IMG/VR virus record: IMGVR_UViG_3300032237_001169
Span: 44,842-108,841 of that record
Source of the DNA: a virus
Taxonomy: Duplodnaviria > Caudoviricetes
Reading direction: 5' to 3' (one strand)
Length of the DNA: 64,000 bases
Position numbers and translations under genes: made by a program. A model generated the notes under the pieces. The model searched no databases. It worked only from the letters and a program-made list of their open reading frames with translations, and was not told the DNA's origin. This document shows, piece after piece, positions 1-64,000 of this stretch. Numbering within the stretch: position 1 is the stretch's first letter; every line of letters begins with the position of its first letter.

Positions 1-123
1 ATGATAAAAGCGACAACTTAAAATCAAAAGATGTCGAACGAATGCATCGAATAATAAATCATATAAAATGCGAGTTTTATAGATATAACGAAAAGAAAAA
101 GATTTTAGTAAAATATAATTAAT

Positions 124-720
124 ATGAAATTAATAATTGCTCCAGAATATTATGATAATATTGATAGTAATCTTCCCTCTGTGTTCTTAGGAGGCGGCAT
201 AACCAATGTTAAATTATGGCAAGATGTATTGATAAAAGAAATTCAAGATTTGGATTGTATTGTTTACAATCCTCGTAGAAAATCGTTTGATATTAAAGAT
301 CCTACTCAAAGCGAAATCCAAATTCGCTGGGAACATAAATATTTGAATGAATCTGATATTGTTATTTTCTATTTTAGTAGCGAAACTCTTTGTCCAATTA
401 CTCTTTTTGAACTTGGAGCAAGATTGATGGCAAATCAAAATGCAGTTTATCCTCGGTCAATTTACATTTATTGTGAACCTGATTATCAACGTAAATTTGA
501 TGTTGAGTTTCAAACCAAATTAGCTCAAGAAAATTACATTGATATTCAAGAAGCTATTTATCAAATTTATAAAGATAATCCAGATTATGCGCATTTGCCT
601 GTCAAATTAGCTAAAATGAAGCAAGATGGACCACAAGAATATGGTTATGATGTGCGTTGCTTTGACAATTATGATCGATTTGTATTGACCCTATCCGATC
701 GTATTAGAAAAGGAAAATAA
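124..720 (+). CDS. Nucleoside 2-deoxyribosyltransferase-like protein
   Basis: VFLGGGIT..WQ, YNPRR, QIRWE..YL..SD, ETLCPITLFELG motifs. Confidence 0.8.
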   Translation: MKLIIAPEYYDNIDSNLPSVFLGGGITNVKLWQDVLIKEIQDLDCIVYNPRRKSFDIKDPTQSEIQIRWEHKYLNESDIVIFYFSSETLCPITLFELGARLMANQNAVYPRSIYIYCEPDYQRKFDVEFQTKLAQENYIDIQEAIYQIYKDNPDYAHLPVKLAKMKQDGPQEYGYDVRCFDNYDRFVLTLSDRIRKGK

Positions 721-721
721 T

Positions 722-898
722 ATGAGCAGTAATATCAGTGAATTTGAGAGAACCAAACCTGTGTTGAATATCAATGATATAATCAAATATGTTGAAAATC
801 AACAAGCGGTAGTAGATAGTAGAGAAGCTAATGAATTTGTGAATAGTTTGTTATATTTGTTGAATGATATGAAAGTCAGTCTTAAAAAAGGAGAATAA
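722..898 (+). CDS. Hypothetical protein (58 aa)
   Basis: Open frame ATG722-TAA898 fills the gap between two genes; below the ORF-track cutoff. Confidence 0.6.
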   Translation: MSSNISEFERTKPVLNINDIIKYVENQQAVVDSREANEFVNSLLYLLNDMKVSLKKGE

Positions 899-899
899 A

Positions 900-1319
900 G
901 TGCGGCTATCTTGGGAACAAACTGCTATGAATTTAGCATACGATATTGCCAAGTATCGTAGCGAAGATCCATATGTCAAGGTTGGTGCATGCATCATTAA
1001 AAAGGATAAAAGTATCATTTTGGGATACAATGGTGCTCCAAAAGGAATGACAATGGATTGGAGCGACAGAGACGAACGCCGCAAATGGGTATTTCATGCA
1101 GAAAGTAATGTTCTCAATAGAATTTTGCCGGGTGAAGCAGAATTGCTTGCAGTTACGCACATTCCATGTATAGAATGTCTCAAGGTTATAAAACAGAAAG
1201 AAATAAACACTGTATATTACAGCATTCGTAGCCCACAATACAATCCTGAATATGTGGAACAAATGGCAAAAACATTTCAAATAAATCTAATTCAATTGAA
1301 TTATGTCACAATCCTATAA
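900..1319 (+). CDS. dCMP deaminase
   Basis: RSEDP..KVGACI, GYNG, HAE, PCIEC zinc-deaminase motifs. Confidence 0.9.
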   Translation: MRLSWEQTAMNLAYDIAKYRSEDPYVKVGACIIKKDKSIILGYNGAPKGMTMDWSDRDERRKWVFHAESNVLNRILPGEAELLAVTHIPCIECLKVIKQKEINTVYYSIRSPQYNPEYVEQMAKTFQINLIQLNYVTIL

Positions 1320-1614
1320 AACAATTCAAATTCAAAAAATTGCTGCTGTTGATGGTGGACTTGTTCCTATGGAAAAGGACAAGTATGTTCCCGGCACTGC
1401 AAATAACATTTCAGAAAACAAAAGTTTGCCAATTGAGTCTTCTATTGAAGGTGAATTGTTGTCTCCATTTGAAGTGGGTAAAGGAGTTACTGTATTTAGA
1501 ACCAAGCGAAATGGTGTAGCTGCCACAGGTTATTTTCAAACAAGTAAATTAACCGAAGTTACTGAAAATACATTTAAAACACAAAACAGCGTTTACGCTT
1601 ATAACTATCTTTAA
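1303..1614 (+). CDS. Hypothetical phage protein
   Basis: Overlapping ORF; C-terminal TS....V....FKTQNSVY motif typical of small phage proteins. Confidence 0.65.
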   Translation: MSQSYKTIQIQKIAAVDGGLVPMEKDKYVPGTANNISENKSLPIESSIEGELLSPFEVGKGVTVFRTKRNGVAATGYFQTSKLTEVTENTFKTQNSVYAYNYL

Positions 1615-1617
1615 TAT

Positions 1618-1974
1618 ATGCCCTGCCATAGCGGGTATCCTAGTGATCAAGAAATTCAATTTACAAAAGAAAAAAATTAATTGAAAGAAGAACTAGACAA
1701 AGTGACACGATTATTGTGTACCACACTGCGTCTTCTTGAAAATGAACATCATGAATGTTTAAAAGCAAATTTGCAATTTTATTCACATCCATATTTGCCT
1801 GACAATTATCTACAAATTGAAGGATTAGAAGCATGGTGGAATAAACATAAAAAATGGGATGAATTGCGTTTAATTCGTGAAGAAGCAAAACGTAAAGAAG
1901 TGGAAAAACAAAATCTAATTAAAGAGGCACTTGGTAAATTGACTGCCAAAGAAAAAGAAGCGTTGGGTTTGTAA
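1618..1974 (+). pseudogene. Hypothetical protein with in-frame TAA at 1678
   Basis: ATG1618 MPCHSGYPSDQEIQFTKEKN*LKEELDKVTRLLC... is one continuous frame. Confidence 0.6.
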
Positions 1975-1980
1975 AAAAGA

Positions 1981-2010
1981 TTGACTTCCATGTTAAAAAA
2001 TGCTTAACAT
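1981..2010 (+). promoter_or_regulatory. Sigma70-like promoter, leaderless start
   Basis: TTGACT..TAACAT with ATG 6 nt after the -10. Confidence 0.65.
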
Positions 2011-2016
2011 AACTGT

Positions 2017-2430
2017 ATGAACGATGAGTTACTAGAAAAATTAAGAATTTTTGTTACAAATGCCCATGCTGGACAGTTTCGCCGGGATGGAAAAACTCCT
2101 TATATTGAACATATTTTCGCAGTTGAAAATCGTGTAAAGCATTTGGGTAACAAATATCGAGCCGTTGCACTCGCCCACGATCTTTTTGAAGACACTAAAG
2201 TAACTACACATGATCTATTGACAATGGGGATTGAAGAGGATATTGTTGCCGCAGTTCAAATTCTCACCAAACATCCTAGCCGCAGCTATGATGAATATAT
2301 TAAATTAGTCAAATTCAACAATCTCGCATGCCACGTAAAAATTGCAGATATGTTGAGTAATCTTTCCGACAGTCCTACAATTAAACAAATTCGTAAATAT
2401 TCAAAAGGTCTGCTGTTTCTAACTGAATAA
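2017..2430 (+). CDS. HD-domain hydrolase, RelA/SpoT small alarmone hydrolase (Mesh1)-like
   Basis: AHAGQFRRDGKTPYIEH, LAHDLFEDT, VKIAD...NL. Confidence 0.8.
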   Translation: MNDELLEKLRIFVTNAHAGQFRRDGKTPYIEHIFAVENRVKHLGNKYRAVALAHDLFEDTKVTTHDLLTMGIEEDIVAAVQILTKHPSRSYDEYIKLVKFNNLACHVKIADMLSNLSDSPTIKQIRKYSKGLLFLTE

Positions 2431-2513
2431 ATAATTATATGAACAAAATGTATGTGTTAGTAATCTATACAAAATAATATGAATTAATAGATTACTAACA
2501 CATATGTATATAC

Positions 2514-3269
2514 ATGAATGAATATTATGTATATGCACTACTAGACCCTCGGAAACCCGGAGTATTTAAATATGATAAAATCAATTGTATTTTTAATTTT
2601 CAACCATATTACATTGGAAAAGGATCTAAAAATCGTGTTGTTAGACATTTTACGGAATTAGAATCATCGAAAAGATATAATCAAATTAAATATTATAAAA
2701 TAAAAAATATAATAAAAGAGGGATATGATCCAAAATTATATTTTGTTATTATAAATAACAATTTAGAAGAAAAACAAGCACTATTATTAGAATCTGAATA
2801 TATAAAAATCTTAGGAAGAATTGATAAAAAAACAGGAATCCTTTCAAATCTTACCGACGGTGGAGAAGACTCATCAATGATGACATCGAAACTCTCAGGT
2901 AAAAGTTATGAACAGATATACGGAATAAAAAAAGCAAATAAATTAAAAAATGATAAAAAAATTCGATTTAGTGGAAAAAACAATCCGATGTATGGTAAAA
3001 AATGTTGGTTAAATGGAAATCATCAGACAGAAGAAACTAAGAAAAAAATATCCGACCAAAGAAAAAAACCCATAAAGCAATTGACACTGCAAGGAAGTTT
3101 GATAAAGATATGGTCGTCAGCAATAGATGCGGCTAATGAATTGGGGATTAGTAAATCTAGCATACACAATGTTACAAATCCCAATATGCGAGCAAAAACT
3201 GCTGCCGGATATAAATGGGAGTACGTAGATACAAAAAATATAAAATATGAATGCGACAATTCACTCTGA
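2514..3269 (+). mobile_element. Free-standing GIY-YIG homing endonuclease with NUMOD3/NUMOD1 tail
   Basis: YVYALLDPR..YYIGKG..R, NLTDGGE, NPMYGK, W.SA.DAA.ELG. Confidence 0.85.
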
Positions 3270-4044
3270 ACTTTCAGTAAAACGCCGAGGAGGCCAAATT
3301 TCTGATTTTTATACTTTTCACGACTTTATGGACTGTTCAAAAGAAGTTGAAGCTACGAACAAACACAGATTCCTCACCCATTCTATGTTTTTCGTCAAGG
3401 AAGCTATGATTCCTATTTTTGGAAATACTATTCATATTAAAGGTGGCAAGCCTGTAAATATGAAGGATATGCTTGAACAGGATCATATTGTTGCCGATTA
3501 TGGTGGCAAGTTTATTCCTACATTGACCGATTTCACTGATGAAATTGAAGATCACGCAGATGATGAAGCTATTATTAAAGATTTTCAGAGTGACAATGCT
3601 GCATTTTTTCAGGAACATACGAATGTTTATCGTACCATGATGGCACCCTTGCATCTTACTGGTAAGATCAAAGGACTATTTGCCACGCACAATAGCTGGT
3701 TTGTAGGTATTATTTTGCCGCGCATTTATCCTCATATTAAGATTGAATTGAAAAACTACAATATCAATTGTTCCTTTTTCTTTAATCGTATGAATTACAA
3801 GGGATGGATGCAGAATGGCAAAGGTGTGCCTCCTAGTTTTGAACGACTGGAAAACGCCAAAGTCACTCGCAGAATTGCGTTGACACAGCCAACATACGAT
3901 GGTAGTGTCAAACAACAGACTGAGATTGCATCACCGATCAGTCAGAGTATTGTGGCGAATTTTAATCCACCTGATGGAATCGTTGCGGCAATTACTGATG
4001 GCAGTCCAGCATACTTTGCTAAATTGGCAGAAATCGGAGATTAA
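3247..4044 (+). CDS. DUF6915-like protein
   Basis: IHS..SVKRRGG...D....HDFMD.SK...HRFLTH, EQDHI..DYGG.FIP. Confidence 0.65.
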   Translation: MNATIHSELSVKRRGGQISDFYTFHDFMDCSKEVEATNKHRFLTHSMFFVKEAMIPIFGNTIHIKGGKPVNMKDMLEQDHIVADYGGKFIPTLTDFTDEIEDHADDEAIIKDFQSDNAAFFQEHTNVYRTMMAPLHLTGKIKGLFATHNSWFVGIILPRIYPHIKIELKNYNINCSFFFNRMNYKGWMQNGKGVPPSFERLENAKVTRRIALTQPTYDGSVKQQTEIASPISQSIVANFNPPDGIVAAITDGSPAYFAKLAEIGD

Positions 4045-4062
4045 CAAATAATATTCAACAAT

Positions 4063-4467
4063 ATGAAACTAAATAAGCCTGATACTAACAAAATCAAAGA
4101 ATTGTCAGCGTCCGTTGAAAAGCTCACTGAGCAAGTTCATCAAATTAATGAACTGATTTTTCAATTGATTGTAAACAACCTTTTTGGTTCTTATCCAGAA
4201 CTCAAGAAGTTTGCATTTACTGGATATGTGCCGGGATACAATGACGGTGAAGAGTGTACTTTTACACTTGGCACTGATTATCCCGAAATTAATGAAGACG
4301 AAAGTGATGATTATTCTGACGAAGTTAATCGTCAACTTAGTGATATTGTGACTGAATATCTAAATATTCTTCCAGAAGAGTTTTATCAATCACATTTTGG
4401 AAGCAATTTTCGCGTGGTTGCTACCCGTGAAGGTGTAAATGTTGAAGAGTACGACTGCGGCTATTAA
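4063..4467 (+). CDS. Conserved acidic phage protein (Y.P.YNDGE.C.F family)
   Basis: Motif GYVPGYNDGEECTF; resembles 4480 and 16169. Confidence 0.7.
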   Translation: MKLNKPDTNKIKELSASVEKLTEQVHQINELIFQLIVNNLFGSYPELKKFAFTGYVPGYNDGEECTFTLGTDYPEINEDESDDYSDEVNRQLSDIVTEYLNILPEEFYQSHFGSNFRVVATREGVNVEEYDCGY

Positions 4468-4479
4468 CAATAATATATT

Positions 4480-5349
4480 ATGTCAGACTTCAAGAAAGAA
4501 TTGAATGCTTTGTACGCAAAGCACAAGCAGGAATTGCAAACTGCAATTAACAATTATCTAATTGCACAATTCAAGGAATACTTTGAAAAGTATCCTGCTG
4601 TTAAATCTGTAAAGATCAATGCTGAACAGAGCTACAACGATAGTGATTATTCTGACACTGTTTACAAAGATAGTGAAAGTATCAAAATCAATGGATACAA
4701 TTACATGGATCTTGACGATGAAGATTGGGATGACGACGAATGCGTAGAAAATATTGGTTTGACTAGAGAGCAGCATAACAATCTAGCAAGCGAAGCGGCT
4801 GATATTTTTGACCAAATTAGTGATTATATTCTATCGCATGCGTATGGCACTTCGTTTGGATTGAAGATTGACCATCTTAGTATTACACGCGAATCCAGCG
4901 ATATTGAAATTTTACTTAAAATAAGTAATCCAGAATTTGTTCCACTAACAAAAGAATCATTAACTAAAATGTCTATTAAAGAAAATTATCGTAAGGTTAC
5001 AAAACAGGAGCTTGAAGCACTTGGTTTTGTGTTTCCAACAGACAAATACAAAGAGCATATTGCATTTGCTCGTAAGTATTATCCCAAGGAAGCCACCTCA
5101 CTTGTACTCGCTATTAATAGCGAATACAATGATAATACCTATGACAATAGTTTGTCGTATGTAATTGCTTACAACAAGGATGGTAATGAATTGCCACCTT
5201 TGAAAGAGACTGCCAAGGAATGCCGTCAAAAGTGGTTTGAACTTTCCATTCCCGGCATGGGCAAATATGGATATGAATCACAAGAAGAACTTGAAGATGT
5301 TGTAATTCCTCTATCTGATAATATTCCTGATCTGTATATTAAAGTATAA
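4480..5349 (+). CDS. Acidic phage protein with two related YND domains (possible fusion)
   Basis: INAEQSYNDSDY and INSEYNDNTY; internal MSIKENY. Confidence 0.65.
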   Translation: MSDFKKELNALYAKHKQELQTAINNYLIAQFKEYFEKYPAVKSVKINAEQSYNDSDYSDTVYKDSESIKINGYNYMDLDDEDWDDDECVENIGLTREQHNNLASEAADIFDQISDYILSHAYGTSFGLKIDHLSITRESSDIEILLKISNPEFVPLTKESLTKMSIKENYRKVTKQELEALGFVFPTDKYKEHIAFARKYYPKEATSLVLAINSEYNDNTYDNSLSYVIAYNKDGNELPPLKETAKECRQKWFELSIPGMGKYGYESQEELEDVVIPLSDNIPDLYIKV

Positions 5350-5353
5350 TTTC

Positions 5354-5482
5354 AACACGATAGTCATAGCTGATCGGACATAATAAGAATTAATAAAGGT
5401 CTATTACCTGTAATCATACGAGGAATAATGAATTAAAGGGGACGAGTAAGCGAAACGAGAATTCCCTCTTGACTATCGTGTT
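5354..5482 (+). ncRNA. Candidate structured RNA closed by a 13-bp stem
   Basis: aacacgatagtca (5354-5366) is complementary to tgactatcgtgtt (5470-5482), followed by a T-run; inner stem agggga/ttccct. Confidence 0.4.
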
Positions 5483-5547
5483 TTTTTAAGTATAGTAGCA
5501 AACGTAGTAAATAACAAACAAACATAAAAATTAAATTAGGTAAATAA

Positions 5548-6399
5548 ATGAATGTGAACATTGCAGATATTGATGCTAACGAGTTTAGCTGGGCTGAAGG
5601 TTCAAAGAGCAATTGTTTTGTTGTAGGACGCAATACTAAAATTTTGCCTTCTGCATTTTATACAGTTGCACAAAATCAAGACAGCTCATATAGCTATTAT
5701 CGCCAGACTATCAAGACCGACGAATTGATTTCGTTCAAGAATAGTATAGCTGCTGAAATTTTGAACGAAATTCAAAATTTCTGGAACAGCGCTGATAAGT
5801 TCAAGCAATATGGATTTTTGCAGCGTCGTGGATATATGTTTTATGGACCTCCGGGCAGCGGCAAAACCGCAATTACCGAGCAGATTGTTTCTGCTACTAT
5901 TACCAATGGTGGTGTAGCGTTCATGTGTCGCAATGATCCAGAGGATTTTGCAGCGGGACTTTCTTGGTTCCGTCGATATGAGCCAGATCGTCCGATTGTC
6001 TGTTTGTTTGAGGACATCGATAGCATCATTGACCGCTACGGTGAGAGCGATTTGCTGAGTTGTTTGGACGGTGAAAATCAAGTTGACCATGTGCTGAACA
6101 TTGCAACCACCAATTATCCTGAAAAGCTAAATAAGCGTATTATCAACCGCCCTCGTCGATTTGATCGCGTCATTAAAATCGGTTTCCCCGACGCCAAAAT
6201 TCGTGAGCAGTATTTCGTCAACAAACTGAATATTGACAAGACCGAGGTCGTAGCGTGGATTAACGCTACCAAAAACTTCAGTTTCGCTGCAATGACTGAT
6301 TTGGTAATTAACGTCAAGTGCTTTGGTTATCCTCTTGACCTAAGCGCAAAAAAGGTTAAGGAAACCATGACTATCAAAGCTGACAGCGACGACAACTAA
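5548..6399 (+). CDS. AAA+ ATPase
   Basis: GPPGSGKT Walker A, LFEDID Walker B, TTNYPE..RPRRFD. Confidence 0.9.
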   Translation: MNVNIADIDANEFSWAEGSKSNCFVVGRNTKILPSAFYTVAQNQDSSYSYYRQTIKTDELISFKNSIAAEILNEIQNFWNSADKFKQYGFLQRRGYMFYGPPGSGKTAITEQIVSATITNGGVAFMCRNDPEDFAAGLSWFRRYEPDRPIVCLFEDIDSIIDRYGESDLLSCLDGENQVDHVLNIATTNYPEKLNKRIINRPRRFDRVIKIGFPDAKIREQYFVNKLNIDKTEVVAWINATKNFSFAAMTDLVINVKCFGYPLDLSAKKVKETMTIKADSDDN

Positions 6400-6410
6400 A
6401 AAACAATTAC

Positions 6411-6442
6411 AAAAAAGTTCCATCGAAAGATGGAGCTTTTTT
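6411..6442 (+). terminator. Intrinsic terminator
   Basis: aagttccatc-gaaa-gatggagctt followed by a T-run. Confidence 0.8.
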
Positions 6443-6503
6443 GTTGACTACGTATAAAAACCTGCTAGGAGCATCAGCGTAGAAAGTCGGTAAACAAAAT
6501 AAT

Positions 6504-6703
6504 ATGTTCGCTAATATTTATTTTCAGTTTATTGGCATCGGTTAAGGTAAATTAGCTTTTCTAAAGCAGACTGCCGACAAGTATCCAATACTGGATTTCT
6601 TCATATACAGGAATTTGATAAGATTGTTGATGACGATGATGATTTTATCAATACATTACTTAGTGATGAATTGTGCGAGTATCTGAAGCAGAAGAATGAT
6701 TGA
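6504..6703 (+). pseudogene. Decayed small gene (TAA at 6543 plus a frameshift)
   Basis: MFANIYFQFIGIG*GKLAFLKQTADKY..., then HIQEFDKIVDDDDDF...KND* in another frame. Confidence 0.5.
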
Positions 6704-7067
6704 ACTGCACAAAATAAATGTAAAAGATGTTGACTATAAACTTCGTCAACATCTTTGGCGCTGCTCCTACAAAAATTTTGGGTATTTGTTTGCAACATTT
6801 GAAAGCTGTTGCGCCGATAAAAAAACAAAAGACAATTATATAGTTTATTGCCTATATAAAGGTAAGTTTGCCGGATGGGGATTACACAACATATCAGAGA
6901 AAACGCCATGTATTATGTTGTATGTATATAAGAAATGCCGGCGCAAAGGAATAGGAACTGCAATAATTAAACGAATAACAAAAAATAAACCAATTGAAAA
7001 ATTCTTCTATCACAAAGATGGTAGCAACGATTGGTTTTTTAATAAATTAGAAACTAAGAAAACATGA
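6696..7067 (+). CDS. GNAT acetyltransferase
   Basis: LYVYKKCRRKGIGT acetyl-CoA binding motif. Confidence 0.75.
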   Translation: MIELHKINVKDVDYKLRQHLWRCSYKNFGYLFATFESCCADKKTKDNYIVYCLYKGKFAGWGLHNISEKTPCIMLYVYKKCRRKGIGTAIIKRITKNKPIEKFFYHKDGSNDWFFNKLETKKT

Positions 7068-7660
7068 GTAATACATATTTTACAAGCGATTCGCATTTCC
7101 ACCACGCAAAAATAATTCAATACAGCAATCGTCCTTTTAAGGACAGTGTTGAGATGAACAACAAATTAATTGAAAACTGGAACGCAGTTGTTCAGCCAGA
7201 TGATTTAATTTATCATTTGGGAGATTTTAGCTTTGGCCGTGAAGATTATCTATTTGATAGCGTAATCAATAGACTCAATGGATATATTGTGTTTATTGAG
7301 GGCAATCATGATAAACTTGCCCGACGAAATAAACATAGATTCTACAACTATCATTATGGTTATTGTGAAGCTACAATCAATGGACAATTTATTATAATGT
7401 CGCATTATCCTATGGTTGTTTGGAACGGAAAACATCACGGCGCATGGATGTTGTGTGGACATACACATTATAATTTACCTGTTTCACGTCAAGACAGCAT
7501 GGAATTGGGTAGATTGTTGGATGTTGGTGTTGATGGAAACAACTATAAACCATATAGTTTTGACGATATTGCCCGAATAATGAATACCAAGCCAATGATG
7601 CCTAAAAATCCATTATTTAGCGATCATCATGGACGCAACAGTAGTGATGTTGTTGACTAA
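7064..7660 (+). CDS. Calcineurin-like metallophosphoesterase
   Basis: TSDSHF.H, HLGDF, GNHD, HYP, GHTH, DVGVD. Confidence 0.9.
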   Translation: MSNTYFTSDSHFHHAKIIQYSNRPFKDSVEMNNKLIENWNAVVQPDDLIYHLGDFSFGREDYLFDSVINRLNGYIVFIEGNHDKLARRNKHRFYNYHYGYCEATINGQFIIMSHYPMVVWNGKHHGAWMLCGHTHYNLPVSRQDSMELGRLLDVGVDGNNYKPYSFDDIARIMNTKPMMPKNPLFSDHHGRNSSDVVD

Positions 7661-7705
7661 ACAAAGTTGTTGATTTTCTATAGAAACATGATAACGTCTT
7701 TCCAG

Positions 7706-8095
7706 ATGAACAAACATCTGGAAATGCGCACCCTTGAATTGGCAAAGGCTATGTGTCCGCTCAACCTAGAACACAGGTGTAGTCACATTGCTTTTCTTAT
7801 AAAAAGTGGAAAAATAACGCATATTGGAACAAATTCAGTAAAAACACATCCAAAAATATTAAAGTTTAATTATAAAAAACTCCTAAATATAGGAATTCAT
7901 GCAGAATTGAGCGTATGCATGAAAAGCGGAAAGGAAAATTTAAAAAACTATAAAATGGTGGTGATTCGAATTGACAGAAACAATAGAATTGCCAATAGCA
8001 AACCGTGCAGTGGATGTCAAAGTGTAATTAAACAATTTAATGTTGGGGAAGTGTGGTATAGTACCGATACGGGTTCAATTCAACAATTGAAATAA
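7706..8095 (+). CDS. Zinc-dependent cytidine/CMP deaminase-like protein
   Basis: HAE..., SKPCSGC. Confidence 0.8.
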   Translation: MNKHLEMRTLELAKAMCPLNLEHRCSHIAFLIKSGKITHIGTNSVKTHPKILKFNYKKLLNIGIHAELSVCMKSGKENLKNYKMVVIRIDRNNRIANSKPCSGCQSVIKQFNVGEVWYSTDTGSIQQLK

Positions 8096-8100
8096 AAAAT

Positions 8101-8381
8101 ATGAAACATAAAAAAATATTTTCAAAAATTCGAAAATAGACAAAACAGTCAGAAAATAAAAGACAATTCTATTCAGATAAAGAGAATAGAAAAAACATAG
8201 TGAAGCATGTAGAAATAAAACAATTCATGTATTTGAAAATGAAATCACAGGCGAACAATTTAAAGGAACAAGATATGATTTTGAACGAAAATATAAACTA
8301 AATAATATCACATTATTATTAAATGGAAAGTTAAAAACTGTTAAGAAATGGAAACACATAAAGTATGAACAAAGTATTTGA
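8101..8381 (+). pseudogene. Remnant of a homing-endonuclease DNA-binding tail
   Basis: KHSEACRNKTIHVFENEITGEQFKGTRYDFERKYKL...KKW with a TAG and frameshift upstream. Confidence 0.55.
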
Positions 8382-9459
8382 TAAGTTATATAGTGAAGAT
8401 TCATCCGGCAACATTCGTGTGTGGTGGATAGAACAAAAAGATAACATGTATAGAACACATTCAGGTGTGTCAAACGGACAAATCGTTACAACAGAATTTA
8501 CAGAATGTACTTCAAAAAATTCTGGAAAACAGAATGAAACATCGCCTGTAATACAATGTACAAAGGAGTGCGAATCTCTAATAAAGAAAAAATTAAAAAC
8601 TGGTTATCACAAAAACGAGAAAGACGCCGCTCTTGGAACCAATTATGTCGAACCGATGTTGGCAAAAAAGTACGGAGAAGTGGATTTTGTATTTCCGGTT
8701 TATACACAACCAAAACTAGATGGTATGCGTTGTATTGTAACTAAAGATGGAATGTGGAGTCGTACCGGAAAACCGGTGGTATCAGCACCTCATGTTTACA
8801 ACGCTCTAAAACCTCTTTTTTTGAAAGATCAAAATTATATTTTTGATGGCGAATTATTCTGTAATAAATATAAAAATGATTTCAATGCGATCATTAGTTT
8901 GGCTAAACAGACTAAGCCAACTACCGAAGATTTGGTGTTGAGTGAAAAACACCTTCAATATTGGATTTATGATTTACCAAGCAGCAAGAAGGTCTTTTCA
9001 GAAAGATTCGAGGATATTCAAAAGTTGGTTCCTAATCATAAATCGTTGGTCATCGTTCCTACCAATCTTGTAAATACTCAAGAAGAGTTGGACGGTTTGT
9101 ATGCTGAATATCTAAAAGACGGGCAAGAGGGACAAATGATTCGTATCAATGACGTGTATGAAAACAAACGAAGTAAGTTTCTTTTGAAGAGAAAAGAGTT
9201 CGTTGACGATGAGTTTCGTATCGTCGATATCTCTGAAGGAAAAGGCAATCGTTCAGGAATGTTTGGTCGTGCCCATCTGATCACATCCAGCGGAGTTGAA
9301 TTTGAAGCGAACGCCCGTGGAAATGAATGTTTTTATCAAGAATTGCTTAAAAATAAATCTAAATATATCGGTAAAATGGCCACTGTTCGTTATCAAAACC
9401 TAACACCAGATGGAAAACCTAGATTTGGTGTAGTTATTGTGATTCGCGATTATGAATGA
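8365..9459 (+). CDS. lig: ATP-dependent DNA ligase
   Basis: QPKLDGMRC, FDGELF, EGQMIR, YENKRSKFLLKRK, KPRFG. Confidence 0.95.
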   Translation: MNKVFDKLYSEDSSGNIRVWWIEQKDNMYRTHSGVSNGQIVTTEFTECTSKNSGKQNETSPVIQCTKECESLIKKKLKTGYHKNEKDAALGTNYVEPMLAKKYGEVDFVFPVYTQPKLDGMRCIVTKDGMWSRTGKPVVSAPHVYNALKPLFLKDQNYIFDGELFCNKYKNDFNAIISLAKQTKPTTEDLVLSEKHLQYWIYDLPSSKKVFSERFEDIQKLVPNHKSLVIVPTNLVNTQEELDGLYAEYLKDGQEGQMIRINDVYENKRSKFLLKRKEFVDDEFRIVDISEGKGNRSGMFGRAHLITSSGVEFEANARGNECFYQELLKNKSKYIGKMATVRYQNLTPDGKPRFGVVIVIRDYE

Positions 9460-9647
9460 TCCATCCTTTATGAGAATATTGTTTAGATTTTGTTTTAGAA
9501 AACATTTTTCTGTGCAATGAAAATCCATATTTGAGTGAAAAATCACAACGAGTACCAGAGTAGATTTTATTTGTTTTTTTATTGAAAAAAACATAAATTT
9601 GTTTGTCTGACATTGGATGTTGATTGCCACTTAAATTGCCAAAATGA
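9456..9647 (+). pseudogene. Decayed gene with four internal stops
   Basis: Frame bounded by ATGA overlaps at both ends: MIHPL*EYC...VPE*ILF...KKT*IC...GC*LPLKLPK*. Confidence 0.45.
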
Positions 9648-10372
9648 TTTACGCAATAACTCAATTTGTTAATTTTGACGTTGAGAAAGAGCGAGTGCGA
9701 TTAAATAGTTGTTTTGAAGATGATGTTCTTCATAGACAATTGCATATTTTTCAACTTTTTCTTGACGGCAACTACGAAGAATGCTATAAGTGTATTGCAT
9801 TGTTGCCATACGACGAAGAAAATGAATGTGATGAAGCCGAATATGTTTGTCCATTCATTTTTGAATCTATTCGTAGTATTAAAGAAATTCCTAACGTAAG
9901 AATTGAACCAATAAATGAACACGACACAGCCAGCACAAAAGCCAAAGATTGATAATAATGCTTTGTTTGCTCAACGTTTAATTGATACTCCACCGGAATA
10001 TAATTTGGGTCAAATGGTTAAGTTTGTATTTAAGAAGGGAACCAGTGGAGGAATTGGATATATTACAGGCCGCGTGTATAATGAAAATGAAAAGAATTGG
10101 AAATACACTATCAAGCCATATTCATTGAATACAAATTTCGATGATGTTGTGGTAATTGGTAAGCATACGCTATGAATATTCATGTATCAGAAGAAATCAG
10201 AAAAAAATATCCAAATATGGAGTTTCGTGGAAAACCACGAAATATAAAGAATCGAACTGTAATAGAAGCAATCAATCATACTACAAATATGAATTTTTAT
10301 TATAGCTTTGAAGAAGATTTCTTTTGGTTCACTAATTGTGAAATGCCAGATTGGATGATGAAGAAATTGTGA
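9644..10372 (+). CDS. Three hypothetical proteins (9644-9952, 9915-10175, 10172-10372)
   Basis: Tightly overlapping + strand ORFs. Confidence 0.6.
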
Positions 10373-10617
10373 AGCACTATTGCTATTTACTTGCATGTAG
10401 TGATAATACTTTGTATTGTGGATATACAAACGATTTAAACAAAAGAATTGCCGCGCACAACAAAGGCAAAGGTGCCAAATATACAAAAACAAGATTGCCT
10501 GTTAAATTAGCGTATTATGAGGAATTTGCTACAAAAAGCGAAGCAATGAAACGTGAGTGGCAAATTAAACAATACACTCGAAAACAAAAACTCAATTTAT
10601 TAAATGATTCAAAATAA
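10369..10617 (+). CDS. Small GIY-YIG nuclease (YhbQ/UPF0213-like)
   Basis: [18 protein letters not shown]...HN.GKGAKYT..RLPV, AMKRE. Confidence 0.9.
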
Positions 10618-11009
10618 GTTTTTTCTAATGTTGGCAAGAACTATCGATCATCGTGTAGGAACGACAGATGATTGTAAACCTGACATTCCAACACTACCTA
10701 TCAAGTATGCACTTATCAGTTTCTTTATTCGATTTATACTGGTAACATTTAACTTTATTGTTGGACTAATTGTAATTGCAAGTATCATACATCATTGGTA
10801 ACTATATGAAATTTAATTGTAGTGGCAGTTATAATGCCCGTAAACATGGTGGCCTATTTTTAGGCATTCGTGTACATTTTCCTATCACTATATGTGATGA
10901 TAATAACATAAACTATACATGGAGAAACACCAGCCTAAATATAGGATTAGTAGTTTACACGTTGAATATTGAAATTAATTATGCACACAAGTACATTAAT
11001 TTTAACTGA
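10604..11009 (+). CDS. Two small hypothetical proteins (10604-10801 membrane; 10806-11009)
   Basis: ORFs; the first has a hydrophobic C-terminus. Confidence 0.55.
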
Positions 11010-11538
11010 TCTAGCAAGAAATTTGGGATCTGATGTTTATCAAGTTGCCGAATATATTCTTTCAGATTTGCGATTTGATGTATGGTCAGGCAGCAGCAAA
11101 CCAGAACAACACCATTATGGAAAGCATGGATTAACAATTCATACGCATGAAGTAATGATGCTTGCATTTGGTGCAAAGAAAACTCTTAAATTGGAAATTG
11201 ATCCAATTGAATTGTATTTTTCTGTGCTATTTCATGACAGCGGTAAAATGTATGATTATGAAACGGTAGATAATATCAATTTTACGTCTGCACCACACAA
11301 AAGAATGATTCATCATATTAGCCGTAGTAGTTTAATTTGGCATGATGCTTCTACTATTGTTCCACAAATTCATGATAAATATCATGATAGTGTATTGCAT
11401 AATATTCTATCGCATCACGGTCAGCGTGAATGGGGAAGTCCCGTAATGCCAAAAACAAAAACTGCATGGTTATTGCATCTTTGCGATGGCATCAGCGCCC
11501 GAATGAATGATTGTGATCGTTTAGATCGTGTTAAATAA
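10981..11538 (+). CDS. HD-domain hydrolase (YhaM-like)
   Basis: HH...GL..HT, LFHDSGK, HI, H.ILSHHG..EWGSP..P. Confidence 0.85.
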   Translation: MHTSTLILTDLARNLGSDVYQVAEYILSDLRFDVWSGSSKPEQHHYGKHGLTIHTHEVMMLAFGAKKTLKLEIDPIELYFSVLFHDSGKMYDYETVDNINFTSAPHKRMIHHISRSSLIWHDASTIVPQIHDKYHDSVLHNILSHHGQREWGSPVMPKTKTAWLLHLCDGISARMNDCDRLDRVK

Positions 11539-11599
11539 CACATTTAAAAGTTGTTGACTCTAATAAAAAACACACTACTATTTATAATCAATAATATTG

Positions 11600-11821
11600 A
11601 TGCGTTACGATAGAGTTTACAACAAAACCATTGAAGAATTAGTTGAATTGGCGGCTGTTATGATTCAACAGCGAAATAAACGCTATCGTAATCACACAGA
11701 AAAAATTGAAGAAGAAATTGCAGATGTTTATTGTTGGTTAGATAAATTAAGAGAGCGATTTGATCAAAACAAAATCAAAAAAAGAATCAATTATAAACGC
11801 CGTAAAAATAAATTAAAATGA
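11600..11821 (+). CDS. MazG-like pyrophosphatase
   Basis: EEL.EL....., IEEEIADV. Confidence 0.7.
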   Translation: MRYDRVYNKTIEELVELAAVMIQQRNKRYRNHTEKIEEEIADVYCWLDKLRERFDQNKIKKRINYKRRKNKLK

Positions 11822-12051
11822 AATTGGAAAATTTTAAAATCACTCCCAATGACGTATTTGGCGCAGTTGTTGATATTGCCTTTATGGCAGTTCGCCCAAC
11901 ACTTTTTTGGACAGTTTGAAATTATGGAATTGCTGAAAATACTAATATTCCAAAATTGGATTTCCTGCAAGTGATTAGCATAATTGTATTGTTTCATATT
12001 TTGATTTCTTATGTTCCATTGCACATCGTCGAATCAAACGATGATGAATGA
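11818..12051 (+). pseudogene. Small membrane protein with in-frame TGA at 11917
   Basis: ...PTLFWTV*NYGIAENTNIPKLDFLQVISIIVLF... Confidence 0.55.
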
Positions 12052-12141
12052 GGGTTGGTTAATAATCGAAAATAACATTATTTAAGTGTTGACAACTTCA
12101 GAAAAAGTAGTAAGCTATTAAAGTATAACAATAAAAAATAT

Positions 12142-12495
12142 ATGAGAAAGAAAATTGATAGTATCACCGAAAATCAAACCATCGTACACGGAGAGTGTTT
12201 TCTTTTTCCAAAAGAAATTCCAGCTTCTGCGAAGAAACTCACAATCAATGCGAATCATATGATTGTTGCCCCGTCCGAAACAACGGGCAATCATCATGTA
12301 GTCGATGTAATGGAGGGTGTTGAATTCTTTCAAGAAGGTGAAACGCTGTATATGAGCAGCACCGTTCCGACACAAATTCGATGTGTCATGGAATCCCGTC
12401 ATGACACCATCGGAATTCCTGCCGGAATGTATGAATTTGGGTCTCAGCAAGAATATGATCCATTTACAGCGCGTTTGCAGAAGGTTCGCGACTAA
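12142..12495 (+). CDS. Conserved partner of DUF6745 (His-rich small protein)
   Basis: HGE, SETTGNHH, HDTI.IP.G.Y...QQEYDP. Confidence 0.75.
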   Translation: MRKKIDSITENQTIVHGECFLFPKEIPASAKKLTINANHMIVAPSETTGNHHVVDVMEGVEFFQEGETLYMSSTVPTQIRCVMESRHDTIGIPAGMYEFGSQQEYDPFTARLQKVRD

Positions 12496-12519
12496 ATAAA
12501 AAAATAATTATCAAAAAAT

Positions 12520-13389
12520 ATGATTGAATCATTGACACCAGATCAAGAATATCTTCTCAAGGAATTTCGTGAGGAATGCCTAGAAATGGGGAGATCAATC
12601 AAGCCAATCGATCACGCAACAGTCGAATCTATAATCACACAAATTTATGCTTATAATAATGAAAAGAAACCAAATTTTCATTATTACGATAGCCCACATC
12701 AAATTTTGTCTAAACATCCCGAAGTAAAACTCGACAATTATTTCGGAGGACAGCATTGGATTTACTGGAAGGCATTTTATACGTTCGCAGAAAAAATTGG
12801 CGTAAAATACGAAAAGGAAGACAGCGAATTGCTTGCATTGTGGATGCAAGAATCAGAACATCTGCATTGGTGGTTTCCTTACGAAGAAGATTGTCTTATC
12901 AGTGAAAGACCAATTAAACTCAATGTAAATGAAGCCGGACAATTGCACTGCGAAAGTGGACCAGCAATCGAATATCGTGACGGATGGAAGCGATATTATT
13001 TGAATGGAATTTGTGTACCGGAATATTTGGTTACAACTGACTCAGAATATCTTGATATTAATTTTTTTCTAAAAGAAAGCAATGCAGATATTAAAGCTGA
13101 ATTCGTAAGAAAATTTGGTGTGGAGCGAATGAGCCATCTTGGCACCAAAGTTGATTCATACGAAAATTATAATCGAAATAAATATGAATGGTGGCACAAA
13201 AGCGAATATGAACTTTGGGATCTTAAAGCTCTGTTTCCGGGACTTGATTATCAACCGTATGTAAAAATGCTCAATCAAACTACTGGTATCTGGCATATGG
13301 AAGCCGTTAGTCCGGCGTGCCGCTCTTTGGCGGACGCTCTTAAAGAGCGTTTTGGTGGTCGAATGCTTGATATTATCAGCATTTCCTAA
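12520..13389 (+). CDS. DUF6745-domain protein
   Basis: LTPDQE, DSP, GGQH..YW, WWFPYE..C.ISERP, LHC.SGPAIEYRDGW..Y.LNG. Confidence 0.8.
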   Translation: MIESLTPDQEYLLKEFREECLEMGRSIKPIDHATVESIITQIYAYNNEKKPNFHYYDSPHQILSKHPEVKLDNYFGGQHWIYWKAFYTFAEKIGVKYEKEDSELLALWMQESEHLHWWFPYEEDCLISERPIKLNVNEAGQLHCESGPAIEYRDGWKRYYLNGICVPEYLVTTDSEYLDINFFLKESNADIKAEFVRKFGVERMSHLGTKVDSYENYNRNKYEWWHKSEYELWDLKALFPGLDYQPYVKMLNQTTGIWHMEAVSPACRSLADALKERFGGRMLDIISIS

Positions 13390-13403
13390 AATTCTAAAAT
13401 TCA

Positions 13404-13436
13404 AATCTCCGATACTAACAATATCGGAGAATTTTT
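13404..13436 (+). terminator. Hairpin with T-run
   Basis: tctccgat-actaacaat-atcggaga followed by attttt. Confidence 0.6.
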
Positions 13437-13456
13437 ATATAGATCGACATAATTAT

Positions 13457-13684
13457 ATGAATCTAAAAAATAGTGTTAGAAACAATTTTTTCGATAATAC
13501 AGATGAATTAAGATCTAATCTGGCTATTATGGCTCTTAAAAATCAATTAGAACGTCAATTAGACACTCAATTACACAATCAATTGAATAGTCAATTATAC
13601 ACTCAATTATACACTCAATTACACAATCAATTGAATAGTCAATTATACACTCAATTACACCGGCAATTGAGGACTGGGAACTGA
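13457..13684 (+). CDS. QLxx tetrapeptide-repeat mini-protein
   Basis: ATG13457; QLERQLDTQLHNQLNSQLYTQL... Confidence 0.7.
   Translation: MNLKNSVRNNFFDNTDELRSNLAIMALKNQLERQLDTQLHNQLNSQLYTQLYTQLHNQLNSQLYTQLHRQLRTGN
13544..13669 (+). repeat. 12-bp tandem repeat CAATTR-N6, about 10.5 copies
   Basis: caattagaacgt caattagacact caattacacaat caattgaatagt caattatacact... Confidence 0.95.
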
Positions 13685-13726
13685 AGTTTCATTAATGGCG
13701 AAGCGACGGTTAACAAACATCAAACT

Positions 13727-14098
13727 ATGAAAACAGCATTTATCAGCGGACATCTTGATTTGACACCAGAAGAGTTTCAGGAACAATATGTTCCAAAATT
13801 GCAAATTGCAATTGCACATAGACATAAATTTGTTGTGGGCGATGCAAACGGTGCAGATACATTCGCCCAAGGGTTTTTTGCATATTACATCGCAAATAAT
13901 GATGTAACTGTTTATCATATATTTGATTCTCCAAGAAATAATGTTGAAAAATTTCCAACAGTTGGCGGATTTAGATCGGACGATGAACGTGATGCTGCTA
14001 TGACATATAGCAGTGATTATGATATTGCTTGGGTTCGTCCCGGCAGAGAAAAAAGCGGCACTGCAAAAAATTTGGCGAGACGCAAAGAAAACGATTGA
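13727..14098 (+). CDS. SLOG-superfamily-like protein
   Basis: FISGH, FVVGDA.GADT.AQ, ERDAAMT..SDYDIAW, SGT..N. Confidence 0.65.
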   Translation: MKTAFISGHLDLTPEEFQEQYVPKLQIAIAHRHKFVVGDANGADTFAQGFFAYYIANNDVTVYHIFDSPRNNVEKFPTVGGFRSDDERDAAMTYSSDYDIAWVRPGREKSGTAKNLARRKEND

Positions 14099-14162
14099 CT
14101 TGGTACTGAACCTTCCATAAGGTGGTGAACGTCGAAAGTAAAATACCGTATGTAATAAAATT

Positions 14163-14978
14163 ATGAAGTTTAAAAATTTGTTTGTCGTCGCCATCTTGGG
14201 AATTGCTATGGTTTCGGAACCAGTTCTAGCACGGCCCTTTAGTAGCCGTAGTTCAAGTTCCAGCCGAAGCAGCAGCAGTTCTAGCCGTAGTTCTAGCCGT
14301 AGTTTTAGTAGCGGCAGCTCTAGCGGATGGGGTTCCAGTAGCAAGTCTAGTGGTTCCAGTAGCAAAAGTTATTCCAGCGGAAGCAGCAGTGGATGGGGTT
14401 CATCTAGCAAATCTTCTAGTGCTGATAGCAAGAGTCCAGCTACCAGCAGTGGTTGGGGAACTTCTTCTAGCTCCACTTGGGGAACCAGTCAGAAATTGAC
14501 TGATTCTAGCGGTTCTACCAGTTACAAGGCACCTAGCAAGGGCGATGTTGCATTGGAACGAAAGGCTATTCAGAGTGGAACTGCATATAAGACAAAGGAT
14601 GCTGCAATGAATGATTTTAAGAGCAAATATGCAGATAAGTATCCTACTAAATTTAGTTCCGAACCAAGTGTTCGTCCTAATTATATTCCTCGTACTTATA
14701 GTACCGGCGGCAGCACTTATAACATTGTTTACAATAGTGGATTCGGTGGATATGGATATTACAATGCACTTGGTGCGTGGATTGCCTATGATATTATGAC
14801 TGATGCTCTTATGATGAACAGTTTGATGCACCGTCATAGCTATTATTATCCCACTGCACCTTATGCCGGTGAAACAACTGTTGTGCATACAACTAGCAGT
14901 GGAATCGGATTTTTTTGGGGATTCATGATGTTTTTGCTCTTTTTGATTGCATGGGCTATTGCTAAACAGACTGATTAA
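14163..14978 (+). CDS. Exported Ser/Gly-rich protein with a C-terminal membrane anchor
   Basis: Signal peptide, SSGWGSSS repeats, C-terminal TM helix. Confidence 0.8.
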   Translation: MKFKNLFVVAILGIAMVSEPVLARPFSSRSSSSSRSSSSSSRSSSRSFSSGSSSGWGSSSKSSGSSSKSYSSGSSSGWGSSSKSSSADSKSPATSSGWGTSSSSTWGTSQKLTDSSGSTSYKAPSKGDVALERKAIQSGTAYKTKDAAMNDFKSKYADKYPTKFSSEPSVRPNYIPRTYSTGGSTYNIVYNSGFGGYGYYNALGAWIAYDIMTDALMMNSLMHRHSYYYPTAPYAGETTVVHTTSSGIGFFWGFMMFLLFLIAWAIAKQTD

Positions 14979-15009
14979 TTACAAAAAATAACATTCCAAA
15001 TATATAATT

Positions 15010-15615
15010 ATGAAAATTAAGAATTGGCTTGGTGTCAAAAATGGCGACAAAGTGAAGATTCGTGGAGAAAAGGTTGAAGTAATCAGCAGCCTTCACGTAA
15101 AGGAAAGTAATAATCTTGCCACCTTTGTATTGCTCAAGATGCATGAAGCGAATGGTGAATTTTATCTATTTGCACGTATTGTCGATGAAAATGTTGACGT
15201 TCGCATTTTCAATGAAATTCATTGGTTGGGCATTGGTGATCGTGGTCGTTTGCTGAATGAAGGAAATAATCGCCTTTTTCAGGCTCCTCAATCTGAAAAT
15301 TGGGTTCCTGCCGATCTGGAGTGGACTGAAAGTTTTGAATTTAACATTGAAGACAAAGATGTTGGATTTAATAAGAAATTCACTTCATATGGCGAAGCCA
15401 CTGAACGTCCAAAGACCACTGGAATTGATGTTAGTTTTGCCACGGTAGTTGAGTATAATGCAGTTTCGCAGGTTCCAAATCCAGAAATTGTAATTTTGGA
15501 ACTTGGTGGTATTGATCCTGACGGCAACAAGTTTCCAACTGGCGGATTTGTGATTCCATTGGAGGGTTATTGTATCAATAACAGCGAAGTGGAAACCGTT
15601 GGTTGGTTCTTCTGA
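15010..15615 (+). CDS. Hypothetical protein
   Basis: ORF followed by the terminator at 15629-15657. Confidence 0.7.
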   Translation: MKIKNWLGVKNGDKVKIRGEKVEVISSLHVKESNNLATFVLLKMHEANGEFYLFARIVDENVDVRIFNEIHWLGIGDRGRLLNEGNNRLFQAPQSENWVPADLEWTESFEFNIEDKDVGFNKKFTSYGEATERPKTTGIDVSFATVVEYNAVSQVPNPEIVILELGGIDPDGNKFPTGGFVIPLEGYCINNSEVETVGWFF

Positions 15616-15628
15616 AACGTGGGTAAGC

Positions 15629-15687
15629 AAAGCCTGCCTAAAAAGACAGGCTTTTTTGTTGACATCGTGCTCCATACTCGCTAGTCT
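15629..15687 (+). promoter_or_regulatory. Terminator followed by a sigma70-like promoter
   Basis: aagcctg..caggctttttt, then TTGACA-N17-TAGTCT with ATG 6 nt later. Confidence 0.7.
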
Positions 15688-15693
15688 ATGCAC

Positions 15694-15804
15694 ATGAAAA
15701 TTATTGCTGCCCTTGTGCTTATTGTCGCCTTGACCGGATGCAAGGATGATGCCAAATGGAATAAAAAGCCAAAGCGCACCAACAATCATCAATTGTATTT
15801 TTAA
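15694..15804 (+). CDS. Small lipoprotein (36 aa)
   Basis: MKIIAALVLIVALTGC lipobox. Confidence 0.6.
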   Translation: MKIIAALVLIVALTGCKDDAKWNKKPKRTNNHQLYF

Positions 15805-15814
15805 CGAAATCGTA

Positions 15815-16156
15815 ATGAATTATGCAATAATTGGCAGTCGTTCGTTTCAAAACTATGAAATGCTAAAAATAGTTTGCAATCGACTCTTAAGAGAAACTGA
15901 CACGATTGTTAGTGGTGCCGCGAGTGGAGCAGATATTCTTGGCAAGCAATATGCAATTGAAAGAAAACTAAAATATCTTGAATTTCCTGCCGTTTGGAGT
16001 AAATATGGTAAACGTGCCGGATTTATTCGTAATCAGAAAATAATTGACAACAGCGATTTTGTTATCGCATTTTGGGACGGAGTAAGTAACGGCACAAAAC
16101 ACTCAATAGAATTGGCAAAATTAGACAAAATACCAACATTAATTATCTATTTTTAA
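15815..16156 (+). CDS. SLOG/YspA (DUF2493-like) protein
   Basis: IIGSRSF, IVSG.A.GAD, YGKRAG.IRN..I...SD..IAFWDG.S.GTKHSI. Confidence 0.85.
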   Translation: MNYAIIGSRSFQNYEMLKIVCNRLLRETDTIVSGAASGADILGKQYAIERKLKYLEFPAVWSKYGKRAGFIRNQKIIDNSDFVIAFWDGVSNGTKHSIELAKLDKIPTLIIYF

Positions 16157-16168
16157 TTATCAAAACAT

Positions 16169-16579
16169 ATGAAAACTGAAATTATTAATAAACTAAGTGA
16201 ACAAATCGCAATTGTAAACAAGCTAGAGATTGAAGCAAAAGAAGAATTTCTTTCAAATCTAAAGCAACTGTTTGTTGACAATCCAACTTTGAAGCAGATT
16301 AAGATTCTTATCAATAATCATGAATTTGCTGACGGTGATCCTACTTCATTCAGTCTTTATTATGAAGATGTAGAAGTCACTGACAGTGATAATAATACTT
16401 TTAAGCGCAATGATTATAAATGTAGTGATTTTGATCGTAATAACTCACATCCATTGGTGAGTGCGGTATTTGATCTTTTCGATATATATGACGTTTCCAA
16501 TTTATATGAACTTATTTTTGGCGACGAATATGATAGCTATCTAGAAATTACTAATAACAATGTCTCTAATTACAACTAA
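16169..16579 (+). CDS. Paralog of the 4063 family
   Basis: F..NPTL, EFADGDP.SF. Confidence 0.6.
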   Translation: MKTEIINKLSEQIAIVNKLEIEAKEEFLSNLKQLFVDNPTLKQIKILINNHEFADGDPTSFSLYYEDVEVTDSDNNTFKRNDYKCSDFDRNNSHPLVSAVFDLFDIYDVSNLYELIFGDEYDSYLEITNNNVSNYN

Positions 16580-16610
16580 AAACAATTAAAAACAATTAAA
16601 AACAATTAAA
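16578..16610 (+). repeat. 10-bp tandem repeat aaaaacaatt x3
   Basis: Seen directly. Confidence 0.8.
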
Positions 16611-16621
16611 TAACTATAAAT

Positions 16622-17245
16622 ATGATGACTGCATTTTTTGAACTGTTCGCATTTGGTGGAATTCTATTTTGGATTACACTGGGAACTATTATTTTCACTC
16701 TTACCGTTCTCACTGATCGTAATTGTCACATTACAAAGTTGTTGCTGTTTGCGGGTCTTGTGACATTGTTTTGGCCCAGTGTCAAAACTCTAAGCGGCAC
16801 ACAACTTTCTGTTGTTGTTATCAGTTATTTTGCAATTGGTATTGCATATTCGTTTATTCGATGGTTTAATAACGTCAATAACACCATTGCCAATTATAGC
16901 AATTTGCTAAAGAAGCTCAAGATTACTGATTTGAGCAGCATCGAATCGAATATTGATAAGATTGAACAGCAAATTTCTAAATTGGATTGTGTAGATCGTT
17001 ATCAGCGTGATGAAGCATACGCCAAAGATTATAAGGAAGTAAATGGTGATTATAAGCAGTTGAAAACTATTCAATATAGCATTACTCCAAACGAGAACAA
17101 GACCACTCTGTATAATTGGATTTTTCACTGGCCTTGGTGTATTATTCGATTCTTTACAGCCGATCTTGCCGAAGCACTGTATCAGTTGAGCAAGAATCAA
17201 TATAAGAATATTGTCAACCACTTGCTTCGAAAGAATCTAGCCTAA
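16622..17245 (+). CDS. Membrane protein
   Basis: Three N-terminal TM segments; W...WPW motif. Confidence 0.75.
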   Translation: MMTAFFELFAFGGILFWITLGTIIFTLTVLTDRNCHITKLLLFAGLVTLFWPSVKTLSGTQLSVVVISYFAIGIAYSFIRWFNNVNNTIANYSNLLKKLKITDLSSIESNIDKIEQQISKLDCVDRYQRDEAYAKDYKEVNGDYKQLKTIQYSITPNENKTTLYNWIFHWPWCIIRFFTADLAEALYQLSKNQYKNIVNHLLRKNLA

Positions 17246-17308
17246 AACAGTTGACTTAACCAGAGACAACGCCTAACATCTAATCGTGTTAGGCGTTTTT
17301 TATTTTCT

Positions 17309-17461
17309 ATGAGTGACGAAAATTCATTAAGATGTTATTATTGTGATTTTCCAATTAAATTAGATGGAATTGATAAGTGCCCGTGCGAAAATATTTTAAT
17401 GGAGGATTTTCTAAAAGAATTAGAAATTGAAAACTACTGGAAAAATCAAACAGAATTTTAA
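17309..17461 (+). CDS. Small zinc-ribbon protein (50 aa)
   Basis: CYYC...CPC. Confidence 0.5.
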   Translation: MSDENSLRCYYCDFPIKLDGIDKCPCENILMEDFLKELEIENYWKNQTEF

Positions 17462-17478
17462 AAGTTATTAATCACACT

Positions 17479-18783
17479 ATGAAGATCAAACAAGTTTATA
17501 TTTTTGGAGGCGGAACGGTTGCTCACATTGCCAATCATTTTGCTGTGTGTGCTCCTGCGTATGGAACAACTGCCAAAACGTTGCGTCATATCATGGAATA
17601 TGATAAACGATTTGATAATATGCGGGTCAATATGGAATTGACCAAAATGGCTGGCGGCAATCTTGAAACCAATGAAGACGTTGCCAATCGTATTGAACAA
17701 TTGAAGGCTGATTCTCGTACCAAAATCATTTTCTTTAATTGTGCTTTGGTTGATTATGTTCCACAAATGACCACAGCATTTTGTGAATATATCGATGAAA
17801 AAGGAGAAAATTGGCTTACACAAGATTTTGTTCATGTTCCAACAAAATATGATATGCGACTTGACACTAAACAAAATACTGAAGTGGATGTAACATTTAC
17901 AGTTGCAAATAAAATCATTCCAAACATTCGTAATGGACGAAAGGATATTTTCTTGGTTGGATTCAAGACCACTTGTGGCGCTTCAACGGAAGAAATGTAT
18001 CGCAAGGGTCTGAATTTGTGCAAGAAAGGCAGTGTCAATCTTGTATTGGTGAATGATACCAAAACTCATGTTAATTTTATTGTAACCCCCGAAGAAGCAA
18101 CATATGGAGATTTTGGGGATCGTGACAAAACGTTAAAAGAGCTAGTAGATATTACATGGCATCGCAGTCATTTGACGTTTACCCAATCAACAGTTGTTGA
18201 TGGTAAGCCAGTGGATTGGAATAGCGAAATGATTCCTCATTCATTGCGTACTGTGGTTAATTATTGTATTGGAAAAGGAGCATATAAACCATTCACTGAA
18301 AATAAATGGACAGCCGGCCATTTTGCACATAAATTGTCGGACACGGAATTTTTGACAAGCATTCGTAAAAGTAATCTAAATGATTTGGATAAAAATGGAT
18401 TGGTCTATGTCAAAACAGATGGGCCTGATACTGTTATTGCTTATGGTGCAAAACCAAGTGTTGGAGGACAATCACAAAGAATTGTTTTCCGTGACCATAT
18501 TGGATATGATTGTATTGTGCATTTTCATAGCGAATTAAAAAAGAATCATCCCGACGCTATTCCAATTGCAAGTCAGCGGGAGATAACTTGCGGTTCGCAT
18601 GAATGTGGAAAGAACACGTCAGACCATCTTCAATCGTTTTTAAACGGCAAGGTAAAAGCAGTAATGTTAGATAACCACGGTCCTAACATTATATTCAATA
18701 AAGACACCGATCCCAAATTGGTAATCGATTTTATCGAACAAAATTGGGATTTGAATACGAAAACGGGCGGCTATCAGTTGTAG
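17479..18783 (+). CDS. CoaB-like (PPC-synthetase fold) fused to a class II aldolase-like domain
   Basis: GGGTV.HI, A..DY, LVGFK, LV.VND; C-terminal PSVG.....IVHFH, NHG. Confidence 0.65.
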   Translation: MKIKQVYIFGGGTVAHIANHFAVCAPAYGTTAKTLRHIMEYDKRFDNMRVNMELTKMAGGNLETNEDVANRIEQLKADSRTKIIFFNCALVDYVPQMTTAFCEYIDEKGENWLTQDFVHVPTKYDMRLDTKQNTEVDVTFTVANKIIPNIRNGRKDIFLVGFKTTCGASTEEMYRKGLNLCKKGSVNLVLVNDTKTHVNFIVTPEEATYGDFGDRDKTLKELVDITWHRSHLTFTQSTVVDGKPVDWNSEMIPHSLRTVVNYCIGKGAYKPFTENKWTAGHFAHKLSDTEFLTSIRKSNLNDLDKNGLVYVKTDGPDTVIAYGAKPSVGGQSQRIVFRDHIGYDCIVHFHSELKKNHPDAIPIASQREITCGSHECGKNTSDHLQSFLNGKVKAVMLDNHGPNIIFNKDTDPKLVIDFIEQNWDLNTKTGGYQL

Positions 18784-19110
18784 GTATTGTGATGCAAGCT
18801 GTACTCGTTAAGGTAAACAAGTTTGAAACCATTTTTTAAATTCCGTTTCCATTTAATTACAGATTGGATCATACTAGAACTCACATCAAAGTGTTTAGAT
18901 GCTGAATTGACATCATCATAAATAATATTGGTGTCTAAACACTTTACTTTTCTTCGTTTTGTAATTCTATTGCAGTTAGCAGCATATTGAGTCGGTGTTT
19001 GTTTTTTTCCTTTTCGTTGAATACTCATTAATTGTTTAGAGCTTTCTGATAGTTTTCTTCCTATAGATTTTAATTTGATTTTTCACGCATTTCTGGAGAA
19101 AGTCTATCAA
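18774..19110 (-). pseudogene. C-terminal half of a disrupted GIY-YIG homing endonuclease
   Basis: GRKLSESSKQLMS..RKGKK, VKCLDTNIIYD....AS (NUMOD-type). Confidence 0.7.
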
Positions 19111-19129
19111 TTACACAGTCAATTGTACA

Positions 19130-19404
19130 ATGAATACAAACAAATCATTACGCGATAATTTTGCAGTGGCTTTGCCGAGCGAACAAACATATACTCAATT
19201 AAATCTTGTATTATTCAGTAAATTGTTTTTATCAATTGGAAATGCCATTAAAAATACGATTATTCAATCAACTATATAGAGAATTACGCAATGAACATCA
19301 GCGGCAAATCTATCCAAACCCACTTAAGACCTAAGTTGCAAGCTGCACTATCACAAGATACAAGTAATCAATTGGACCGTCAACATATACATGAACACAA
19401 ATAA
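19130..19404 (+). pseudogene. Two degenerate QLxx-family mini-genes (19130-19334 frameshifted; 19291-19404)
   Basis: MNTNKSLR...YTQL..FYQL..FNQLY; MNISGK...SNQLDRQ. Confidence 0.5.
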
Positions 19405-19621
19405 ACCACTAAGTAATCACTTAAATATTCAATTATGTCTTCAATTACACCGGCAATTACACAATCAATTACACCGGCAATTACATGCTCAATTACACAA
19501 TCAATTAAGTAATCAATTACGTCGTCAATTAAAACGTCAATTAGACACTCAATTACACCTTCAATTACGTCGTCAATTATGCTTCGAATTGGCAGATCAA
19601 TTACTCAATGAAACTGAATAA
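19391..19621 (+). CDS. QLxx tetrapeptide-repeat mini-protein
   Basis: QLCLQLHRQLHNQLHRQLHAQL... Confidence 0.7.
   Translation: MNTNKPLSNHLNIQLCLQLHRQLHNQLHRQLHAQLHNQLSNQLRRQLKRQLDTQLHLQLRRQLCFELADQLLNETE
19430..19609 (+). repeat. 12-bp tandem repeat CAATTA-N6, about 15 copies
   Basis: Same unit as the 13544 array. Confidence 0.95.
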
Positions 19622-19625
19622 ACCA

Positions 19626-19815
19626 TTATACATAAAATATTACACATTCGATTACACAATCAATTTGTTGTATTTTTGCTTTTAAAATACTATTTTCACA
19701 TATAGATTCTTTTAAATGTGAATACAGACGTTTACCTTTTCCTTTACCAACGTATATAGGTATCTTTTGATTATTACGCGGATCGTAGTAAACATAGAAA
19801 TAAAAAACGTAGAAA
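19626..19815 (-). pseudogene. N-terminal half of a disrupted GIY-YIG homing endonuclease
   Basis: FYVYYDPRN..PIYVGKGKGKR..SH. Confidence 0.7.
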
Positions 19816-19866
19816 AAAATTTCGACTTGACAAAGAAGACTGGAGGCTATAACCTGCGTTAACAAA

Positions 19867-20115
19867 ATGGCACATACTAATAAGCAATTCATGTAGGTGG
19901 TTTATTGGGCACAAAAACATATGAAATGTGCTGTTGATGAAACGCGAATGGGACTTAGAATTACTCCCAACGTAAAAGATGTTCGCGCATCGACTTGTCA
20001 TCCCGATGATAATGGGATGTATGATTTTATGCGCTATCTTGCGAGAGTTCTCGGGGTTAGCAAACGTGATGTTGAAACTGCGGTTAAATTGGACATTCCA
20101 CTAAAAACAAAATGA
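19867..20115 (+). pseudogene. Hypothetical protein with in-frame TAG at 19894
   Basis: Promoter TTGACA-N17-TAACCT at 19828; MAHTNKQFM*VVYWAQKH... Confidence 0.55.
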
Positions 20116-20134
20116 AAGTTCAATACAAAAACGT

Positions 20135-20761
20135 TCACGGTGTTAAAATTAACTTCTTATGAAGTTTACGATGACAATTAGTACATACAATAATACATTT
20201 TTTTATTTCGCTTTGAATATCTTCTAATGTATAAATTTTATTTTTAATCATTCTACCGATATTGTTGATTTTATTTTGTTTATTTATATGATGAAAATCT
20301 AAACACGCATAGTGTGATTCATCACAAAATTTACATTTTGAGTGTTGTTTTGTATCATAAACAAGTTTAAATTTTAAAGTTCTATCCGTTGGTTTTTTAT
20401 AAAAATGAGTTTTTCGATGGCAATTGGAACATAGAATGTCACACTTATTAATTTCATTTTTTAATGATTTCATAGAAGAACCGTTTGCTATAAATTTATT
20501 AATATTTTGTATTTTTTGTTTTTTATCTCTATGATGAAATTCTAAACAACAGATTGTATTTTCGTTGCATTTAGTACATTTTGATGATGCTTTAAAATTA
20601 TTAATATAATTCGTTAAAATCTCTCTTTTTTGAGATTTGTGTTTTCGCTTATATAAGCGCACTTTGTCTTTATTTTTCAATTGCCATTTCTCAATATTTG
20701 CTTTTAATTTATTTTTGTTTTTTTGATAATATTCTTTAAAATATAATTTTTTATCTTTCAT
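20135..20761 (-). mobile_element. Tandem-HNH homing endonuclease
   Basis: Two copies of C..C.E....CL.FHH...K...EI.KC...C.NCHRK.H. Confidence 0.85.
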
Positions 20762-20778
20762 GTTTAAAATCTCCTCTT

Positions 20779-21321
20779 ATGGAATCACATATTATAAGTA
20801 GTTTTAACGTCCACGATTCGCTTAAAAATCTTTCAAAAGAAGAATTGCAAAAGTTTTATCTAAGTCATAGACATAAAGCGGCAGTTGCGATGACTCATGT
20901 TGAAAGCGATTTTAATCTATCTAACGTTATAAGGTCTGCAAACTTTTTGGGTTTCAAAGAAGTTTTTTACATTGGTGGAAAAAGAAATTGGGATAGACGC
21001 GGCGCAGTTGGTACACAAAACTATATTCCTGTTGTTTATTGCCCTACATATGAATATTTTCTAAACATAATTGAAAATCAATATATACCAGTGGCACTCG
21101 AAAATAATAAAACAAAAAATCCAATTAATATATTTCAATACAAATGGCCTATTAACTCTGTTATTGTATGCGGAGAAGAACAAAATGGTATTCCAAATGA
21201 ATTATTAAATAAAATCAATACATGTGTGGAAATTCCCGCGTATGGTACTGTTAGATCATTAAATGTTGGAACTGCGGCAGGAATTGCAATGTCTTTATAT
21301 ATGCAATGTAATTTTAGTTGA
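20779..21321 (+). CDS. SpoU/TrmH RNA methyltransferase
   Basis: N...VIRSA, GEE..GI, EIP.YGTVRSLNVGTAAGI. Confidence 0.9.
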   Translation: MESHIISSFNVHDSLKNLSKEELQKFYLSHRHKAAVAMTHVESDFNLSNVIRSANFLGFKEVFYIGGKRNWDRRGAVGTQNYIPVVYCPTYEYFLNIIENQYIPVALENNKTKNPINIFQYKWPINSVIVCGEEQNGIPNELLNKINTCVEIPAYGTVRSLNVGTAAGIAMSLYMQCNFS

Positions 21322-21325
21322 CACA

Positions 21326-21625
21326 GTGCAATGGTATCGTTATCCAACCAACAAGGAAGAATATTGGAGTGTCGTGGACAAATATTGGAGTTATTTGTTG
21401 GATATTGTGTTGCGTTTTGGTCCAGAATATGTTATACACAATGGCGAAACGAAGCGACTTGCGGTTGCTGCCACATCTTTGAAAGAAAAGCGTTCAACTG
21501 AACTTGTTGAATATTTTAACAAAACATGGGCATCTGCTCCTGATACTGGACATATTCACGCAATTCCTGCATGGCACATATTGTGTGATCTTTGCAGTGA
21601 ATCAATTGTGCTTTATGAAGATTAA
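21326..21625 (+). CDS. Hypothetical protein (start uncertain)
   Basis: WASAPD..IH..P.W..LCDLCSE motif. Confidence 0.55.
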   Translation: MQWYRYPTNKEEYWSVVDKYWSYLLDIVLRFGPEYVIHNGETKRLAVAATSLKEKRSTELVEYFNKTWASAPDTGHIHAIPAWHILCDLCSESIVLYED

Positions 21626-22181
21626 TTATCCGATATTAATGATAAGTGATATTCATACTAATTTGTTCAATTTACGACGGTTATTGAACAAATATCGAAA
21701 TCATACTGTGATTTGTTTGGGTGATATTGTTAATTTGTGGGATAAAAATATTTCAAAATTGAATCATGAAATTATTGATTTCTTTATCAAAAAGAATATC
21801 ATTTGCCTTAAAGGCAATCATGATGAATGGGTTGGCGGCAATCAAGATTTGCATGGTATTAGCGATGAACAATCAAAATATCTGGTCAATTTGCCGTTGT
21901 CATTAACAATCGAATTGCCCGACAATAAAAAATATCAATTTTATCATTATCGTCCGAATGATTTTTGGAGTTTGGAAACTCCCGATAAAGTCACATTTAG
22001 TGTTTTTTGTAATGTATATGGCGCAAATGATAATGTTGATGCAATTGTAATTGGTCATTTGCACAGTTCATATGAACTGAGATTTGAAAATCATAATAGA
22101 AAGTTAATTGGACTAGGAGCATTAAAAGAAGGACACTATGCTTTGTTGACTGAAAATGGAATACAACATTTATCACTATGA
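21615..22181 (+). CDS. Metallophosphoesterase
   Basis: ISDIH.N, CLGDIV, GNHD, GHLH. Confidence 0.85.
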   Translation: MKINYPILMISDIHTNLFNLRRLLNKYRNHTVICLGDIVNLWDKNISKLNHEIIDFFIKKNIICLKGNHDEWVGGNQDLHGISDEQSKYLVNLPLSLTIELPDNKKYQFYHYRPNDFWSLETPDKVTFSVFCNVYGANDNVDAIVIGHLHSSYELRFENHNRKLIGLGALKEGHYALLTENGIQHLSL

Positions 22182-22561
22182 GCAAGCGTAATAAACAAGA
22201 AATTAAATGGCTTAAAAAGCCAGCGGACCATAATTATCCATCTGCCGAATCATATTTGTCATTGATAATTGATCCAGCAGGAGCAAGAACAATCGTAAGT
22301 TATCTTAAAAAAGAATCAATTAGCTTTTTTAAAGCCCGTGATATTTTTCGAGCAAGTGGATTGCCATTGTTGGGTATTTCGCAACATCAAATTGAACACA
22401 ATTTGAAGAAAATTGAAAATGGAGAACCACTGTCACCTATTTTGCTAATTCGTGATGTAAAACATAAAAAGGTAATTATTGCAGATGGTTATCATCGATT
22501 GTGTGCTGTTTATCATCACAATGACAATATGGAAATTCCATGTCAAATTATTTCACTGTAA
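22178..22561 (+). CDS. ParB/Srx-like protein
   Basis: PILL.......IIADGYHRL. Confidence 0.7.
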   Translation: MSKRNKQEIKWLKKPADHNYPSAESYLSLIIDPAGARTIVSYLKKESISFFKARDIFRASGLPLLGISQHQIEHNLKKIENGEPLSPILLIRDVKHKKVIIADGYHRLCAVYHHNDNMEIPCQIISL

Positions 22562-22564
22562 AAT

Positions 22565-22897
22565 ATGAATAATAATCGCACTTATTACTACGACATCGAT
22601 GGCAAAAAAGATCCTGATTATGAAAATATTGCCGCATATCTTTTGGACGAAGGTGTATTGTTTGTGAGCAATGCAATTGATAGATACACTCAAAAAGAAT
22701 GCTTGGGATTGTATGTGTTGATCAATGATTATTTTGGTCCCGGCGCAGATGCAGAAAATGTTACTTATGATGAATTGCCAAAACTATTTGATATGTATAA
22801 AGAAAAACAATGGAATGGTGTGTCTCAATTTGTAGCAGATAAAAGAGGTATTCCAAACATTTATTGGCGAGACAAAGTTAGTGCTATTACAAAATAG
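22565..22897 (+). CDS. Hypothetical protein
   Basis: ORF. Confidence 0.65.
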   Translation: MNNNRTYYYDIDGKKDPDYENIAAYLLDEGVLFVSNAIDRYTQKECLGLYVLINDYFGPGADAENVTYDELPKLFDMYKEKQWNGVSQFVADKRGIPNIYWRDKVSAITK

Positions 22898-22986
22898 AAT
22901 TATGAACAAAAAACAAACATATCCTATCTCAAAGTATGTGGTATACATCCAGATAAGTGTGTGGTAATCTTAAAAAGTAAAGTAAT

Positions 22987-23376
22987 ATGAATAATCGCTT
23001 TAAATATAGAATTTGGGATCATTCAACTAAGAATATGATCAGTGAAGATAATAACTTATATTTTATATCCACCGACGGCAGTATTTATATAAATGATATT
23101 GTTAGTGATCGATGTGTGTATTCAGGAAATAGAAACAACAATTTTGTTGTTCAATTTTACATCGGATTAACTGACAAAATCGGTAAAGAAATTTACGAAG
23201 GAGATATTTTAAGAGCAAACAAGCAAAATGAAACATTAATTGGTTTTGTGCAATATGATGTTCTATATGGCGCATATAGACTAATTGTTAGTGATATTTT
23301 GTCTTTTACATTTTATCAACTCACTAATTTAGAAGTAATTGGCAATAAGTTTGAGAATCCTGACTTATTAAAATGA
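22987..23376 (+). CDS. YopX family protein
   Basis: FKYRIWD, GL.DK.GKEIYEGDI, EVIGN.FENP. Confidence 0.9.
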   Translation: MNNRFKYRIWDHSTKNMISEDNNLYFISTDGSIYINDIVSDRCVYSGNRNNNFVVQFYIGLTDKIGKEIYEGDILRANKQNETLIGFVQYDVLYGAYRLIVSDILSFTFYQLTNLEVIGNKFENPDLLK

Positions 23377-23606
23377 AAAAACCCTCAGTAGCCGTTGTTT
23401 ACACTGATGATGGACCGGGAGGACCGTGCGGACAAGACTGTTTCACGACATCCTGTTGGACTAAAGTGTATTTGTTTAATTCAGAGCCAGAAGCTAGAAT
23501 TTGGCTCGATAAATTCACGACACCAAAACGCAAAAGATCAAAAATAACATTATGTTATCTTGATCCTGAAATGAGTGGTGGCACGCAAACTTTAGAATAC
23601 CTATGA
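23373..23606 (+). CDS. Hypothetical protein
   Basis: ATGA-coupled ORF. Confidence 0.6.
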   Translation: MKKPSVAVVYTDDGPGGPCGQDCFTTSCWTKVYLFNSEPEARIWLDKFTTPKRKRSKITLCYLDPEMSGGTQTLEYL

Positions 23607-23974
23607 ATAGAGAATTAAAATTTAGAGTCTGGACGGGATTTTCAATGGAATATAATGTAGTCGTTGGAAAAGACGGAGCATTTTACGCGCTTGTTGATAA
23701 AAATGACAAGGATTGTTTATCGCCGACAACCAAATATAGTAAAGATGCTCCTGTGATGCAATATACAGGTTTGGTCGACAAAAACGGTAAAGAAATTTAC
23801 GAAGGAGATATTGTAAATTTAAAATTCGGAGAATTGTCGGATCTTTGTGTCGTTATATGGGATAAATATCTTGGATTAAAATATGATAAAGGTAGTTGGA
23901 CTTCTCTTGTGCATGTCGATAAATGTGGAGAAGTGATTGGTAATACGTTTGAACACGCACATTTATTAAAGTAA
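23603..23974 (+). CDS. YopX family protein
   Basis: KFRVW, MQYTGLVDKNGKEIYEGDI, EVIGN. Confidence 0.9.
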   Translation: MNRELKFRVWTGFSMEYNVVVGKDGAFYALVDKNDKDCLSPTTKYSKDAPVMQYTGLVDKNGKEIYEGDIVNLKFGELSDLCVVIWDKYLGLKYDKGSWTSLVHVDKCGEVIGNTFEHAHLLK

Positions 23975-23975
23975 T

Positions 23976-24595
23976 ATGTTAATTTTATCAACTATATTGG
24001 TTGTGTGGTTCGTTCTCTGTGTGGTGTTGTCACTGAGAACTTCATATGATCCTCACAATGATCATAAAACAAAAGAAATATATCAAATATTAGAATATGT
24101 TTTTTTCTTTCCTATTGTGATTCTTGCGTTTATGCTGGGATATATTTTCATTCCCATCATTAAAAAATATAGAAAATACATTAAAAAATAAAGATAATAA
24201 AAGATATGAAATGGAATAATGATATACCGAATAAGAAAGGTTACTACTGGTACAAAGACAAATCGATGGGCAAGCCTGTAATTCTATTTGTTACAAATCA
24301 TGATGGGGGATGGTATGCTCAAGATGAAGAATATTCTTTTGTTGTTGAACCGGAAGACGGAGTGTTGTGGTGTTATGTACCAGAACCGAATTAAATATTT
24401 ATGAACAAACCAATAGGAGCAATACAACAACAATTAGATGACAACAACATTGAATGGGTGTTGTGTAGTGGTTATGGTATTGGTATAAATAAACACGAAC
24501 CGACGCGGGTATTGCGTCATAGTAGTGAATATGACTGGGCCAAAGAAAAAACTAAGCTTCTACAAGAAATCGCGTTTCTTAGAAAAATGCAATAA
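23976..24595 (+). CDS. Three small hypothetical proteins (23976-24191 membrane, 24206-24394, 24401-24595)
   Basis: Consecutive + strand ORFs. Confidence 0.6.
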
Positions 24596-24710
24596 AATCA
24601 CTAATTTAAGTTATTATACCAACAAATATAAATAACAACACAGTCAACATAATAATTGACTGTGTTTTATTATAGTGTAATATTCAAGTCATAAATTAAC
24701 AAGAATATTT

Positions 24711-27020
24711 ATGACTGACAACAAACTAGATTTTTGGATACAAAATAATTACAATGTACTTTTTGTGGGACGCCATGGAACAGGCAAAACTACACGTATT
24801 ATCGAAGCATTCAATAGAAATAATATTAAATGGAAATATTTTAGTGCTGCTACCCTTGATCCTTGGACAGATTTAGTCGGCATTCCAAAAGAAGCAAAAG
24901 ATCAAAGCGGAAATTCTTATTTAGATTTTATTTTACCAAAGGATTTTTCTAATGATGAAGTGGAAGCTATATTTTTTGATGAATACAATAGATGTTTGAG
25001 CGGTGATACAAAAATTTTATCCCCGGACGGAAATTCATATAAAATAAAAGATTTGGTTGGAAAAGAATATTTTTACACGTATTCATTTGATCAAAAAACA
25101 AACAAAATATGTATCGGAAAAGGACATTCTGCCAGAATAACGCATAAGAATGCAAAAATATTAAAAGTTACATTGGATAATGGTACATATATAAAATGTA
25201 CTCCGGATCATCCTTTTTTATTAAAAAGCGGAGAATACAAACAAGCACAATACTTAACTCCCGAAGAATCGCTAATGCCTTTATATAAAATATGGAACGA
25301 AAATGGCTATGAAAAAATATATCAGCCAAAGTCGAACGGAAGATTCGACCTAACATATTGCTTGGCAAATCAATATAATATAAATTCAAATAAATATAAA
25401 CATACGAAATTATATCATAAACACCACATAGACTTTAATAAAAATAATAATTCACCAGACAATATAATTGAGTTATCTAGAGATGAACATTTTAAAATTC
25501 ATGGTGAAAATTCAAACTTTTTAATTGATGCTGGAAAAAAAGCTCTTCATAAAAATCATTTGATGCGAATTGTAAATTTGATGATAGACACAAACCTAAA
25601 GGTTGAAACTGAAAATGATTATAATATCTTATTAGAAACTGCGAAGAAAAATAAAAAACCAATTTTAAAATATTCTACATTCGTTAAATTATTTACATTC
25701 AAAGAATTAGAAGAATTGAGAAATGTCTCTTTCTTAAAAAGAAAAACAATAAATCATAAAATCGTATCCATAGAAGAATGTGGATTTGAGGATGTATATG
25801 ATATAACAGTTGATTCATATGGAAATTTTGCACTGGAAGCCGGAATATTTGTTCATAATTCACCAAGCAAAGTGCGTAATGCAACAATGGAATTGTTGCA
25901 ATTCAAGAGTATTAATGGTAAAAAATTCAAGAACTTAAAGTTCATTTGGGCTGCAATCAATCCAGAAAAGGATTTAAACGATGATAGTGCTCCTGAATAT
26001 GATGTTGAAGCACTTGATCCGGCTCAAAAAGATCGTTTTGAGATTCATGTAGAAGTTCCATATAAGCCAGACATTACCTATTTCAAAAACAAATACGGTG
26101 ATGATATTGGAAAAACTGCCGTAAGTTGGTGGAATGATCTAAATGATAAAGAAAAAGATGAAGTTAGTCCACGTCGTTTGGATTATGCCATCGGTCTTTA
26201 TATTAAAAGTGGTGATCTGCGTGATGTATTGAACAAAAAAATCAATGTTAGCAAATTGGTTGGAGAATTGAAAAACGGCAATTTCCGCGAACAAATGGAA
26301 AACATTTACAAAAATCGTGATTTAGAAAAAGCCAGTGCCTTCATCAAAGACGAAAATAGCTATAACAACACTATCAAATATATCTTACAGGATAAAAACA
26401 AATTGGATTTCTTCTTCAAATATGTACCAGAAGAAAAACAAAGTAATTTGGTAGCCACCGACGATGTTGCTATGAAATATGCATTTAATAACATGGATAA
26501 ATATAATGTTATTGTGCAACGTGCAAGCATTGCCAACACCAAAATTGCAAAAGCATTGGCAAAATGGATGAAGAACAAGCCAATGGATGTAACCAATTTT
26601 GATAATTTCTCATTCTCTAGCACCAAGCTAAAATTTGCTAAACCACCTAGAGCAATGGGAACTTCGGGATACAAGAGCTATACAGACATGATAAATAGCG
26701 AAATGACCGAATCGACCAAAGGAACTGCATATCGTAAAAATGCATTTAAATCCATTGCATGGGCATTGTATAATGACAAAGGTTATGGTAATCCAACTCC
26801 TACTAATCCATTAACTGAAAAAGAAGCAAAATTAACATTGGATGGTTTGAATAATCTAATTGATAGCATTTATCAATTTGAAAATTTCAAAGAACTGCCA
26901 CAAGTTTATGGTTTGGTATGCGGTGAATATTTGAAGCGTTTTGGTAAAAAGCAAACTTATAATAAGTTAACTCGCAAAGTACAAGAATTCTTGAACCTAC
27001 ACGGCAATATGTATATCTAA
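24711..27020 (+). CDS. MoxR-type AAA ATPase containing an intein
   Basis: GRHGTGKT, DLVGIP, FFDEYNR|S, AAINP, LDPAQ.DRF, SPR. Confidence 0.9.
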   Translation: MTDNKLDFWIQNNYNVLFVGRHGTGKTTRIIEAFNRNNIKWKYFSAATLDPWTDLVGIPKEAKDQSGNSYLDFILPKDFSNDEVEAIFFDEYNRCLSGDTKILSPDGNSYKIKDLVGKEYFYTYSFDQKTNKICIGKGHSARITHKNAKILKVTLDNGTYIKCTPDHPFLLKSGEYKQAQYLTPEESLMPLYKIWNENGYEKIYQPKSNGRFDLTYCLANQYNINSNKYKHTKLYHKHHIDFNKNNNSPDNIIELSRDEHFKIHGENSNFLIDAGKKALHKNHLMRIVNLMIDTNLKVETENDYNILLETAKKNKKPILKYSTFVKLFTFKELEELRNVSFLKRKTINHKIVSIEECGFEDVYDITVDSYGNFALEAGIFVHNSPSKVRNATMELLQFKSINGKKFKNLKFIWAAINPEKDLNDDSAPEYDVEALDPAQKDRFEIHVEVPYKPDITYFKNKYGDDIGKTAVSWWNDLNDKEKDEVSPRRLDYAIGLYIKSGDLRDVLNKKINVSKLVGELKNGNFREQMENIYKNRDLEKASAFIKDENSYNNTIKYILQDKNKLDFFFKYVPEEKQSNLVATDDVAMKYAFNNMDKYNVIVQRASIANTKIAKALAKWMKNKPMDVTNFDNFSFSSTKLKFAKPPRAMGTSGYKSYTDMINSEMTESTKGTAYRKNAFKSIAWALYNDKGYGNPTPTNPLTEKEAKLTLDGLNNLIDSIYQFENFKELPQVYGLVCGEYLKRFGKKQTYNKLTRKVQEFLNLHGNMYI
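24993..25859 (+). mobile_element. Intein (289 aa) with HNH endonuclease
   Basis: Begins CLSGDT, block B CTPDHPF, HHIDFNK.NN.PDN, ends VYDITV...FVHN followed by Ser. Confidence 0.95.
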
Positions 27021-27023
27021 TAT

Positions 27024-28328
27024 ATGATTAGTACAGAAAAATTCTTTCAGATTGCTCAAGACTTGGAAATTTATCACGGTATTTTTTCAAGAATTTGGCA
27101 AATGGGTAAACCCATAGCTGATCCATCAATACCCACCGCTGCCGTTCGATTTGATCGTGACGGTGGGTTTTTTAGCTTTTGTTTTAATCCAGATTTCTTC
27201 AAGACACTTGATGATTACAACTTAAAATTTGTAATTTGTCATGAAGCATTGCATATTATTCTCAATCACGGTTATCGTGGTTATGGATTGGAGCCTGAGT
27301 TGGCTAATAAATCAATGGATGTGGTCATCAATGAAAGTTTAGTCAGTAATTTTGGTTTTGATCGTAATCGTATAACCAATGCAAATGAATTGTGTTGGTA
27401 TGATACAATCTTCAAAAATGAAGATGTTGAACAAGACAAGAGTTTTGAGTATTATTATGATTTGTTGTATGACAAAGTTTTAGATTCAGCATCCGGTGGT
27501 GAAATGGATAGCGAAGGTAATATGAAATTGCCGGGTTCTATGGGTGGAAATCAAAAAACAGTGGATCAACATGATGGATTTGGTAGCGAACATCAAGATC
27601 AAATTGATGAAAAATTGGATGATGCTTGTGATAAATTAAGCAGTGATGAACGCAATCAATTGAAGGATATTGTTGAGAAATTGTTGGATGATGATACCAA
27701 GCAATCATTACAAGCCGGATCTGGTGCTGGCGGATTGACCAAAATCATGAGTTTGGAAAAGGTTAAAACCAAACGCAAGTGGGAAACTGTAATTAAACGC
27801 TGGGCACAGCAATACATGAAGCGAAATGATAAAAATCATGAGCAATGGGCACGTATAAATAGACGATTTGTTACATTGTCGCGTGATATGTTCATTCCGA
27901 CTGAAATGGAAATTGATAATTTTGAAGAAGAAAAGCATAGAATCAAAGTTATATTTTTCTTGGATACATCTGGTAGTTGTGTTCATTTGGCAGATCGTTT
28001 TTGGAAAGCCGCAAAAAGTCTTCCAGAAAGTCGATTTGATATTCATTTGTGTTGCTTTGATACCAGAGTCTATGAAACCAGTTTGAAAACCGGCAAATTG
28101 TATGGTTTTGGTGGAACGTCATTCTATATTCTTGAGAATTATATTCAGAAATACAAAAAAGAAAAAAACAACGGCAAATATCCAGACGCAGTATTCGTTA
28201 TTACAGATGGATACGGCGATCCAGTACAACCCGAATTTTGTAAAAAATGGTACTGGTTTTTAAGTGAAAATCACAGAGGTTGTATTCCTAAAGAATGTAA
28301 TATATTTGATTTAAAAGACTACGAATAA
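27024..28328 (+). CDS. DUF2201-type metallopeptidase-vWA protein (MoxR partner)
   Basis: IPTAAV, HEALH, DTSGS, GGT.F, ITDGY. Confidence 0.9.
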   Translation: MISTEKFFQIAQDLEIYHGIFSRIWQMGKPIADPSIPTAAVRFDRDGGFFSFCFNPDFFKTLDDYNLKFVICHEALHIILNHGYRGYGLEPELANKSMDVVINESLVSNFGFDRNRITNANELCWYDTIFKNEDVEQDKSFEYYYDLLYDKVLDSASGGEMDSEGNMKLPGSMGGNQKTVDQHDGFGSEHQDQIDEKLDDACDKLSSDERNQLKDIVEKLLDDDTKQSLQAGSGAGGLTKIMSLEKVKTKRKWETVIKRWAQQYMKRNDKNHEQWARINRRFVTLSRDMFIPTEMEIDNFEEEKHRIKVIFFLDTSGSCVHLADRFWKAAKSLPESRFDIHLCCFDTRVYETSLKTGKLYGFGGTSFYILENYIQKYKKEKNNGKYPDAVFVITDGYGDPVQPEFCKKWYWFLSENHRGCIPKECNIFDLKDYE

Positions 28329-28329
28329 T

Positions 28330-29142
28330 ATGAAAGCATTTGTAAAAACTAATAACGGAACCTTTCCAAACGTCAATTTTTATTTGGCATGGGAAGCATT
28401 CAATACAATGGGTTATAATGCCACTTGTTTTGAAGAACATGAAATTGATAATTTGGATATTACCAAAGAAACTCCTGTATTTGCTGGAGTTACTGTATTT
28501 AGAAAAATTATAGATAAACTTGGTGTCAATTATGCTCCATTTGATTGTTATCCAGAATCATTAAATTTATATTACAGAAGAAACATTCGTAGAACCACTT
28601 TGGGACAAGTTCGATTTGAATTTAATAATAGTGCCGCGCCTGTTTTCGTCAAGCCTGTTAAACCAAAAGAATTTAATGGTCGTGTATTAAATAGTTGTTT
28701 GGATTTGATACCAATGGCTAAAAAACCAGATGAATTGGAAGTTTATATATCTGATCCGATTGACATATTATCCGAGTTTCGTGTATATGTATTGGAAGGT
28801 GAAATATTAGATGTTAAACACTATTATGGTGATTGGTCAATAACTCCAAGCAAAGAATTTGTTGAAAATGTAGTAAAAACATATAGTGAAGCACCGGTTG
28901 CATATGGTGTTGACATTGGTGTTAACAAAGAATATGGATTTGTTGTAGAAGCCAATGATGGATGCAATTTGGGCAATTATGGTTTGGATGCCATACATTA
29001 CGGAGAAATGATTGTTGCACGTTGGTTGGAAATTGTAAATGAAAAGAAAACCGATGCAAAACAAGCAGCGGCAAAAGCCTATGCAAATTCATTATTACAA
29101 AACAATAAATTTGATTTGAATTCATTTATTAAAAAAGCATAA
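28330..29142 (+). CDS. ATP-grasp (R2K/DUF4343-like) protein
   Basis: YPE.L..Y..R, FVKP...K.F.G, EFRVYV, D.G..., VEAND. Confidence 0.8.
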   Translation: MKAFVKTNNGTFPNVNFYLAWEAFNTMGYNATCFEEHEIDNLDITKETPVFAGVTVFRKIIDKLGVNYAPFDCYPESLNLYYRRNIRRTTLGQVRFEFNNSAAPVFVKPVKPKEFNGRVLNSCLDLIPMAKKPDELEVYISDPIDILSEFRVYVLEGEILDVKHYYGDWSITPSKEFVENVVKTYSEAPVAYGVDIGVNKEYGFVVEANDGCNLGNYGLDAIHYGEMIVARWLEIVNEKKTDAKQAAAKAYANSLLQNNKFDLNSFIKKA

Positions 29143-29144
29143 AC

Positions 29145-29378
29145 ATGAAAATTTACGAAGATCAATTGACAAAAGTACATGTATCAACTGTTTGTGATGT
29201 CACACAAACCGATGCATGTGCTTCTTTGAAATTAAATTTTGGATATGGTAGTAGACACGATGGTATTGAATTGCATATGGATTTGAATGATAAAATATCC
29301 AATGAAATTTTAAAGATGTTAATAAACAAATATGGTGCTGAGAAAATTAATAGTCTAAAACGAGATTATTTTGAATAA
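29145..29378 (+). CDS. Hypothetical protein
   Basis: CD.......FGYGS..DG motif. Confidence 0.6.
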   Translation: MKIYEDQLTKVHVSTVCDVTQTDACASLKLNFGYGSRHDGIELHMDLNDKISNEILKMLINKYGAEKINSLKRDYFE

Positions 29379-29979
29379 TGTATATTTTATGAAAATGCAA
29401 TATGGTCTTGATAGAGATAGTGCAAAATGGTGGATTCAATATGAAAGTTTTCGATATGGAACCACAGCGGCAGATAGTATTGGATATTGTTATGCCGATG
29501 CATTTGAAACAAGTATTGTTGTTGCACTGGCTCGTTCATTGGATGTAGATAAAGAAATTACACATAATTATTCGAAAATACTTATTAACAATGTTTTTCC
29601 ATTATTTGAGCATTCGTATGATTTTTATATTTTTGTAATCGCTTATGGTGGCGATATACTTAAATTTTTAATAGATTATAGAAATAAATCAAATAAATAT
29701 TTAATTGATATTATTGGTAAATTTGTAAAGACAAACTATTATTACTATTTTTGTTCATTTGGTGATTTGGTATCATTGTTTCCTGATAATACTGTTGATG
29801 ATAGTACCCAATTGGAAAAGTGGTGTGATGAAGTCATTGCTGCAAATCCAAAAGCAGTTGCTGATTATAAAGGCGGCAAAATGGGAGCATTGAACAGTTT
29901 GAAAGGTCAAGTAATGAAACTAAGCAAAGGCAAAGCCAAAATTGATATCGTTGGAGATATTCTATTAAAGAAAATATAA
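29371..29979 (+). CDS. Protein with a C-terminal GatB/YqeY tail domain
   Basis: D...LEK.CDEVIAANPKAVADYKGGK..ALN.LKGQVMKLSKGKA. Confidence 0.75.
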   Translation: MNNVYFMKMQYGLDRDSAKWWIQYESFRYGTTAADSIGYCYADAFETSIVVALARSLDVDKEITHNYSKILINNVFPLFEHSYDFYIFVIAYGGDILKFLIDYRNKSNKYLIDIIGKFVKTNYYYYFCSFGDLVSLFPDNTVDDSTQLEKWCDEVIAANPKAVADYKGGKMGALNSLKGQVMKLSKGKAKIDIVGDILLKKI

Positions 29980-29981
29980 AT

Positions 29982-30530
29982 ATGAATCCTCCGAAAAAAT
30001 ATGCCGTATTTGAAAAAATCCCGGCGCACACTGGTAAACCAGACAGTGTTATACTTGCTCCATATAATACAAAAGAAGAGGCGCAAAATGATAGAGAAAA
30101 GTATGGATACAATACAGACAATTATTATGTTGATGCATATAATAGTGATGTAGAAAAATACATGAATGATCTAATAAAGAAAATAAAGAAAATTCCATAT
30201 AATAATGAGATTTAGTTTAAAATAAGGATTAATATGAAGAAAAAAACAAATAAAATAGAAAAAAAGAAAATGTATTGTCTAAGCATCATGGACGATTATG
30301 GTGAATTGTGGCTTGGGCACAACAAAGAACCAATTGCATTTGTTCATTGTAATGATGCTGGTTTCGACGAAGAATATCAATCATTTATTTTTGATTATCT
30401 AAATGTTGATTTAATTTGTGAAAACATCTATATCGAAGATGATGATTTAGAAGAAAAATTGCATGAAGAAAGCGGCGACGAAAATGCAATTGCCAAATTG
30501 TTAAAATCAGAAATAGATAAATTGCCATGA
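29982..30530 (+). CDS. Two hypothetical proteins (29982-30215, 30234-30530)
   Basis: ORFs. Confidence 0.6.
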
Positions 30531-30820
30531 AAAGAAGAACATTTCTAAAAACAATTTTTCCTACAATATTTGCACCCAAATTAATTGTACCTGTATGGAA
30601 AACAATCAAACCCGTTCATTCGTTTGATAAATTTATATTTCCACAAATTAGTAGAGTATTTCCCACTCTTCTAGTCAATGAATTGGTTAGTGTTCAACCA
30701 ATGTCTATGCCATGTTCCCAAATATTTTATATGGATTTTGTAACAACTAGCAAAAGTGACGATGATTGCTTTCAACAATTATTTAAAAAATATGCTATAT
30801 TTGGTAAATTGGAGGCATGA
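30527..30820 (+). CDS. Mini-protein: RR-type N-terminus plus a gp23 major-capsid (Gol-region) fragment
   Basis: MKRRTFLK; FP.ISRVFPTLLVNELVSVQPMSMP.SQIFYMDF. Confidence 0.7.
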   Translation: MKRRTFLKTIFPTIFAPKLIVPVWKTIKPVHSFDKFIFPQISRVFPTLLVNELVSVQPMSMPCSQIFYMDFVTTSKSDDDCFQQLFKKYAIFGKLEA

Positions 30821-30821
30821 T

Positions 30822-31532
30822 ATGATAAATAAAATAAAAAAACTTCTAGGTCACAAGTTCGAAAACAGATACACTTGGGGAGAATTGTATACTGGTTTTA
30901 AATGTAGAGATTTGAGCTTTAGATATACCGGCGGTGGCATATACGGATGTGATATGCTCATTGTAAGTATTCCATTTTTATTTAAATCATATATCCATAC
31001 AAACAAAGAAAAGGAAAACGAATGGGATAGCAAAGAATGGAGCTATGGATTTTATGTTTATAGCTGGACGGAGGATGTTGTTTTTGAATGGGAACACAAT
31101 CGTCACAGATTTGAATTTCCATGGATGTTACAATGGCAAAAAACTGAAATTCTTGATTTTGACCACAATGTATTGAGCATCAGAACCAAAAAAGATAAAA
31201 ATATCTATACAAATGGTGGCAAATACGATCAGGAAGAAAAAATAAAAGAAAGTATTGAAAAACAATATGCTTACACTTATATTTTGAAAAGCGGCGAAAT
31301 TCAAAATTGCATAGCAACAATCAAATGCGTTGATAGAATGACTTGGGGATGGAAGTGGTTTCCGTGGAAGCGATTTGTTCGAACCAGTATTGATGTTCGC
31401 TTCAGTGAAGAGGTAGGTGAAAAAAGTGGCAGTTGGAAAGGTGGATGCACTGAATGTGGATATAATATGTTACCAAATGAAACAGCCGAACAATGTTTGC
31501 GAAGAATGGAACGTGAAAGAAAATTTAATTGA
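30822..31532 (+). CDS. Conserved Trp-rich phage protein
   Basis: IDVRFSEEVGE.SGSWKGGC...GY.M...ET..QCLRRME.ER.F. Confidence 0.7.
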   Translation: MINKIKKLLGHKFENRYTWGELYTGFKCRDLSFRYTGGGIYGCDMLIVSIPFLFKSYIHTNKEKENEWDSKEWSYGFYVYSWTEDVVFEWEHNRHRFEFPWMLQWQKTEILDFDHNVLSIRTKKDKNIYTNGGKYDQEEKIKESIEKQYAYTYILKSGEIQNCIATIKCVDRMTWGWKWFPWKRFVRTSIDVRFSEEVGEKSGSWKGGCTECGYNMLPNETAEQCLRRMERERKFN

Positions 31533-31534
31533 AT

Positions 31535-32245
31535 ATGAAAATATATTTATTTGATATTGATGGAACATTGACTCCTGCTCGCCAACCGATGACCAGTGAG
31601 TTCAAACAAATGTTTAGCAAGTGGTGTGAAAATAAAATTGTTTATCTTGTAACAGGCAGTGACTATGATAAAGTTAAAGAACAAGTAGATATAGATATTT
31701 TAAATAAAATAACAGGAGTATTTGGTTCAATGGGCAATGAATTGTATATAAGTGGAGAACTCAAATATTCAAATAACGACACAATACCACATGCTTGTAT
31801 TGAGTTTTTAAATCAAAAACTAAAGTCAACATCATATCCATATGAACGTGGTATAATAAATTTTGAACATCGTATTGGAATGTTAAATTTTAGCGTGGTT
31901 GGTAGAGGTATTTCATTAGAAACAAGAAAAAAATATTTTGAATGGGATAGTGTTGCAAAAGAAAGACAACATATCGCAGATGAATTTAACAAATTGTTTC
32001 CAGAATATGAAGCAAAACTCGGAGGACAAATTAGTCTTGATATACAACGAGTTGGAAAAAACAAAGCGCAAGTAGTGGATTATCTACAAAAACAGTATAA
32101 CAATTTTTATTTTGTGTTTACTGGTGATAGAACGATGCCGGGAGGAAATGATTATGATTTGGCACATAAAATCATCACAAACTCAATAGGAGTTGTAAAT
32201 CAAGTTGAAAATCAAAATGATGTGTTGAAACTATTGTATATTTAA
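31535..32245 (+). CDS. HAD-IIB phosphomannomutase (eukaryote-type PMM)
   Basis: LFDIDGTLTPAR, VTGSD, E.R.GMLNFS.VGR, GGQIS.D, GD....GGNDY. Confidence 0.9.
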   Translation: MKIYLFDIDGTLTPARQPMTSEFKQMFSKWCENKIVYLVTGSDYDKVKEQVDIDILNKITGVFGSMGNELYISGELKYSNNDTIPHACIEFLNQKLKSTSYPYERGIINFEHRIGMLNFSVVGRGISLETRKKYFEWDSVAKERQHIADEFNKLFPEYEAKLGGQISLDIQRVGKNKAQVVDYLQKQYNNFYFVFTGDRTMPGGNDYDLAHKIITNSIGVVNQVENQNDVLKLLYI

Positions 32246-32268
32246 ATGGTTGTGTAATAAAAAAATAT

Positions 32269-32586
32269 ATGAATAAACCGGAAAAACAAAATCTATTATA
32301 TAATAATTATCATTCTGTAGAAAAGTATTTGTTAGATAATAAAATTTGGACAAATAATTTAGCAGATTATTTCTGGAAATCTTTATGCAATGAAGGAAAA
32401 ATTAGAAACGGCACTCCATTTAACATATCTGATTGGGAGCTAAAACATGAAAATGGAAAATTTTCATATCTAGTTGATAAAAAGAAACGCATAGCAATAG
32501 AAAGTTTGCTGGCCCATTTTGGAGAATCTGACAAAAATTGTCTTGATTCTAATGTATTGACGGCGACATTCATCGTGACTTGGTAA
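32269..32586 (+). CDS. Hypothetical protein
   Basis: ORF. Confidence 0.55.
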   Translation: MNKPEKQNLLYNNYHSVEKYLLDNKIWTNNLADYFWKSLCNEGKIRNGTPFNISDWELKHENGKFSYLVDKKKRIAIESLLAHFGESDKNCLDSNVLTATFIVTW

Positions 32587-32607
32587 AAAAATTTTCTGAA
32601 AAAGGCG

Positions 32608-32636
32608 TTGACATTCTCAACGGCATCGTCTAAAGT
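32608..32636 (+). promoter_or_regulatory. Sigma70-like promoter
   Basis: TTGACA-N17-TAAAGT. Confidence 0.75.
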
Positions 32637-32648
32637 ATCTCCACAATT

Positions 32649-32754
32649 GAGATGCATACAGCAATAAAACTCCTTGTCATGGAAAAAAATGCATCTCGTA
32701 TTTGAAAAAATTTCGATACTCACAGCAGATAAAATTTAACAAAAACAACGTATC
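32649..32754 (+). ncRNA. Two tandem stem-loops sharing ACAGCA in the leader
   Basis: GAGATGCAT-ACAGCA...ATGCATCTC and GATAC-TC-ACAGCA...GTATC. Confidence 0.55.
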
Positions 32755-32765
32755 TAGTAAAACAT

Positions 32766-33167
32766 ATGAATAAGACCAAGAATACCTATAATAAGCCAAA
32801 CATGACCAATCCTCTTGTTGCCGGTATGGCTGCGGCAGCTAATGTAGCATTCACTGGTAATGGTGCCAAGAGCAATGCATCGTCTCTCGACGCTTGTGTT
32901 GACTTTTTCGGCAAGGGTGCCGCTATGCGATCACAAAGTGATGCTGCCGTAATTGATCTTTTCAGCAAGTCTTTCTATCAGGATCGTCTTGTTGCTCTAA
33001 AGACGTTATTTTATATTCGCGATGTCCGTGAAGGGCAAGGTTGCCGACGTGAATTTAGAATTTGCATGAAATGGCTTGCAGAAAATTATCCAGATATTTT
33101 TCTTAAAAACATCAAAAATATTCCAGAATTCGGTCGTTACGACGATTTATTTTGTATTTTTGAATAA
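32766..33167 (+). CDS. DUF2828 (TROVE/vWA-like) N-terminal half
   Basis: T.NGA....SSLD..VDFF, RDVR.GQG, IPEFGRYDDL. Confidence 0.85.
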   Translation: MNKTKNTYNKPNMTNPLVAGMAAAANVAFTGNGAKSNASSLDACVDFFGKGAAMRSQSDAAVIDLFSKSFYQDRLVALKTLFYIRDVREGQGCRREFRICMKWLAENYPDIFLKNIKNIPEFGRYDDLFCIFE

Positions 33168-33215
33168 TTTCTTCTACGTTTTATTCATCTACTAACTATT
33201 TATATATACCATATT

Positions 33216-33359
33216 ATGGGAAGAAAAAAATTAAATAGGACTGAAGATGAACTCAAACAAATGCGAAGAATTAGACAAAAACGATATTACGAGCGAAATA
33301 AAGAAAAAAGAAATCTCGCAAGAATGCAATATTATTGGAAACAAAAAGAAAAGACATAA
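33216..33359 (+). CDS. Small basic peptide preceding the HEG
   Basis: MGRKKLNRTEDELKQMRRIRQKRYYERNKE... Confidence 0.5.
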   Translation: MGRKKLNRTEDELKQMRRIRQKRYYERNKEKRNLARMQYYWKQKEKT

Positions 33360-34098
33360 AAAAGAAACCGACTATTTTAGAATTTGTATAAAATGCAACA
33401 AAAACGTCTTTTATTCAAATAAAGGCAATTTAATTAATGCTTTAAAAGAAAAAAGACAAATGTGTTCTTCGTGTAGTAAAACAGTACATGATAAACATAA
33501 AATATATAGTAACCAATGTAAACAATGTAAAAATACAATTGTTTATTCTTGTTATACAACCTATTATAGAAATAAAAAAACTAATCCAGTTTGTAAAAAA
33601 TGTGCAATAACAAAATTCAATGAATCCAGAGGAACTTATAAAAGAAACTGTCCTACTTGTAATATTGTTATAATACACAAAACTAAATCAATAGCAAATA
33701 AAGCAATAAAAAAGAAAAGATTGTGTTTATCTTGTTCTATTTCTAAAAAAAATAGAATACGACATATTCAATATAGAAAAACACACGGAAGAGTTATAGT
33801 TCCGTGTTTCAATCATAATGCATGTTTATATTTCGGTGAGTTGAATATCCAAAATAATTGGAAATTGATACATGCAAAAAATGGAGGAGAGTTTCATATA
33901 AAAGAACTTGGATTTTATATTGATGCTTATGATAAAGAAAAAAATATTGTGGTTGAATACGATGAACCACATCATTACGATAGATATGGAAACTTAAGAA
34001 AAAAAGATGTTGACAGAATGAATGAAATTCAGCATCATTTGCAATGTGAATTCTGGCGATATAACGAGAAAACAAAAACACTAAAACGATATAAATAA
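33247..34098 (+). mobile_element. Homing endonuclease, zinc ribbons plus Vsr/EDxHD-like nuclease (start uncertain)
   Basis: Repeated CxxC; IDAYDKEKNIVVEYDEPHH. Confidence 0.8.
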
Positions 34099-34099
34099 T

Positions 34100-35218
34100 A
34101 TGATCAATCAAAATGTTAAAGACGAGGTAATTAATTTTATTGCGGCCCAACTTAAAAAGGATAGTGAAGGCGCAATTGAAAATAAAAAAATTAGCCTTTT
34201 GGCAAAGTGGATGCCATCCATTAATACTTCAAGCAAACAAAAAGTTGCACTCGCTTATAAATTTGCAAAGGCACTTGGTGTAACTCCAAAGCAGTATCGT
34301 CAGGCTATTGCTGCTTTGCGTAAGCATATTGACGTATTGGAAATCAAGCTGAGTGCTGGTAAGTTCAACGAAATCGACTATGAAAAGGTTCCAAGCAAGG
34401 CCAGCTTGCTTTACCGTAAGGCTTTCAACAAGCGCGATGGTGAACGCTATCGTAGCTATTTGAGCGCAGTCGAAAAGGGTGAAGCTAAGATTAATGCTAG
34501 TGTTCTTTATCCATACGAAATCATTCGTCCAATTGAAGAAGGTCGTGAAAACGATCCTACTGCATTGAAGACTCTTGATTTGCAGTGGAAGAATCAGCCA
34601 AATTGGCTTGCTGATAATCCTCATATGGGATTGGTCGTTTGTGATACCTCTGGTAGCATGAGTGGTCAGCCTATTTTGGTGAGTGTCAGCCTTGCAATTT
34701 ATTTTGCAGAGCGCAATGTTGGTCCGTTTAAGGATACTTTCATCACTTTTAGTAACACTCCTAGCTTGCAACAGATTATGGGCCAAACCATTGCTGAGAA
34801 GGTTCGTGGACTTAGCCGTTCCGGTTGGTCTTACAACACCGATTTGCAAGCAGCGTTCGATCTTATCTTGAGCACCGCAATTCAGAATAAGATTGCTCAG
34901 AAGGATATGCCAAATGCACTTTATATCATCAGTGATATGGCAATAGATGTTGGTAACTCAACAAATAGTATGACGAATTTTGAGCTTATCAAGCAAAAGT
35001 ATAAAAATGCTGGATACGAACTACCAAAACTTATTTGGTGGAATGTAAATGCCACCGGAAGTGATAGTCCAGTCACAATTAATGATCAGGGTACATGTCT
35101 AGTCAGTGGTTGTTCTCCTAGCATTCTAAAAAGTGTTTTGAGTGCTAAAACATTTACTCCTGTTGATGTAATGCTAGAAACTGTAAATAAACCACGATAT
35201 GATATAATTAAAATGTGA
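34100..35218 (+). CDS. DUF2828/DUF7788-like C-terminal half (vWA)
   Basis: SLLAKWMP, IDYEKVPS, LYPYE, DTSGSM, FITFS, NTDL, ISDM, WNV, VSG.SP. Confidence 0.9.
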   Translation: MINQNVKDEVINFIAAQLKKDSEGAIENKKISLLAKWMPSINTSSKQKVALAYKFAKALGVTPKQYRQAIAALRKHIDVLEIKLSAGKFNEIDYEKVPSKASLLYRKAFNKRDGERYRSYLSAVEKGEAKINASVLYPYEIIRPIEEGRENDPTALKTLDLQWKNQPNWLADNPHMGLVVCDTSGSMSGQPILVSVSLAIYFAERNVGPFKDTFITFSNTPSLQQIMGQTIAEKVRGLSRSGWSYNTDLQAAFDLILSTAIQNKIAQKDMPNALYIISDMAIDVGNSTNSMTNFELIKQKYKNAGYELPKLIWWNVNATGSDSPVTINDQGTCLVSGCSPSILKSVLSAKTFTPVDVMLETVNKPRYDIIKM

Positions 35219-35249
35219 TTTTTAATATCAGTCACAATATATATTGTAT

Positions 35250-36014
35250 ATGACATATACAAGAAAATGTGACAGATGTGATAATATCATAGAATATACA
35301 AATTCCGGTTCTTTTTACAGAGCAAAGCGTAAAAATACGCTTTGCTCCTTTTGTTTTAAAACAAATAGAAAAACTAATAAAACTCAAAAAATATTTACTA
35401 GAAAATGTCCTAAATGTAATACTGTATTAGCATATAAATCTTATCACTCGCATTGGTGGTCAATAAAACATAATTTGTTATGTAGATCATGTAGCAAAGT
35501 AGGAAAATCTATGCCTGCTGGATTTTCAGAAAAATTATCGGCAATATTTAGTGGAAAGGATAATCCAATGTATGGAAAAAAACATACCGATAAAACCAAA
35601 GAAATAATTTCCATAAAAAATAAAGGTAACAAATCTCGACTTGGACAACCTCATAATTCAATTTCAATAGAAAAACAAAGAATTTCAGCGGCAAATAGAA
35701 TAAAACAATATGGTAGTAAATCAAGAAATTTTAACAAATCTGCGTGTAATTTTATTGACGAGTATAATAAAATAAACAATATAAAATTAATACACGCATT
35801 GAATGGGGGAGAATACTCATATAAAGGATTTTTTGCAGATGGATATGATGCGACCAACAATATATGGTTTGAATACGATGAACCAACTCATTATTCAATA
35901 GATAGAATATCTCTAAAAGATAAAGATATTAAAAGAATGAACATAATAAAAGAAGGACTAAAATGTAAATTTATTAGATATAATGAACGGTTAAAAACTA
36001 TAAAGGAATACTAA
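35250..36014 (+). mobile_element. Homing endonuclease, zinc ribbons plus NUMOD3 plus Vsr-like nuclease
   Basis: CxxC repeats, NPMYGKKHT, ADGYD..NNIWFEYDEP.H. Confidence 0.8.
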
Positions 36015-36037
36015 TAACGAAATACATAGATTAACAC

Positions 36038-36069
36038 AAAAACCTCTGATAGAAATATCGGAGGTTTTT
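36038..36069 (+). terminator. Intrinsic terminator
   Basis: aaaacctctgata-gaaa-tatcggaggttttt. Confidence 0.8.
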
Positions 36070-36151
36070 ATTATACATTTTTTTATAGAAAAATAATAAT
36101 TTTGAAAGTAATAATTATATTTATACTTGTTAAAAATAACTATTAAATCTT

Positions 36152-36445
36152 ATGGGTGACGAACTTGCAGAACAACTACAAAAAGAATGGAGAGAACAAG
36201 TGCTTCAACGTCTTAATAATTTAGCTGATGGGCAAGAACGTTTAAATCAAAAAATTTCAAGTTTTGAGACCACGTTTGCAAGAGAATCGCGCCTTGAAAA
36301 AATCATCACCGATCAACAATTGATCAATCATAGCTTACAGGAACGAGTACATAAACTCGAAAATGTATATATGAAAGCAATTGGTGCTGGATTTGTTATT
36401 CAAATTGTATTTGGTATTGTAATTGCTTTTTTAACCCATAAATAA
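36152..36445 (+). CDS. Coiled-coil protein with a C-terminal TM helix (holin/XhlA-like)
   Basis: Coiled coil followed by AIGAGFVIQIVFGIVIAFL. Confidence 0.6.
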   Translation: MGDELAEQLQKEWREQVLQRLNNLADGQERLNQKISSFETTFARESRLEKIITDQQLINHSLQERVHKLENVYMKAIGAGFVIQIVFGIVIAFLTHK

Positions 36446-36449
36446 ACAA

Positions 36450-37403
36450 TTAAGTCCATTTTTGATCTTTTAGTATATCTTTAATACAATCTTTGTCTTT
36501 TTGATCCATTACGCGATCCAATTCTTCTAATACTTCACCTAATGTGCATTGTTTGTTGCCCGCTTCGCACTTTAATTTTAATGTTTCAATAGTATCTACA
36601 ACCTTATCCAAGGTTTGTTTGTATTTAATGTGTTCATCAAAATGAACCAGATTGCTAATTTCTACGGCTTTTGGTGTCAATCCCTTGATTAATTGCAAGA
36701 TACCGCTTCCGATAACGTTAAATACACTAAATACTGCTGCGGCAATAGGATTGGTTGCACTTGCAATGCGTAATAGTAAGAAAACTACAACGAAAATTAA
36801 TATTGCTGTAAGACTAGTAAATACAAATCGTTTTAATCCCCACCATACAGCATTTAGTCCAAAATTGCCACTCATATCATTTACAGTGGCTTGAGCATTA
36901 TCACCTGTTCTTGCAATGTCTTTAGATTTAGCGATTAAATCGCCAATTTGGTGCTCATATTTGGTTTTGAGTTCATTGTTGAGTGCTTGTAGCTCTTTTA
37001 CTTCATCATCTTTATTAGCTAATAATTTTTGCCCCTTTACTTTTTCTTTTGCCACTTCACTATTTAACAAATCTACAATTTGAACAATTTTATTCATTTC
37101 ATCCAACTGTGGACTGCCAACAATACTCATAATACGACCATTTAACTTTAATGCTGTGGCAATTGGTGGCGTAATATTGGTAACTTGATTCAATGAATAA
37201 TTAACACCATAACTAAATGTTGCCGCCTGATCCAATTTATCTTGTTCGGTTTTGGCTATATCCGTTTTTGTAGTTTCACTCTTTTGAACTACCTTTTCCA
37301 ATTTATCCTGATTTTTGGTATTTTGTTTTGTATTTGGTGAAAATAATGCACATCCACTTGCAAATACAAGCAATGCGAGAAAGTAAGCGTAGAATTTTTT
37401 CAT
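36450..37403 (-). CDS. Lipoprotein with coiled coil and C-terminal TM segments
   Basis: Likely start MKKFYAYFLALLVFASGC (lipobox); TM FVFTSLTAILIFVVVFLLL. Confidence 0.7.
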   Translation of the reverse strand: MKKFYAYFLALLVFASGCALFSPNTKQNTKNQDKLEKVVQKSETTKTDIAKTEQDKLDQAATFSYGVNYSLNQVTNITPPIATALKLNGRIMSIVGSPQLDEMNKIVQIVDLLNSEVAKEKVKGQKLLANKDDEVKELQALNNELKTKYEHQIGDLIAKSKDIARTGDNAQATVNDMSGNFGLNAVWWGLKRFVFTSLTAILIFVVVFLLLRIASATNPIAAAVFSVFNVIGSGILQLIKGLTPKAVEISNLVHFDEHIKYKQTLDKVVDTIETLKLKCEAGNKQCTLGEVLEELDRVMDQKDKDCIKDILKDQKWT

Positions 37404-37493
37404 ATAAACCTTTTTTATAAATAGCAAATAAAATATATAAATCAAAAAATTAAAACCCATTGACAAGTTGCCGCTTTCTGATAGCATGCCCGT

Positions 37494-38142
37494 ATGAAAG
37501 ATGTAACTGGCAAAGAAATTTCCCTTGGAGACAAAATTGTATTTATGTATCGTTACAATCACAGTAGCGAAATGCGTACTGGCGTAGTAATTGGATTTAG
37601 TCCAAAAATGGTTCGTATCGAATATCAAAATAAATGGAATCCGCTTGAAATTGAAAAATCTTCATACTCTCCACATAATATTGTCATTACCGATAAAGTT
37701 ACTCAGCCATGAAAGATTTTACTGACAGAGAAATTAAGTTGGGCGATACTGTTCTTTTTTATTCAGTTGGATTTAAAAGTATGTATCGTGGACGTGTATA
37801 TAATATTGGAGAAAAAATGGTCTGTGTGGAATATAATCCATACAATTCAGATCCATTAAACGTTGATAAATACAAAGTATATCCAAAACAATGCGTTGTA
37901 TTGGAAAGTGAAGATCCAGTTACACTAACAAAAATTTCAAGAATACTATGAATATTAATACGGAAAAACTAGCTAAAGTAATTGCACTAATAGAAAAAAC
38001 CGCCGAATACAAAGCGGCGATTGACGCCGAAGATTTTAATGCATATGATTATTCGGGCGGCAATTTTGATGACGCACATAGTCAAGGAATGCACGACGGA
38101 GAAATTCTTTTTGCCAGAGAATTAAAGGCATTATTGGAATAA
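37494..38142 (+). CDS. Three small proteins; 37494-37712 and 37709-37951 are paralogs
   Basis: MKD.T..EI.LGD..; promoter TTGACA-N16-TAGCAT at 37460. Confidence 0.7.
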
Positions 38143-38145
38143 TAT

Positions 38146-38739
38146 ATGTTACCACTATCTTTTTACGAAAGTGAGCAATTTGTAAAATTGCGAAACGAAT
38201 TGATTGCACGATACAATGAACCGCATCGTTACTATCACAATATTTTTCACATTAATGACATGCTTAATATTGCAATGGGTTGCCGCCCATCAAATAGTGG
38301 AGTAGTCAATTTGATTATTTGGTATCATGATGCAATTTATGATCCACAACGCAAAGATAATGAAGAAAAGAGTGCAGAACTTGCAATCAATCAATTGAAA
38401 GATTATCTTTCTACTGAAGATGTAGATTATGTTGCTAGTGGAATTTTGTTGACTAAGCATCAGTTTAGTAGCAATCTACTTACGGCTGACATGTCAGTTG
38501 TTATTGATTCAGATTTGTATATTTTGAGCCACGATTGGTGTTATACAGCATATGCCCGTGCTATTCGTAAAGAATATGCATATTTGAATGATGCTGAATA
38601 TATTGCTGGTCGCAAACAGTTTTTGGAAAAGATGTTGCTTAAAAATGCTTATTATGGCATTTTGCATGCTAGAAATTCCAAAGCAAAGAAAAATATGCAA
38701 ATGGAACTTGAGTATCTAAATAAAGATGTTTTGCTATGA
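38146..38739 (+). CDS. HD-superfamily phosphohydrolase (COG4339-like)
   Basis: Y.EPHRYYH...HI, WYHDAIYD...DNEEKSA, D.DL.IL, IRKEY, GRK.FL. Confidence 0.85.
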   Translation: MLPLSFYESEQFVKLRNELIARYNEPHRYYHNIFHINDMLNIAMGCRPSNSGVVNLIIWYHDAIYDPQRKDNEEKSAELAINQLKDYLSTEDVDYVASGILLTKHQFSSNLLTADMSVVIDSDLYILSHDWCYTAYARAIRKEYAYLNDAEYIAGRKQFLEKMLLKNAYYGILHARNSKAKKNMQMELEYLNKDVLL

Positions 38740-39866
38740 GCACAAATAAAACTGCAATTTTTGCCGCTTCGTGTGACCCAGTTACATACGGTCATATTGA
38801 TATTATTGATCGTGTAAGTAATACATTTGATAAAGTTATTGTTGCTATTGGTGTAAATGCAAGCAAGAAATATACTTTTAGTGTTGAAGAACGTATTAAG
38901 TTTATCAAGAAATCTGTAAAACAACCAAATAAGGTTGAAGTAACTAGTTTTAAAGGATTGCTTGCCGACTTTGCTTATCAGCAAAATGTAAAAACCATTA
39001 TCAAAGGTGTTCGTAGCAATCAAGATTTTGATTATGAACGATTGCTGCATGAAGTGAGTGTTACACAACAGGCAGGTATTGACACTCATATTTTGATTGC
39101 CGATCAAAAATTAAGTCATGTAAGTAGCAGTGCCGCAAAAGAATTGTGCAAGCACCAAGGATTGGTTCACGAATATGTTCCTTATTGCGTTAAAGCAGCA
39201 TTGGAACACGAAATCAACAATCAATTTATTCTTGGAATCACCGGTTCAATTGGCATGGGCAAGAGTTATGTAACTCAACAACTGATTGAACATTTTTCCA
39301 AACAAATGCAAGTTTTGCATGTGGATTTGGATGCTATCGCACATGAATTGTATGTGCGAACCGAACCTGTTTATGTTGAATTTCAAAACAATGTAAAAGA
39401 TACATTTGGTCTGAATGTAGAAGATTCAACCGAAATGCGTAAAAAACTTGGAAATATTGTTTTCAATGATAAAAATGAATTGAAGAAACTAAACGACCTT
39501 GCACGGCAACCATTGCTTACATTGATGCGTCAAAAAATGTATGGTTTTCAAGGATTGATTTTGTTGAATGGTGCATTGTTGGTTGAAGCAAATTTTCTTC
39601 CATTATGCAACAATAATGTTGTAGTGGTAAATACAGGTATTACTGAACAAATTCAAAATCTAAAAAATCGAGGATTGACAATTCAACAAATTCAGCGTCG
39701 TATCAATTGCCAACTGAATAACAATCAAAAAATTGATATTATCAACGAATCTATATTGATCAATCGTTATGGAACCTGCATTCCATATAACAATAGCAAA
39801 AATAACCCGGCAGATAAATTTAAGTCTTTGACCGATCAAGTATCAGCCGCAATGTATTTGCGATAA
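38736..39866 (+). CDS. coaD-coaE: Bifunctional phosphopantetheine adenylyltransferase / dephospho-CoA kinase
   Basis: S.DPVTYGHIDII.R, KG.RS..DFDYE, SSS..KE; GITGSIGMGKS, D.D.IAH, R.KLG.IVF. Confidence 0.85.
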   Translation: MSTNKTAIFAASCDPVTYGHIDIIDRVSNTFDKVIVAIGVNASKKYTFSVEERIKFIKKSVKQPNKVEVTSFKGLLADFAYQQNVKTIIKGVRSNQDFDYERLLHEVSVTQQAGIDTHILIADQKLSHVSSSAAKELCKHQGLVHEYVPYCVKAALEHEINNQFILGITGSIGMGKSYVTQQLIEHFSKQMQVLHVDLDAIAHELYVRTEPVYVEFQNNVKDTFGLNVEDSTEMRKKLGNIVFNDKNELKKLNDLARQPLLTLMRQKMYGFQGLILLNGALLVEANFLPLCNNNVVVVNTGITEQIQNLKNRGLTIQQIQRRINCQLNNNQKIDIINESILINRYGTCIPYNNSKNNPADKFKSLTDQVSAAMYLR

Positions 39867-39904
39867 AGAGTTGACTTATAGAAACGCCGGTGTATAGTAG
39901 ACGA

Positions 39905-40477
39905 ATGAAATACTTTTTAGGCCTAGATGTAGAAACAGGCGGCATCGCTGATGATAAATCATTGTTGACCGCATATTTTGGATTTTATGAGTTGGTTAAT
40001 GATAACTTCAATAAGTTGGATGAACTTGATTTGAAGATCAAGCCCAATGATAATGTTTATCATCTTACTGCCGAAAGTCTTGATATTAACAAAATCAATA
40101 TTATTGAACACAACAAAGTTGCAATATTTGAGAAGATTGCCGGTCAACAACTATATAAAAAGCTTCAAGACTGGTTTAATGTCAGCAAGGGTAAACTGAT
40201 TCCCGTTGGACATAATGTGAATTTTGATATTCGCAAAGTGACCACTACCTTGATTAGTCTTGGAAGTTGGGAGAATTTTGTCAGTTATCGTTTGATGGAT
40301 ACATGCACAATTGCTCAATTTTATCGTATTTGTGGCAAGTTGCCCGATGATCTTAGTTGCAGTCTTGGACATTTGGCTGGATATTACAAAGTGTATTCCA
40401 GCGGCAAACAGCATGAAGCAAAATGTGATGTCGAATTGACAATGGGTGTATTAAAAAATCTAATGAAAAACGCATGA
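39905..40477 (+). CDS. DEDDh 3'-5' exonuclease
   Basis: LDVETGG, GHNV.FD, DT, HEA..DV. Confidence 0.9.
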   Translation: MKYFLGLDVETGGIADDKSLLTAYFGFYELVNDNFNKLDELDLKIKPNDNVYHLTAESLDINKINIIEHNKVAIFEKIAGQQLYKKLQDWFNVSKGKLIPVGHNVNFDIRKVTTTLISLGSWENFVSYRLMDTCTIAQFYRICGKLPDDLSCSLGHLAGYYKVYSSGKQHEAKCDVELTMGVLKNLMKNA

Positions 40478-40965
40478 AAAACATATTTGTATTTATTGCT
40501 GCTCTTAGCCTATTGACTGGGTGCATCAAAACGGAATCTACACAAATAAAAGATATTGAAGAAGCATTTCCAGATTGTGAAATTAGAAAAATTCCAAATA
40601 CTTCTACGTATCACCAATGGTTGGTGAAAACTCCAGCAAATAAAATCATTTACGTTTATTTTGATGCCGGATGTAATATTGTTTCAATTCCAATGTATTA
40701 AATTATGAAGACTAAAATTCTAGCATGTATTGCTATCGCAGTTGTGATGACGGGCTGCGAAAGAGAAAAATACATGTCACCAATGGATTGTGATATCGTA
40801 ATTAGAGAAAAATATACAAATTGTTCAATAACACGATTGACAATTCCAGAACAAGAACCTGATCGTGATAGTTATCACCCAAAGTGGTTAGTAAAAACTC
40901 CTGAAAATAATATTATCTTTATTCAACGATACAATGATGAATTAATTGAGCAAAATATTTTCTAA
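40474..40965 (+). CDS. Two paralogous small lipoproteins (40474-40701, 40705-40965)
   Basis: LTGC/MTGC lipoboxes; shared WLVKTP.N.II. Confidence 0.75.
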
Positions 40966-40968
40966 TAT

Positions 40969-41226
40969 ATGAATGAATATTTTTGTGGATGTGGAAATGC
41001 AATTCATAGTGAGCGTTATGCACTTGGATACAAAATTTGTTTAAAGTGTGGTGAGCGAGCTGCATTCAAACAAAAGCCATTTGGATATCCAAACTATGCA
41101 CATAAAACAGCAGGCAGTATTGTTATCACAAGCAAGGCTGGATTTGATAATTATAAAAAAATATCATATAGAAAAAACAAAGGAAGCAATATGGGTTATG
41201 CTTCTCGCCTTACAACTAGTTTTTAA
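40969..41226 (+). CDS. Zinc-finger phage protein
   Basis: C.CG..I..ER..LGY..CL.CGE, HK. Confidence 0.7.
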   Translation: MNEYFCGCGNAIHSERYALGYKICLKCGERAAFKQKPFGYPNYAHKTAGSIVITSKAGFDNYKKISYRKNKGSNMGYASRLTTSF

Positions 41227-41334
41227 AAAGTTCTTGACGTTTTCATTTTTTCGTCTATAGTTATAGGCGTAATGAAGATTGATTAAGATAAATCTCTGTT
41301 ACATAAACAAAGTAGAAAGATACAAGATAAATCT

Positions 41335-42267
41335 ATGAACGTTACACAACTCGCAGACGTTGCGATTATCGTTGGCAGATATCAAACTCACACACTTCAC
41401 GCGGAGCAAATCCGAATGATCGATGAAGTCGTCAAGCGTCACAATCACACAATCATTGTTATTGGAAATAGCTTGATGCGTGGAACCATTGCTAATCCAT
41501 TGGATTTTCGTGCCCGTAAAACAACGATTCAAGAAAAGTTTCCAAAAATTGATATTCTCTATATCAACGATATTCCCAAGGATAATACTCTTTGGAGCAC
41601 CAATCTTGACAAACTTATCAAGGATAATATCAATAACAATCAAACCGTGGCAATTTATGGTGCCAAAGACACTGTTATTGCAAAATACACTGGAAAATTT
41701 GCTACTTTTGAATTTGAAGCAAGTAGCTTTGTCAGTGCCGACGAACTGCGTCGTCAAGCAACTACCAATTATCAGCCAAACGAACAATATCGTGCCGGTA
41801 TTGTTGCCGCACAGGCAAATCGTTTTCCCACTGCATATCAAACGATTGATGTTGCAATTGTTGATGATAATGGTCGTTTGTTGATGGGTCGCAAGCCAAC
41901 TGAAACCAAGTGGCGTTTTATTGGCGGATTTAGCGATCCAAATAGTGCTTCGCTAGAAGCAGATGCTCGTCGTGAAGCTCAAGAGGAAACTGGTGTTGAA
42001 ATTGATGGAATCATTTATTTGGGTTCACTCAAAATCAACGATAGCCGTTATATGTTTGAAGTGGATTGCATTAAAACTGCTTTCTTCGTTGGCAAATATA
42101 TTTTTGGTCGTCCTCAAGGCAATGATGATATTGCCGAAGTGCGATGGATTCCTATCAAAGATTTGAACAAAAATGATATTGGTGAATTTCACCATGTTTT
42201 GGTTGACATGTTCATGGAGAAATTTGTTAAAAATGAAACGCTTTATAAGCAGTACGTTACTGCTTGA
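41335..42267 (+). CDS. nadM: Bifunctional NMN adenylyltransferase / ADP-ribose pyrophosphatase (NadM-Nudix)
   Basis: GRYQ..TLH, GNS....NPL, SA.ELR; Nudix GGF.D....E..ARRE..EETG, DD. Confidence 0.9.
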   Translation: MNVTQLADVAIIVGRYQTHTLHAEQIRMIDEVVKRHNHTIIVIGNSLMRGTIANPLDFRARKTTIQEKFPKIDILYINDIPKDNTLWSTNLDKLIKDNINNNQTVAIYGAKDTVIAKYTGKFATFEFEASSFVSADELRRQATTNYQPNEQYRAGIVAAQANRFPTAYQTIDVAIVDDNGRLLMGRKPTETKWRFIGGFSDPNSASLEADARREAQEETGVEIDGIIYLGSLKINDSRYMFEVDCIKTAFFVGKYIFGRPQGNDDIAEVRWIPIKDLNKNDIGEFHHVLVDMFMEKFVKNETLYKQYVTA

Positions 42268-42298
42268 CATACTTTAGTTAATCGCTAAAGTCATGGTT

Positions 42299-42339
42299 GT
42301 AAGATAACTGAGATACAGATAAGGTTAAATTACGAATAT
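42299..42339 (+). promoter_or_regulatory. Conserved leader element (copy 1)
   Basis: 36/41 identical to 43488-43528. Confidence 0.8.
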
Positions 42340-43453
42340 GAAAGAAAACTATATTAAAGAATTACAAAATTGTGGCAAGATGTTTTTTGTTGCCGCAACT
42401 GGTGGTGGTACGAGTTTTATTGGTGAATTTCTTAAAATTCCCGGTGGAAGCCAATGTATTGTTGGCGGTTATGTTCCTTACGCTATCGAAGCCACAAATA
42501 ATTTCGTTGGTGGCAAACTAGACAAATATGCAGATGCAAATGCTGCACGGCGTCTTGCAGTGGCAAGCTATGAAAATTGTCTAAAAATTAAAACTACAAC
42601 TACAAACAATTGTGTTGGTGTTGGTATTGCATGTAGTCTTGTAAAAGACAAAGAACGTGATGGACGTGAACATTACATTAATGTTGCTGTTCATACATAT
42701 AATGAAACATTTGGTGTTAGTGTTGTACTCAAAAAAAGCAAGCTAGATCGTGTTGAAGAAGAGGAATTTGTCAATGATTTGACACTATTTGTTCTCGCCA
42801 AGAGATATTGCAAGAATATTGACCGTGAATGGGAAATCGTTCACCAAATGATTTATTTGGACAATGGTGGTGAAGCGACGACTTTTTGGGGATACAATCG
42901 TATGGTTGATTGTGATTTGTATTGCAATGCAATCGATTATATTAATAAAAATGATACAATTGTTATTTACCCCGGCTCATTTTTTCCCCTACACGAAGGG
43001 CATCGTGAAATTTATCATTTAGCACATAAAATTACACAATTGCCTGTATTTTATGAATTGAGCGTTACCAACAGCTACAAACCTAGCATGGATTATGTAG
43101 ATTTGGAAAATCGTTACAAGCAATTCAACAATATTGGATGGCGCAATGCTGTAATTCTCACCAAGGCACCACGCTTTGTTGATAAAGTTACGTTGCTTAA
43201 AAAGCATTTTAATCCAAAAGAAATTATCATTGTTGTGGGTGCTGATACATGGGAACGTGTATATGATGATGCCGCACACAAAAATGGAGATATTAAGTTT
43301 TTTGAAGACAATAATGTGAAATTCTTGGTTTTTGGTCGCAATGCCGAAATTAAAAATCAAGATAGCACATTGTTTATTAAAAATGATTTGGCATTGAATT
43401 ATAACAATAACATTAGTTCGACTGCCATTAGAAAAGTTCAAGCTAGTGCTTGA
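42338..43453 (+). CDS. CinA-like domain plus HxGH nucleotidyltransferase
   Basis: TGGG......IPGGS....VPY; YPGSF.PLHEGH, VVGADT..R, ISSTAIR. Confidence 0.75.
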   Translation: MKENYIKELQNCGKMFFVAATGGGTSFIGEFLKIPGGSQCIVGGYVPYAIEATNNFVGGKLDKYADANAARRLAVASYENCLKIKTTTTNNCVGVGIACSLVKDKERDGREHYINVAVHTYNETFGVSVVLKKSKLDRVEEEEFVNDLTLFVLAKRYCKNIDREWEIVHQMIYLDNGGEATTFWGYNRMVDCDLYCNAIDYINKNDTIVIYPGSFFPLHEGHREIYHLAHKITQLPVFYELSVTNSYKPSMDYVDLENRYKQFNNIGWRNAVILTKAPRFVDKVTLLKKHFNPKEIIIVVGADTWERVYDDAAHKNGDIKFFEDNNVKFLVFGRNAEIKNQDSTLFIKNDLALNYNNNISSTAIRKVQASA

Positions 43454-43487
43454 CTTTACTGGCCGGTCATGTAAAGTGATTGGCGAA

Positions 43488-43528
43488 GTAAGTTAATTGA
43501 GATACAGATTAGATTAAATTACAAATAT
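43488..43528 (+). promoter_or_regulatory. Conserved leader element (copy 2)
   Basis: gtaagttaattgagatacagattagattaaattacaaatat. Confidence 0.8.
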
Positions 43529-44950
43529 ATGAATATTATTATTAATACCACTGAATGGGGTAAGAACATTTGTCTTACTACCGATAGCTACAAGCTCAAC
43601 CACTGGAATCAATATCCTATTGGCACACAGTACGTTTATTCGTATTTTGAATGCCGCAAGGGTGCTCGTTTTGCAGATGCTCCGTTTTTCGGATTGCAGC
43701 GCATTATTTTGGATCACCTTGTTGGCGTCGTTGTGACTCGCGCCAAGATTGAAAAGGCTGCACGTCTTTGCAAAGCTCATTTTGGAAATGAGAAATATTT
43801 CAATCGTGCTGGATGGGAACATATTCTCAATGTTCACGGCGGCAAACTTCCTATTCGCATTCGTGCTGTTGAAGAAGGCACTGTTGTTCCCGTTAATAAC
43901 GTTTTGATGACCATTGAAAACACTGATCCACAGTGCTATTGGCTCACCAATTTCCTCGAAACTATTCTCACTCATGTTTGGTACGGAACTACCGTTGCTG
44001 CATTGAGCCGCGAAGTTAAGCGCAAGGTTAACAAGTATTTGAAGAAGAATTCTGATGGCGGAATGCTGCAATTTTTCTTGCATGATTTCGGTTATCGTGG
44101 CGCATCTTCGTATGAAACTGCTGGCACTGGTGGTGCTGCTCATTTGATCAATTTCCTTGGCACCGACACTATCGTTGCTATGGAAACTGCAATGAATTAC
44201 TATAATGCAAATCTGGATACTCTTGCATTCAGCGTTGCTGCAACTGAACACAGCATTATGACTTCGATGGGTGCTGATGGTGAAGAGGGTGTTGTTGACC
44301 ATTTGCTCAATGAATATCCCGACGGCATTCTATCTGTTGTTTCTGATAGCTATGATATTTACAACTTCGTTGATAATATTGTAGGAAAAAAGTTCAAGGA
44401 TCGTATTGTTGCTCGTAATGGTGTATTTGTTGTTCGTCCAGATTCGATTACTCCTACTCACCAAACTCCTGAAGAGGAAATGGTTTGGATTATTGAATCT
44501 TTGTGGAAGAATTTCGGTGGCACCGTAAATAGCAAGGGATACAAGGTTATCAATCCAAAGATTCGTGTTCTTTGGGGTGACGGCATTGATATTGATGGAA
44601 TTGAAAAGATTCTTATTGCTGTTGATACTGCTGGATTTGCGACCGAAAATATTGCTTGTTTCGGTATGGGTGGTGGACTGTTGCAGAAGGTAAATCGTGA
44701 CACTCAGCGTTGCGCTTTCAAGTCGTCTGCTCAGTGCCGCAATGGTGTTTGGTACGATATTTTCAAAAATCCGAAGGATGCAACCAAGGCATCTAAGAAG
44801 GGCAAGCTCAAGTTGACCAAGATTAATGGTGAATTTGTCACGGTCATTGAGAATGAACCCGGCGAGGATTATTTGAAGGTCGTATTTGAGAATGGTGAAT
44901 TGGTCAAGTTTGTTGACTTTGACACCATTCGCAAGAATGCGGCACTCTAA
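43529..44950 (+). CDS. nadV: Nicotinamide phosphoribosyltransferase
   Basis: TDSYK..H..QYP, HDFGYRG, ATEHS, SVVSDSYD, VRPDS, GDG, FGMGGGLLQ..NRDT. Confidence 0.95.
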   Translation: MNIIINTTEWGKNICLTTDSYKLNHWNQYPIGTQYVYSYFECRKGARFADAPFFGLQRIILDHLVGVVVTRAKIEKAARLCKAHFGNEKYFNRAGWEHILNVHGGKLPIRIRAVEEGTVVPVNNVLMTIENTDPQCYWLTNFLETILTHVWYGTTVAALSREVKRKVNKYLKKNSDGGMLQFFLHDFGYRGASSYETAGTGGAAHLINFLGTDTIVAMETAMNYYNANLDTLAFSVAATEHSIMTSMGADGEEGVVDHLLNEYPDGILSVVSDSYDIYNFVDNIVGKKFKDRIVARNGVFVVRPDSITPTHQTPEEEMVWIIESLWKNFGGTVNSKGYKVINPKIRVLWGDGIDIDGIEKILIAVDTAGFATENIACFGMGGGLLQKVNRDTQRCAFKSSAQCRNGVWYDIFKNPKDATKASKKGKLKLTKINGEFVTVIENEPGEDYLKVVFENGELVKFVDFDTIRKNAAL

Positions 44951-44968
44951 AAGTTAGTTGAAAGGTTT

Positions 44969-44997
44969 GCGGTTATCCTACGAAACCGCTTTTTTTA
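44969..44997 (+). terminator. Intrinsic terminator
   Basis: gcggtt..aaccgc followed by ttttttt. Confidence 0.7.
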
Positions 44998-45492
44998 TGA
45001 AAACTACTAAATTATATGCAGTTCAAAAAAATGAAGACCAAACAGAAGGTCGTGGTCCAATGACCGATGTGTATTATACCACAAGTAAAGAACTGGCACT
45101 AAAAATAGTAACCTCGTTCATATTTTATGGAAAATATGGCGTACAAGGATGTCCTCCATATAAAGGCGGTGAATATGATATAAAAGAAAAAGAGTTTACT
45201 ATTTTAGAAAATCTGGAAGATTTCTTTAATATTGAAAATAATCTAAAAATAAAAAATGCATTGTCTAAATTGTCAGAAGAAGAAAAACAAATATTAGGTC
45301 TGAAATAGATTAATTATGAAAAAATCATATGGATTTAAAACTTACGCGGTTGTTTGTATTCATGATGATAATATCAATGATTTTCAAGTTATTGAATATT
45401 TTTATGCTCCAGATCCAGCATTTGAGTTGGTAGATGAATTAAATAAAAAAAATATTATTGGTAGAAAATACGAAGTAATGAAATATGATTGA
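44998..45492 (+). CDS. Two hypothetical proteins (44998-45308, 45316-45492)
   Basis: First has D.TEGRG and an ALSKLS.EEK.ILGL tail shared with 1681-1974. Confidence 0.6.
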
Positions 45493-45558
45493 CAATCTTC
45501 TATAAGACTGTATAGTGGTAAAAACTCTAAAATAATTATGTTTTTAAAAAATAACACT

Positions 45559-46065
45559 ATGGAAAATCCCTTCGCAGGTAAAAATGTTGCAACTGATACT
45601 CATGTCTATTTTTATACAAATTGGCTGAGTAACTGGAAAATTTGCAAGATTGTCGATCCTAATACCAAACTTGAATTTTCTACCACTGAACAGTTGTATA
45701 TGTGGTATAAAGCTAAGTTTTTTGGTGATACTGAAACGCTAAAAAAGCTTGAACTTGCCATTGATCCAAAAGTTGCCAAGGATCTTGGTCGTGTTGTAGC
45801 AAATTATAAAGATGATTTGTGGGAATGCGTTCGATATGGATATATGGTATATGCTAACTATCTGAAATATACTCAAAATCCTGAATTGAAGGAAAAGTTG
45901 CTTGCCACTGAAAATAAAATTTTGGTAGAAGCAAGTAAAATTGACAATATTTGGGGAGTTGGTCTTGCCGCAAATGATCCGCTTATTCTTGATGAAAAGA
46001 ATTGGACTGGCAGAAATTTGCTTGGAAAATCTATTATGGACGTTCGCAACTTGATCAAAAAGTAA
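45559..46065 (+). CDS. NADAR (YbiA/DUF1768) ADP-ribosyl glycohydrolase
   Basis: LSNW, EQ.YM..KA.FF.D, K.LGR.V, K..QN..L...LL.T, LVEAS..D.IWG.G, G.NLLG. Confidence 0.9.
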   Translation: MENPFAGKNVATDTHVYFYTNWLSNWKICKIVDPNTKLEFSTTEQLYMWYKAKFFGDTETLKKLELAIDPKVAKDLGRVVANYKDDLWECVRYGYMVYANYLKYTQNPELKEKLLATENKILVEASKIDNIWGVGLAANDPLILDEKNWTGRNLLGKSIMDVRNLIKK

Positions 46066-46067
46066 AT

Positions 46068-46629
46068 ATGATTATCAAACATATTGATGGTACTGAAGTT
46101 GATACTGACAAATTGCCAGATATTGACGCGCAAATTCTTGAAAAAACAGAAGAATTGCATAGATTGTGTGAATCTGCAAATAGAATTTTTCTGTTGCAGA
46201 TTGATACCAAAGGAAATCAAAAACTAACCACTTTTTGGAATCTTAAAAGTGGTTCCAATACCAATGATGAAATGGTGAGTAAGTGTTTTGCAAAACTTGC
46301 AAAGGCGGCTCATAGCTATTTTATGATGTGTAGCAATGGACAATTTGGTTTATTTCCAACAAATGCCGTTGATATGGATAAATTGAATGACAGTTTCAAT
46401 GGCACCAACGAAGATAATGACGATGAATGATTCGTATTATGCACTAATCGGTAGTTTGAGTGCCACTATTTTTTCTCAAACTTCAAACACTGAATCTACA
46501 AATATTAAAGAATCAACACACCCAACACAAGTTAGCAATTGTCATATCAATAATGACAATCAATATATCGACAAAACACATCCAAAAAAATATAATAGTT
46601 TTTATTATTTATTTGACCCCGACCACTAA
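46068..46629 (+). CDS. Two hypothetical proteins (46068-46430, 46423-46629)
   Basis: ORFs. Confidence 0.55.
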
Positions 46630-46715
46630 TAAATTATGAACGATATCGTTAAACAGGTGATTGTAATGCGTAATAATTGTTTGACTTTTTAATGAATTTG
46701 ATCATATTCATATGT

Positions 46716-47565
46716 ATGATCATTTATTTAGCAACAAACAAAATTACTAACCAGAAATATATAGGACAAACAATACGATCTTTGTCAGAAAGACAATCAG
46801 CGCATGAATATGCCGCAAAAAAAGGAAGTAAATATTATTTCCACCGTGCCATTAAAAAATATGGGATAGAAAATTTCATATGGCAAATAATTGATACTGC
46901 ATCTTCATTTGAAGAATTAAATGAAAAGGAAAAAAATACATTAAATTATACGAATCTAAAAATTGTGGGTATAATTTAACTGATGGTGGGCATGGAATTC
47001 GCGGATGGAAACACACAGAAGAAACAAAAGAAAAAATTAGACAGTGCGCTATAAAAATAATAATGCACAATATTTAAAAAAATTTCTTCAAAGTGAAGAA
47101 GGCAGAAAAAAATTCATCAATACAGCTTGGAAAAACATATGAAATGAAGTTTGGAAAAGAAAAAGCGGATAAAATTATAAATGAAAAAAAGAAATCATAT
47201 AATGAAAAATACGGAGAGCAAAAAGCATCAGTAATACAAAACCGAATATCTATTAATAATAAATCTCATTTATCGTCAGTTAAAAATAAAATGTCTATAT
47301 CTCATAAAAAAGATTAGATAAAAATGGAAAAAGAATAGATATCACCGAAAATGGCAGAATCGGAATGCGAAACGAAAAAATTGGAGATAAAAATCCAAAT
47401 TATAAATACGTTGATGATACCATAATAGACACGTTAATTATTGAATATAAAATTAATAAAAAAATAACAGCGGAGATGGTAAAAAAACATGGACTGTCTA
47501 TTTATTTGATAACCCGTATATTAAAAAATAAAGGTATATATATATGTCAAAAAACGATGAAATAA
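46716..47565 (+). mobile_element. GIY-YIG (Seg-like) homing endonuclease, multiply frameshifted
   Basis: IIYLATN....KYIGQT, AIKKYG.ENF, GYNLTDGG, KHTEETKEKI; frame breaks at A-runs. Confidence 0.8.
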
Positions 47566-47921
47566 AACAAATTTTGGTGATTAGAAAGGACTTAAATATG
47601 GGCAAAGGCAAACTTGTGGCTCAAGGTAGTCACGCAAGTATTAGTTTTTTGACCAGAAAACTTCAATCTGGTCGAAAAATGACTGATGTCGAACAACAAT
47701 GGGTAAATGATAGATTTACCAAGATTTGCGTTCGTGTAGACAGTGAACAAGAATTAATTGATATTCATAACAAAGCATTGTCTCATGGCGTTGAAAGTCA
47801 TTTAATCACTGATGCTGGATTGACTGAATTTAACGGAGTGCCTACAAAAACATGTTTGGCACTTGGACCTGATTATGCCAGTAAAATTGATTCAATTACC
47901 GGACACTTGAAATTATTGTAA
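47544..47921 (+). CDS. pth2: Peptidyl-tRNA hydrolase Pth2
   Basis: KQ.LVIRKDL.MGKGK..AQ.SHA, KI, DAGLTE, T.TCLALGP, TG.LKLL. Confidence 0.95.
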   Translation: MSKNDEIKQILVIRKDLNMGKGKLVAQGSHASISFLTRKLQSGRKMTDVEQQWVNDRFTKICVRVDSEQELIDIHNKALSHGVESHLITDAGLTEFNGVPTKTCLALGPDYASKIDSITGHLKLL

Positions 47922-47923
47922 AA

Positions 47924-48118
47924 ATGATAAGTGTTATAATTGTCAATTTTCATAGTGACGATGCCGATCTTCTAAAGCGTATGAAATACAATTTAGAAAA
48001 AGCTGGCTTTTCTCTAACAGAGAGCTATAGTAGTGGTGAAGCGAGTGAAAAACAGAGTGATGTAGGTATCTTGGCTGAAACATTAACATTGGTTTATAAC
48101 AAAACTCATGAATGCTAA
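47924..48118 (+). CDS. Hypothetical protein
   Basis: ORF. Confidence 0.55.
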   Translation: MISVIIVNFHSDDADLLKRMKYNLEKAGFSLTESYSSGEASEKQSDVGILAETLTLVYNKTHEC

Positions 48119-48338
48119 TCTAACAGAAGAACAATATAAGAAATTGTTGGTTGATGCTATTTGCAATCATTCTCCCGGCGCTTCTTGTGAAGAATCGCAT
48201 GAATTGGAAAAACGCGGATTTGCAAAATTCACTGGAAATCAATGAAACCAAGATTGGTCTTGGATTCCAAATGCATTGGAAAAAACGAATATTGGTTCGT
48301 TGGAAGAACTTTACAAAAATTATTTGCCCCAATCATAA
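48108..48338 (+). pseudogene. Hypothetical protein with in-frame TGA at 48243
   Basis: ...AKFTGNQ*NQDWSWIPNAL... Confidence 0.55.
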
Positions 48339-49216
48339 ATAAGTTTATATCCCGCATTTTCAATATTTTTGATTTTTTCTAATGTCAATTGATATAATTT
48401 TCCAAATTTTATTCCATTTTTTGGATTGACATCATCGGGATTATAAAATTTAGGATTACCATGCCAAAATGAACCAAAATATTCATAAACAATTTTATTT
48501 TTTTTATCATATGCATCAACTTTATATTTAATACCATTAATAATAATTATCTTTTGTCTATATTCTTTTGGAATGCCTAAAGAATCTAACCACAAAATTT
48601 CCGCTTTTGATACATTATATCCACAATGAGGACATCCGTTTTTTATGTAAATATGATTGCCTGCTTTTTGGGAAAACATTCCGTGTTGCGGACAAATAAT
48701 ATGAACGGAATTTTTCATACCGGTATAATTAACAATTGAATAATCATATTTTGAGCCGTGAATTGACTTAGACATATCAATAAACTCTTTGGTAGATAAC
48801 GTATTAAGCTGTGACAGTTTTATTGATTTGCATTTGGGACATCCTTTACCATGATTAACATGATTTAGAGGTAATTGTGTAAAAGTTCCATGCAAATTGC
48901 ATTTTATTTTTACTTTTGTTTGAGAATTTATATATTCCGTTTCAATGTAATTATACGTTCCATTATGAACTTTATTGGCATTACAAATAAATTCATCTTT
49001 AGTAAACGTTAAATTTTTATTTTGTTGTTCATATTGACATTTACTACATCCCTGTTTACGCATTATATGACAATACGGAGTTTGTAAAAAATCACCATGC
49101 AACGGACAAGTTATGACAACTTTTTTCTTGCTTCCTAGACAAACTACCTTACTATAGTCGTAGAAATTGTTATGCACCTGATTTGCTAAATCAAAATTAA
49201 AATCTTTTCGTCTCAT
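48320..49216 (-). mobile_element. Homing endonuclease with repeated zinc-binding modules and a Vsr-like domain
   Basis: Three copies of F...A..VH...YDYS....I.C..HG.F.Q....H...GC..C; VDAYD...YEYFGSFWHG. Confidence 0.85.
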
Positions 49217-49267
49217 ATACTTAAATATTAAGTAAAATAACTAAATTGTAAAATAAATAGACAAATT

Positions 49268-50245
49268 ATGAGTTCCAATAATAACCAACTTAAAATTTTT
49301 TCGGGGAGAGCTAACATCGAATTTACAGAGAAAATCTGCGATAATTCGGTCATTAAACCCGGTATGATTTATCATCATACTTTTCCAAATAAAGAATCAT
49401 ACTGTCAAATCAAAGAAAATGTAAGAGGATGTGATGTATTTTTGGTCTCTTGTAAAGGAGAAAACACAAACGATTCATTAATGGAATTGCTTATTATGGC
49501 CGATGCGGCAAAAAGAGCCAGTGCGGGAAGAATTACAGCAGTTATTCCATATTTTTACTACGGTCGTTCTGATCGCAAAGACAAGTCGCGTGTACCAATC
49601 AGTGCCAAATTGGTTCTTGACATTATCGAAACTGCCGGTATTGACCGTGTGGTAACTATGGATTTGCACAGTCCTCAAGTTGGTGGATTTACCAATTTGC
49701 CATTTGATCATTTGACCTTTGAACCTGTGCTTGTCAATTATATTCGTAACAAGTATCATAGTCTTGCACTGCGTGATAGTGTTGTTTTGATGGCACCTGA
49801 TGTTGGTGCTGTTAAGCGAATTGAAAAATATGCTACTATTCTAAAAAGTGATTTTGGATTTATTAGCAAAAAGCGTATTGGTGATGACAAAGTTGAATTG
49901 CAGAGTATTGTTGGCGATGTCAAAGGCAAACACGTTATCATTATTGATGATTTGACTGAAAGCTGTGGAACTCTGATTCAAGCTGCGGATGCTTGCAAAA
50001 ACAATGGTGCAACCAATGTAACTACTGTTGTAACACACGGTTGCATTACTGAAACAGGTGTTAATCGACTTGAAAATGCACTTGTAAATAAAGTTATTGA
50101 TGAATTTGTATATAGCAATACAGCAAATATTGCCAAGAATACAAAGTTGGCAGATCGTCTTGTTGAATTGGATGTTAGCATGGTGTTTGCCAAAGCAATC
50201 AATAACATTCACAACAATGAAAGTGTAAGCGAATTGTTTATCTGA
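49268..50245 (+). CDS. prs: Ribose-phosphate pyrophosphokinase
   Basis: MELL...DA.KRASA.RI.AVIPY..Y.R.DRK, MDLH, PD.GA, IIDD....GT. Confidence 0.95.
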   Translation: MSSNNNQLKIFSGRANIEFTEKICDNSVIKPGMIYHHTFPNKESYCQIKENVRGCDVFLVSCKGENTNDSLMELLIMADAAKRASAGRITAVIPYFYYGRSDRKDKSRVPISAKLVLDIIETAGIDRVVTMDLHSPQVGGFTNLPFDHLTFEPVLVNYIRNKYHSLALRDSVVLMAPDVGAVKRIEKYATILKSDFGFISKKRIGDDKVELQSIVGDVKGKHVIIIDDLTESCGTLIQAADACKNNGATNVTTVVTHGCITETGVNRLENALVNKVIDEFVYSNTANIAKNTKLADRLVELDVSMVFAKAINNIHNNESVSELFI

Positions 50246-50456
50246 TTTATACCCAAAACGAATCAATATAATACACTAATTTCTGCATGGACTAGAGAAA
50301 TGCATATGATTAATTCTGCATTATATGATTTGGAATTGGATAGAACAATGGATAAAAAAGCAAAAGCAGCATTAACTAAAGTATATAAAAATAGAATAAA
50401 ACGTTGTAAGTATAATATTACTAGAGCTAAAAATCTAAAAAAGAAAGCATAATTAT

Positions 50457-50882
50457 ATGGTTGAATTCGTTGATGTAGTTCCTCAAAATGAGAGTGTTGG
50501 CGTTTGTGTAATTTTGATTGACAAGTGGACCAATAAAGTGTATCTGTCTGAAAGAAAGGGTAGTTATGAAACTCATAAGTATTGTTGCCCCGGTGGAATG
50601 GTTGAGCCAAATGAAGATTATGTAGGTGCTTTGATTCGTGAAGTTAAAGAAGAAACTGATCTTCAGCTAAAGTTTCCAAATATTCAATATGTAGCTACTG
50701 CAAAACATCAGGGTGCAAAAAGCAATTATACAGTTTGGTTTAAATATTATCTTGATTCAAAAGATATTCCATCTAATTTGGAACCAGCCAAGCACGGCGA
50801 TTGGATCTTGTTTAGCAAATGGGATGCACTAAAGTTGCCATTGATGCTCAGTACCCGTGAAACATTTGGTCATTATCTTTAA
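50457..50882 (+). CDS. Nudix hydrolase
   Basis: PGG.VE..E......REVKEETD. Confidence 0.9.
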   Translation: MVEFVDVVPQNESVGVCVILIDKWTNKVYLSERKGSYETHKYCCPGGMVEPNEDYVGALIREVKEETDLQLKFPNIQYVATAKHQGAKSNYTVWFKYYLDSKDIPSNLEPAKHGDWILFSKWDALKLPLMLSTRETFGHYL

Positions 50883-50888
50883 ATTGTT

Positions 50889-51881
50889 ATGATTGGAAAC
50901 ATTCCTACAAAACTTAAGTTGTTTGTTTGCAATCCGCGACAAATAACATTGAATTATGATGATTTGGAAATTGCTATCGGCAAGCCAATCATGGTAAATG
51001 AAACATTTGTAAGTGATGCGGATAATCCAAAAACTTGCGCTACCGGAGAAGAATGGGCAAAGAAAAATGGAATTTGGAACCAATCAAAACAAAAGTATGA
51101 TGTGTTTGGATATAACGTAGAAGAAGTTGACAATAAACCAATTACAGATGTTATTGTAACAAGTTTGGAGCATCGTGGAAATGGTGGACGTGCTTACAAG
51201 GTGATCGTCAATGGAAAATATTATGTCGATTTGCGAGAAGACATTCTACTTGATACCATTTTGAATGCTGGTATTGAAATTGGTGGCAAACTCAAAGGAG
51301 AATATATTTGGGCAAAAATTGGCAGTGCGATGAAGCTAATTCGCACCAACAGTGCATTGCATGAAGAAATGCTTAAAAGCACTGAAATGAATAGTTTGAA
51401 CAAAATTAAAAATCTACAAGTTGGTAGAATTTACGAAAGTAAGACTCAGCGACTCATTTATCTTGGAAAAGTAAATTCTACTGAAGTAGTGTTTTTTGAA
51501 GATCAACGTGCAAATCCATATTATAATCGTACTAGTAACTTGATTGATGGTAAATTGGTTACAAAACCTGTTTCTGGAATGCTTTTTTATGAAATTGTAT
51601 CTTATCAAAAAGATATTAATGCAATGGAAATCGATGCATATCGATTTAGTATTAAAAAATCTCACACACTTCGTTTAGATACAGGTATTGATGCAAAAAT
51701 TCCCGTCAATTGGCTTGCCGAAGTGAAGAAAAGCATCTACGATAACGCAGTTGAGACTGCTGCTAAATATCAAGACGTAAAAAATAGTAAATTTTATGAA
51801 TTTTACTATATGACACAATACAGCACGATTGCCAACATTGACGCTATGCATCCTGCATTTGAACGTGCGTTGAAATTGTAA
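50889..51881 (+). CDS. Conserved phage protein
   Basis: RGNGGRAYKV....YYVDLRED. Confidence 0.7.
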   Translation: MIGNIPTKLKLFVCNPRQITLNYDDLEIAIGKPIMVNETFVSDADNPKTCATGEEWAKKNGIWNQSKQKYDVFGYNVEEVDNKPITDVIVTSLEHRGNGGRAYKVIVNGKYYVDLREDILLDTILNAGIEIGGKLKGEYIWAKIGSAMKLIRTNSALHEEMLKSTEMNSLNKIKNLQVGRIYESKTQRLIYLGKVNSTEVVFFEDQRANPYYNRTSNLIDGKLVTKPVSGMLFYEIVSYQKDINAMEIDAYRFSIKKSHTLRLDTGIDAKIPVNWLAEVKKSIYDNAVETAAKYQDVKNSKFYEFYYMTQYSTIANIDAMHPAFERALKL

Positions 51882-51967
51882 ATAAATCAAAGTGTAGAAG
51901 TTCTTGACTTTTAAAAAAACTCAGCTAGACTGTCATCATAAACGGTGACAGTCTTTTTTTTATAATT

Positions 51968-52399
51968 ATGAAAACGTGGAAGCAATTGATAACAGACGCA
52001 TACATTCACAAACAATCAAAAAATTGGAATCATTTGTATTGGATTGTTGATCTTCATGACACTGTTATATCCGGTACTTATAATAAATTTAACGAGGGAG
52101 CGATTATTTATCCTTATGCAAAAGAAACATTGGATTATTTATATTCCCACAATGTTCACCAATCCATTTTGTGGACGAGCAGCCATGACGATGCAATAAA
52201 TGACATATTGAAAAGATTTGATATTCGTTTTAATTATCATCATATCAATCCAGAATGCCCAAACACAGACATTTGTAATTTTGATAGAAAGTTATATTTT
52301 AATTTTATTTTGGATGACAAAGCTCGTTTTGATCCACACAACGACTGGAAAGAAATTTATGATTCATTAATTGAATTGGATAATAAATACAAAACTTGA
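51968..52399 (+). CDS. HAD-like protein
   Basis: VDLHDT, LWTS, NPE, KLYF...LDDKA.F. Confidence 0.75.
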   Translation: MKTWKQLITDAYIHKQSKNWNHLYWIVDLHDTVISGTYNKFNEGAIIYPYAKETLDYLYSHNVHQSILWTSSHDDAINDILKRFDIRFNYHHINPECPNTDICNFDRKLYFNFILDDKARFDPHNDWKEIYDSLIELDNKYKT

Positions 52400-52411
52400 A
52401 ACATTTGAAAA

Positions 52412-52885
52412 ATGGAAACTAAAAATACAAAAGAACAATATATCTTATATATACTTATTCGTAATGATATGCCATCTTTAAATGCAGGTAAGGCGATGGC
52501 ACAAGCAAGTCACGCCAGCAATGCATTTATCAAATCATTTGGTAATGCAAAATCAGTAAAACCGTGGATTAATGAAACCCCACAATGGTTCGGTACGGTT
52601 ATTGTTCTAAGCGCAAATGAAAAACAAGTGAATGAAATAATCCAAAACAGTGAGAACGCCAATGTTCTTTCAGAGCTAATTGTCGATCCAACCTACCCTT
52701 ATATTGTTAATAATGAAGTAGCAGCATTGATCGATGCAAAACACCACACAGTGGCACCTATTGTAAAAACAGACGGTACTGTAGTTTTACATCGAAAAGA
52801 AATTACCTGTGCGTATGTATATGGTTCCAAAGAAGACTGTAAAAAATACTCGGTCATCTACCACTGCATCCCTAGGTCAAAATAA
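52412..52885 (+). CDS. Second Pth2-like protein (C-terminus probably frameshifted)
   Basis: YILIRND..S.N.GKAMAQASHA, FGT.IVL, DPTYP; alternate frame ends KILGHLPLHP*. Confidence 0.8.
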   Translation: METKNTKEQYILYILIRNDMPSLNAGKAMAQASHASNAFIKSFGNAKSVKPWINETPQWFGTVIVLSANEKQVNEIIQNSENANVLSELIVDPTYPYIVNNEVAALIDAKHHTVAPIVKTDGTVVLHRKEITCAYVYGSKEDCKKYSVIYHCIPRSK

Positions 52886-52980
52886 AATAAACAACAAGCT
52901 TGACATGTACTGTATAAAAATATATGTACATCACATAACACTTAAATGAAATTACTTAAATTCAATAATCCTAATATTAA

Positions 52981-53784
52981 TCATTGGATTACTTCAGATT
53001 TACATTCATTTAATTTTTGAATTGCTTCGTCTAAAGTTCCAAAACTACCAATAACTTTTCTTTTTTTATTTATTGTCAATCTACAGATCCATTTACCCGT
53101 CCATGTAGAAAAATGAATACCTTCTACATTTGATTTTCGTGGAAAAAATAAAGGTTTTGGAGACGCTATACATTCTAAATATTTATTATATTTTCTTTTT
53201 AATCCAATTCTGTTATTTGTATAAATATAATTTCCTAATTTTTTAATATCTTCTTGTTTACGTATTGTAACACAAGAACTATTTCCACATTTCCGTTTAT
53301 ATTTTTTAATAGTATATTTTACATTAAGCTTTTTAAATAAATTACATACAGAAGAATAGTCTTGATTGTATCCTCCCCATAGTGTAAAAGAATGGGAACT
53401 TGATTTACAATAAAATCCACCATCGCCATCAAAATATCCTAGCCACCAAATATATTGTTTGTTTTCAGGTATTAACGATAATATTTTGTATGGATCGATT
53501 GTAGATTTTAATTTATAATTATGATCAATTAAAAACTTAACACTATCTTTATGAGATATTCTAATTCTAGCCTGTCTATTACCAAACGGTTTACCGTTTT
53601 TAGTTCGCACTCGTTCATAGTACGAGTGCTTAATTTCTTTAAACAAATATTTTATGTCATCCATATCATTTTTTATAATTTCCAACGATATGTTATCGTC
53701 TGATACATATCCATCCGCCCATAAAAATCCTAGAAGATAAATATTAGTATCATGTTTAATATCTATTATTGTTTGGTCACTCAT
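52981..53784 (-). mobile_element. LAGLIDADG homing endonuclease with an AP2-like tail
   Basis: YLLGFLWADG, WLGYFDGDG, KW...IG.F....EA. Confidence 0.9.
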
Positions 53785-53822
53785 ATAAATCCTTTACTAT
53801 AAATATAGTTAATTTTCTCAAT

Positions 53823-54461
53823 ATGTTAAAAATAAATAATAAAAACGTGTATGTTACATCAGATACACATTTTGGTCATGCGCAGAAATTTCTTTATGAA
53901 AAACGCGGATTTGCATCTGTGGCAGAACACGATGCAGCAATTATAGAAAATATTAATAGCTTGGTTAATAAAGATGATGTTTTATTTCATATTGGTGATT
54001 TTTGTTTAAATACTACATACGAGAGATTTGAAGAAATTATTAATTCAATAAATTGTCAGACACTTTATTGTTTATGGGGAAATCACAATTCTCGTATTCG
54101 ACAAGCATATGAACGAGAAGTATTGGCCAAGTATGGACCTGATATTGATGTGTATCCATACAGATATAAGAATATTGTATTTGTTGGATATCATCTTGAG
54201 TGTATCATACAGGGTAAATATGTTGTTCTCAATCATTTTCCTATTGAAGTATGGGAAAATATGAAAGATGGAGCATATATGCTTTGTGGTCATAGCCATT
54301 ATAGTTTGTGTCGTACTCGTAAAGAAAGTACAGATGGTTTAACTCTTGATTGTGGTTGGGAAGGTCACAATAGTATTTATAATTTCAATGAAATTGTAGA
54401 TATTATGAAAACTAAGCAAATAAGAGCTATTGATCATCATGTCAAAGCATCAGCAGTATAA
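53823..54461 (+). CDS. Calcineurin-like metallophosphoesterase (paralog of 7064)
   Basis: TSDTHFGH, HIGDF, GNH, HFP, GHSH. Confidence 0.9.
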   Translation: MLKINNKNVYVTSDTHFGHAQKFLYEKRGFASVAEHDAAIIENINSLVNKDDVLFHIGDFCLNTTYERFEEIINSINCQTLYCLWGNHNSRIRQAYEREVLAKYGPDIDVYPYRYKNIVFVGYHLECIIQGKYVVLNHFPIEVWENMKDGAYMLCGHSHYSLCRTRKESTDGLTLDCGWEGHNSIYNFNEIVDIMKTKQIRAIDHHVKASAV

Positions 54462-54675
54462 AACTGAAATTAACATGTTATTGAGAGCATTGGATAAAAC
54501 CGACGCTCTCATTTCTGATATTACAGTATTTAGTGATTTGTTGCCCTCGAAAAAAATAGATCAAAAAATAAAAGACAACCTAAAGAAAATCGAAACTAAG
54601 TATAAATTACAGATTTTATTTGGAGACAAACTATCTGATGTAGCAGAAAAGATGTATAATTATTTACCATATTGA
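54439..54675 (+). CDS. Hypothetical protein
   Basis: ORF. Confidence 0.55.
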   Translation: MSKHQQYKTEINMLLRALDKTDALISDITVFSDLLPSKKIDQKIKDNLKKIETKYKLQILFGDKLSDVAEKMYNYLPY

Positions 54676-54820
54676 ATATGATGAACAAAAACATCATTAT
54701 GATAAACACGGTAATTTAAACAAAAACGATATAGCACGAATGAATAAAATCATCAAACATCTCAATTGCCAATTCTACAGATATGTAGAAAAAACACAAA
54801 CGCTTGTCAAATACAATTAA
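54671..54820 (+). pseudogene. Orphan C-terminus of a Vsr-like homing endonuclease
   Basis: IEYDEQKHHYDKHGNLNKNDIARMNKI..HL.CQFYRY matches the end of 33247-34098. Confidence 0.75.
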
Positions 54821-54834
54821 AAAATTGACTTGTA

Positions 54835-55925
54835 ATGCAATTGGGTATAGACTATACCATAGAAAATGGTAAATATGTATTTACCAGTAAATATTTATTA
54901 AAAAGAGGCTATTGTTGTCATTTTGGATGTCGCAATTGCCCATACACAAAAAAATATATGGAAAAAGAATTATATATGAGAGGCGAATCGCCACGTAAAA
55001 CTGTTATTCAACACGATGACTTGAAGTATGATGGAAAAAATTTAATTATACCCGGTTGTTGGACTAGTACAATTGCTGAATATCTTAACCTCGTCAATGA
55101 AAATAAAATTTCAGAAGATGATAAGGAAGACTTGGAAACATTCAAAGGCTTCATTTTTGATGTTGAATATAGCAAAAATGAAGGTAATTAAGATGAAAGC
55201 TAAATATAGAAAAATAAAATACGTACCTTTTAATAGTTTGCCCGGTGCAATTGACTGTTCGATTGATTTTTCATTTATTATTAATGAAGATGCACATCTT
55301 ACAATCGTTGACGCCATGCGAGTGTTAGAAGAAGTGGATCAAACCGAATATCCTGAATTGTATGATGCTATAGATAAATTAAAAGCAATGGATTTTATTG
55401 GATTTGATTAAAAAAATAAACTTTCTTAGATTGTAAACTACTGAAAATATGAATAATAGTAATTACGCCGCAGATCACATTCTCGAATATTTGTTGAAAA
55501 ATGGTTGGGTATCAACCAATTGTTATTCTTCACTGCATGTGAAATCAGATATTGAACAGATCATAATTAATGCAGCATTGTCAAATGTTAAAGTGTCCAA
55601 CAATCTAGGTGTTACTACACTTGATAGTGCCACTACTTATACGATTCCTGCATATAAATTTGACTGACAATTTTGTTGACTTTCTAGAAAATACAAATAT
55701 ATGAAAATATATTTTAAATCTGAAAACGATAAAATTAAATTTAATAATTGGTTACGAGAAATTCAGCATTGTGCATCGTATATTGATGTTGCATTGCATG
55801 ATTCTGTCCTATTTGAAGTTCAAGAAGAAACCATACGGAGCAATGCTAGAACTTTAGGATGTCGAATATATGATGTTGCCGAATCAATGTATGAAGTAAT
55901 TCCCCAAGACAAACTTTATCGTTGA
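54835..55925 (+). CDS. Four small proteins; the first begins with a DUF5522-like Cys motif
   Basis: YLLKRGYCC..GCRNCPY; others at 55193-55411, 55449-55667, 55701-55925. Confidence 0.6.
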
Positions 55926-56030
55926 CTTTCTATAAAAACCTGATATCTTGATTGCATGAAGATTGACCTATAAAAATTAGTTTAATGTTTGATGATTCCA
56001 CTTGCTACTTATTTAAAAGGAAGCAATTGG

Positions 56031-56603
56031 ATGAAAAATATAATAAATCAAAAGTTTGGTAAATTATTAGTTTTAGAATTTCATAGTAAATCATTAGCAA
56101 AAAGACCAAAAAATAAATGGAAGTGCCTATGTGATTGTGGAAAAGTAAAAATAATACAAGAGAATCATTTAATTAGTGGCACTACGAAATCATGTGGATG
56201 TTTGCATAAAAGAACTGGAAAAAATTCTCCATTCTTCAAAGGCTATGAAGACATTTCATTAGATTTTTTTAATCACATAAAAGCAGCATGTGAAAAACCA
56301 CAAAAATATAGAAAATCCCGTGAGTTTAAATTAACGATAGAGTATTTGTGGGATTTATATATAAAACAAAATAAAAAATGTGCAATATCTGGTGTAGAAA
56401 TCTTGTTTACTGAGCGCGAAGGAAGTAGAGGGCGAAGATGTTCAGCATCTCTTGATAGAATTGATTCATCAATCGGATATGTTGAAGGTAATGTTCAATG
56501 GGTACATAAAATAGTCAACATAATGAAAAATAAAACAGATATGAAAGAATTCATATCTTGGTGTAATAAAATTACAAAACATAATGAAAATAGACCTCAA
56601 TAA
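56031..56603 (+). mobile_element. HNH-type homing endonuclease
   Basis: KFGKL.V....W.CLCDCG, SCGC, SLDRIDSS.GY..GNVQWVH...N.MK. Confidence 0.9.
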
Positions 56604-57675
56604 TATTGACACTGAAAATTTCATGTCGCATGACCATTTCATCAATGGAGAAGTTGTCACGCTAATTCAGCCAAAAAACATAGGAGTTAAATGGCGGCAG
56701 GATAATAAGCATCTGCGTTCTTCCGTATGGAACTATGAAGGCGAACTTATCAGCGCAGGTTTTCCTAAATTCACTAATTTTGGGGAAAATCCTGAACATT
56801 TTCCTGTTCCACAGTCATTGAAGAATTGCACTGTTGTTGAAAAGTTGGATGGTTCATTGCTTATTGTCAGCAAGTATAAGGGTCAACTTATTCTACGTAC
56901 CCGTGGAACTGTTGACGCCCATACTATGGACAACGGGCATGAACTTGAAATTTTCAAGGAAAAGTTTTTAAATAGTATCAATCACGCTACACCCGATACA
57001 TGGAATGTGTCTATTTTATTTGAGTGGGTAAGTCCACAAAATAAAATAGTAATTAACTATGGTGCCGAACCAGATTGGTATGTTGTAGGTATTGTTCGCC
57101 ACAATGATTATTCATTGTTTGAACAATCCGAATTGGATATGTGGGCGAAGAATAAAAATTTCAAGCGTCCAGCAACATATACTTTTTCTGATGTCAATGA
57201 TCTATTAGAAAATGTTGAACATTGGAAAGGTAAGGAAGGTGTAGTTATTTACAGCCAAGACGGTCAAATGCTTCATAAAGTGAAAGCCTTTGAATATTTA
57301 AAATGTCATGCCTTTAAAGGCAACGCAACTTTTGAAAATACAATTGAAATGTTTTTCGAGTTTGATATGCCTTCATATCAAGAGTTTGAAACGAAATTAA
57401 TTGAAAAATTTGACTATGAATGTTATAAAATGGTTCGTGGACATATATCTACCATTTGCGATGGATTCAAAGAAGTATTAAATGTAGTAGATGGTATGAA
57501 TCGTTTTGTTAATAAAATTAAATCATTACCTACTCGTAAAGAGCAAGCGGTTGCCGTGTTTTCCTCTTATGGTAAAGAATCCAATAGAAGTTCATATATT
57601 TTTACAATTTTGGATGGCAAGTCATTGACGAAAGAACAACTCAAAAAGTTACTATATCAAGTCACAAAAAAGTGA
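56584..57675 (+). CDS. RNA ligase (T4 Rnl1-like)
   Basis: FPKF.N.GE, EKLDGSL, FE.VSP.NKIV, EGVV, K.K...Y. Confidence 0.85.
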   Translation: MKIDLNNIDTENFMSHDHFINGEVVTLIQPKNIGVKWRQDNKHLRSSVWNYEGELISAGFPKFTNFGENPEHFPVPQSLKNCTVVEKLDGSLLIVSKYKGQLILRTRGTVDAHTMDNGHELEIFKEKFLNSINHATPDTWNVSILFEWVSPQNKIVINYGAEPDWYVVGIVRHNDYSLFEQSELDMWAKNKNFKRPATYTFSDVNDLLENVEHWKGKEGVVIYSQDGQMLHKVKAFEYLKCHAFKGNATFENTIEMFFEFDMPSYQEFETKLIEKFDYECYKMVRGHISTICDGFKEVLNVVDGMNRFVNKIKSLPTRKEQAVAVFSSYGKESNRSSYIFTILDGKSLTKEQLKKLLYQVTKK

Positions 57676-57889
57676 CAGATAATCTGTTGTTTTTACTTTA
57701 TGAATCGTAGTTATGTATATGATTTTTTATCTTCAACAAGTATCTGATACTGAATTTAAATTCGTTTCTATATATGTTCACACTATTGATACGGCTGCGA
57801 GAGAGAAGGCACATCAAATAATGATTGAATCAAATAATAATAAATATAACGATGTAAGAGAAAAGGTAGATGATAAAAGTAGTTAAAAC

Positions 57890-57923
57890 TAACCCACCAA
57901 TTATTTGATTGGTGGGTTTTTTT
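57890..57923 (+). terminator. Intrinsic terminator
   Basis: aacccaccaat..attggtgggtt followed by a T-run. Confidence 0.85.
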
Positions 57924-57939
57924 GTAGATATTTATGTGA

Positions 57940-58665
57940 ATGAAAATAAGATCATTATTCATAAGTGATTGCCATTTAGGCAGTGAATACTGCAATCATG
58001 AAAAGCTGTTAAAGCTTTTGAGTGAAACCGAATGTGAATATTTATATATTGTAGGCGATTTTATTGATGGTTGGGTATTGAGACGAAAATTCAAGTGGAA
58101 CAACAATTATAATACAATACTTCAAAAAATATTGCGTATGAGCAGAAAAGGTACGCAAGTCTATTATATTTGGGGCAATCATGATGATTTTATTGAACCA
58201 TTTAATGAAATACATTTTGGTGATAGAATACAAATACTCAGAGAAACATGTCATATTACATTAAAAAATGAAAAAATATTAATTATACATGGTGATCAAT
58301 TTGACGGTATTGTAACAAAAAATAAATGGATTCAGCATATTGGATCAATTATATATGACTATAGTTTAGCTGTAAATAAATTGTTTAGAATATTTAAATT
58401 TAGTTTTAGTAATTTTCTTAAACAAAAAGCAAAAGGAGCTGTTAAATATATTAGCAGCTATGAAGCGACAGTTGTAAATTATTGTAGAAACAATGGATAT
58501 AATAGTATTTTATGTGGACATATACACAAACCAGAAATCAATACAATTGATGGAATAAAATATTATAATACAGGTGATTGGGTGGAAAGCAACACCTTTA
58601 TAGTTGAAACACTAGAAGGAGAAATTAAATTAATCAAATATGAAGATTTTCAAAATAATTTGTAA
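57940..58665 (+). CDS. LpxH/PlcP-like metallophosphoesterase
   Basis: ISD.HLG, VGD.IDGW, QKILR..RKG, GNHD, HGDQFD, CGHIH, NTGDWVES. Confidence 0.85.
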   Translation: MKIRSLFISDCHLGSEYCNHEKLLKLLSETECEYLYIVGDFIDGWVLRRKFKWNNNYNTILQKILRMSRKGTQVYYIWGNHDDFIEPFNEIHFGDRIQILRETCHITLKNEKILIIHGDQFDGIVTKNKWIQHIGSIIYDYSLAVNKLFRIFKFSFSNFLKQKAKGAVKYISSYEATVVNYCRNNGYNSILCGHIHKPEINTIDGIKYYNTGDWVESNTFIVETLEGEIKLIKYEDFQNNL

Positions 58666-58724
58666 TTTGCAAATTGTTTATTGATATGTATGTGTAGTTA
58701 AGGACACTACCCACACTTTGTAAT

Positions 58725-59606
58725 ATGAATAATATAAAAAATGAAGAATTGGATTTTATTAAAGATAATTTTCTAAAATTTGGAGCAAAATATTGTGAAG
58801 AAAAACTTAATATAAAAAGAGATAGAATAAACTATATAGCGAGAAATATTCTCAATTTAGGAAAATTAGATAAAAAAATTTACGGAAAAATTGTTAGCGA
58901 TGCAAAATCAAATTTTTACAAAAACAAAAATTCGTATAAAGTTGATCATCAACAATTCATAGATGTAAATTCCAAAGAAGTTGCTTATTTATTAGGATTG
59001 ATTTGGGCAGATGGAAATATTTTTGAATTTAAAAATAAAAATAAAAGAAATACTCAGATCAGTTTAGTTACAGAAGATATAGAAAATATAATCCCAGTAT
59101 TTAAGAAAACCGGCGATTGGGGCAGATGTGACAGAAGTCGTGTCGGTAAAAAACCATCAACAAGTTTTTCTAATTTCAATCCACATTTAGCTAACTATTT
59201 GATATCAAAAGGATATAAATCTAAATCACATAAAAGTGCTTGCGAGATAATAAAAACTATACCGGAAGAATTAAAACGTTTTTGGTTCAGAGGATTGTTT
59301 GATGGAGATGGTTGTTTATATGTAGATAAACAAAATAGAACTAATTTATCCATTTCATCATCATATGGTCAAGATTGGACTTATATGGAAAATTTATTTA
59401 AAAAATTAAATATAAAATATAAAATAAATAAATTAATATCCAAAACTGGAAGATCATCGAGCATTTGCGTTAGAAACAAACTAGGATGTAAAAGTTTTTT
59501 GGATTATATTTATGATGGATTTGAAATAGATCATATTGGACTCAAAAGAAAATATCATAAATATAAAAATACAAATTTTAATAAAAAAGTTAATCAACAT
59601 AAATAA
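58725..59606 (+). mobile_element. LAGLIDADG homing endonuclease
   Basis: AYLLGLIWADG, FRGLFDGDG, L.RK..K. Confidence 0.9.
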
Positions 59607-59608
59607 TT

Positions 59609-60640
59609 ATGAAAATCATATTTGGAACTTGTATAAGTGGCAACGGACATCAAACACAAGCTATTGCTACTAAGCAATTTTTAGAAAAACAAGGTATAAA
59701 TGTTATTTGTAATTTAGTAGGAAAACCATTTAAAAATAAATTACCAAAATATTTCACTGACGAATTTAACATAATACAACACGATAGTTTTGATTTTGTA
59801 TTTGATAATGTGGGTAGAGTTGTTATATGGAAAACTATATTAAAGAATACATTAGAATTACCCCGATTAATTTTGTCATTCATTAAAATCTGTAATGTCA
59901 TCAGAAAAGAAAAGCCTGATGCTATATTTAACTATTATGAACCGTTGGTAGGTCTAACCTCGTTATTCTTCAGAAACATAAAATATGTTAGTATCGGTCA
60001 TCAATATGCAATGGAAGCAAAATGCTATCCAAAAACAGATGGATTTCCTGTTCAAAAATTGTTTTTAAGTATTATTAACAAGATAACAAGTATTCGATCA
60101 AAAATTGTAGCATTAAGTTACTATGAATTTGTTGACACTGAAATGTTAGTAAGTCCACCAATACTAAGAAGTGAAAGTTATATACAATCCGATGAAAAAC
60201 AAGACTTTGTATTGGCATATCTAATGAATGAAGATATGTTGCCGCAGTTGTTTAGCGAAGCAAAAAAATATCCAAACATTAATATTGAATGTTTTACTAA
60301 ATTAACAAAAACTCACGAACAATTACCAAATGTAAAATTATATAACTTGGATGGTAAGTTGTTTCAAGAAAAAATGAAAGTATGCAAAGCAGTTATTTGC
60401 AGTGGTGGCTTTGAAACAAGCGCAGAAGCAATATATCAAATGAAACCACTATTAATGATACCAATGCCAAATCATTATGAACAATATGCAAATTGTAATG
60501 ATGCATATTTGCAATCATTGGCATTATACTCTGAAAAAATTGATTTGGGTAGAATACCTACTTTTCAAAACGGAAATAAAACATGGTTTGATACATATAA
60601 AACTCAATTAAATAAAGTTTTATCGTATTTAAATTCTTAA
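59609..60640 (+). CDS. GT-B glycosyltransferase (MJ1255/VC2487-like)
   Basis: GNGH, N.YEP, IGHQY, PPILR, GGFET..EA....KP...P...H.EQ..N. Confidence 0.85.
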   Translation: MKIIFGTCISGNGHQTQAIATKQFLEKQGINVICNLVGKPFKNKLPKYFTDEFNIIQHDSFDFVFDNVGRVVIWKTILKNTLELPRLILSFIKICNVIRKEKPDAIFNYYEPLVGLTSLFFRNIKYVSIGHQYAMEAKCYPKTDGFPVQKLFLSIINKITSIRSKIVALSYYEFVDTEMLVSPPILRSESYIQSDEKQDFVLAYLMNEDMLPQLFSEAKKYPNINIECFTKLTKTHEQLPNVKLYNLDGKLFQEKMKVCKAVICSGGFETSAEAIYQMKPLLMIPMPNHYEQYANCNDAYLQSLALYSEKIDLGRIPTFQNGNKTWFDTYKTQLNKVLSYLNS

Positions 60641-60747
60641 TTTTTCCAAACAAAAATTCTATTATTTTGCATCGAATACTGGTTGACAAATCAGTGTGGT
60701 CTGATATTCTTTAGACCAAAGTTAGAACATCATTCTTATAAAAGTTC

Positions 60748-63003
60748 ATGAAAGTTGAAGAAAATAATAGATTTGTGACCACTGTCGGTAATTTTGAGAC
60801 GGTTGAATTTGCAGTTCAATGTCACAATATGCGCCATCTAATGAGCATTTTGCGTGACCAGCTTTATAGTGATAAAAAGCTGGCACCAATTCGTGAATAT
60901 AGTTGTAATGCATACGACGCAAATGTTGAAAACGGTAAAAAGGATGTACCAATTAAGGTAATATTGCCAACCGCTTTATTTCCAGAATGGAAAGTACGTG
61001 ACTATGGTAAGGGTGTTTCTTACGAAGATATGAAAAATATCTTTTGTAGTTACGGTGAGAGCACCAAGCGCAATAGCAATGATTTTATTGGTCAATTGGG
61101 CATTGGTAGCAAAAGCGGATTTGCATATGGTGATAATTTCCTTGTAACGTCTTATATGGACGGCAAGAAAATTACTTATAATTGTGTATTGGACAAGAGT
61201 GGTGTGGGTGTATTGTTGCATTTGACAACAGAAGATTCAAATGAACCTTCTGGATTGGAAATTACTATTCCTGTAAAGAATCAAGATTTGATTGATTTTA
61301 AGCTAAAATCTTTGAATTTCTTTAAATATTGGAATGTATATCCTGAAATTGTTGGTATTGCTTCTGATGATTTGAAGCAATATAAGCATATTGATGAACC
61401 AATGCTTAATGGTAATGGTTGGGAGTTGTATGGTTCTACTAGCCAAAATCCTGCCGCCGCATTTGTTGTCATGGGAAATATTAGTTATCCCATGAATTGG
61501 GATTTGGTCTACGACTATAATTCCAGATACAACGATGCCAAGTTTGTTCCATTTTACAATTTTCTAAAATCTAGTCGAGTTGTATTGCGAATGGATGTTG
61601 GTTCAATTGAAATGGCACCTAGCCGTGAAGCATTGCAATATACTGAAAAAACCATTGAATCTATTCGCAGCAAAGTTGATGTTATCATCAAGTCTATGCG
61701 TGATAGCATTCAGTATAAAATTGCCACAGCTAAAAATCTTTGGGAGGCAAAGTATATTTACGGAAAGATTTTTGGTTATATTGACGATGAAAATTCAAAT
61801 TCAAACATATCTCGGGTATATCGTCAACTTGAGCAATGTTTTAACAATTCATTGTATTGGAATAATATTGCTATCATTGGTAATAAATTTGAAAATTTGC
61901 ATTTGTATGATGTCACACTAGGAAAGGTAGCTAATCATTGTGTTATAGATCAAGCATTTAGTTATTTTCAAATTTCCCAAAAAGGAATTATGAAGCATTC
62001 GCAAACCTCATACACAGCAAATAGTTTGCAGTGCAATCCAAAGCATAAGATCGTAATCAATGATATTGTAAATAAAAAGACAAGCAATAAAAGTGCAATT
62101 AGATATTATTTGGACAATAACAAAGATGTAAAAGTTCTGTATTATTTGAATTTCAACACAGATAATGCCAAGAGTGCATGGTTCAAGGATTTACAGTTTG
62201 AAACTGTGCCACTTACACTAATGAGCGACCTTGTAAATGAATATGTAAAAAACAAGCCAAAGATTGTTCGTGCCAAAGTTCCAAAGGAACTGACAAAAAT
62301 CGGATATGTAAATATTCCTACGTTTTATCGTTCCGGTAATTTTACTCAATATGAAACTATTGATTTGAATGCCGTAAATGGAGTATACGTATATTCTGAA
62401 GATCGTGTTGTAGACATCAATGGAAAAAAGATCAATCTAGTTTATTTTCTCGAAGATTTGAAGAATCTTAACAATATCTTTAATATGGGACTTGATAAAG
62501 TATATCTTATGGGTCCGCGTATTAAGGATGGAAAAAAGTTCAATAACCAAAATTGGAGTAATATTGAAACGCTTATTAACAAAGCAGCAAAAGCAAACAA
62601 CTCAATTGCAAATTATATTGAACACACTGCATACATCAATAGTATCAGTCATACAAAGAATATGCTGATTCTTAGCAAGAGTGTTATGCAGAGCATTATT
62701 GGCAAGATCAAGAATAGTAAAGGCACATTTAATACTATTTTTGCCGCGTATCCTGATATTGACTTTAAGCAAGATGGTCGTGCCATACGCTCTATGCAAA
62801 ATATTGGTTTGTTTGATCAAAATCAATATAATGCACAATCAAGCACTGCAAGTGCCAAATATACAGATATGTGGATCAAGCTATACAATAGCTATCGCAT
62901 ATTGAAGTATATTAATATTGACTTCTCAAAAGAAGATGCTAAATTGGCTAATAACTTGGCTGATGAAATTGCAGATTACATCAACATGGTTGATAGCGTA
63001 TAA
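60748..63003 (+). CDS. rIIA: rIIA-like protein (GHKL ATPase N-terminus)
   Basis: LYSDK..A.IRE...NA.DA, RDYG.G, YG.STKR.SN..IG.LGIGSKS.FAY, PSRE.L. Confidence 0.9.
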   Translation: MKVEENNRFVTTVGNFETVEFAVQCHNMRHLMSILRDQLYSDKKLAPIREYSCNAYDANVENGKKDVPIKVILPTALFPEWKVRDYGKGVSYEDMKNIFCSYGESTKRNSNDFIGQLGIGSKSGFAYGDNFLVTSYMDGKKITYNCVLDKSGVGVLLHLTTEDSNEPSGLEITIPVKNQDLIDFKLKSLNFFKYWNVYPEIVGIASDDLKQYKHIDEPMLNGNGWELYGSTSQNPAAAFVVMGNISYPMNWDLVYDYNSRYNDAKFVPFYNFLKSSRVVLRMDVGSIEMAPSREALQYTEKTIESIRSKVDVIIKSMRDSIQYKIATAKNLWEAKYIYGKIFGYIDDENSNSNISRVYRQLEQCFNNSLYWNNIAIIGNKFENLHLYDVTLGKVANHCVIDQAFSYFQISQKGIMKHSQTSYTANSLQCNPKHKIVINDIVNKKTSNKSAIRYYLDNNKDVKVLYYLNFNTDNAKSAWFKDLQFETVPLTLMSDLVNEYVKNKPKIVRAKVPKELTKIGYVNIPTFYRSGNFTQYETIDLNAVNGVYVYSEDRVVDINGKKINLVYFLEDLKNLNNIFNMGLDKVYLMGPRIKDGKKFNNQNWSNIETLINKAAKANNSIANYIEHTAYINSISHTKNMLILSKSVMQSIIGKIKNSKGTFNTIFAAYPDIDFKQDGRAIRSMQNIGLFDQNQYNAQSSTASAKYTDMWIKLYNSYRILKYINIDFSKEDAKLANNLADEIADYINMVDSV

Positions 63004-63091
63004 TTAAAAGGGGAGGGGTATCCTTCAAAAAAACACTTGACTTTTTTACTACCCCCTGTATAGTAGAGGGGTAGTAAATAATAAATAAAAT

Positions 63092-64000
63092 ATGATCGCA
63101 TATACATTGACAAATAATAGTATCACGGTGGTACTTAATAATAAGGTATACACTGTATCCAGCGGACAACCTCAATGGGATTCTGTATTGGATGCAATTC
63201 GTAACAATGATGAAAAGAAGCTACATGATGTATTGAGTGTAGCCAACACAATTGTTAGTTTCACTGAAGGTAATGTAACTGTAAAGGATAATCAGGTCTT
63301 TTATCGCAATGTTCCTTTGGATAATTATGTAGTAGAAAAGGTCTTGGATTTTGCCAAGAATAAGTTGCCATTGCAGCCTATTCTACGTTTCATCAACAAT
63401 TTGATGAAGAATCCAAGTTGTCGTGCCGTTCAAGAATTGTATAAATTCTTGGAGCACAAGAATATGCCTATTACACCAGAGGGTAATTTCTTGGCATACA
63501 AGGGTGTGCAAGGCGACTATTATAGCAATACTGCCGGAAGTATTATTGTGCTAAAGGGAACAGTCAAGGATGGTAAGATTTACAATGGCATTGGTGAAGT
63601 AATCGAGGTTGAACGTAATGGCGTTTGTGATGACAAGAACCTCGGTTGTAGTTCTGGTTTGCATGCTGGTAGTGTAGAGTATGCAACTGACTTTGGCCGT
63701 GGAGGTCGCGTTGTTATTGTTGAAATCAATCCTGCCGATGTCGTTAGCGTTCCAGACGATTGTAATTGTCAAAAGCTACGTGCTTGTCGCTATAAGGTTG
63801 TAGGTGAATATGAAGTTCCGTTAGAGAGCAATTACAATAATAATTATTCTAATGAAGATTGGAACACCGAAGATTGGAACACCGAAGATTGGAACACCGA
63901 AGATTGGAATAATGATGATAGTGATGATAGTGATGATAGTGATGATAGTGATGATAGTGATGATAGTGATGATAGTGATGATAGTGATGATAGTGATGAT
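63092..64000 (+). CDS. rIIB: rIIB-like protein (truncated by the window end)
   Basis: NPS.RAV.ELYKFL, IT.EG.FLAYKGV, CSSGLHAG...YA, INPADVVSVP.D....KLR.CRY. Confidence 0.9.
   Translation, partial: MIAYTLTNNSITVVLNNKVYTVSSGQPQWDSVLDAIRNNDEKKLHDVLSVANTIVSFTEGNVTVKDNQVFYRNVPLDNYVVEKVLDFAKNKLPLQPILRFINNLMKNPSCRAVQELYKFLEHKNMPITPEGNFLAYKGVQGDYYSNTAGSIIVLKGTVKDGKIYNGIGEVIEVERNGVCDDKNLGCSSGLHAGSVEYATDFGRGGRVVIVEINPADVVSVPDDCNCQKLRACRYKVVGEYEVPLESNYNNNYSNEDWNTEDWNTEDWNTEDWNNDDSDDSDDSDDSDDSDDSDDSDDSDDSDD
63854..64000 (+). repeat. Coding tandem repeats: 15-bp (EDWNT) x3.8, then 9-bp (DDS) x at least 9
   Basis: gaagattggaacacc and gatgatagt units. Confidence 0.95.

Follow-up and report, generated by a model that had tools for sequence, protein, structure and literature searches.

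Homing endonuclease genes inside the 5' ends of five genes of an uncultured jumbo phage, between native start stubs and divergent replacement copies

Five homing endonuclease genes just inside the starts of ordinary genes

We analyzed a 64,000-nt window of an uncultured jumbo phage (IMG/VR IMGVR_UViG_3300032237_001169, positions 44,842 to 108,841) and identified five homing endonuclease genes (HEGs), each located just inside the start of an ordinary gene (Table 1). The target genes were assigned by Pfam as SpoU (case c1), PTH2 (c2, Pth2), metallophosphoesterase (c3), RNA ligase (c4) and glycosyltransferase (c5). Each HEG belongs to a recognized homing-nuclease family (in the same order, HNH, GIY-YIG, LAGLIDADG, HNH and LAGLIDADG), as indicated by matches to HNH, endonuclease or homing-endonuclease PHROGs and, for the GIY-YIG and LAGLIDADG genes, also by Pfam. 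The same three families had been named in an earlier note made from the sequence alone, which also reported a start codon and a short peptide upstream of every HEG; we recovered all five. The note was right about the GIY-YIG family of the c2 HEG but had overlooked that the gene is a pseudogene, with two frameshifts and one in-frame stop compared to the single intact ORF of L088 and L107.

Table 1. Features of the five loci, in window coordinates.
Case	Feature	Coordinates	Strand	Description
c1	Stub	20112..20139	+	First 28 nt of native-type SpoU gene, MKVQYKNVH; ATGA overlap with upstream gene
c1	HNH HEG, two HNH modules	20135..20761	-	Antisense to SpoU; PHROG HNH endonuclease families, E 7e-36
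c1	Complete foreign SpoU methylase gene	20779..21321	+	MESHI-type; Pfam SpoU_methylase, E 3e-25
c1	3' remnant of native SpoU	21317..21342	+	26 nt; begins within the foreign copy's stop codon
c2	Stub	46636..46678	+	First about 43 nt of native Pth2 gene (MNDIVKQVIVMRNN)
c2	GIY-YIG homing endonuclease pseudogene	46677..47565	+	Frames 46677-46979, 47093-47317, 47365-47565; Pfam GIY-YIG and PHROG homing endonuclease
c2	Pth2 gene	47544..47921	+	Pfam PTH2, E 9e-35; imported patch 47544 to about 47620, rest native-like
c3	Stub	52946..53006	+	First 61 nt of native phosphoesterase gene; ends directly after the SDLH (motif I) codons
c3	LAGLIDADG HEG	52981..53784	-	Antisense; Pfam LAGLIDADG_3 and PHROG endonuclease
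c3	Phosphoesterase gene	53823..54461	+	Imported patch 53823-54131; native-like from 54132
c4	Stub	55956..55983	+	First about 28 nt of native RNA ligase gene, MKIDL*KLV*; native promoter-like site upstream
c4	HNH HEG	55989..56603	+	PHROG HNH and endonuclease families, E 6e-22
c4	RNA ligase gene	56584..57675	+	Imported patch 56584 to about 56700
c5	Stub	58640..58650	+	First 11 nt of native-type glycosyltransferase gene (ATGAAGATTTT), where the upstream gene ends
c5	LAGLIDADG HEG	58725..59606	+	Same strand as target; Pfam LAGLIDADG_3, E 4e-9
c5	Glycosyltransferase gene	59609..60640	+	Cassette-type patch 59609 to about 59770

Native stubs upstream and divergent gene starts downstream of the HEGs

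Within the window alone, the resemblance between the stub upstream of the HEG and the gene start downstream of it reached significance in c2 (p about 0.008) and c3 (p about 0.006), was marginal in c4 and c5 (p about 0.05) and was not significant in c1 (p 0.67). Synteny with HEG-less relatives identified all five stubs as native 5' ends, including the one that had been rated weak beside four clear cases, and the expectation that empty relatives would read the stub joined to the gene body held at each of the five loci. Stub nucleotides were counted as identities from the ATG up to the point where the alignment collapses, and the stranded native part spans 4-23 codons. Empty and occupied alleles coexist as presence/absence polymorphisms at c1, c4 and c5; empty alleles were also found at c2 and c3, where occupied ones came only from distant relatives.

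At c3, 58 of 61 stub nucleotides are shared with L001, and the stub sequence runs straight into the phosphoesterase body in the HEG-less L001-L003. The native promoter region precedes this stub (about 97% identity to L001 over the 86 nt upstream), and the antisense HEG takes its last 8 codons and stop from the stub. Homologues of this HEG (42-51% amino acid identity; L102, L103 and L104) each lie next to a metallophosphoesterase gene in divergent orientation. The Pth2 stub matches the gene start of the HEG-less L006 at 34 of 43 nt, and L006 and L007, whose proteins start MND[TV][IV]KQVIVMRND, read it directly into the Pth2 body. At c4, the HEG-less L068 (23/28 nt) and L069 (both MKIDLTKLD) do the same for the RNA ligase; in L073-L075, which do have the HEG, the stub is present too but lacks the first stop. 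This stub, described earlier as five codons, is real but about nine codons long, with a TAA at codon 6. Its HEG, which is 96.6% identical in amino acids to the copies of L073-L075, lies directly downstream on the same strand and in the same frame and overlaps the new ligase start by 20 nt. The c5 stub is only 11 nt long (11/11 in L083) and occupies the position where the glycosyltransferase start overlaps the upstream stop in the HEG-less L078, L081 and L083, which read stub plus body; the HEG-bearing L077 shares this stub and its spacer and has a HEG copy 90% identical in amino acids. Finally, the SpoU stub matches the gene start of the HEG-less L106 (MRIQYKNVHDFLQTLDV...) at 25 of 28 nt, and the alignment of the locus to L105 and L106, both of which lack the HEG and run from stub into gene body, stops at 20139. 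HNH homologues occupy the same position in L097 (60% amino acid identity) and L100 (54%). The SpoU stub is therefore present and has the native start, as had been proposed, but it is a truncated form of the 23-codon stub, with an internal stop, kept in L097. Together with this truncation, the stops in the c4 stub and in the stubs of L097 and L107 indicate decay.

Downstream of the HEG, the earlier note had proposed a replacement start, and the identity steps against HEG-less alleles confirm an imported, divergent copy with its own start. These 5' patches are about 77-310 nt long and 55-70% identical to HEG-less alleles, after which identity rises to 95-100%; such abrupt steps inside the target genes are what a donor-type co-conversion tract beside the HEG looks like. 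In Pth2, the first about 77 nt are 62-67% identical to L006/L007 and the remainder 98-100%. The phosphoesterase gene is 50-80% identical to L001 within the patch and 96-100% after 54131; for the protein, the N-part shows 49% identity and the C-part 98%. The first 120 nt of the ligase gene are 100% identical to the HEG-bearing L073 versus 63-70% to the HEG-less L068; beyond the patch this mosaic gene follows L068 and then L070. The glycosyltransferase alleles fall into two types that all converge from about nt 180, and the first about 150 nt of the window copy are 95-100% identical to L076, L077 and L088 versus 53-70% to L078, L081 and L083. For c2 and c3, no potential donor carrying the imported patch in exact form was found. 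The proposal that the replacement starts were recoded with synonymous codons did not survive these comparisons, as the patches are divergent alleles carrying many amino acid changes.

SpoU also departs from a replacement of the 5' end only, as first claimed, since the entire gene is foreign (86% amino acid identity to the L094 type but, across its full length, only 43% to that of native type in L106) and native remnants flank the HNH gene and the foreign SpoU on both sides. The 3' remnant is 96% identical to positions 3162-3187 of L106, and L097 retains 123 nt of it (3040-3162), encoding the native C-terminus. The right junction of this insert carries a TTGA microhomology.

Splicing, bypassing and local duplication as improbable alternatives

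A stub followed by a HEG and a gene body could also be read as exon 1 of a gene interrupted by a group I or group II intron, or by a sequence that ribosomes bypass, with the pieces joined at the RNA or translation level. Short, unannotated N-terminal exons are indeed known beside phage HEGs, as in the terminase of ICP1 (PMC10448857). However, an Rfam search of the whole window returned no family match even at E<=1, and all five downstream genes are uninterrupted ORFs that have their own ATG and a complete N-terminus aligning with homologues from residue 1. The HEG ORFs are separate from the target genes, not nested in an intron or intein, and because two of them (c1 and c3) are antisense and several stubs have stop codons (at codon 6 in c4, with the c1 stub truncated besides), splicing is very unlikely. 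We therefore regard interruption by introns or bypassed sequences as highly improbable, in agreement with the earlier view that the arrangement works free of splicing, which is neither needed nor indicated. Two specific candidates were likewise rejected: a group I intron with an intron-encoded endonuclease (no ribozyme match, genes complete from residue 1, stop in the c4 stub) and a cassette of the MobA/gene 60 type with translational bypass (no stop-containing gap in the five downstream ORFs).

Stub and new start are paralogous within the window, as they would be if the 5' end had been duplicated locally in tandem and had diverged in place, with the HEG landing later between the copies and nothing imported. 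Yet, as overall ranges, the identity to native alleles in close relatives is 89-97% for the stubs and only 55-70% for the new copies. Furthermore, the c4 copy is identical to the allele of L073, the c5 copy nearly so (95-100%) to those of L076, L077 and L088, and the identity step inside the genes is abrupt. Such a local origin has very little probability in our estimation.

Probable formation of the left junction at the break and comparison with known systems

We consider it probable that free-standing HEGs cut the 5' part of the neighboring gene and co-convert it, and that the stub arises from the left junction at the break and then travels with the cassette. Each HEG would most likely cut the HEG-less allele a few codons to a few dozen codons inside the gene, and repair of the break would copy the HEG and the adjacent 5' segment of the donor gene into the recipient. 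The right junction would be an ordinary homologous crossover inside the gene, except in SpoU, where it would be a microhomology join after the whole foreign gene. On the left, one-sided or illegitimate repair of the double-strand break would place the junction at the break itself rather than in the flank upstream, which would strand the recipient promoter, start codon and first 4-23 codons as a stub. Expression of the target gene is then predicted to begin at the imported start and to need no splicing. The combination of stub, HEG and patch, once established, may be inherited and spread as one cassette, whose stub could provide homology right up to the break. This model accounts for sharply mosaic 5' gene ends and for orphan mini-ORFs annotated as hypothetical proteins or mis-started. 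It also makes the end of each stub a probable cut site and each stub/patch pair a putative sensitive/resistant target sequence, the resistance of the imported 5' end having been proposed in the earlier note, so that the window provides four intact, uncharacterized nucleases (two HNH and two LAGLIDADG) with predicted targets that could serve nuclease engineering. The link between stub end and putative cut site has positional support in the recurrence of the same junction in the distant L102 and L107.

The layout of stub, HEG and patch recurs with that junction in L102 (HEG 51% identical) and L107 (about 60%), and the same cassettes occur in other backgrounds (L073-L075, L077 and L097). However, the same HEG families also stand beside the same target genes in clean, intergenic forms without a stub (L100, L103 and L104), and HEG-less genomes with a downstream-type start exist (L094, L076 and L088); hence the element can exist without a stub. 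From these comparisons, the stub would most simply be a by-product, set by the position at which repair closed the left junction.

Differing from this explanation only in that the stub is functional, an alternative holds that it is an integral, selected part of the mobile design: like an intron-borne HEG, the HEG would enter the gene precisely at the site it cuts, and the stub, renewed in each homing event, would provide a transportable homology arm on the left and perhaps also a promoter and leader for the HEG. Consistent with this, the junction is identical in L102 and L107 despite the divergence of the HEGs and the target genes (50-60% identical), and the stubs are still recognizable; with HEGs of only 51-63% identity sharing one junction, a maintained design explains the recurrence no less well than a one-off scar would. 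The c3 stub and promoter are also closer to L001 (93-98%) than the gene upstream of the stub is (60-75%), which suggests that the stub moved with the cassette, and the c4 stub lies in frame with, and directly upstream of, its HEG. Against the break-junction explanation itself, a lack of homology on the left does not obviously account for the c5 stub, since every relative has a homologous upstream gene (about 80%). The stub-less forms argue the other way, as do the stops and deletions accumulating in the stubs, and a leader function cannot be general because two HEGs are antisense to their stubs. Nor did we detect a stub at the four or five other HEG-like genes of the window, contrary to the systematic design that had been suggested, or a convincing one at any of 62 Pth2 loci surveyed in viral contigs. 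A selected function of the stub therefore seems unlikely. With somewhat more favor, but still tentatively, we entertain the possibility that stub, HEG and replacement 5' segment form a distinct class of self-propagating cassette, in which the HEG sits at its own cut site, a duplicated start replaces splicing and the stub is renewed in each recipient. Such a class would span three nuclease families, and the homology offered by its stub close to the break would spare the element the need for a conserved upstream neighbor.

The closest parallel is found in fungal mitochondria, where mobile endonuclease ORFs (mORFs) generate hybrids of atp6 in Allomyces macrogynus and of atp6, atp9, cox2 and nad3 in Glomus (PMC3630166, citing Paquin et al. 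1994). As in all five phage cases, an endonuclease ORF lies inside the gene next to a foreign duplicate of the gene terminus, the native terminus persists as a remnant and no splicing is involved. The remnants of the mORF hybrids are 91-98% identical to the sister genome versus 64-81% for the inserted copies (PMC3630166), a contrast comparable to that of the phage stubs and new copies (89-97% versus 55-70%). Unlike the mORFs, which replace the 3' end and its C-terminal segment, the phage HEGs are associated with replacement of the 5' end and the amino-terminal segment, a mirror image in which the replacement must supply a start of its own, leaving the native promoter and start stranded. Whereas the mORF or inserted piece is often in phase with the gene, the phage HEGs are separate ORFs, two of the five antisense. 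The phage host, the three nuclease families and the one case with a whole gene further set them apart. With the phage cases, a phenomenon whose documented examples had been 3' gene ends of fungal mitochondria now also covers 5' ends in viruses.

Among phages, the free-standing seg/mob endonucleases of T4 (SegF, SegG and MobE) carry out intronless homing with co-conversion of flanking markers (PMC2988022; PMC2790892). They share with the HEGs described here the location of GIY-YIG and HNH genes beside conserved genes, presence/absence polymorphism among relatives and mosaic alleles from flank conversion after cutting of the neighboring gene, a step that would apply to our cases as well. In the T4 cases that the review describes, the HEGs lie cleanly between genes (PMC2988022), whereas the left junction is here inside the target gene and LAGLIDADG enzymes also take part; the same review makes no mention of a duplicated gene start (PMC2988022). 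One-sided homing with microhomology junctions is known experimentally in T4, as summarized in that review (PMC2988022, citing Parker et al. 1999). In that account, homology on one side and microhomology junctions allow elements to be acquired at new sites, and such a process would fit the TTGA junction and the double remnant of the SpoU case. The T4 example was, by the same account, a laboratory construct with an intron, whereas the products described here are natural, fixed and passed on. They provide natural, sequence-level evidence of how free-standing HEGs invade genes in phage genomes with differing neighborhoods. HEGs are also known to split phage genes, as in Aeh1 nrdA with mobE and in T4 gene 39/60 with mobA and bypass (PMC2988022). 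Common to these examples and ours is a free-standing HEG placed within coding sequence, with no splicing and with gene function retained, as predicted for the five targets. Those genes, however, are expressed in two pieces or need bypassing, while the target genes of the window stay in one piece because the start is duplicated.

Native gene starts upstream of homing endonuclease genes

We identified five loci (c1-c5) within 40 kb of the window in which a homing endonuclease gene (HEG) follows a stub, the native first codons of the gene that lies beyond it, and for which both empty (HEG-less) and occupied alleles are available. All five start codons and stub peptides lie where the earlier sequence-only note had placed them. 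Pfam assigned the host genes to the SpoU (c1), PTH2 (c2), metallophosphoesterase (c3), RNA ligase (c4) and glycosyltransferase (GT; c5) families and, together with PHROGs, recovered the three nuclease families claimed for the inserts (HNH in c1 and c4, GIY-YIG in c2, LAGLIDADG in c3 and c5). Tested against random windows of the same stretch, the similarity between stub and downstream N-terminus was clear for c2 (p ~0.008) and c3 (p ~0.006), borderline for c4 and c5 (~0.05); for c1 it was not significant. Because these in-window statistics are clear for c2 and c3 only, the case rests on relatives (L handles, related uncultured viral or metagenome contigs or loci). HEG-less relatives that read the stub joined directly to the gene body were found for every locus (c1, L105 and L106; c2, L006 and L007; c3, L001-L003; c4, L068 and L069; c5, L078, L081 and L083). 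The relatives thus confirm the displaced starts first described from the window, although the descriptions of c1 and c4 needed correction.

The three HEG-less relatives of c3 start the phosphoesterase gene with MKLLKFNNPNINHW..SDLH and continue uninterrupted into the gene body. The window matches them at 93-98% from ~52870 across the promoter region and the gene's initial 61 nt, and the match ends directly after the SDLH codons, motif I of the enzyme family. An antisense LAGLIDADG gene comes next, its last eight codons and stop encoded by the stub. The new phosphoesterase start, at 53823, opens a patch, a divergent imported 5' segment that extends to 54131 with 50-80% identity to the relatives; from 54132 identity is 96-100% (49% vs 98% for the protein before and after this step). 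In c2, the stub corresponds to the start MND[TV][IV]KQVIVMRND of L006 and L007 (34/43 nt), and the window Pth2 gene is 62-67% identical to theirs over the first ~77 nt and 98-100% identical thereafter. The c2 GIY-YIG gene itself is dead, carrying two frameshifts and one in-frame stop relative to the intact homologue in L088 and L107. The HEGs of c1 (20135-20761), c3 (52981-53784), c4 (55989-56603) and c5 (58725-59606) are intact.

In the empty alleles of c4, ATGAAGATTGACCTTACAAAGTTAGATTT follows the same upstream gene and spacer without interruption; the window stub retains 23/28 nt and has a TAA at codon 6. Three occupied relatives (L073-L075) carry the same stub without the TAA, the same HNH gene (96.6% aa identity) and a ligase gene whose first 120 nt are 100% identical to the window's. 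Deeper in the gene the window tracks L068 and then L070; therefore, the cassette sits in different backgrounds. The synonymous codon differences quoted earlier as recoding are real, but the c4 patch as a whole is a divergent allele, with ~12 amino acid changes in 40 residues. The c5 stub consists of ATGAAGATTTT only, at the exact point where the GT start overlaps the upstream gene's stop in the empty alleles; the HEG-bearing L077, whose LAGLIDADG gene shows 90% aa identity, agrees in both stub and spacer. The first ~150 nt of GT genes fall into two types, 53-70% identical to each other, one of which is common to the window, L077, L076 and L088. The last two (around 3001) carry the cassette-type patch with neither HEG nor stub, and may represent the donor lineage or a form whose HEG was lost when the stub recombined with its duplicate.

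The same alleles exclude duplication of the 5' ends in place with nothing imported: the stubs resemble native alleles of close relatives, whereas alleles of other genomes provide the matches to the new starts, at up to 100% identity. The genes do not require that the inserts be introns, with the stub spliced to the gene body, and such a reading is implausible: no residue is missing from the start of the downstream proteins, stop codons occur within stubs, two of the HEGs are antisense, and Rfam gave no match in the window even at E<=1. A scan for promoters and terminators gave no signal above chance.

Replacement of the whole gene at the SpoU locus

All close homologues of the window SpoU start like the downstream gene (MESHI...) and none like the stub, giving a first impression that the c1 stub was not a native start. 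Three relatives overturned it. L097, which shares the upstream gene and carries an HNH homologue, has a longer stub, MKVEYKNVHDFL*TLNVEEIKNY*, that fits the N-terminal consensus of the SpoU family. In the HEG-less L105 and L106, the upstream gene and its ATGA overlap are followed by MRIQYKNVHDFLQTLDVADIKDY... without any insert, and their alignment to the window stops at 20139. Over its whole length, their native-type SpoU shares just 43% identity with the window SpoU, so c1 cannot be described, as it had been, as replacement of a 5' end only. The comparison indicates instead that a complete foreign SpoU gene came in together with the HEG. Sequence of the native C-terminus persists after the foreign stop codon (123 nt in L097; 26 nt in the window, 21317-21342), and the right join has a TTGA microhomology. 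In L100 the upstream gene is a different one, and the HNH gene sits cleanly between it and SpoU without a stub; L094 has that arrangement minus the HEG.

The gene upstream of the SpoU stub (19866-20115, ATG at 19866) contains an in-frame TAG at 19893-19895 (CAG in L106) with a GTG immediately after it. We considered TAG recoding and rejected it: TAG ends 6 of 107 ORFs, and read-through would extend them only briefly. Since TAG acts as a normal stop in this genome, a nonsense mutation, a restart or a sequencing error must account for this one. Relative to L097, the window also has a 2.6-kb insertion (17262-19861) holding a 434-aa gene, which L106 shares, and fragments (18774-19028 and 19626-19892) of an antisense GIY-YIG/I-TevI-like HEG, which L106 lacks. 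QL-repeat mini-ORFs on the + strand interrupt this HEG.

Stub formation and HEGs without stubs

The stub could be part of a maintained design, and three observations favor this. The c3 block of stub and promoter is far closer to L001 than the gene immediately upstream, a contrast that a stub moving along with its cassette would produce. In L102, a LAGLIDADG gene only 51% identical to that of c3 divergently adjoins a phosphoesterase gene, its stub (...KNVFISSDLH) ends at the same GATTTACAT and, as in c3, stub sequence forms the HEG stop codon. In L107, an intact GIY-YIG gene ~60% identical to that of c2 is preceded by a stub (MDKVKQVIVI*RD) and followed by a Pth2 gene that shares 50% identity with that of the window; past the junction, the leader is homologous to c2's. 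Yet stubs decay, stub-less forms of the same HEG families stand beside the same target genes (L100, L103 and L104), and no stub could be detected at four or five further HEG-like genes of the window (table below). Nor did 62 other viral Pth2 loci yield a convincing stub; a single borderline match, at L041, has no HEG and was taken as chance.

HEG-like genes of the window in which no stub was detected
Positions	Strand	Class	Description
2514-3269		HEG-like	Intact GIY-YIG with NUMOD3 and NUMOD1; overlaps the following gene (3247-4044) at its start; scored by in-window similarity only
33247-34098		HEG-like	No family match
35244-36014		HEG-like	NUMOD3
48320-49216	-	HEG-associated type	298-aa DUF723/zinc-finger protein; directly upstream of the PRPP synthetase gene (49268-50245)
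18774-19892		HEG-like, fragmented	Inside the 2.6-kb insertion; outside the in-window stub scoring

The second and third genes of the table flank or split one gene (32766-36014), a gene-in-pieces layout in which in-window similarity detected no stub.

We read the basic element, from sequence comparison, as probably an ordinary free-standing HEG beside its target gene. A stub would be left behind where repair sets its left junction at the break itself, through one-sided, microhomology-type repair of the kind known experimentally in T4 (PMC2988022), and the stubbed cassette would then spread by ordinary two-sided homing. The end of the stub would mark the cut site. The proposal that HEGs bring recoded, cleavage-resistant gene starts is partly supported; that the patch resists cutting is what we infer.

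Known systems and genome setting

Among described systems, the loci most resemble the mORF gene hybrids of fungal mitochondria, where a foreign carboxy-terminal segment arrives with an endonuclease ORF, the native segment survives as a remnant, and remnant and insert show the same identity contrast (PMC3630166). The present cases are their amino-terminal mirror image, in a virus and with three nuclease families. They also fit the intronless homing and co-conversion of the T4 seg/mob genes, for which the T4 review (PMC2988022) mentions no duplicated gene start. We found no published phage precedent for 5' stubs beside HEGs in full-text literature, whose incomplete coverage, mostly outside subscription journals, makes this weak evidence of absence.

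The window makes up the 3'-terminal 64 kb of a 108.8-kb IMG/VR record of ~51% completeness (CheckV), has a GC content of ~32% and carries nearly all its genes on the + strand. Because proteins identical to the window's also sit on a 313.8-kb contig, the source virus is probably a jumbo phage. No close relative was found among GenBank phages: megablast of the c3 region gave no match, and tblastn gave distant homologues only (33-54%), unusable as empty alleles. The comparisons rest instead on several related uncultured viral and metagenome contigs. IMG/VR scans with the SpoU and the c3 LAGLIDADG proteins had no match, the records of four relatives likewise gave nothing, and degenerate DNA-pattern scans for the SpoU stub had no match in viral and metagenome contigs; the c1 empty allele was located via its upstream gene and the c3 LAGLIDADG relatives were retrieved from a protein database.

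Two further genes merit description. A 157-aa gene adjoining the phosphoesterase stub (52412-52885) has a AGKAMAQASHASNAF motif resembling the Pth2 signature and may be a second, divergent Pth2-like gene. In L001 (842-1600), an HNH gene 42% identical to that of c4 precedes a His_Phos gene that now starts with GTG, and a short ORF ahead of the HNH gene (MTVFF...KLQIF) resembles the MTVYFFMKPQKIF start in L003, possibly another stub case.

What the first reader, a model, noticed from the sequence alone, without database searches (positions are those of the whole stretch)
30527..30820. Stand-alone mini-protein carrying just the gp23 Gol-like capsid segment
Residues FIFPQISRVFPTLLVNELVSVQPMSMPCS-QIFYMDF (about 30632-30739) align without gaps to the T4 gp23 Gol peptide as I recall it (AVMGMVRRAIPNLIAFDICGVQPMNSPTG), sharing R, P, L, VQPM and P. 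The ORF is 97 aa, lies among early accessory genes, is ATGA-coupled to its neighbour and starts with a twin-arginine-like MKRRTFLK. Established: Gol binds EF-Tu and activates the Lit protease, and capsid proteins trigger several defences. Inference: a decoy or antagonist of capsid-sensing immunity, an EF-Tu modulator, or a dominant-negative inhibitor of competitor capsid assembly.
Basis: partly seen in the sequence, partly recalled or inferred. Interest (0 to 1): 0.8.

Follow-up and report, generated by a model that had tools for sequence, protein, structure and literature searches.

The report
Export-tagged mini copy of capsid segment
A large uncultured T4-like phage keeps a small gene that joins a bacterial twin-arginine (Tat) export-type leader to a stand-alone copy of the most conserved stretch of the head-shell protein, the stretch that triggers the Lit defence in phage T4. 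It belongs to a family I found in no paper, and its job is untested.

Summary
ORF 30527-30820 (+, 97 aa) matches Pfam Gp23 above the curated cut-off (38.5 vs 24.4 bits, residues 31-78 to profile 2-49 of 376). It aligns without gaps to T4 gp23 99-127, the Gol stretch.

It is not a decaying fragment. Seventeen clusters of 83-109 aa exist, and dN/dS is 0.1-0.37 for pairs with dS above 0.3. The gene persists while its neighbours are swapped.

The most conserved part is the 30-aa leader (MKRRTFLK, then a proline-rich hydrophobic stretch). A leader-only profile finds further 76-191 aa mini-proteins with other cargo. One cargo is a second capsid piece, the P-loop hairpin with YAPYIPL.

A close relative's own capsid protein is 50% identical over the copied stretch. 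Alone, the protein is predicted to be disordered. In this genome a 1-bp deletion rewrote the last residues, and a cassette with an Acb3-like anti-CBASS gene was inserted just downstream.

Function is untested. My best guess (about 0.35) is an envelope-directed mimic of unassembled capsid protein that competes for a host factor recognising this stretch. The scan met the same gene design earlier in at least four other genomes. I found no paper describing it.

The parts
30527..30820 (+). Mini-protein gene, 97 aa including the frameshifted tail, stop TGA 30818-30820
   Evidence: ORF list and sequence. 17 homologous clusters of 83-109 aa. dN/dS 0.11-0.37 for pairs with dS above 0.3.
30527..30616 (+). 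Leader, residues 1-30: MKRRTFLK twin-arginine motif followed by the proline-rich hydrophobic stretch TIFPTIFAPKLIVPVWK
   Evidence: Most conserved part of alignment A1. dN/dS 0.05-0.24 for pairs with dS above 0.6. A leader-only profile finds 21 proteins, almost all 76-191 aa, with the leader at residue 1.
30617..30760 (+). Capsid-derived segment, residues 31-78. It equals the end of the N-arm plus the first P-domain beta-strand of T4-type major capsid proteins (the Gol-equivalent stretch with VSVQPM).
   Evidence: Pfam PF07068 residues 31-78 to profile 2-49. T4 gp23 99-127. Own-lineage capsid protein residues 78-111, 17/34 identical. Structural mapping from PMC9546572.
30767..30817 (+). Lineage-specific tail, residues 81-97, created by a 1-bp deletion after position 30768. 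Relatives end with RFST[LF]I and a TAA stop that is now out of frame here.
   Evidence: DNA alignment A5 with four relatives.
30234..30530 (+). Upstream 98-aa gene of unknown function, ATGA-overlapped with the mini-gene start
   Evidence: No Pfam or PHROG match. In relative L096, three further genes lie between this gene and the mini-gene.
30809..32582 (+). 1.77-kb cassette absent from relatives at this site: Acb3-like gene (30822-31532), an ORF of 238 aa (31529-32245) and a 105-aa ORF (32269-32586)
   Evidence: Homology to L096, L086, L092 and L094 stops near 30790-30811 (30808 against L096) and resumes at 32583-32585. Pfam Acb3 PF25187 E 2e-38.

Best explanation
Shown: this is a real gene kept by selection. 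It encodes a three-part mini-protein. (1) A roughly 30-residue twin-arginine (Tat-type) leader. (2) A roughly 50-residue copy of the start of the mature T4-type major capsid protein: the end of the N-arm plus the first P-domain strand, which is the Gol-equivalent VSVQPM stretch. (3) A short tail, rewritten in this genome by a 1-bp deletion. It belongs to a family of leader-tagged mini-proteins of uncultured large T4-like phages. Related leaders there carry other cargo, including a second capsid piece (the P-loop hairpin). Alone the protein is predicted to be disordered. Inferred: the leader takes or tethers the peptide to the cell envelope. There it acts as a molecular mimic of unassembled capsid protein, binding by strand pairing to a partner that normally recognises this most conserved capsid stretch. 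I favour a non-activating competitor for a host capsid-sensing factor. The model is Lit, which from my own recollection of the older literature is membrane-associated and is triggered by exactly this stretch of T4 gp23.
For: Gp23 profile match above the cut-off and restricted to profile positions 2-49. Ungapped match to the T4 Gol stretch. 17 clusters of conserved length. Purifying selection on both leader and capsid part. The positions kept invariant in the minis (P39, P46, VSVQPM, P62, F67, Y68) appear, by eye, to be the ones conserved in the full capsid proteins I compared. This suggests the peptide makes capsid-like contacts. A second mini-protein in relatives joins a related leader to capsid residues equal to T4 gp23 436-482, and is 54% identical to the lineage's own capsid protein. 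Both pieces map to the P-domain sheet. The gene survives while flanking accessory genes are inserted and deleted. Neighbours are counter-defence-type genes. [quoted passage not shown] AlphaFold gives no autonomous fold, mean pLDDT 47, as expected for a peptide that folds on a partner.
Against: No binding, localisation or phenotype data exist. A true Gol mimic should trigger Lit-type defence rather than block it. If the leader drives real Tat export with the cargo outside, the peptide leaves the compartment where EF-Tu, Lit's substrate and new capsid protein sit. The Tat reading is itself unproven. Pfam TAT_signal and NCBIfam give no hit above threshold. A lysine interrupts the hydrophobic stretch in this copy, and no AxA cleavage site is conserved. 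Adjacency to Acb3 is not conserved in relatives. Most other cargos behind the leader show no capsid similarity, so the capsid piece may not define the family's function. The host is unknown. No Lit-like gene is in the partial phage records G000 and G001, the only DNA searched for it.
Confidence: 0.35

Rival explanations
1. Envelope protein with a co-opted capsid strand. The Tat-type leader exports or anchors the peptide in the inner membrane with the cargo in the periplasm. There the beta-strand-forming piece does an envelope job unrelated to capsid recognition, for example superinfection exclusion or interference with an outer-membrane or periplasmic protein by strand pairing.
For: The leader is the most constrained part and is shared with mini-proteins carrying unrelated cargo. 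The RRxF[FL]K motif plus an uncharged stretch fits Tat signals, with sub-threshold TAT_signal hits up to 18.8 bits. No cleavage motif is conserved, as in uncleaved signal anchors.
Against: VSVQPM and the flanking capsid-conserved positions stay invariant at dS above 1. That is hard to explain if the capsid origin is irrelevant. A second, different capsid piece was recruited behind a related leader.
Confidence: 0.22
2. Weapon against competing T4-type phages. The peptide pairs with the P-domain sheet of a co-infecting phage's capsid protein and poisons its folding or assembly.
For: Both recruited pieces are P-domain sheet elements needed for folding and for contacts between capsomers. Among the 120 best-scoring of more than 7,950 matching capsid proteins, several foreign ones are more similar (up to 29/50) than the relative's own capsid protein (18/50).
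Against: That comparison set was chosen for similarity, so the ranking is biased. More basal family members resemble the own-lineage capsid protein as well as they resemble the foreign set: 25-26/50 against set medians of 23-25. The phage's own capsid protein keeps the same motifs and would be hit too. An export-type leader does not fit a cytoplasmic target.
Confidence: 0.13
3. Helper or regulator of the phage's own head assembly or capsid-protein folding, for example a membrane-tethered nucleation or chaperone-titrating peptide, or an EF-Tu modulator.
For: Derived from the lineage's own type of capsid protein. T4 gp23 folding depends on chaperonin action on the P domain, and a gp31-bypass mutation lies in the stretch copied by the second mini-protein. 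The Gol stretch binds EF-Tu in T4.
Against: The gene sits among accessory genes far from the head genes: 60 kb from the capsid gene in relative G001. It is absent from the cultured T4-type phages searched. The family is patchy and small.
Confidence: 0.1
4. No function: a leftover of partial duplication of the capsid gene, in this genome already starting to decay.
For: This copy carries a 1-bp deletion that rewrites its tail. Partial gene duplicates exist in T4, as the record annotates for alt.-1 and alt.-2.
Against: Conserved length in 17 clusters, dN/dS well below 1 at dS up to 2, invariant motifs, and retention through neighbouring gene turnover. The frameshift spares residues 1-80.
Confidence: 0.05

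Closest known systems
Gol region of T4 gp23 (about residues 93-122) and the e14 Lit protease / EF-Tu exclusion system
   Same: The mini-protein carries the homologous stretch, with an ungapped alignment to gp23 99-127 that includes VQPM. In T4 a short peptide of this stretch is enough to act (PMC3014915).
   Different: Here the stretch is a separate gene behind an export-type leader, not part of a capsid protein. Only 10 of 29 residues match T4. EF-Tu binding and Lit activation are untested. The host is unknown and probably not enterobacterial.
T4-type major capsid protein family (Pfam PF07068; gp23 and its vertex paralogue gp24)
   Same: Significant profile match. 50% identity to the copied stretch of a close relative's own capsid protein.
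   Different: It covers only about 48 of 376 profile positions. It has no HK97 fold of its own, with mean pLDDT 47, so it cannot be a shell subunit.
Twin-arginine (Tat) signal peptides, including uncleaved Tat signal anchors such as those of Rieske proteins (own knowledge)
   Same: RRTFLK matches the S/T-R-R-x-F-L-K consensus. It is followed by a mostly uncharged stretch and a basic residue.
   Different: No library model reaches threshold. There is an extra conserved motif, P-K-L-I-x-P-x-W-K. No AxA site is present. Export is untested.
Phage anti-defence proteins acting on sensors of structural proteins, e.g. DSAD1 against the tail-tube sensor DSR2 (PMC11087589, abstract seen)
   Same: Precedent that phages encode small proteins neutralising a sensor of a virion protein.
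   Different: As far as I know, DSAD1 is not a copy of the trigger. A trigger-derived mimic would be a new design.
Partial gene duplicates in T4 (alt.-1 / alt.-2, as annotated in NC_000866)
   Same: Small ORFs derived from part of a larger phage gene.
   Different: Those are described as old duplications with a stop codon, with no shared targeting leader, and they are not a multi-lineage family under selection.

Membership tests
Pfam PF07068 Gp23 (T4-type major capsid protein) | Profile match above the curated gathering score | tested here: met
   38.5 bits against 24.4, E 1.2e-9. 16 of 17 homologues carry the same precomputed hit.
Pfam PF07068 Gp23 (T4-type major capsid protein) | Full-length HK97-type fold able to form a shell subunit | tested here: not met
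   Only profile positions 2-49 of 376 are present. The protein is 97 aa. AlphaFold mean pLDDT is 47 with no domain.
Gol peptide (functional class: activator of Lit through EF-Tu) | Sequence homologous to gp23 residues about 93-122 | tested here: met
   Ungapped alignment to gp23 99-127. The family profile hits only gp23 94-128 among solved structures.
Gol peptide (functional class: activator of Lit through EF-Tu) | Binds EF-Tu domains II/III and promotes Lit cleavage of EF-Tu | not testable with these tools
   Needs biochemistry. The residue-level mutagenesis paper was not available.
Tat (twin-arginine) signal peptide | S/T-R-R-x-F-L-K motif near the N-terminus | tested here: met
   The protein starts MKRRTFLK. 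R3, R4, F6 and K8 are invariant in 18 sequences. N-R-R-x-F-F is invariant in the six type-A leader relatives aligned in A6.
Tat (twin-arginine) signal peptide | Match to curated Tat signal models (Pfam PF10518, NCBIfam) | tested here: not met
   No hit for the window protein. The best relative scores 18.8 bits against a cut-off of 22.7.
Tat (twin-arginine) signal peptide | Uncharged hydrophobic region of about 12-20 residues and a signal-peptidase site | tested here: inconclusive
   In this copy K18 interrupts the stretch. Relatives have 12-13 uncharged residues before a lysine. No conserved AxA.
Tat (twin-arginine) signal peptide | Tat-dependent export | not testable with these tools
   Needs localisation experiments. 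No TatA gene in the phage records.

The most novel reading that the evidence does not exclude
Large T4-like phages make 'trigger mimics': short copies of the most conserved, immune-visible strands of their own capsid protein. These are tagged for the cell envelope and made apart from the capsid protein itself. They blind or pre-empt host receptors that sense capsid protein. This would be a new class of anti-defence built from the pathogen's own recognised pattern.
Probability: 0.25. Interest if true: 0.9.

Novelty: categorically new. Interest (0 to 1): 0.7.

Why it matters
Capsid proteins are among the main signals by which bacteria detect phages. Lit sensing Gol is the classic case; CapRel, and capsid escape mutants against CBASS, are further cases I cite from memory. 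A conserved phage gene that presents only the most conserved capsid strand, behind an export-type leader, has two possible readings. It may be a new way of handling capsid-sensing immunity or rival phages. Or it may be an unexpected re-use of capsid pieces as envelope proteins. Either way it defines an undescribed family of modular mini-proteins (leader plus exchangeable cargo) in large environmental phages. It also gives short, easily synthesised peptides to test against EF-Tu, Lit-type proteases and capsid assembly.

Tried and rejected
(1) No full capsid gene lies in the window's record. Attempts to reach the 319-kb contig of a relative failed. A first candidate capsid protein (P0031) came from an unrelated 56% GC phage. 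The lineage's capsid protein was finally found in relative G001.

(2) I rejected the idea that the mini-protein is one piece of a split capsid gene. The relative has an intact 587-aa capsid gene 60 kb away.

(3) I rejected the idea that the leader is a capsid-targeting tag shared by several phage proteins. Only one leader-bearing ORF occurs in each of G000 and G001.

(4) The other cargos behind the leader gave no Pfam, PHROG or capsid match. The two tried (P0146 and P0153) also gave no match in cultured phages.

(5) AlphaFold and ESM Atlas gave no usable fold.

(6) NCBIfam found nothing.

(7) The phage records hold no TatA and no Lit-type peptidase.

(8) Literature searches for capsid decoys, twin-arginine phage proteins and dominant-negative capsid fragments found nothing relevant. 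The Gol mutagenesis paper is not held.

(9) Adjacency to Acb3 as a functional link is weakened. The Acb3 cassette is an insertion specific to this genome.

Full report
**What is there**

The window is the 3' 64 kb of a 108,841-bp IMG/VR virus record of 32.5% GC, judged about half complete. ORF 30527-30820 on the + strand encodes 97 residues. Its ATG overlaps the stop of the upstream 98-aa gene in ATGA.

Pfam Gp23 (PF07068) matches residues 31-78 to profile positions 2-49 of 376. The score is 38.5 bits against a curated cut-off of 24.4, E 1.2e-9. PHROG 138 (major head protein) matches at E 1.5e-8.

I fetched T4 from the phage collection. T4 gp23 residues 99-127 align without gaps to residues 41-69 of the ORF, 10 of 29 identical. 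A profile of the family hits only T4 gp23 chains among all solved structures, at residues 94-128.

**Is it a live gene?**

A search restricted to similar lengths found 17 clusters of 83-109 aa at 43-89% identity. All but one carry the Gp23 hit.

In the alignment the N-terminal 25-30 residues are the best conserved part: M1, R3, R4, F6, K8, P12, I14, F15, P17, I20, P22 and W24 are invariant. Next come P39, P46, VSVQPM, P62, F67 and Y68.

I computed Nei-Gojobori dN/dS on six orthologues with DNA in hand. For pairs with dS above 0.3 the whole gene gives 0.11-0.37. For pairs with dS above 0.6 the leader gives 0.05-0.24 and the capsid-derived part gives 0.10-0.34.

**This copy and its neighbourhood**

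DNA alignment with four relatives shows a 1-bp deletion after 30768, at codon 81. It replaces the ancestral end (RFST[LF]I, then TAA) with 17 different residues and moves the stop to 30818-30820. Residues 1-80 are untouched.

Homology to relative L096 stops at 30808 and resumes at 32583. The block between is absent from the relatives at this site. It holds an Acb3-like gene at 30822-31532 (Pfam PF25187, E 2e-38), a 238-aa ORF and a 105-aa ORF. Acb3 is described as a CD-NTase-targeting CBASS inhibitor (bioRxiv 10.1101/2025.07.23.666291).

Upstream, three genes present in relative L096 are missing here. In most relatives the mini-gene lies about 345 bp upstream of a DUF2828 gene. In a more distant relative it sits between ADP-ribosylglycohydrolase genes and a SIR2 gene. 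The mini-gene is thus a stable resident of a region where accessory genes, partly of counter-defence type, come and go. Its adjacency to Acb3 is not conserved.

**The phage's own capsid protein**

The window's record holds no full capsid gene. G001 is an 85.6-kb IMG/VR record whose DUF2201 protein is 94% identical to the window's. It carries both the mini-gene and an intact 587-aa Gp23-family capsid gene about 60 kb away.

The mini-protein's residues 38-71 are 50% identical (17/34, E 2e-10) to residues 78-111 of that capsid protein. More basal family members share further lineage-specific residues with it, 25-26 of 50. The copied stretch lies downstream of the capsid protein's N-terminal region, which I take to be its propeptide. 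That is an inference from the T4 layout, not something tested here.

More than 7,950 longer proteins match the same stretch, all precomputed Gp23 hits in the 120 listed. The lineage's capsid protein is closest to those of Microcystis phage Mel-JY01 (51%) and Flavobacterium phage immuto (60%). No cultured phage has the mini-gene.

**A second capsid piece and a wider leader family**

In relatives L092 and L093 a second 89-aa gene starts with a related leader (MKRRSFFRSLATLFVAPTVLVR...). It carries a different capsid piece. Pfam Gp23 matches profile positions 305-338 at 25.4 bits. It is 54% identical to residues 524-570 of the lineage's capsid protein, including the lineage-specific VGFRGxNFLE and the motif YAPYIPL. 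It aligns to T4 gp23 436-482. It forms its own small family of four clusters, 89-98 aa. It is absent from the window's record.

I searched a profile of the leader alone against 1.84 billion representative proteins. It returned 21 hits at E below 0.001. Eighteen are proteins of 76-191 aa with the leader at residue 1. The other three are long proteins hit internally by repeats.

The commoner leader type reads M-N-R-R-x-F-F-K, then an Ala/Pro-rich stretch, then F-[VI]-P-K-L-I-x-P-x-W-K. Behind it, one further protein carries a VQPM capsid piece and one a YAPYIP capsid piece. The other eleven cargos match no capsid protein, Pfam family or PHROG.

**Where the pieces sit in the capsid protein**

The cryo-EM study of T4 heads is PMC9546572. 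In it, gp23 residues 66-105 are the flexible N-terminal arm, L106 is the first ordered residue, and 132-160 is the first I-domain linker.

The mini-protein's piece (gp23 about 89-137) is therefore the end of the N-arm plus the first P-domain strand.

A455 lies in the P-domain sheet and is a gp31-bypass site. T457, R460 and G461 lie at the P loop near the quasi-threefold contacts. All fall inside the stretch copied by the second mini-protein.

Both recruited pieces are thus strands of the P-domain sheet, which includes the most conserved stretch of the family. [quoted passage not shown]

**Structure**

AlphaFold2 run with the family alignment gives mean pLDDT 47 and no domain. The ESM Atlas model is equally poor. 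The protein most likely folds only on a partner.

**The leader**

RRTFLK fits the Tat consensus S/T-R-R-x-F-L-K. It is followed by a mostly uncharged stretch and a basic residue.

The curated models do not reach threshold, however. There is no hit for this protein, and the best relative scores 18.8 bits against 22.7. No signal-peptidase site is conserved, and K18 interrupts the hydrophobic stretch in this copy.

I read it as a probable Tat-type targeting or anchoring signal, by my own estimate about 0.7. It carries an extra conserved motif of unknown meaning. No TatA gene and no Lit-type peptidase occur in the two phage records.

**How it most likely works**

Shown: a conserved, selected, modular mini-protein made of a leader plus a capsid strand.

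Inferred: the capsid-type positions remain invariant at high synonymous divergence. So the peptide probably makes the same kind of contacts that this strand makes in, or on the way to, the capsid protein.

I commit, at about 0.35, to an envelope-directed mimic that competes without activating for a host factor recognising this stretch. The model is Lit.

The main difficulties are two. A faithful Gol mimic should trigger rather than block such a defence. True Tat export would put the cargo outside the cytoplasm.

The rivals are:
- An envelope function unrelated to capsid recognition (0.22).
- Poisoning of competitors' capsid assembly (0.13).
- A helper of the phage's own head assembly or folding, or an EF-Tu modulator (0.10).
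- A functionless remnant (0.05).

**Comparison with what is known**

It is not a capsid protein: the fragment is too small and has no fold. It is homologous to the Gol stretch but untested as a Gol. It is Tat-like but fails the curated models.

I found no paper describing capsid-fragment mini-proteins or leader-tagged capsid pieces.

After I had reached this reading, I looked up earlier notes of this scan. They report the same design (Tat-type leaders on capsid fragments, and in one case portal fragments) in at least four other genomes, also without a known function. Those notes agree with my results, but they are not independent evidence. I did not test the portal claim.

Noticed in passing
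window 30822-31532: Acb3-like protein (Pfam PF25187 CBASS inhibitor Acb3, E 2e-38, covering residues 43-235 of 236). It starts 2 nt after the mini-gene's stop, behind a GGAGG.
   Followed up: partly
window 30809-32582: 1.77-kb block (Acb3-like gene, 238-aa ORF, 105-aa ORF) absent from four relatives at this site. In L096 about 142 bp of spacer lie there instead.
   Followed up: partly
L092:4205-4474 and L093:4351-4620: Second leader-tagged mini-protein (89 aa) carrying the capsid P-loop hairpin piece (YAPYIPL; Pfam Gp23 positions 305-338). It is 54% identical to the lineage's own capsid protein and absent from the window's record.
   Followed up: yes
proteins P0146-P0161: Wider family of 76-191 aa proteins sharing the leader (NRRxFF..AP..F.P.LI...WK) with diverse cargo of unknown origin. 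Only two of the thirteen show capsid similarity.
   Followed up: partly
window 24711-27020: 769-aa ATPase-like ORF where relatives have about 480 aa. The extra part begins CLSGDTKIL and ends VHNS, which looks like an intein with an endonuclease domain.
   Followed up: no
L091:4871-9920: In a distant relative the mini-gene lies between two ADP-ribosylglycohydrolase genes, a DUF2786 gene and a SIR2 gene.
   Followed up: no
L096:10262-10608 and equivalents: Relatives keep a non-coding gap of about 345 bp between the mini-gene and the DUF2828 gene. The window's equivalent (32583-32765) holds a TTGACA-17-TAAAGT promoter-like site.
   Followed up: no
window 30520-30533: About 14 bp at the mini-gene start align to two places in relative L096 (8908-8921 and 9994-10007). 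This suggests the loss of three genes here went through a short repeat.
   Followed up: partly

Follow-up and report, generated by a model that had tools for sequence, protein, structure and literature searches.

The T4/RB69 gene 43 operator, the MS2 coat protein-replicase hairpin and the E. coli thrS operator are translational operators read by a protein. Small hairpin-type riboswitches, such as preQ1-I and guanidine-II, are likewise known. Among riboswitches for NAD+, the NAD+-II type (pnuC motif) is built of P1/P1a and a pseudoknot and has a variable terminal loop and a conserved internal loop (PMC7749635). The NAD+-I type (nadA motif) consists of two bulged stem-loops with a ACANCCCC bulge (PMC7297122). 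In phages, NAD salvage by the NARP2 route (NadV together with NMN adenylyltransferase) counters NAD+-depleting bacterial immunity (PMC13464706; bioRxiv 10.1101/2024.02.11.579819). In the literature searched, no paper combines nadV, riboswitch and phage, and the control of NAD-salvage genes by phages is not described.

The window analysed here, a 64-kb stretch of a 108.8-kb record, carries three NAD-salvage genes (Table 1). The source phage is a large T4-like lake phage. As the sequence-only reading had it, each gene possesses its own TTGAC..TA(A/T)AGT promoter; that of nadM-Nudix is kept in related loci L003, L004, L015, L040-L043 and L046. The nadM-Nudix product joins an N-terminal NMN adenylyltransferase part to a Nudix ADP-ribose pyrophosphatase-like domain, and both halves give weak NCBIfam matches to bifunctional NMNAT/Nudix models. 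Assignment of pncC-nadD relies on Pfam CTP_transf_like, NCBIfam nicotinate-nucleotide adenylyltransferase and the source names of homologues. The terminator element that probably closes the nadV unit is also found 3' of nadV in L040, L041 and L044; it was not listed by the terminator scan because its loop is longer than 8 nt.

Table 1. Features of the NAD-salvage unit (positions in the window)
Feature	Position	Strand	Details
Promoter of nadM-Nudix	41234..41261	+	sigma-70-type, TTGACG-N16-TATAGT
nadM leader hairpin 1a	41269..41302	+	MFE fold; GUAA 41269-41272 / UUAC 41299-41302
Hairpin 1a, inner stem and loop	41276-41280 / 41291-41295	+	AGAUU / AAUCU; loop GAUUAAGAUA 41281-41290
A/C-rich linker between nadM hairpins	41303..41311	+	AUAAACAAA
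nadM leader hairpin 1b	41312..41336	+	stem GUAGA / UCUAU, loop AAGAUACAAGAUAAA
nadM-Nudix, 310 aa	41335..42267	+	Pfam NUDIX 3.5e-13
Promoter of pncC-nadD	42264..42291	+	sigma-70-type, TTGACA-N16-TAAAGT; overlaps nadM stop codon
pncC-nadD leader hairpin	42299..42333	+	MFE -6.5 kcal/mol, z -2.7; model R1 67.1 bits
pncC-nadD hairpin, outer stem	42299-42302 / 42330-42333	+	GUAA / UUAC
pncC-nadD hairpin, inner stem	42305-42309 / 42323-42327	+	UAACU / GGUUA; closing U-G wobble
pncC-nadD hairpin, 13-nt loop	42310-42322	+	GAGAUACAGAUAA; ATG 4 nt downstream of hairpin
pncC-nadD, 371 aa	42338..43453	+	pncC-like N-terminal domain fused to NadD-type nucleotide adenylyltransferase
Promoter of nadV	43450..43477	+	sigma-70-type, TTGACT-N16-TAAAGT; overlaps pncC-nadD stop codon
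nadV leader hairpin	43488..43522	+	MFE fold; model R1 69.5 bits
nadV hairpin, outer stem	43488-43491 / 43519-43522	+	GUAA / UUAC
nadV hairpin, inner stem	43493-43498 / 43512-43517	+	UUAAUU / GAUUAA
nadV hairpin, 13-nt loop	43499-43511	+	GAGAUACAGAUUA; ATG 6 nt downstream of hairpin
nadV, nicotinamide phosphoribosyltransferase, 473 aa	43529..44950	+	Pfam NAMPT_N + NAPRTase; NCBIfam 2.5e-162
Likely intrinsic terminator of nadV unit	44968..44995	+	GCGGUU / AACCGC then T run; read from sequence

The leaders share a hairpin consisting of a GUAA/UUAC outer stem, a small internal loop, an inner stem of 4-6 bp and an open loop of 10-15 nt. The loop motif GAGAUAC(A)AGAUAA comprises two GAUW half-sites, 2-4 nt apart. 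The half-site spacer reads CA, CAA, UAA or UUU, and in some members the second half-site is replaced by UAUAA, AAUAA or GAAA. When eight divergent leaders were folded by MFE, the motif fell in a loop of 10-13 nt every time. Taken alone, the pncC-nadD and nadV hairpins are weak (about -3 to -6.5 kcal/mol). Counted from the -10 hexamer, it begins 6-7 nt downstream in nadM (7 nt in the window) and pncC-nadD and 8-10 nt downstream in nadV, which puts its start within about 0-4 nt of the predicted 5' end of all three mRNAs.

Much of this had been recognised from the letters of the window. The 41-nt repeat (42299-42339 and 43488-43528) is indeed identical at 36/41 positions (88%), and its stems gtaa/ttac and taac/gtta (taat/atta in the second copy) are predicted by MFE folding and kept in relatives. 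By contrast, relatives do not preserve the tg/ca mini-helix suggested around an AGAUA pentaloop (UA..CA in L004, CG..UA and UG..AA in L017, AA..CA in L003); instead, the loop is open over 13-14 nt, and the U that follows UAAC is paired with the G preceding GUUA. Nor does the hairpin end right at the start codon, as had been stated. In pncC-nadD and nadV it stops 4-6 nt before ATG, and ATG is overlapped solely by nadM hairpin 1b, whose 3' arm extends into the start codon's A and U (ATG 41335-41337). In the nadM leader, the two AGATAAATCT copies are present (41287-41296 and 41325-41334), and the leader is better split into hairpins 41269-41302 and 41312-41336.

To assess conservation, 15 related metagenomic phage loci were compared. 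The loop is preserved, whereas the stems vary through compensatory and G-U substitutions, and at least 15 different stem sequences bear the same loop. In pncC/nadV leaders (n=25), 94.8% of cells are paired, as opposed to 24-46% with partners slid. Six of nine pairs were counted as changed on both sides, some of them owing to the misaligned L003 nadV row; covariation is solid for CG/UA at the 15-32 pair and for UG/CG/UA at the closing pair. The former pair (CG 14, UA 10) contains the compensatory change from C-G in the pncC copy to U-A in the nadV copy, as reported earlier. For nadM hairpin 1a (7 homologues), 88.6% of cells are paired versus 28-55% when slid, and 6/10 pairs are compensatory versus at most one such pair when slid; divergent stems occur in L043 (GACC/GGUC), L046, L047, L018 and L061. 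Hairpin 1b (8 homologues) is paired in 97.2% of cells versus 13-56% when slid, and its covariation is weak, with one compensatory pair that was reached by 71/500 shuffles. The 23-nt non-coding core is 80-92% identical, compared with 65-77% for adjoining coding sequence. Judged by these alignments, the three NAD-salvage genes do carry the conserved, covarying leader that had been suspected, and the element is a strongly selected RNA element with clear covariation.

The same comparison bears on the idea that the repeats are a DNA operator, bound by a transcription factor just downstream of the three promoters. The sequence does lie at +1 to +45 of these promoters and includes direct repeats AGATA-N-AGATA, and in L003 a 13-nt deletion in the promoter spacer puts a possible -10 hexamer beside the motif, with the 5' arm perhaps not transcribed from it. 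However, the inverted repeats vary freely yet stay complementary, including G-U (T-G) wobbles that are meaningless in duplex DNA, which favours an RNA element over a DNA operator. The relation to mRNA start or start codon is likewise preserved in hairpin 1b and the nadV copies, and Pfam and NCBIfam reveal no DNA-binding domain in the products of the three genes. We regard a DNA operator as very improbable.

Occurrence of the element is narrowly restricted. Exact matches in the window, limited to 42311 and 43500 for AGATACAGATWA and to 41318 for AGATACAAGATAA, agree with the earlier claim that the core is confined to the three leaders; across the full 108.8-kb record there are just two occurrences of GAGATACAGATWAG. 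Covariance model R1 retrieved from this record only the pncC-nadD and nadV copies (67-70 bits, next best 16-18), the nadM hairpins having been found by eye and motif scan, and two copies each, no more, from related records of 85 and 47 kb. In every locus the genes that follow the element are nadM, pncC-nadD or nadV and no others; in the loci examined, NADAR, prs, ARH, the radical SAM gene and the remaining neighbours lack it. DNA similarity to 50,697 phage records was limited to short coding matches in nadV, and an exact motif scan of viral contigs returned only two contigs, both already known. A loose hairpin-plus-motif scan was not enriched genome-wide (78 matches versus about 105 in shuffles).

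Several candidates were discarded. The sole hit of the stem-loop pattern in 185,579 bacterial genomes, in Marinifaba aquimaris, is a chance match, as its stem pairs improperly and no NAD gene is nearby. Two extra GAGATAC-TATAA sites (record positions 8833 and 20837) belong to a coding region and a -10 box. Reading GATAAAT as a late promoter was rejected, since most relatives lack the extra A.

Could the hairpin simply be a 5'-terminal stability or processing element, with no pathway-specific sensor? It would then shield the 5' end from RNase E/RppH-type decay, or offer its A/U-rich loop to an endonuclease. RNase E prefers RN↓WUU, and RNase E-like AGAUU/AGAUA sites are present in the loops; the outer stem of nadM and pncC-nadD begins about at the predicted +1, and nadV leaders vary in their distance to AUG. 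Yet a generic stabiliser needs no conserved loop sequence and would not be limited to the three NAD genes, which alone bear the element among about 25 promoters in the window. Hairpin 1b, moreover, is not 5'-terminal. This explanation appears rather unlikely.

Within the phage group, the NadM-Nudix fusion (295-313 aa) is encoded by 13/13 element-bearing loci covering the nadM region and by 0/5 relatives lacking the element, which have only stand-alone Nudix proteins of about 150-177 aa; this co-occurrence is phylogenetically confounded, since the element is found in essentially a single clade. It is missing from more distant relatives (pncC-nadD at most ~45% identical: L010, L011, L021, L026, L027, L062, G003), which are often leaderless. 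In L018 and L048, nadV has no leader after homing-endonuclease insertions, in L045 the leader is stranded upstream of such an insertion, and L061 pncC-nadD lacks its own leader; expression therefore does not require the element.

Confinement to three genes of one pathway is a usual riboswitch signature, and the leaders resemble NAD+-I and NAD+-II in being short 5'-UTR RNAs before NAD-metabolism genes, near the start codon. If the hairpin were a riboswitch of very small size, its loop, possibly together with the A-rich 3' tail, would bind a metabolite related to NAD (NAD+, NMN, NaMN, ADP-ribose or nicotinamide) and alter access to the start codon. High conservation of the unpaired nucleotides and the tandem arrangement in the nadM leader fit this. 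Nevertheless, the element is neither an NAD+-I nor an NAD+-II riboswitch, as cmscan of 40000-46000 against Rfam listed no NAD family at E<=10; this permissive threshold gave three chance matches only, none in the leaders. The architecture is opposite to that of NAD+-II, since here the terminal loop is conserved and stems vary, and the P1/P1a-plus-pseudoknot arrangement is absent. No leader contains a CCCC-containing bulge or the tandem bulged stem-loops of NAD+-I. Variable loop length and half-site spacing and a replaced second half-site are atypical of a ligand pocket. We saw no conserved pseudoknot partner, and neither a loop-to-tail pseudoknot nor an antisense partner for the loop appeared consistently. 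Finally, two-hairpin nadM-Nudix and nadV leaders also seen in Cronobacter phage GAP32, Xanthomonas phage XbC2, Aeromonas phage Aeh1 and Vibrio phage QD01 have unrelated loops, whereas one-ligand aptamers are normally conserved across lineages. We consider a riboswitch rather unlikely.

The reading we prefer, tentatively and with a chance somewhat short of even, is that a protein, possibly NadM-Nudix, reads the leader hairpin as an RNA operator and so lowers translation of the NAD genes. Of the features of operators of the T4 gp43, MS2 and thrS type, the structural ones are found here: the hairpin lies beside or at the start codon, its loop is conserved and its stem covaries. A Shine-Dalgarno 4-mer precedes only 2/98 genes, and leaders are A-rich and G-poor. 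Since the phage barely uses Shine-Dalgarno sites, a start-codon hairpin is a plausible translational brake. The phage genes rely on open A-rich leaders instead, and a hairpin 4-6 nt before AUG, or including AUG as in nadM, would therefore hinder ribosome loading. We propose that a sequence-specific reader, most likely a protein that the phage encodes and perhaps NadM-Nudix itself, binds the loop and locks the weak hairpin. Its binding would jointly lower translation of nadM-Nudix (two sites), pncC-nadD and nadV. Both the varying half-site spacer and loop length (10-15 nt) and the quite different loops of similar leaders in GAP32, XbC2, Aeh1 and QD01 favour a protein over a ligand. In L003, L017 and L046, the nadV hairpin is 18-21 nt from AUG with a purine-rich stretch between; at these loci the hairpin by itself could not act by simple occlusion. 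A search for a RegA-type repressor (PF01818) gave no signal in these partial records, and control genomes likewise gave no response.

A further possibility, rather doubtful though conceivable, is that the hairpin is a sensor in a feedback loop on the NAD state of the cell, either as a minimal riboswitch or as an operator read by nucleotide-binding NadM-Nudix that is displaced from RNA by its substrates or products. If true, the phage would raise its NAD-rebuilding enzymes exactly when host defence depletes NAD+.

The leader hairpin is an uncatalogued control element, most likely limiting translation of NAD-rebuilding enzymes. Because a dedicated, selected, covarying element is present on all three genes in a setting free of Shine-Dalgarno sites, it offers a compact testable handle (RNAs of 45-80 nt), which may give access to post-transcriptional control of a counter-defence pathway.

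With the gene 43, MS2 and thrS operators it shares a small hairpin at the translation start, a conserved and presumably recognised loop, and the possibility of several sites per mRNA. Unlike these, one element is common to three metabolic-pathway genes rather than restricted to the regulator's own gene, and its setting is devoid of Shine-Dalgarno sites. The leaders of GAP32, XbC2, Aeh1 and QD01 are similar in another manner. Here as there, a separate promoter and a short, structured leader with variable stems and a fixed loop precede each of nadM-Nudix and nadV, and the nadM leader (41269-41336) consists of two hairpins with an A/C-rich linker, the second abutting AUG. The NadM-Nudix fusion accompanies the element as it does the two-hairpin leaders of GAP32-like/KVP40-like phages, an association that is phylogenetically confounded. 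On the other hand, pncC-nadD and nadV have here a single composite hairpin. The second hairpin of those phages exposes the Shine-Dalgarno GGAG(U/C) as a pentaloop, whereas here the loop is AAGAUACAAGAUAA(A), with no Shine-Dalgarno sequence; their first hairpin has loops NGNUGUAG and AAGAA, in contrast to loops of 10-15 nt with GAUW...GAUA. Model R1 gives no match to their leaders; the likeness is one of architecture. Such similar architecture with different sequence in GAP32-, XbC2-, Aeh1- and QD01-type phages hints at a recurrent regulatory principle that may co-evolve with its reader.

A leader RNA that is real, under selection and uncatalogued marks three NAD-salvage genes as a regulon. Their phage is T4-like, encoding rIIA, RNA ligase 1 and DNA ligase (T4 Y10B occurs in relatives), and the window covers the last 64 kb (3' side) of its 108.8-kb IMG/VR record, of ~51% estimated completeness. 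Protein search found the middle protein, PncC-NadD, also on a 313.8-kb contig. A terminator is likely 3' of nadV. As the sequence-only reading claimed, a separate TTGAC-N16-TAxAGT promoter precedes every one of the three genes and the 41-nt repeat is 36/41 identical; the core motif is confined to the three leaders in the window and in the full record. Of the proposed fold, the GUAA/UUAC and UAAC(U)/(G)GUUA stems were recovered by MFE prediction, but the loop is an open 13 nt, and the tg/ca mini-helix is neither predicted nor kept in relatives. The pncC-nadD and nadV leaders contain one hairpin each and the nadM leader two (1a and 1b), with start-codon A and U lying in the 3' arm of 1b. Directly 5' of nadM, an 85-aa protein with CxC...CxxC zinc-ribbon and basic tail, matching no Pfam or PHROG entry, is encoded; it is conserved there in L004, L040, L041 and one more contig but not in L042, L043, L046 or L047.

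Coordinates of features (window positions, or related phage loci and public phage sequences L067-L070)
Feature	Position	Remark
Leaderless-gene promoters	1981, 37460, 39871	
CoaD-CoaE fusion	38736-39866	flanks the trio upstream, no hairpin
Zinc-ribbon protein	40969-41226	
Hairpin 1a	41269-41302	
Hairpin 1b	41312-41336	
nadM-Nudix	within 41335-44950	310 aa
PncC-like/NadD-type adenylyltransferase fusion	within 41335-44950	371 aa
nadV	within 41335-44950	473 aa
NADAR	45538-46065	downstream, no hairpin
DUF723-type endonuclease	48320-49216	minus strand
prs leader	49215-49267	
prs (PRPP synthetase)	49268-50245	downstream, no hairpin
pncC-nadD promoter region	L003:1035-1090	
nadM/pncC-nadD junction	L061:2990-3005	
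Homing endonucleases	L045:3190-4530; L018:4605-5815; L048:3626-3815	LAGLIDADG-type in L045
Two-hairpin leaders	L067:440-517, 2180-2236; L070:930-1015, 2620-2709; L068:1790-1885; L069:2640-2721	public phages

Protein search with the middle gene, scans of viral and metagenome contigs and contig look-ups provided 15 further loci with all or part of the trio, their PncC-NadD proteins being 51-92% identical to the window copy. Across these relatives the loop motif GAGAUAC(A)AGAUAA, generalised as GAUW-N2-4-GAUA, is kept, and the stems vary: UAACU/GGUUA (with U-G wobble), UAACC/GGUUA, UUAAUU/GAUUAA, UUAAUU/AAUUAA, GAUU/AAUC, AGAUU/AAUCU, ACGAUU/AAUCGU, GAAAUU/AAUUUC, GAAAUU/AGUUUC, GACC/GGUC, GUAUAU/GUAUAC within GUGUUA/UAACAC, GUAAUUU/AAAUUAC and further ones. 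In pncC/nadV leaders (n=25) 94.8% of cells are paired (slid partners 24-46%), with both-side changes at 6/9 pairs, a figure partly inflated by misalignment of L003 nadV; solid signals come from pair 15-32 (CG/UA) and from the closing pair (UG/CG/UA). Corresponding values are 88.6%, 28-55% and 6/10 for nadM-1a (n=7), and 97.2%, 13-56% and 1/5 for nadM-1b (n=8). The predicted covariation was found, save that it is weak in nadM-1b, being equalled in 71/500 shuffles. The non-coding core is 80-92% identical versus 65-77% for adjacent coding DNA. Pairing, core conservation and above all G-U wobbles establish the leader as a selected RNA structure and not a duplex-DNA site; the DNA operator offered earlier as an option is thus very improbable. 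In the L003 pncC-nadD copy, a 13-nt deletion in the promoter spacer (relative to L042) abolishes the TTGACA-N16-TATAGT spacing, and a new -10-like TAAAAA occupies the former GUAAGA outer-stem site, so that the outer stem is lost.

In every locus the element precedes only nadM, pncC-nadD or nadV, which agrees with the gene specificity expected; no copy was found before NADAR, prs, ADP-ribosyl glycohydrolase, the radical SAM gene or small ORFs in the loci examined. Model R1, a covariance model of the 25 leaders, scores the nadV and pncC-nadD copies at 69.6 and 67.1 bits and the rest of the record at ~18 or less, and detects exactly two copies in each of two related records. A looser hairpin-plus-motif scan recovers the four hairpins, other matches being chance only. 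The prs leader, just 3' of an endonuclease gene, starts with GUAAAAUAACU, resembling the pncC-nadD hairpin's 5' half but without loop motif and 3' arm; decay of a former copy, or chance, may explain it.

In nadM and pncC-nadD the hairpin starts 6-7 nt past the -10 hexamer, in nadV 8-10 nt past it, which is at about the predicted mRNA 5' end. A 5'-end stability or processing element is, in our estimation, quite improbable. Among 98 plus-strand ORFs of at least 100 aa in the whole record, only 2 have an SD 4-mer between -20 and -5; leaders are rich in A and depleted of G, with T at position -1 in 71%, and several genes are leaderless, with ATG 6 nt past the -10 hexamer. The host evidently combines SD-independent initiation with sigma-70-like TTGAC promoters. 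Initiation should therefore need an open leader, and since it should, a hairpin adjoining or covering AUG would be a natural brake. The pncC-nadD/nadV-type hairpins alone are weak (MFE -2.8 to -6.5 kcal/mol), which would fit an element effective only when a factor is bound.

The element is non-essential, because homing endonucleases divide the nadV reading frame from its promoter and leader in three loci and pncC-nadD of L061, a 51%-identical relative, lacks the leader. In L045 the intact hairpin and first five nadV codons (ATGAATAAGAAAAAC, then stop) are stranded 5' of the endonuclease gene, and the reading frame resumes at a new ATG just past it. In L061, pncC-nadD follows nadM by 4 nt without promoter or hairpin; both nadM hairpins and the nadV hairpin (GAUU/AAUC stem) are retained.

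The loop is 10-15 nt long, with variable half-site spacing and the second half-site replaced in some copies, a pattern more in keeping with a protein making bipartite contact than with a ligand pocket. We tentatively favour a protein-read translational operator. Among the genomes sampled, the element is confined to those with full NadM-Nudix fusion (13/13), and in five relatives without it the Nudix is stand-alone only; this co-occurrence, in a phylogenetically confounded sample, agrees with NadM-Nudix as candidate reader. Both reader and sign of regulation are what we infer.

A small riboswitch, also suggested by the sequence-only reading, is unlikely: besides the loop variability, Rfam search of the leaders returned no matching family, NAD+ riboswitches included, the conservation pattern is reversed relative to the NAD+-II pnuC motif, and other phage lineages show unrelated loops on the same genes. 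Such lineage-specific loops would be expected where an operator and its phage-encoded reader co-evolve, but not for a universal-metabolite aptamer. Two-hairpin leaders precede nadM-Nudix and/or nadV in the four public phage genomes checked, GAP32, XbC2, Aeh1 and QD01. Those of GAP32 and XbC2 have a 5-bp stem closing loop NGNUGUAG, followed after a linker by CUAAG-GGAGU-CUUAG immediately 5' of AUG; Aeh1 and QD01 have variants of this plan. In all four, the second hairpin exposes the SD GGAG(U/C) as a pentaloop right before ATG. Although their loops are unrelated to the present ones and model R1 gives no match, they parallel the nadM leader described here in architecture and gene context.
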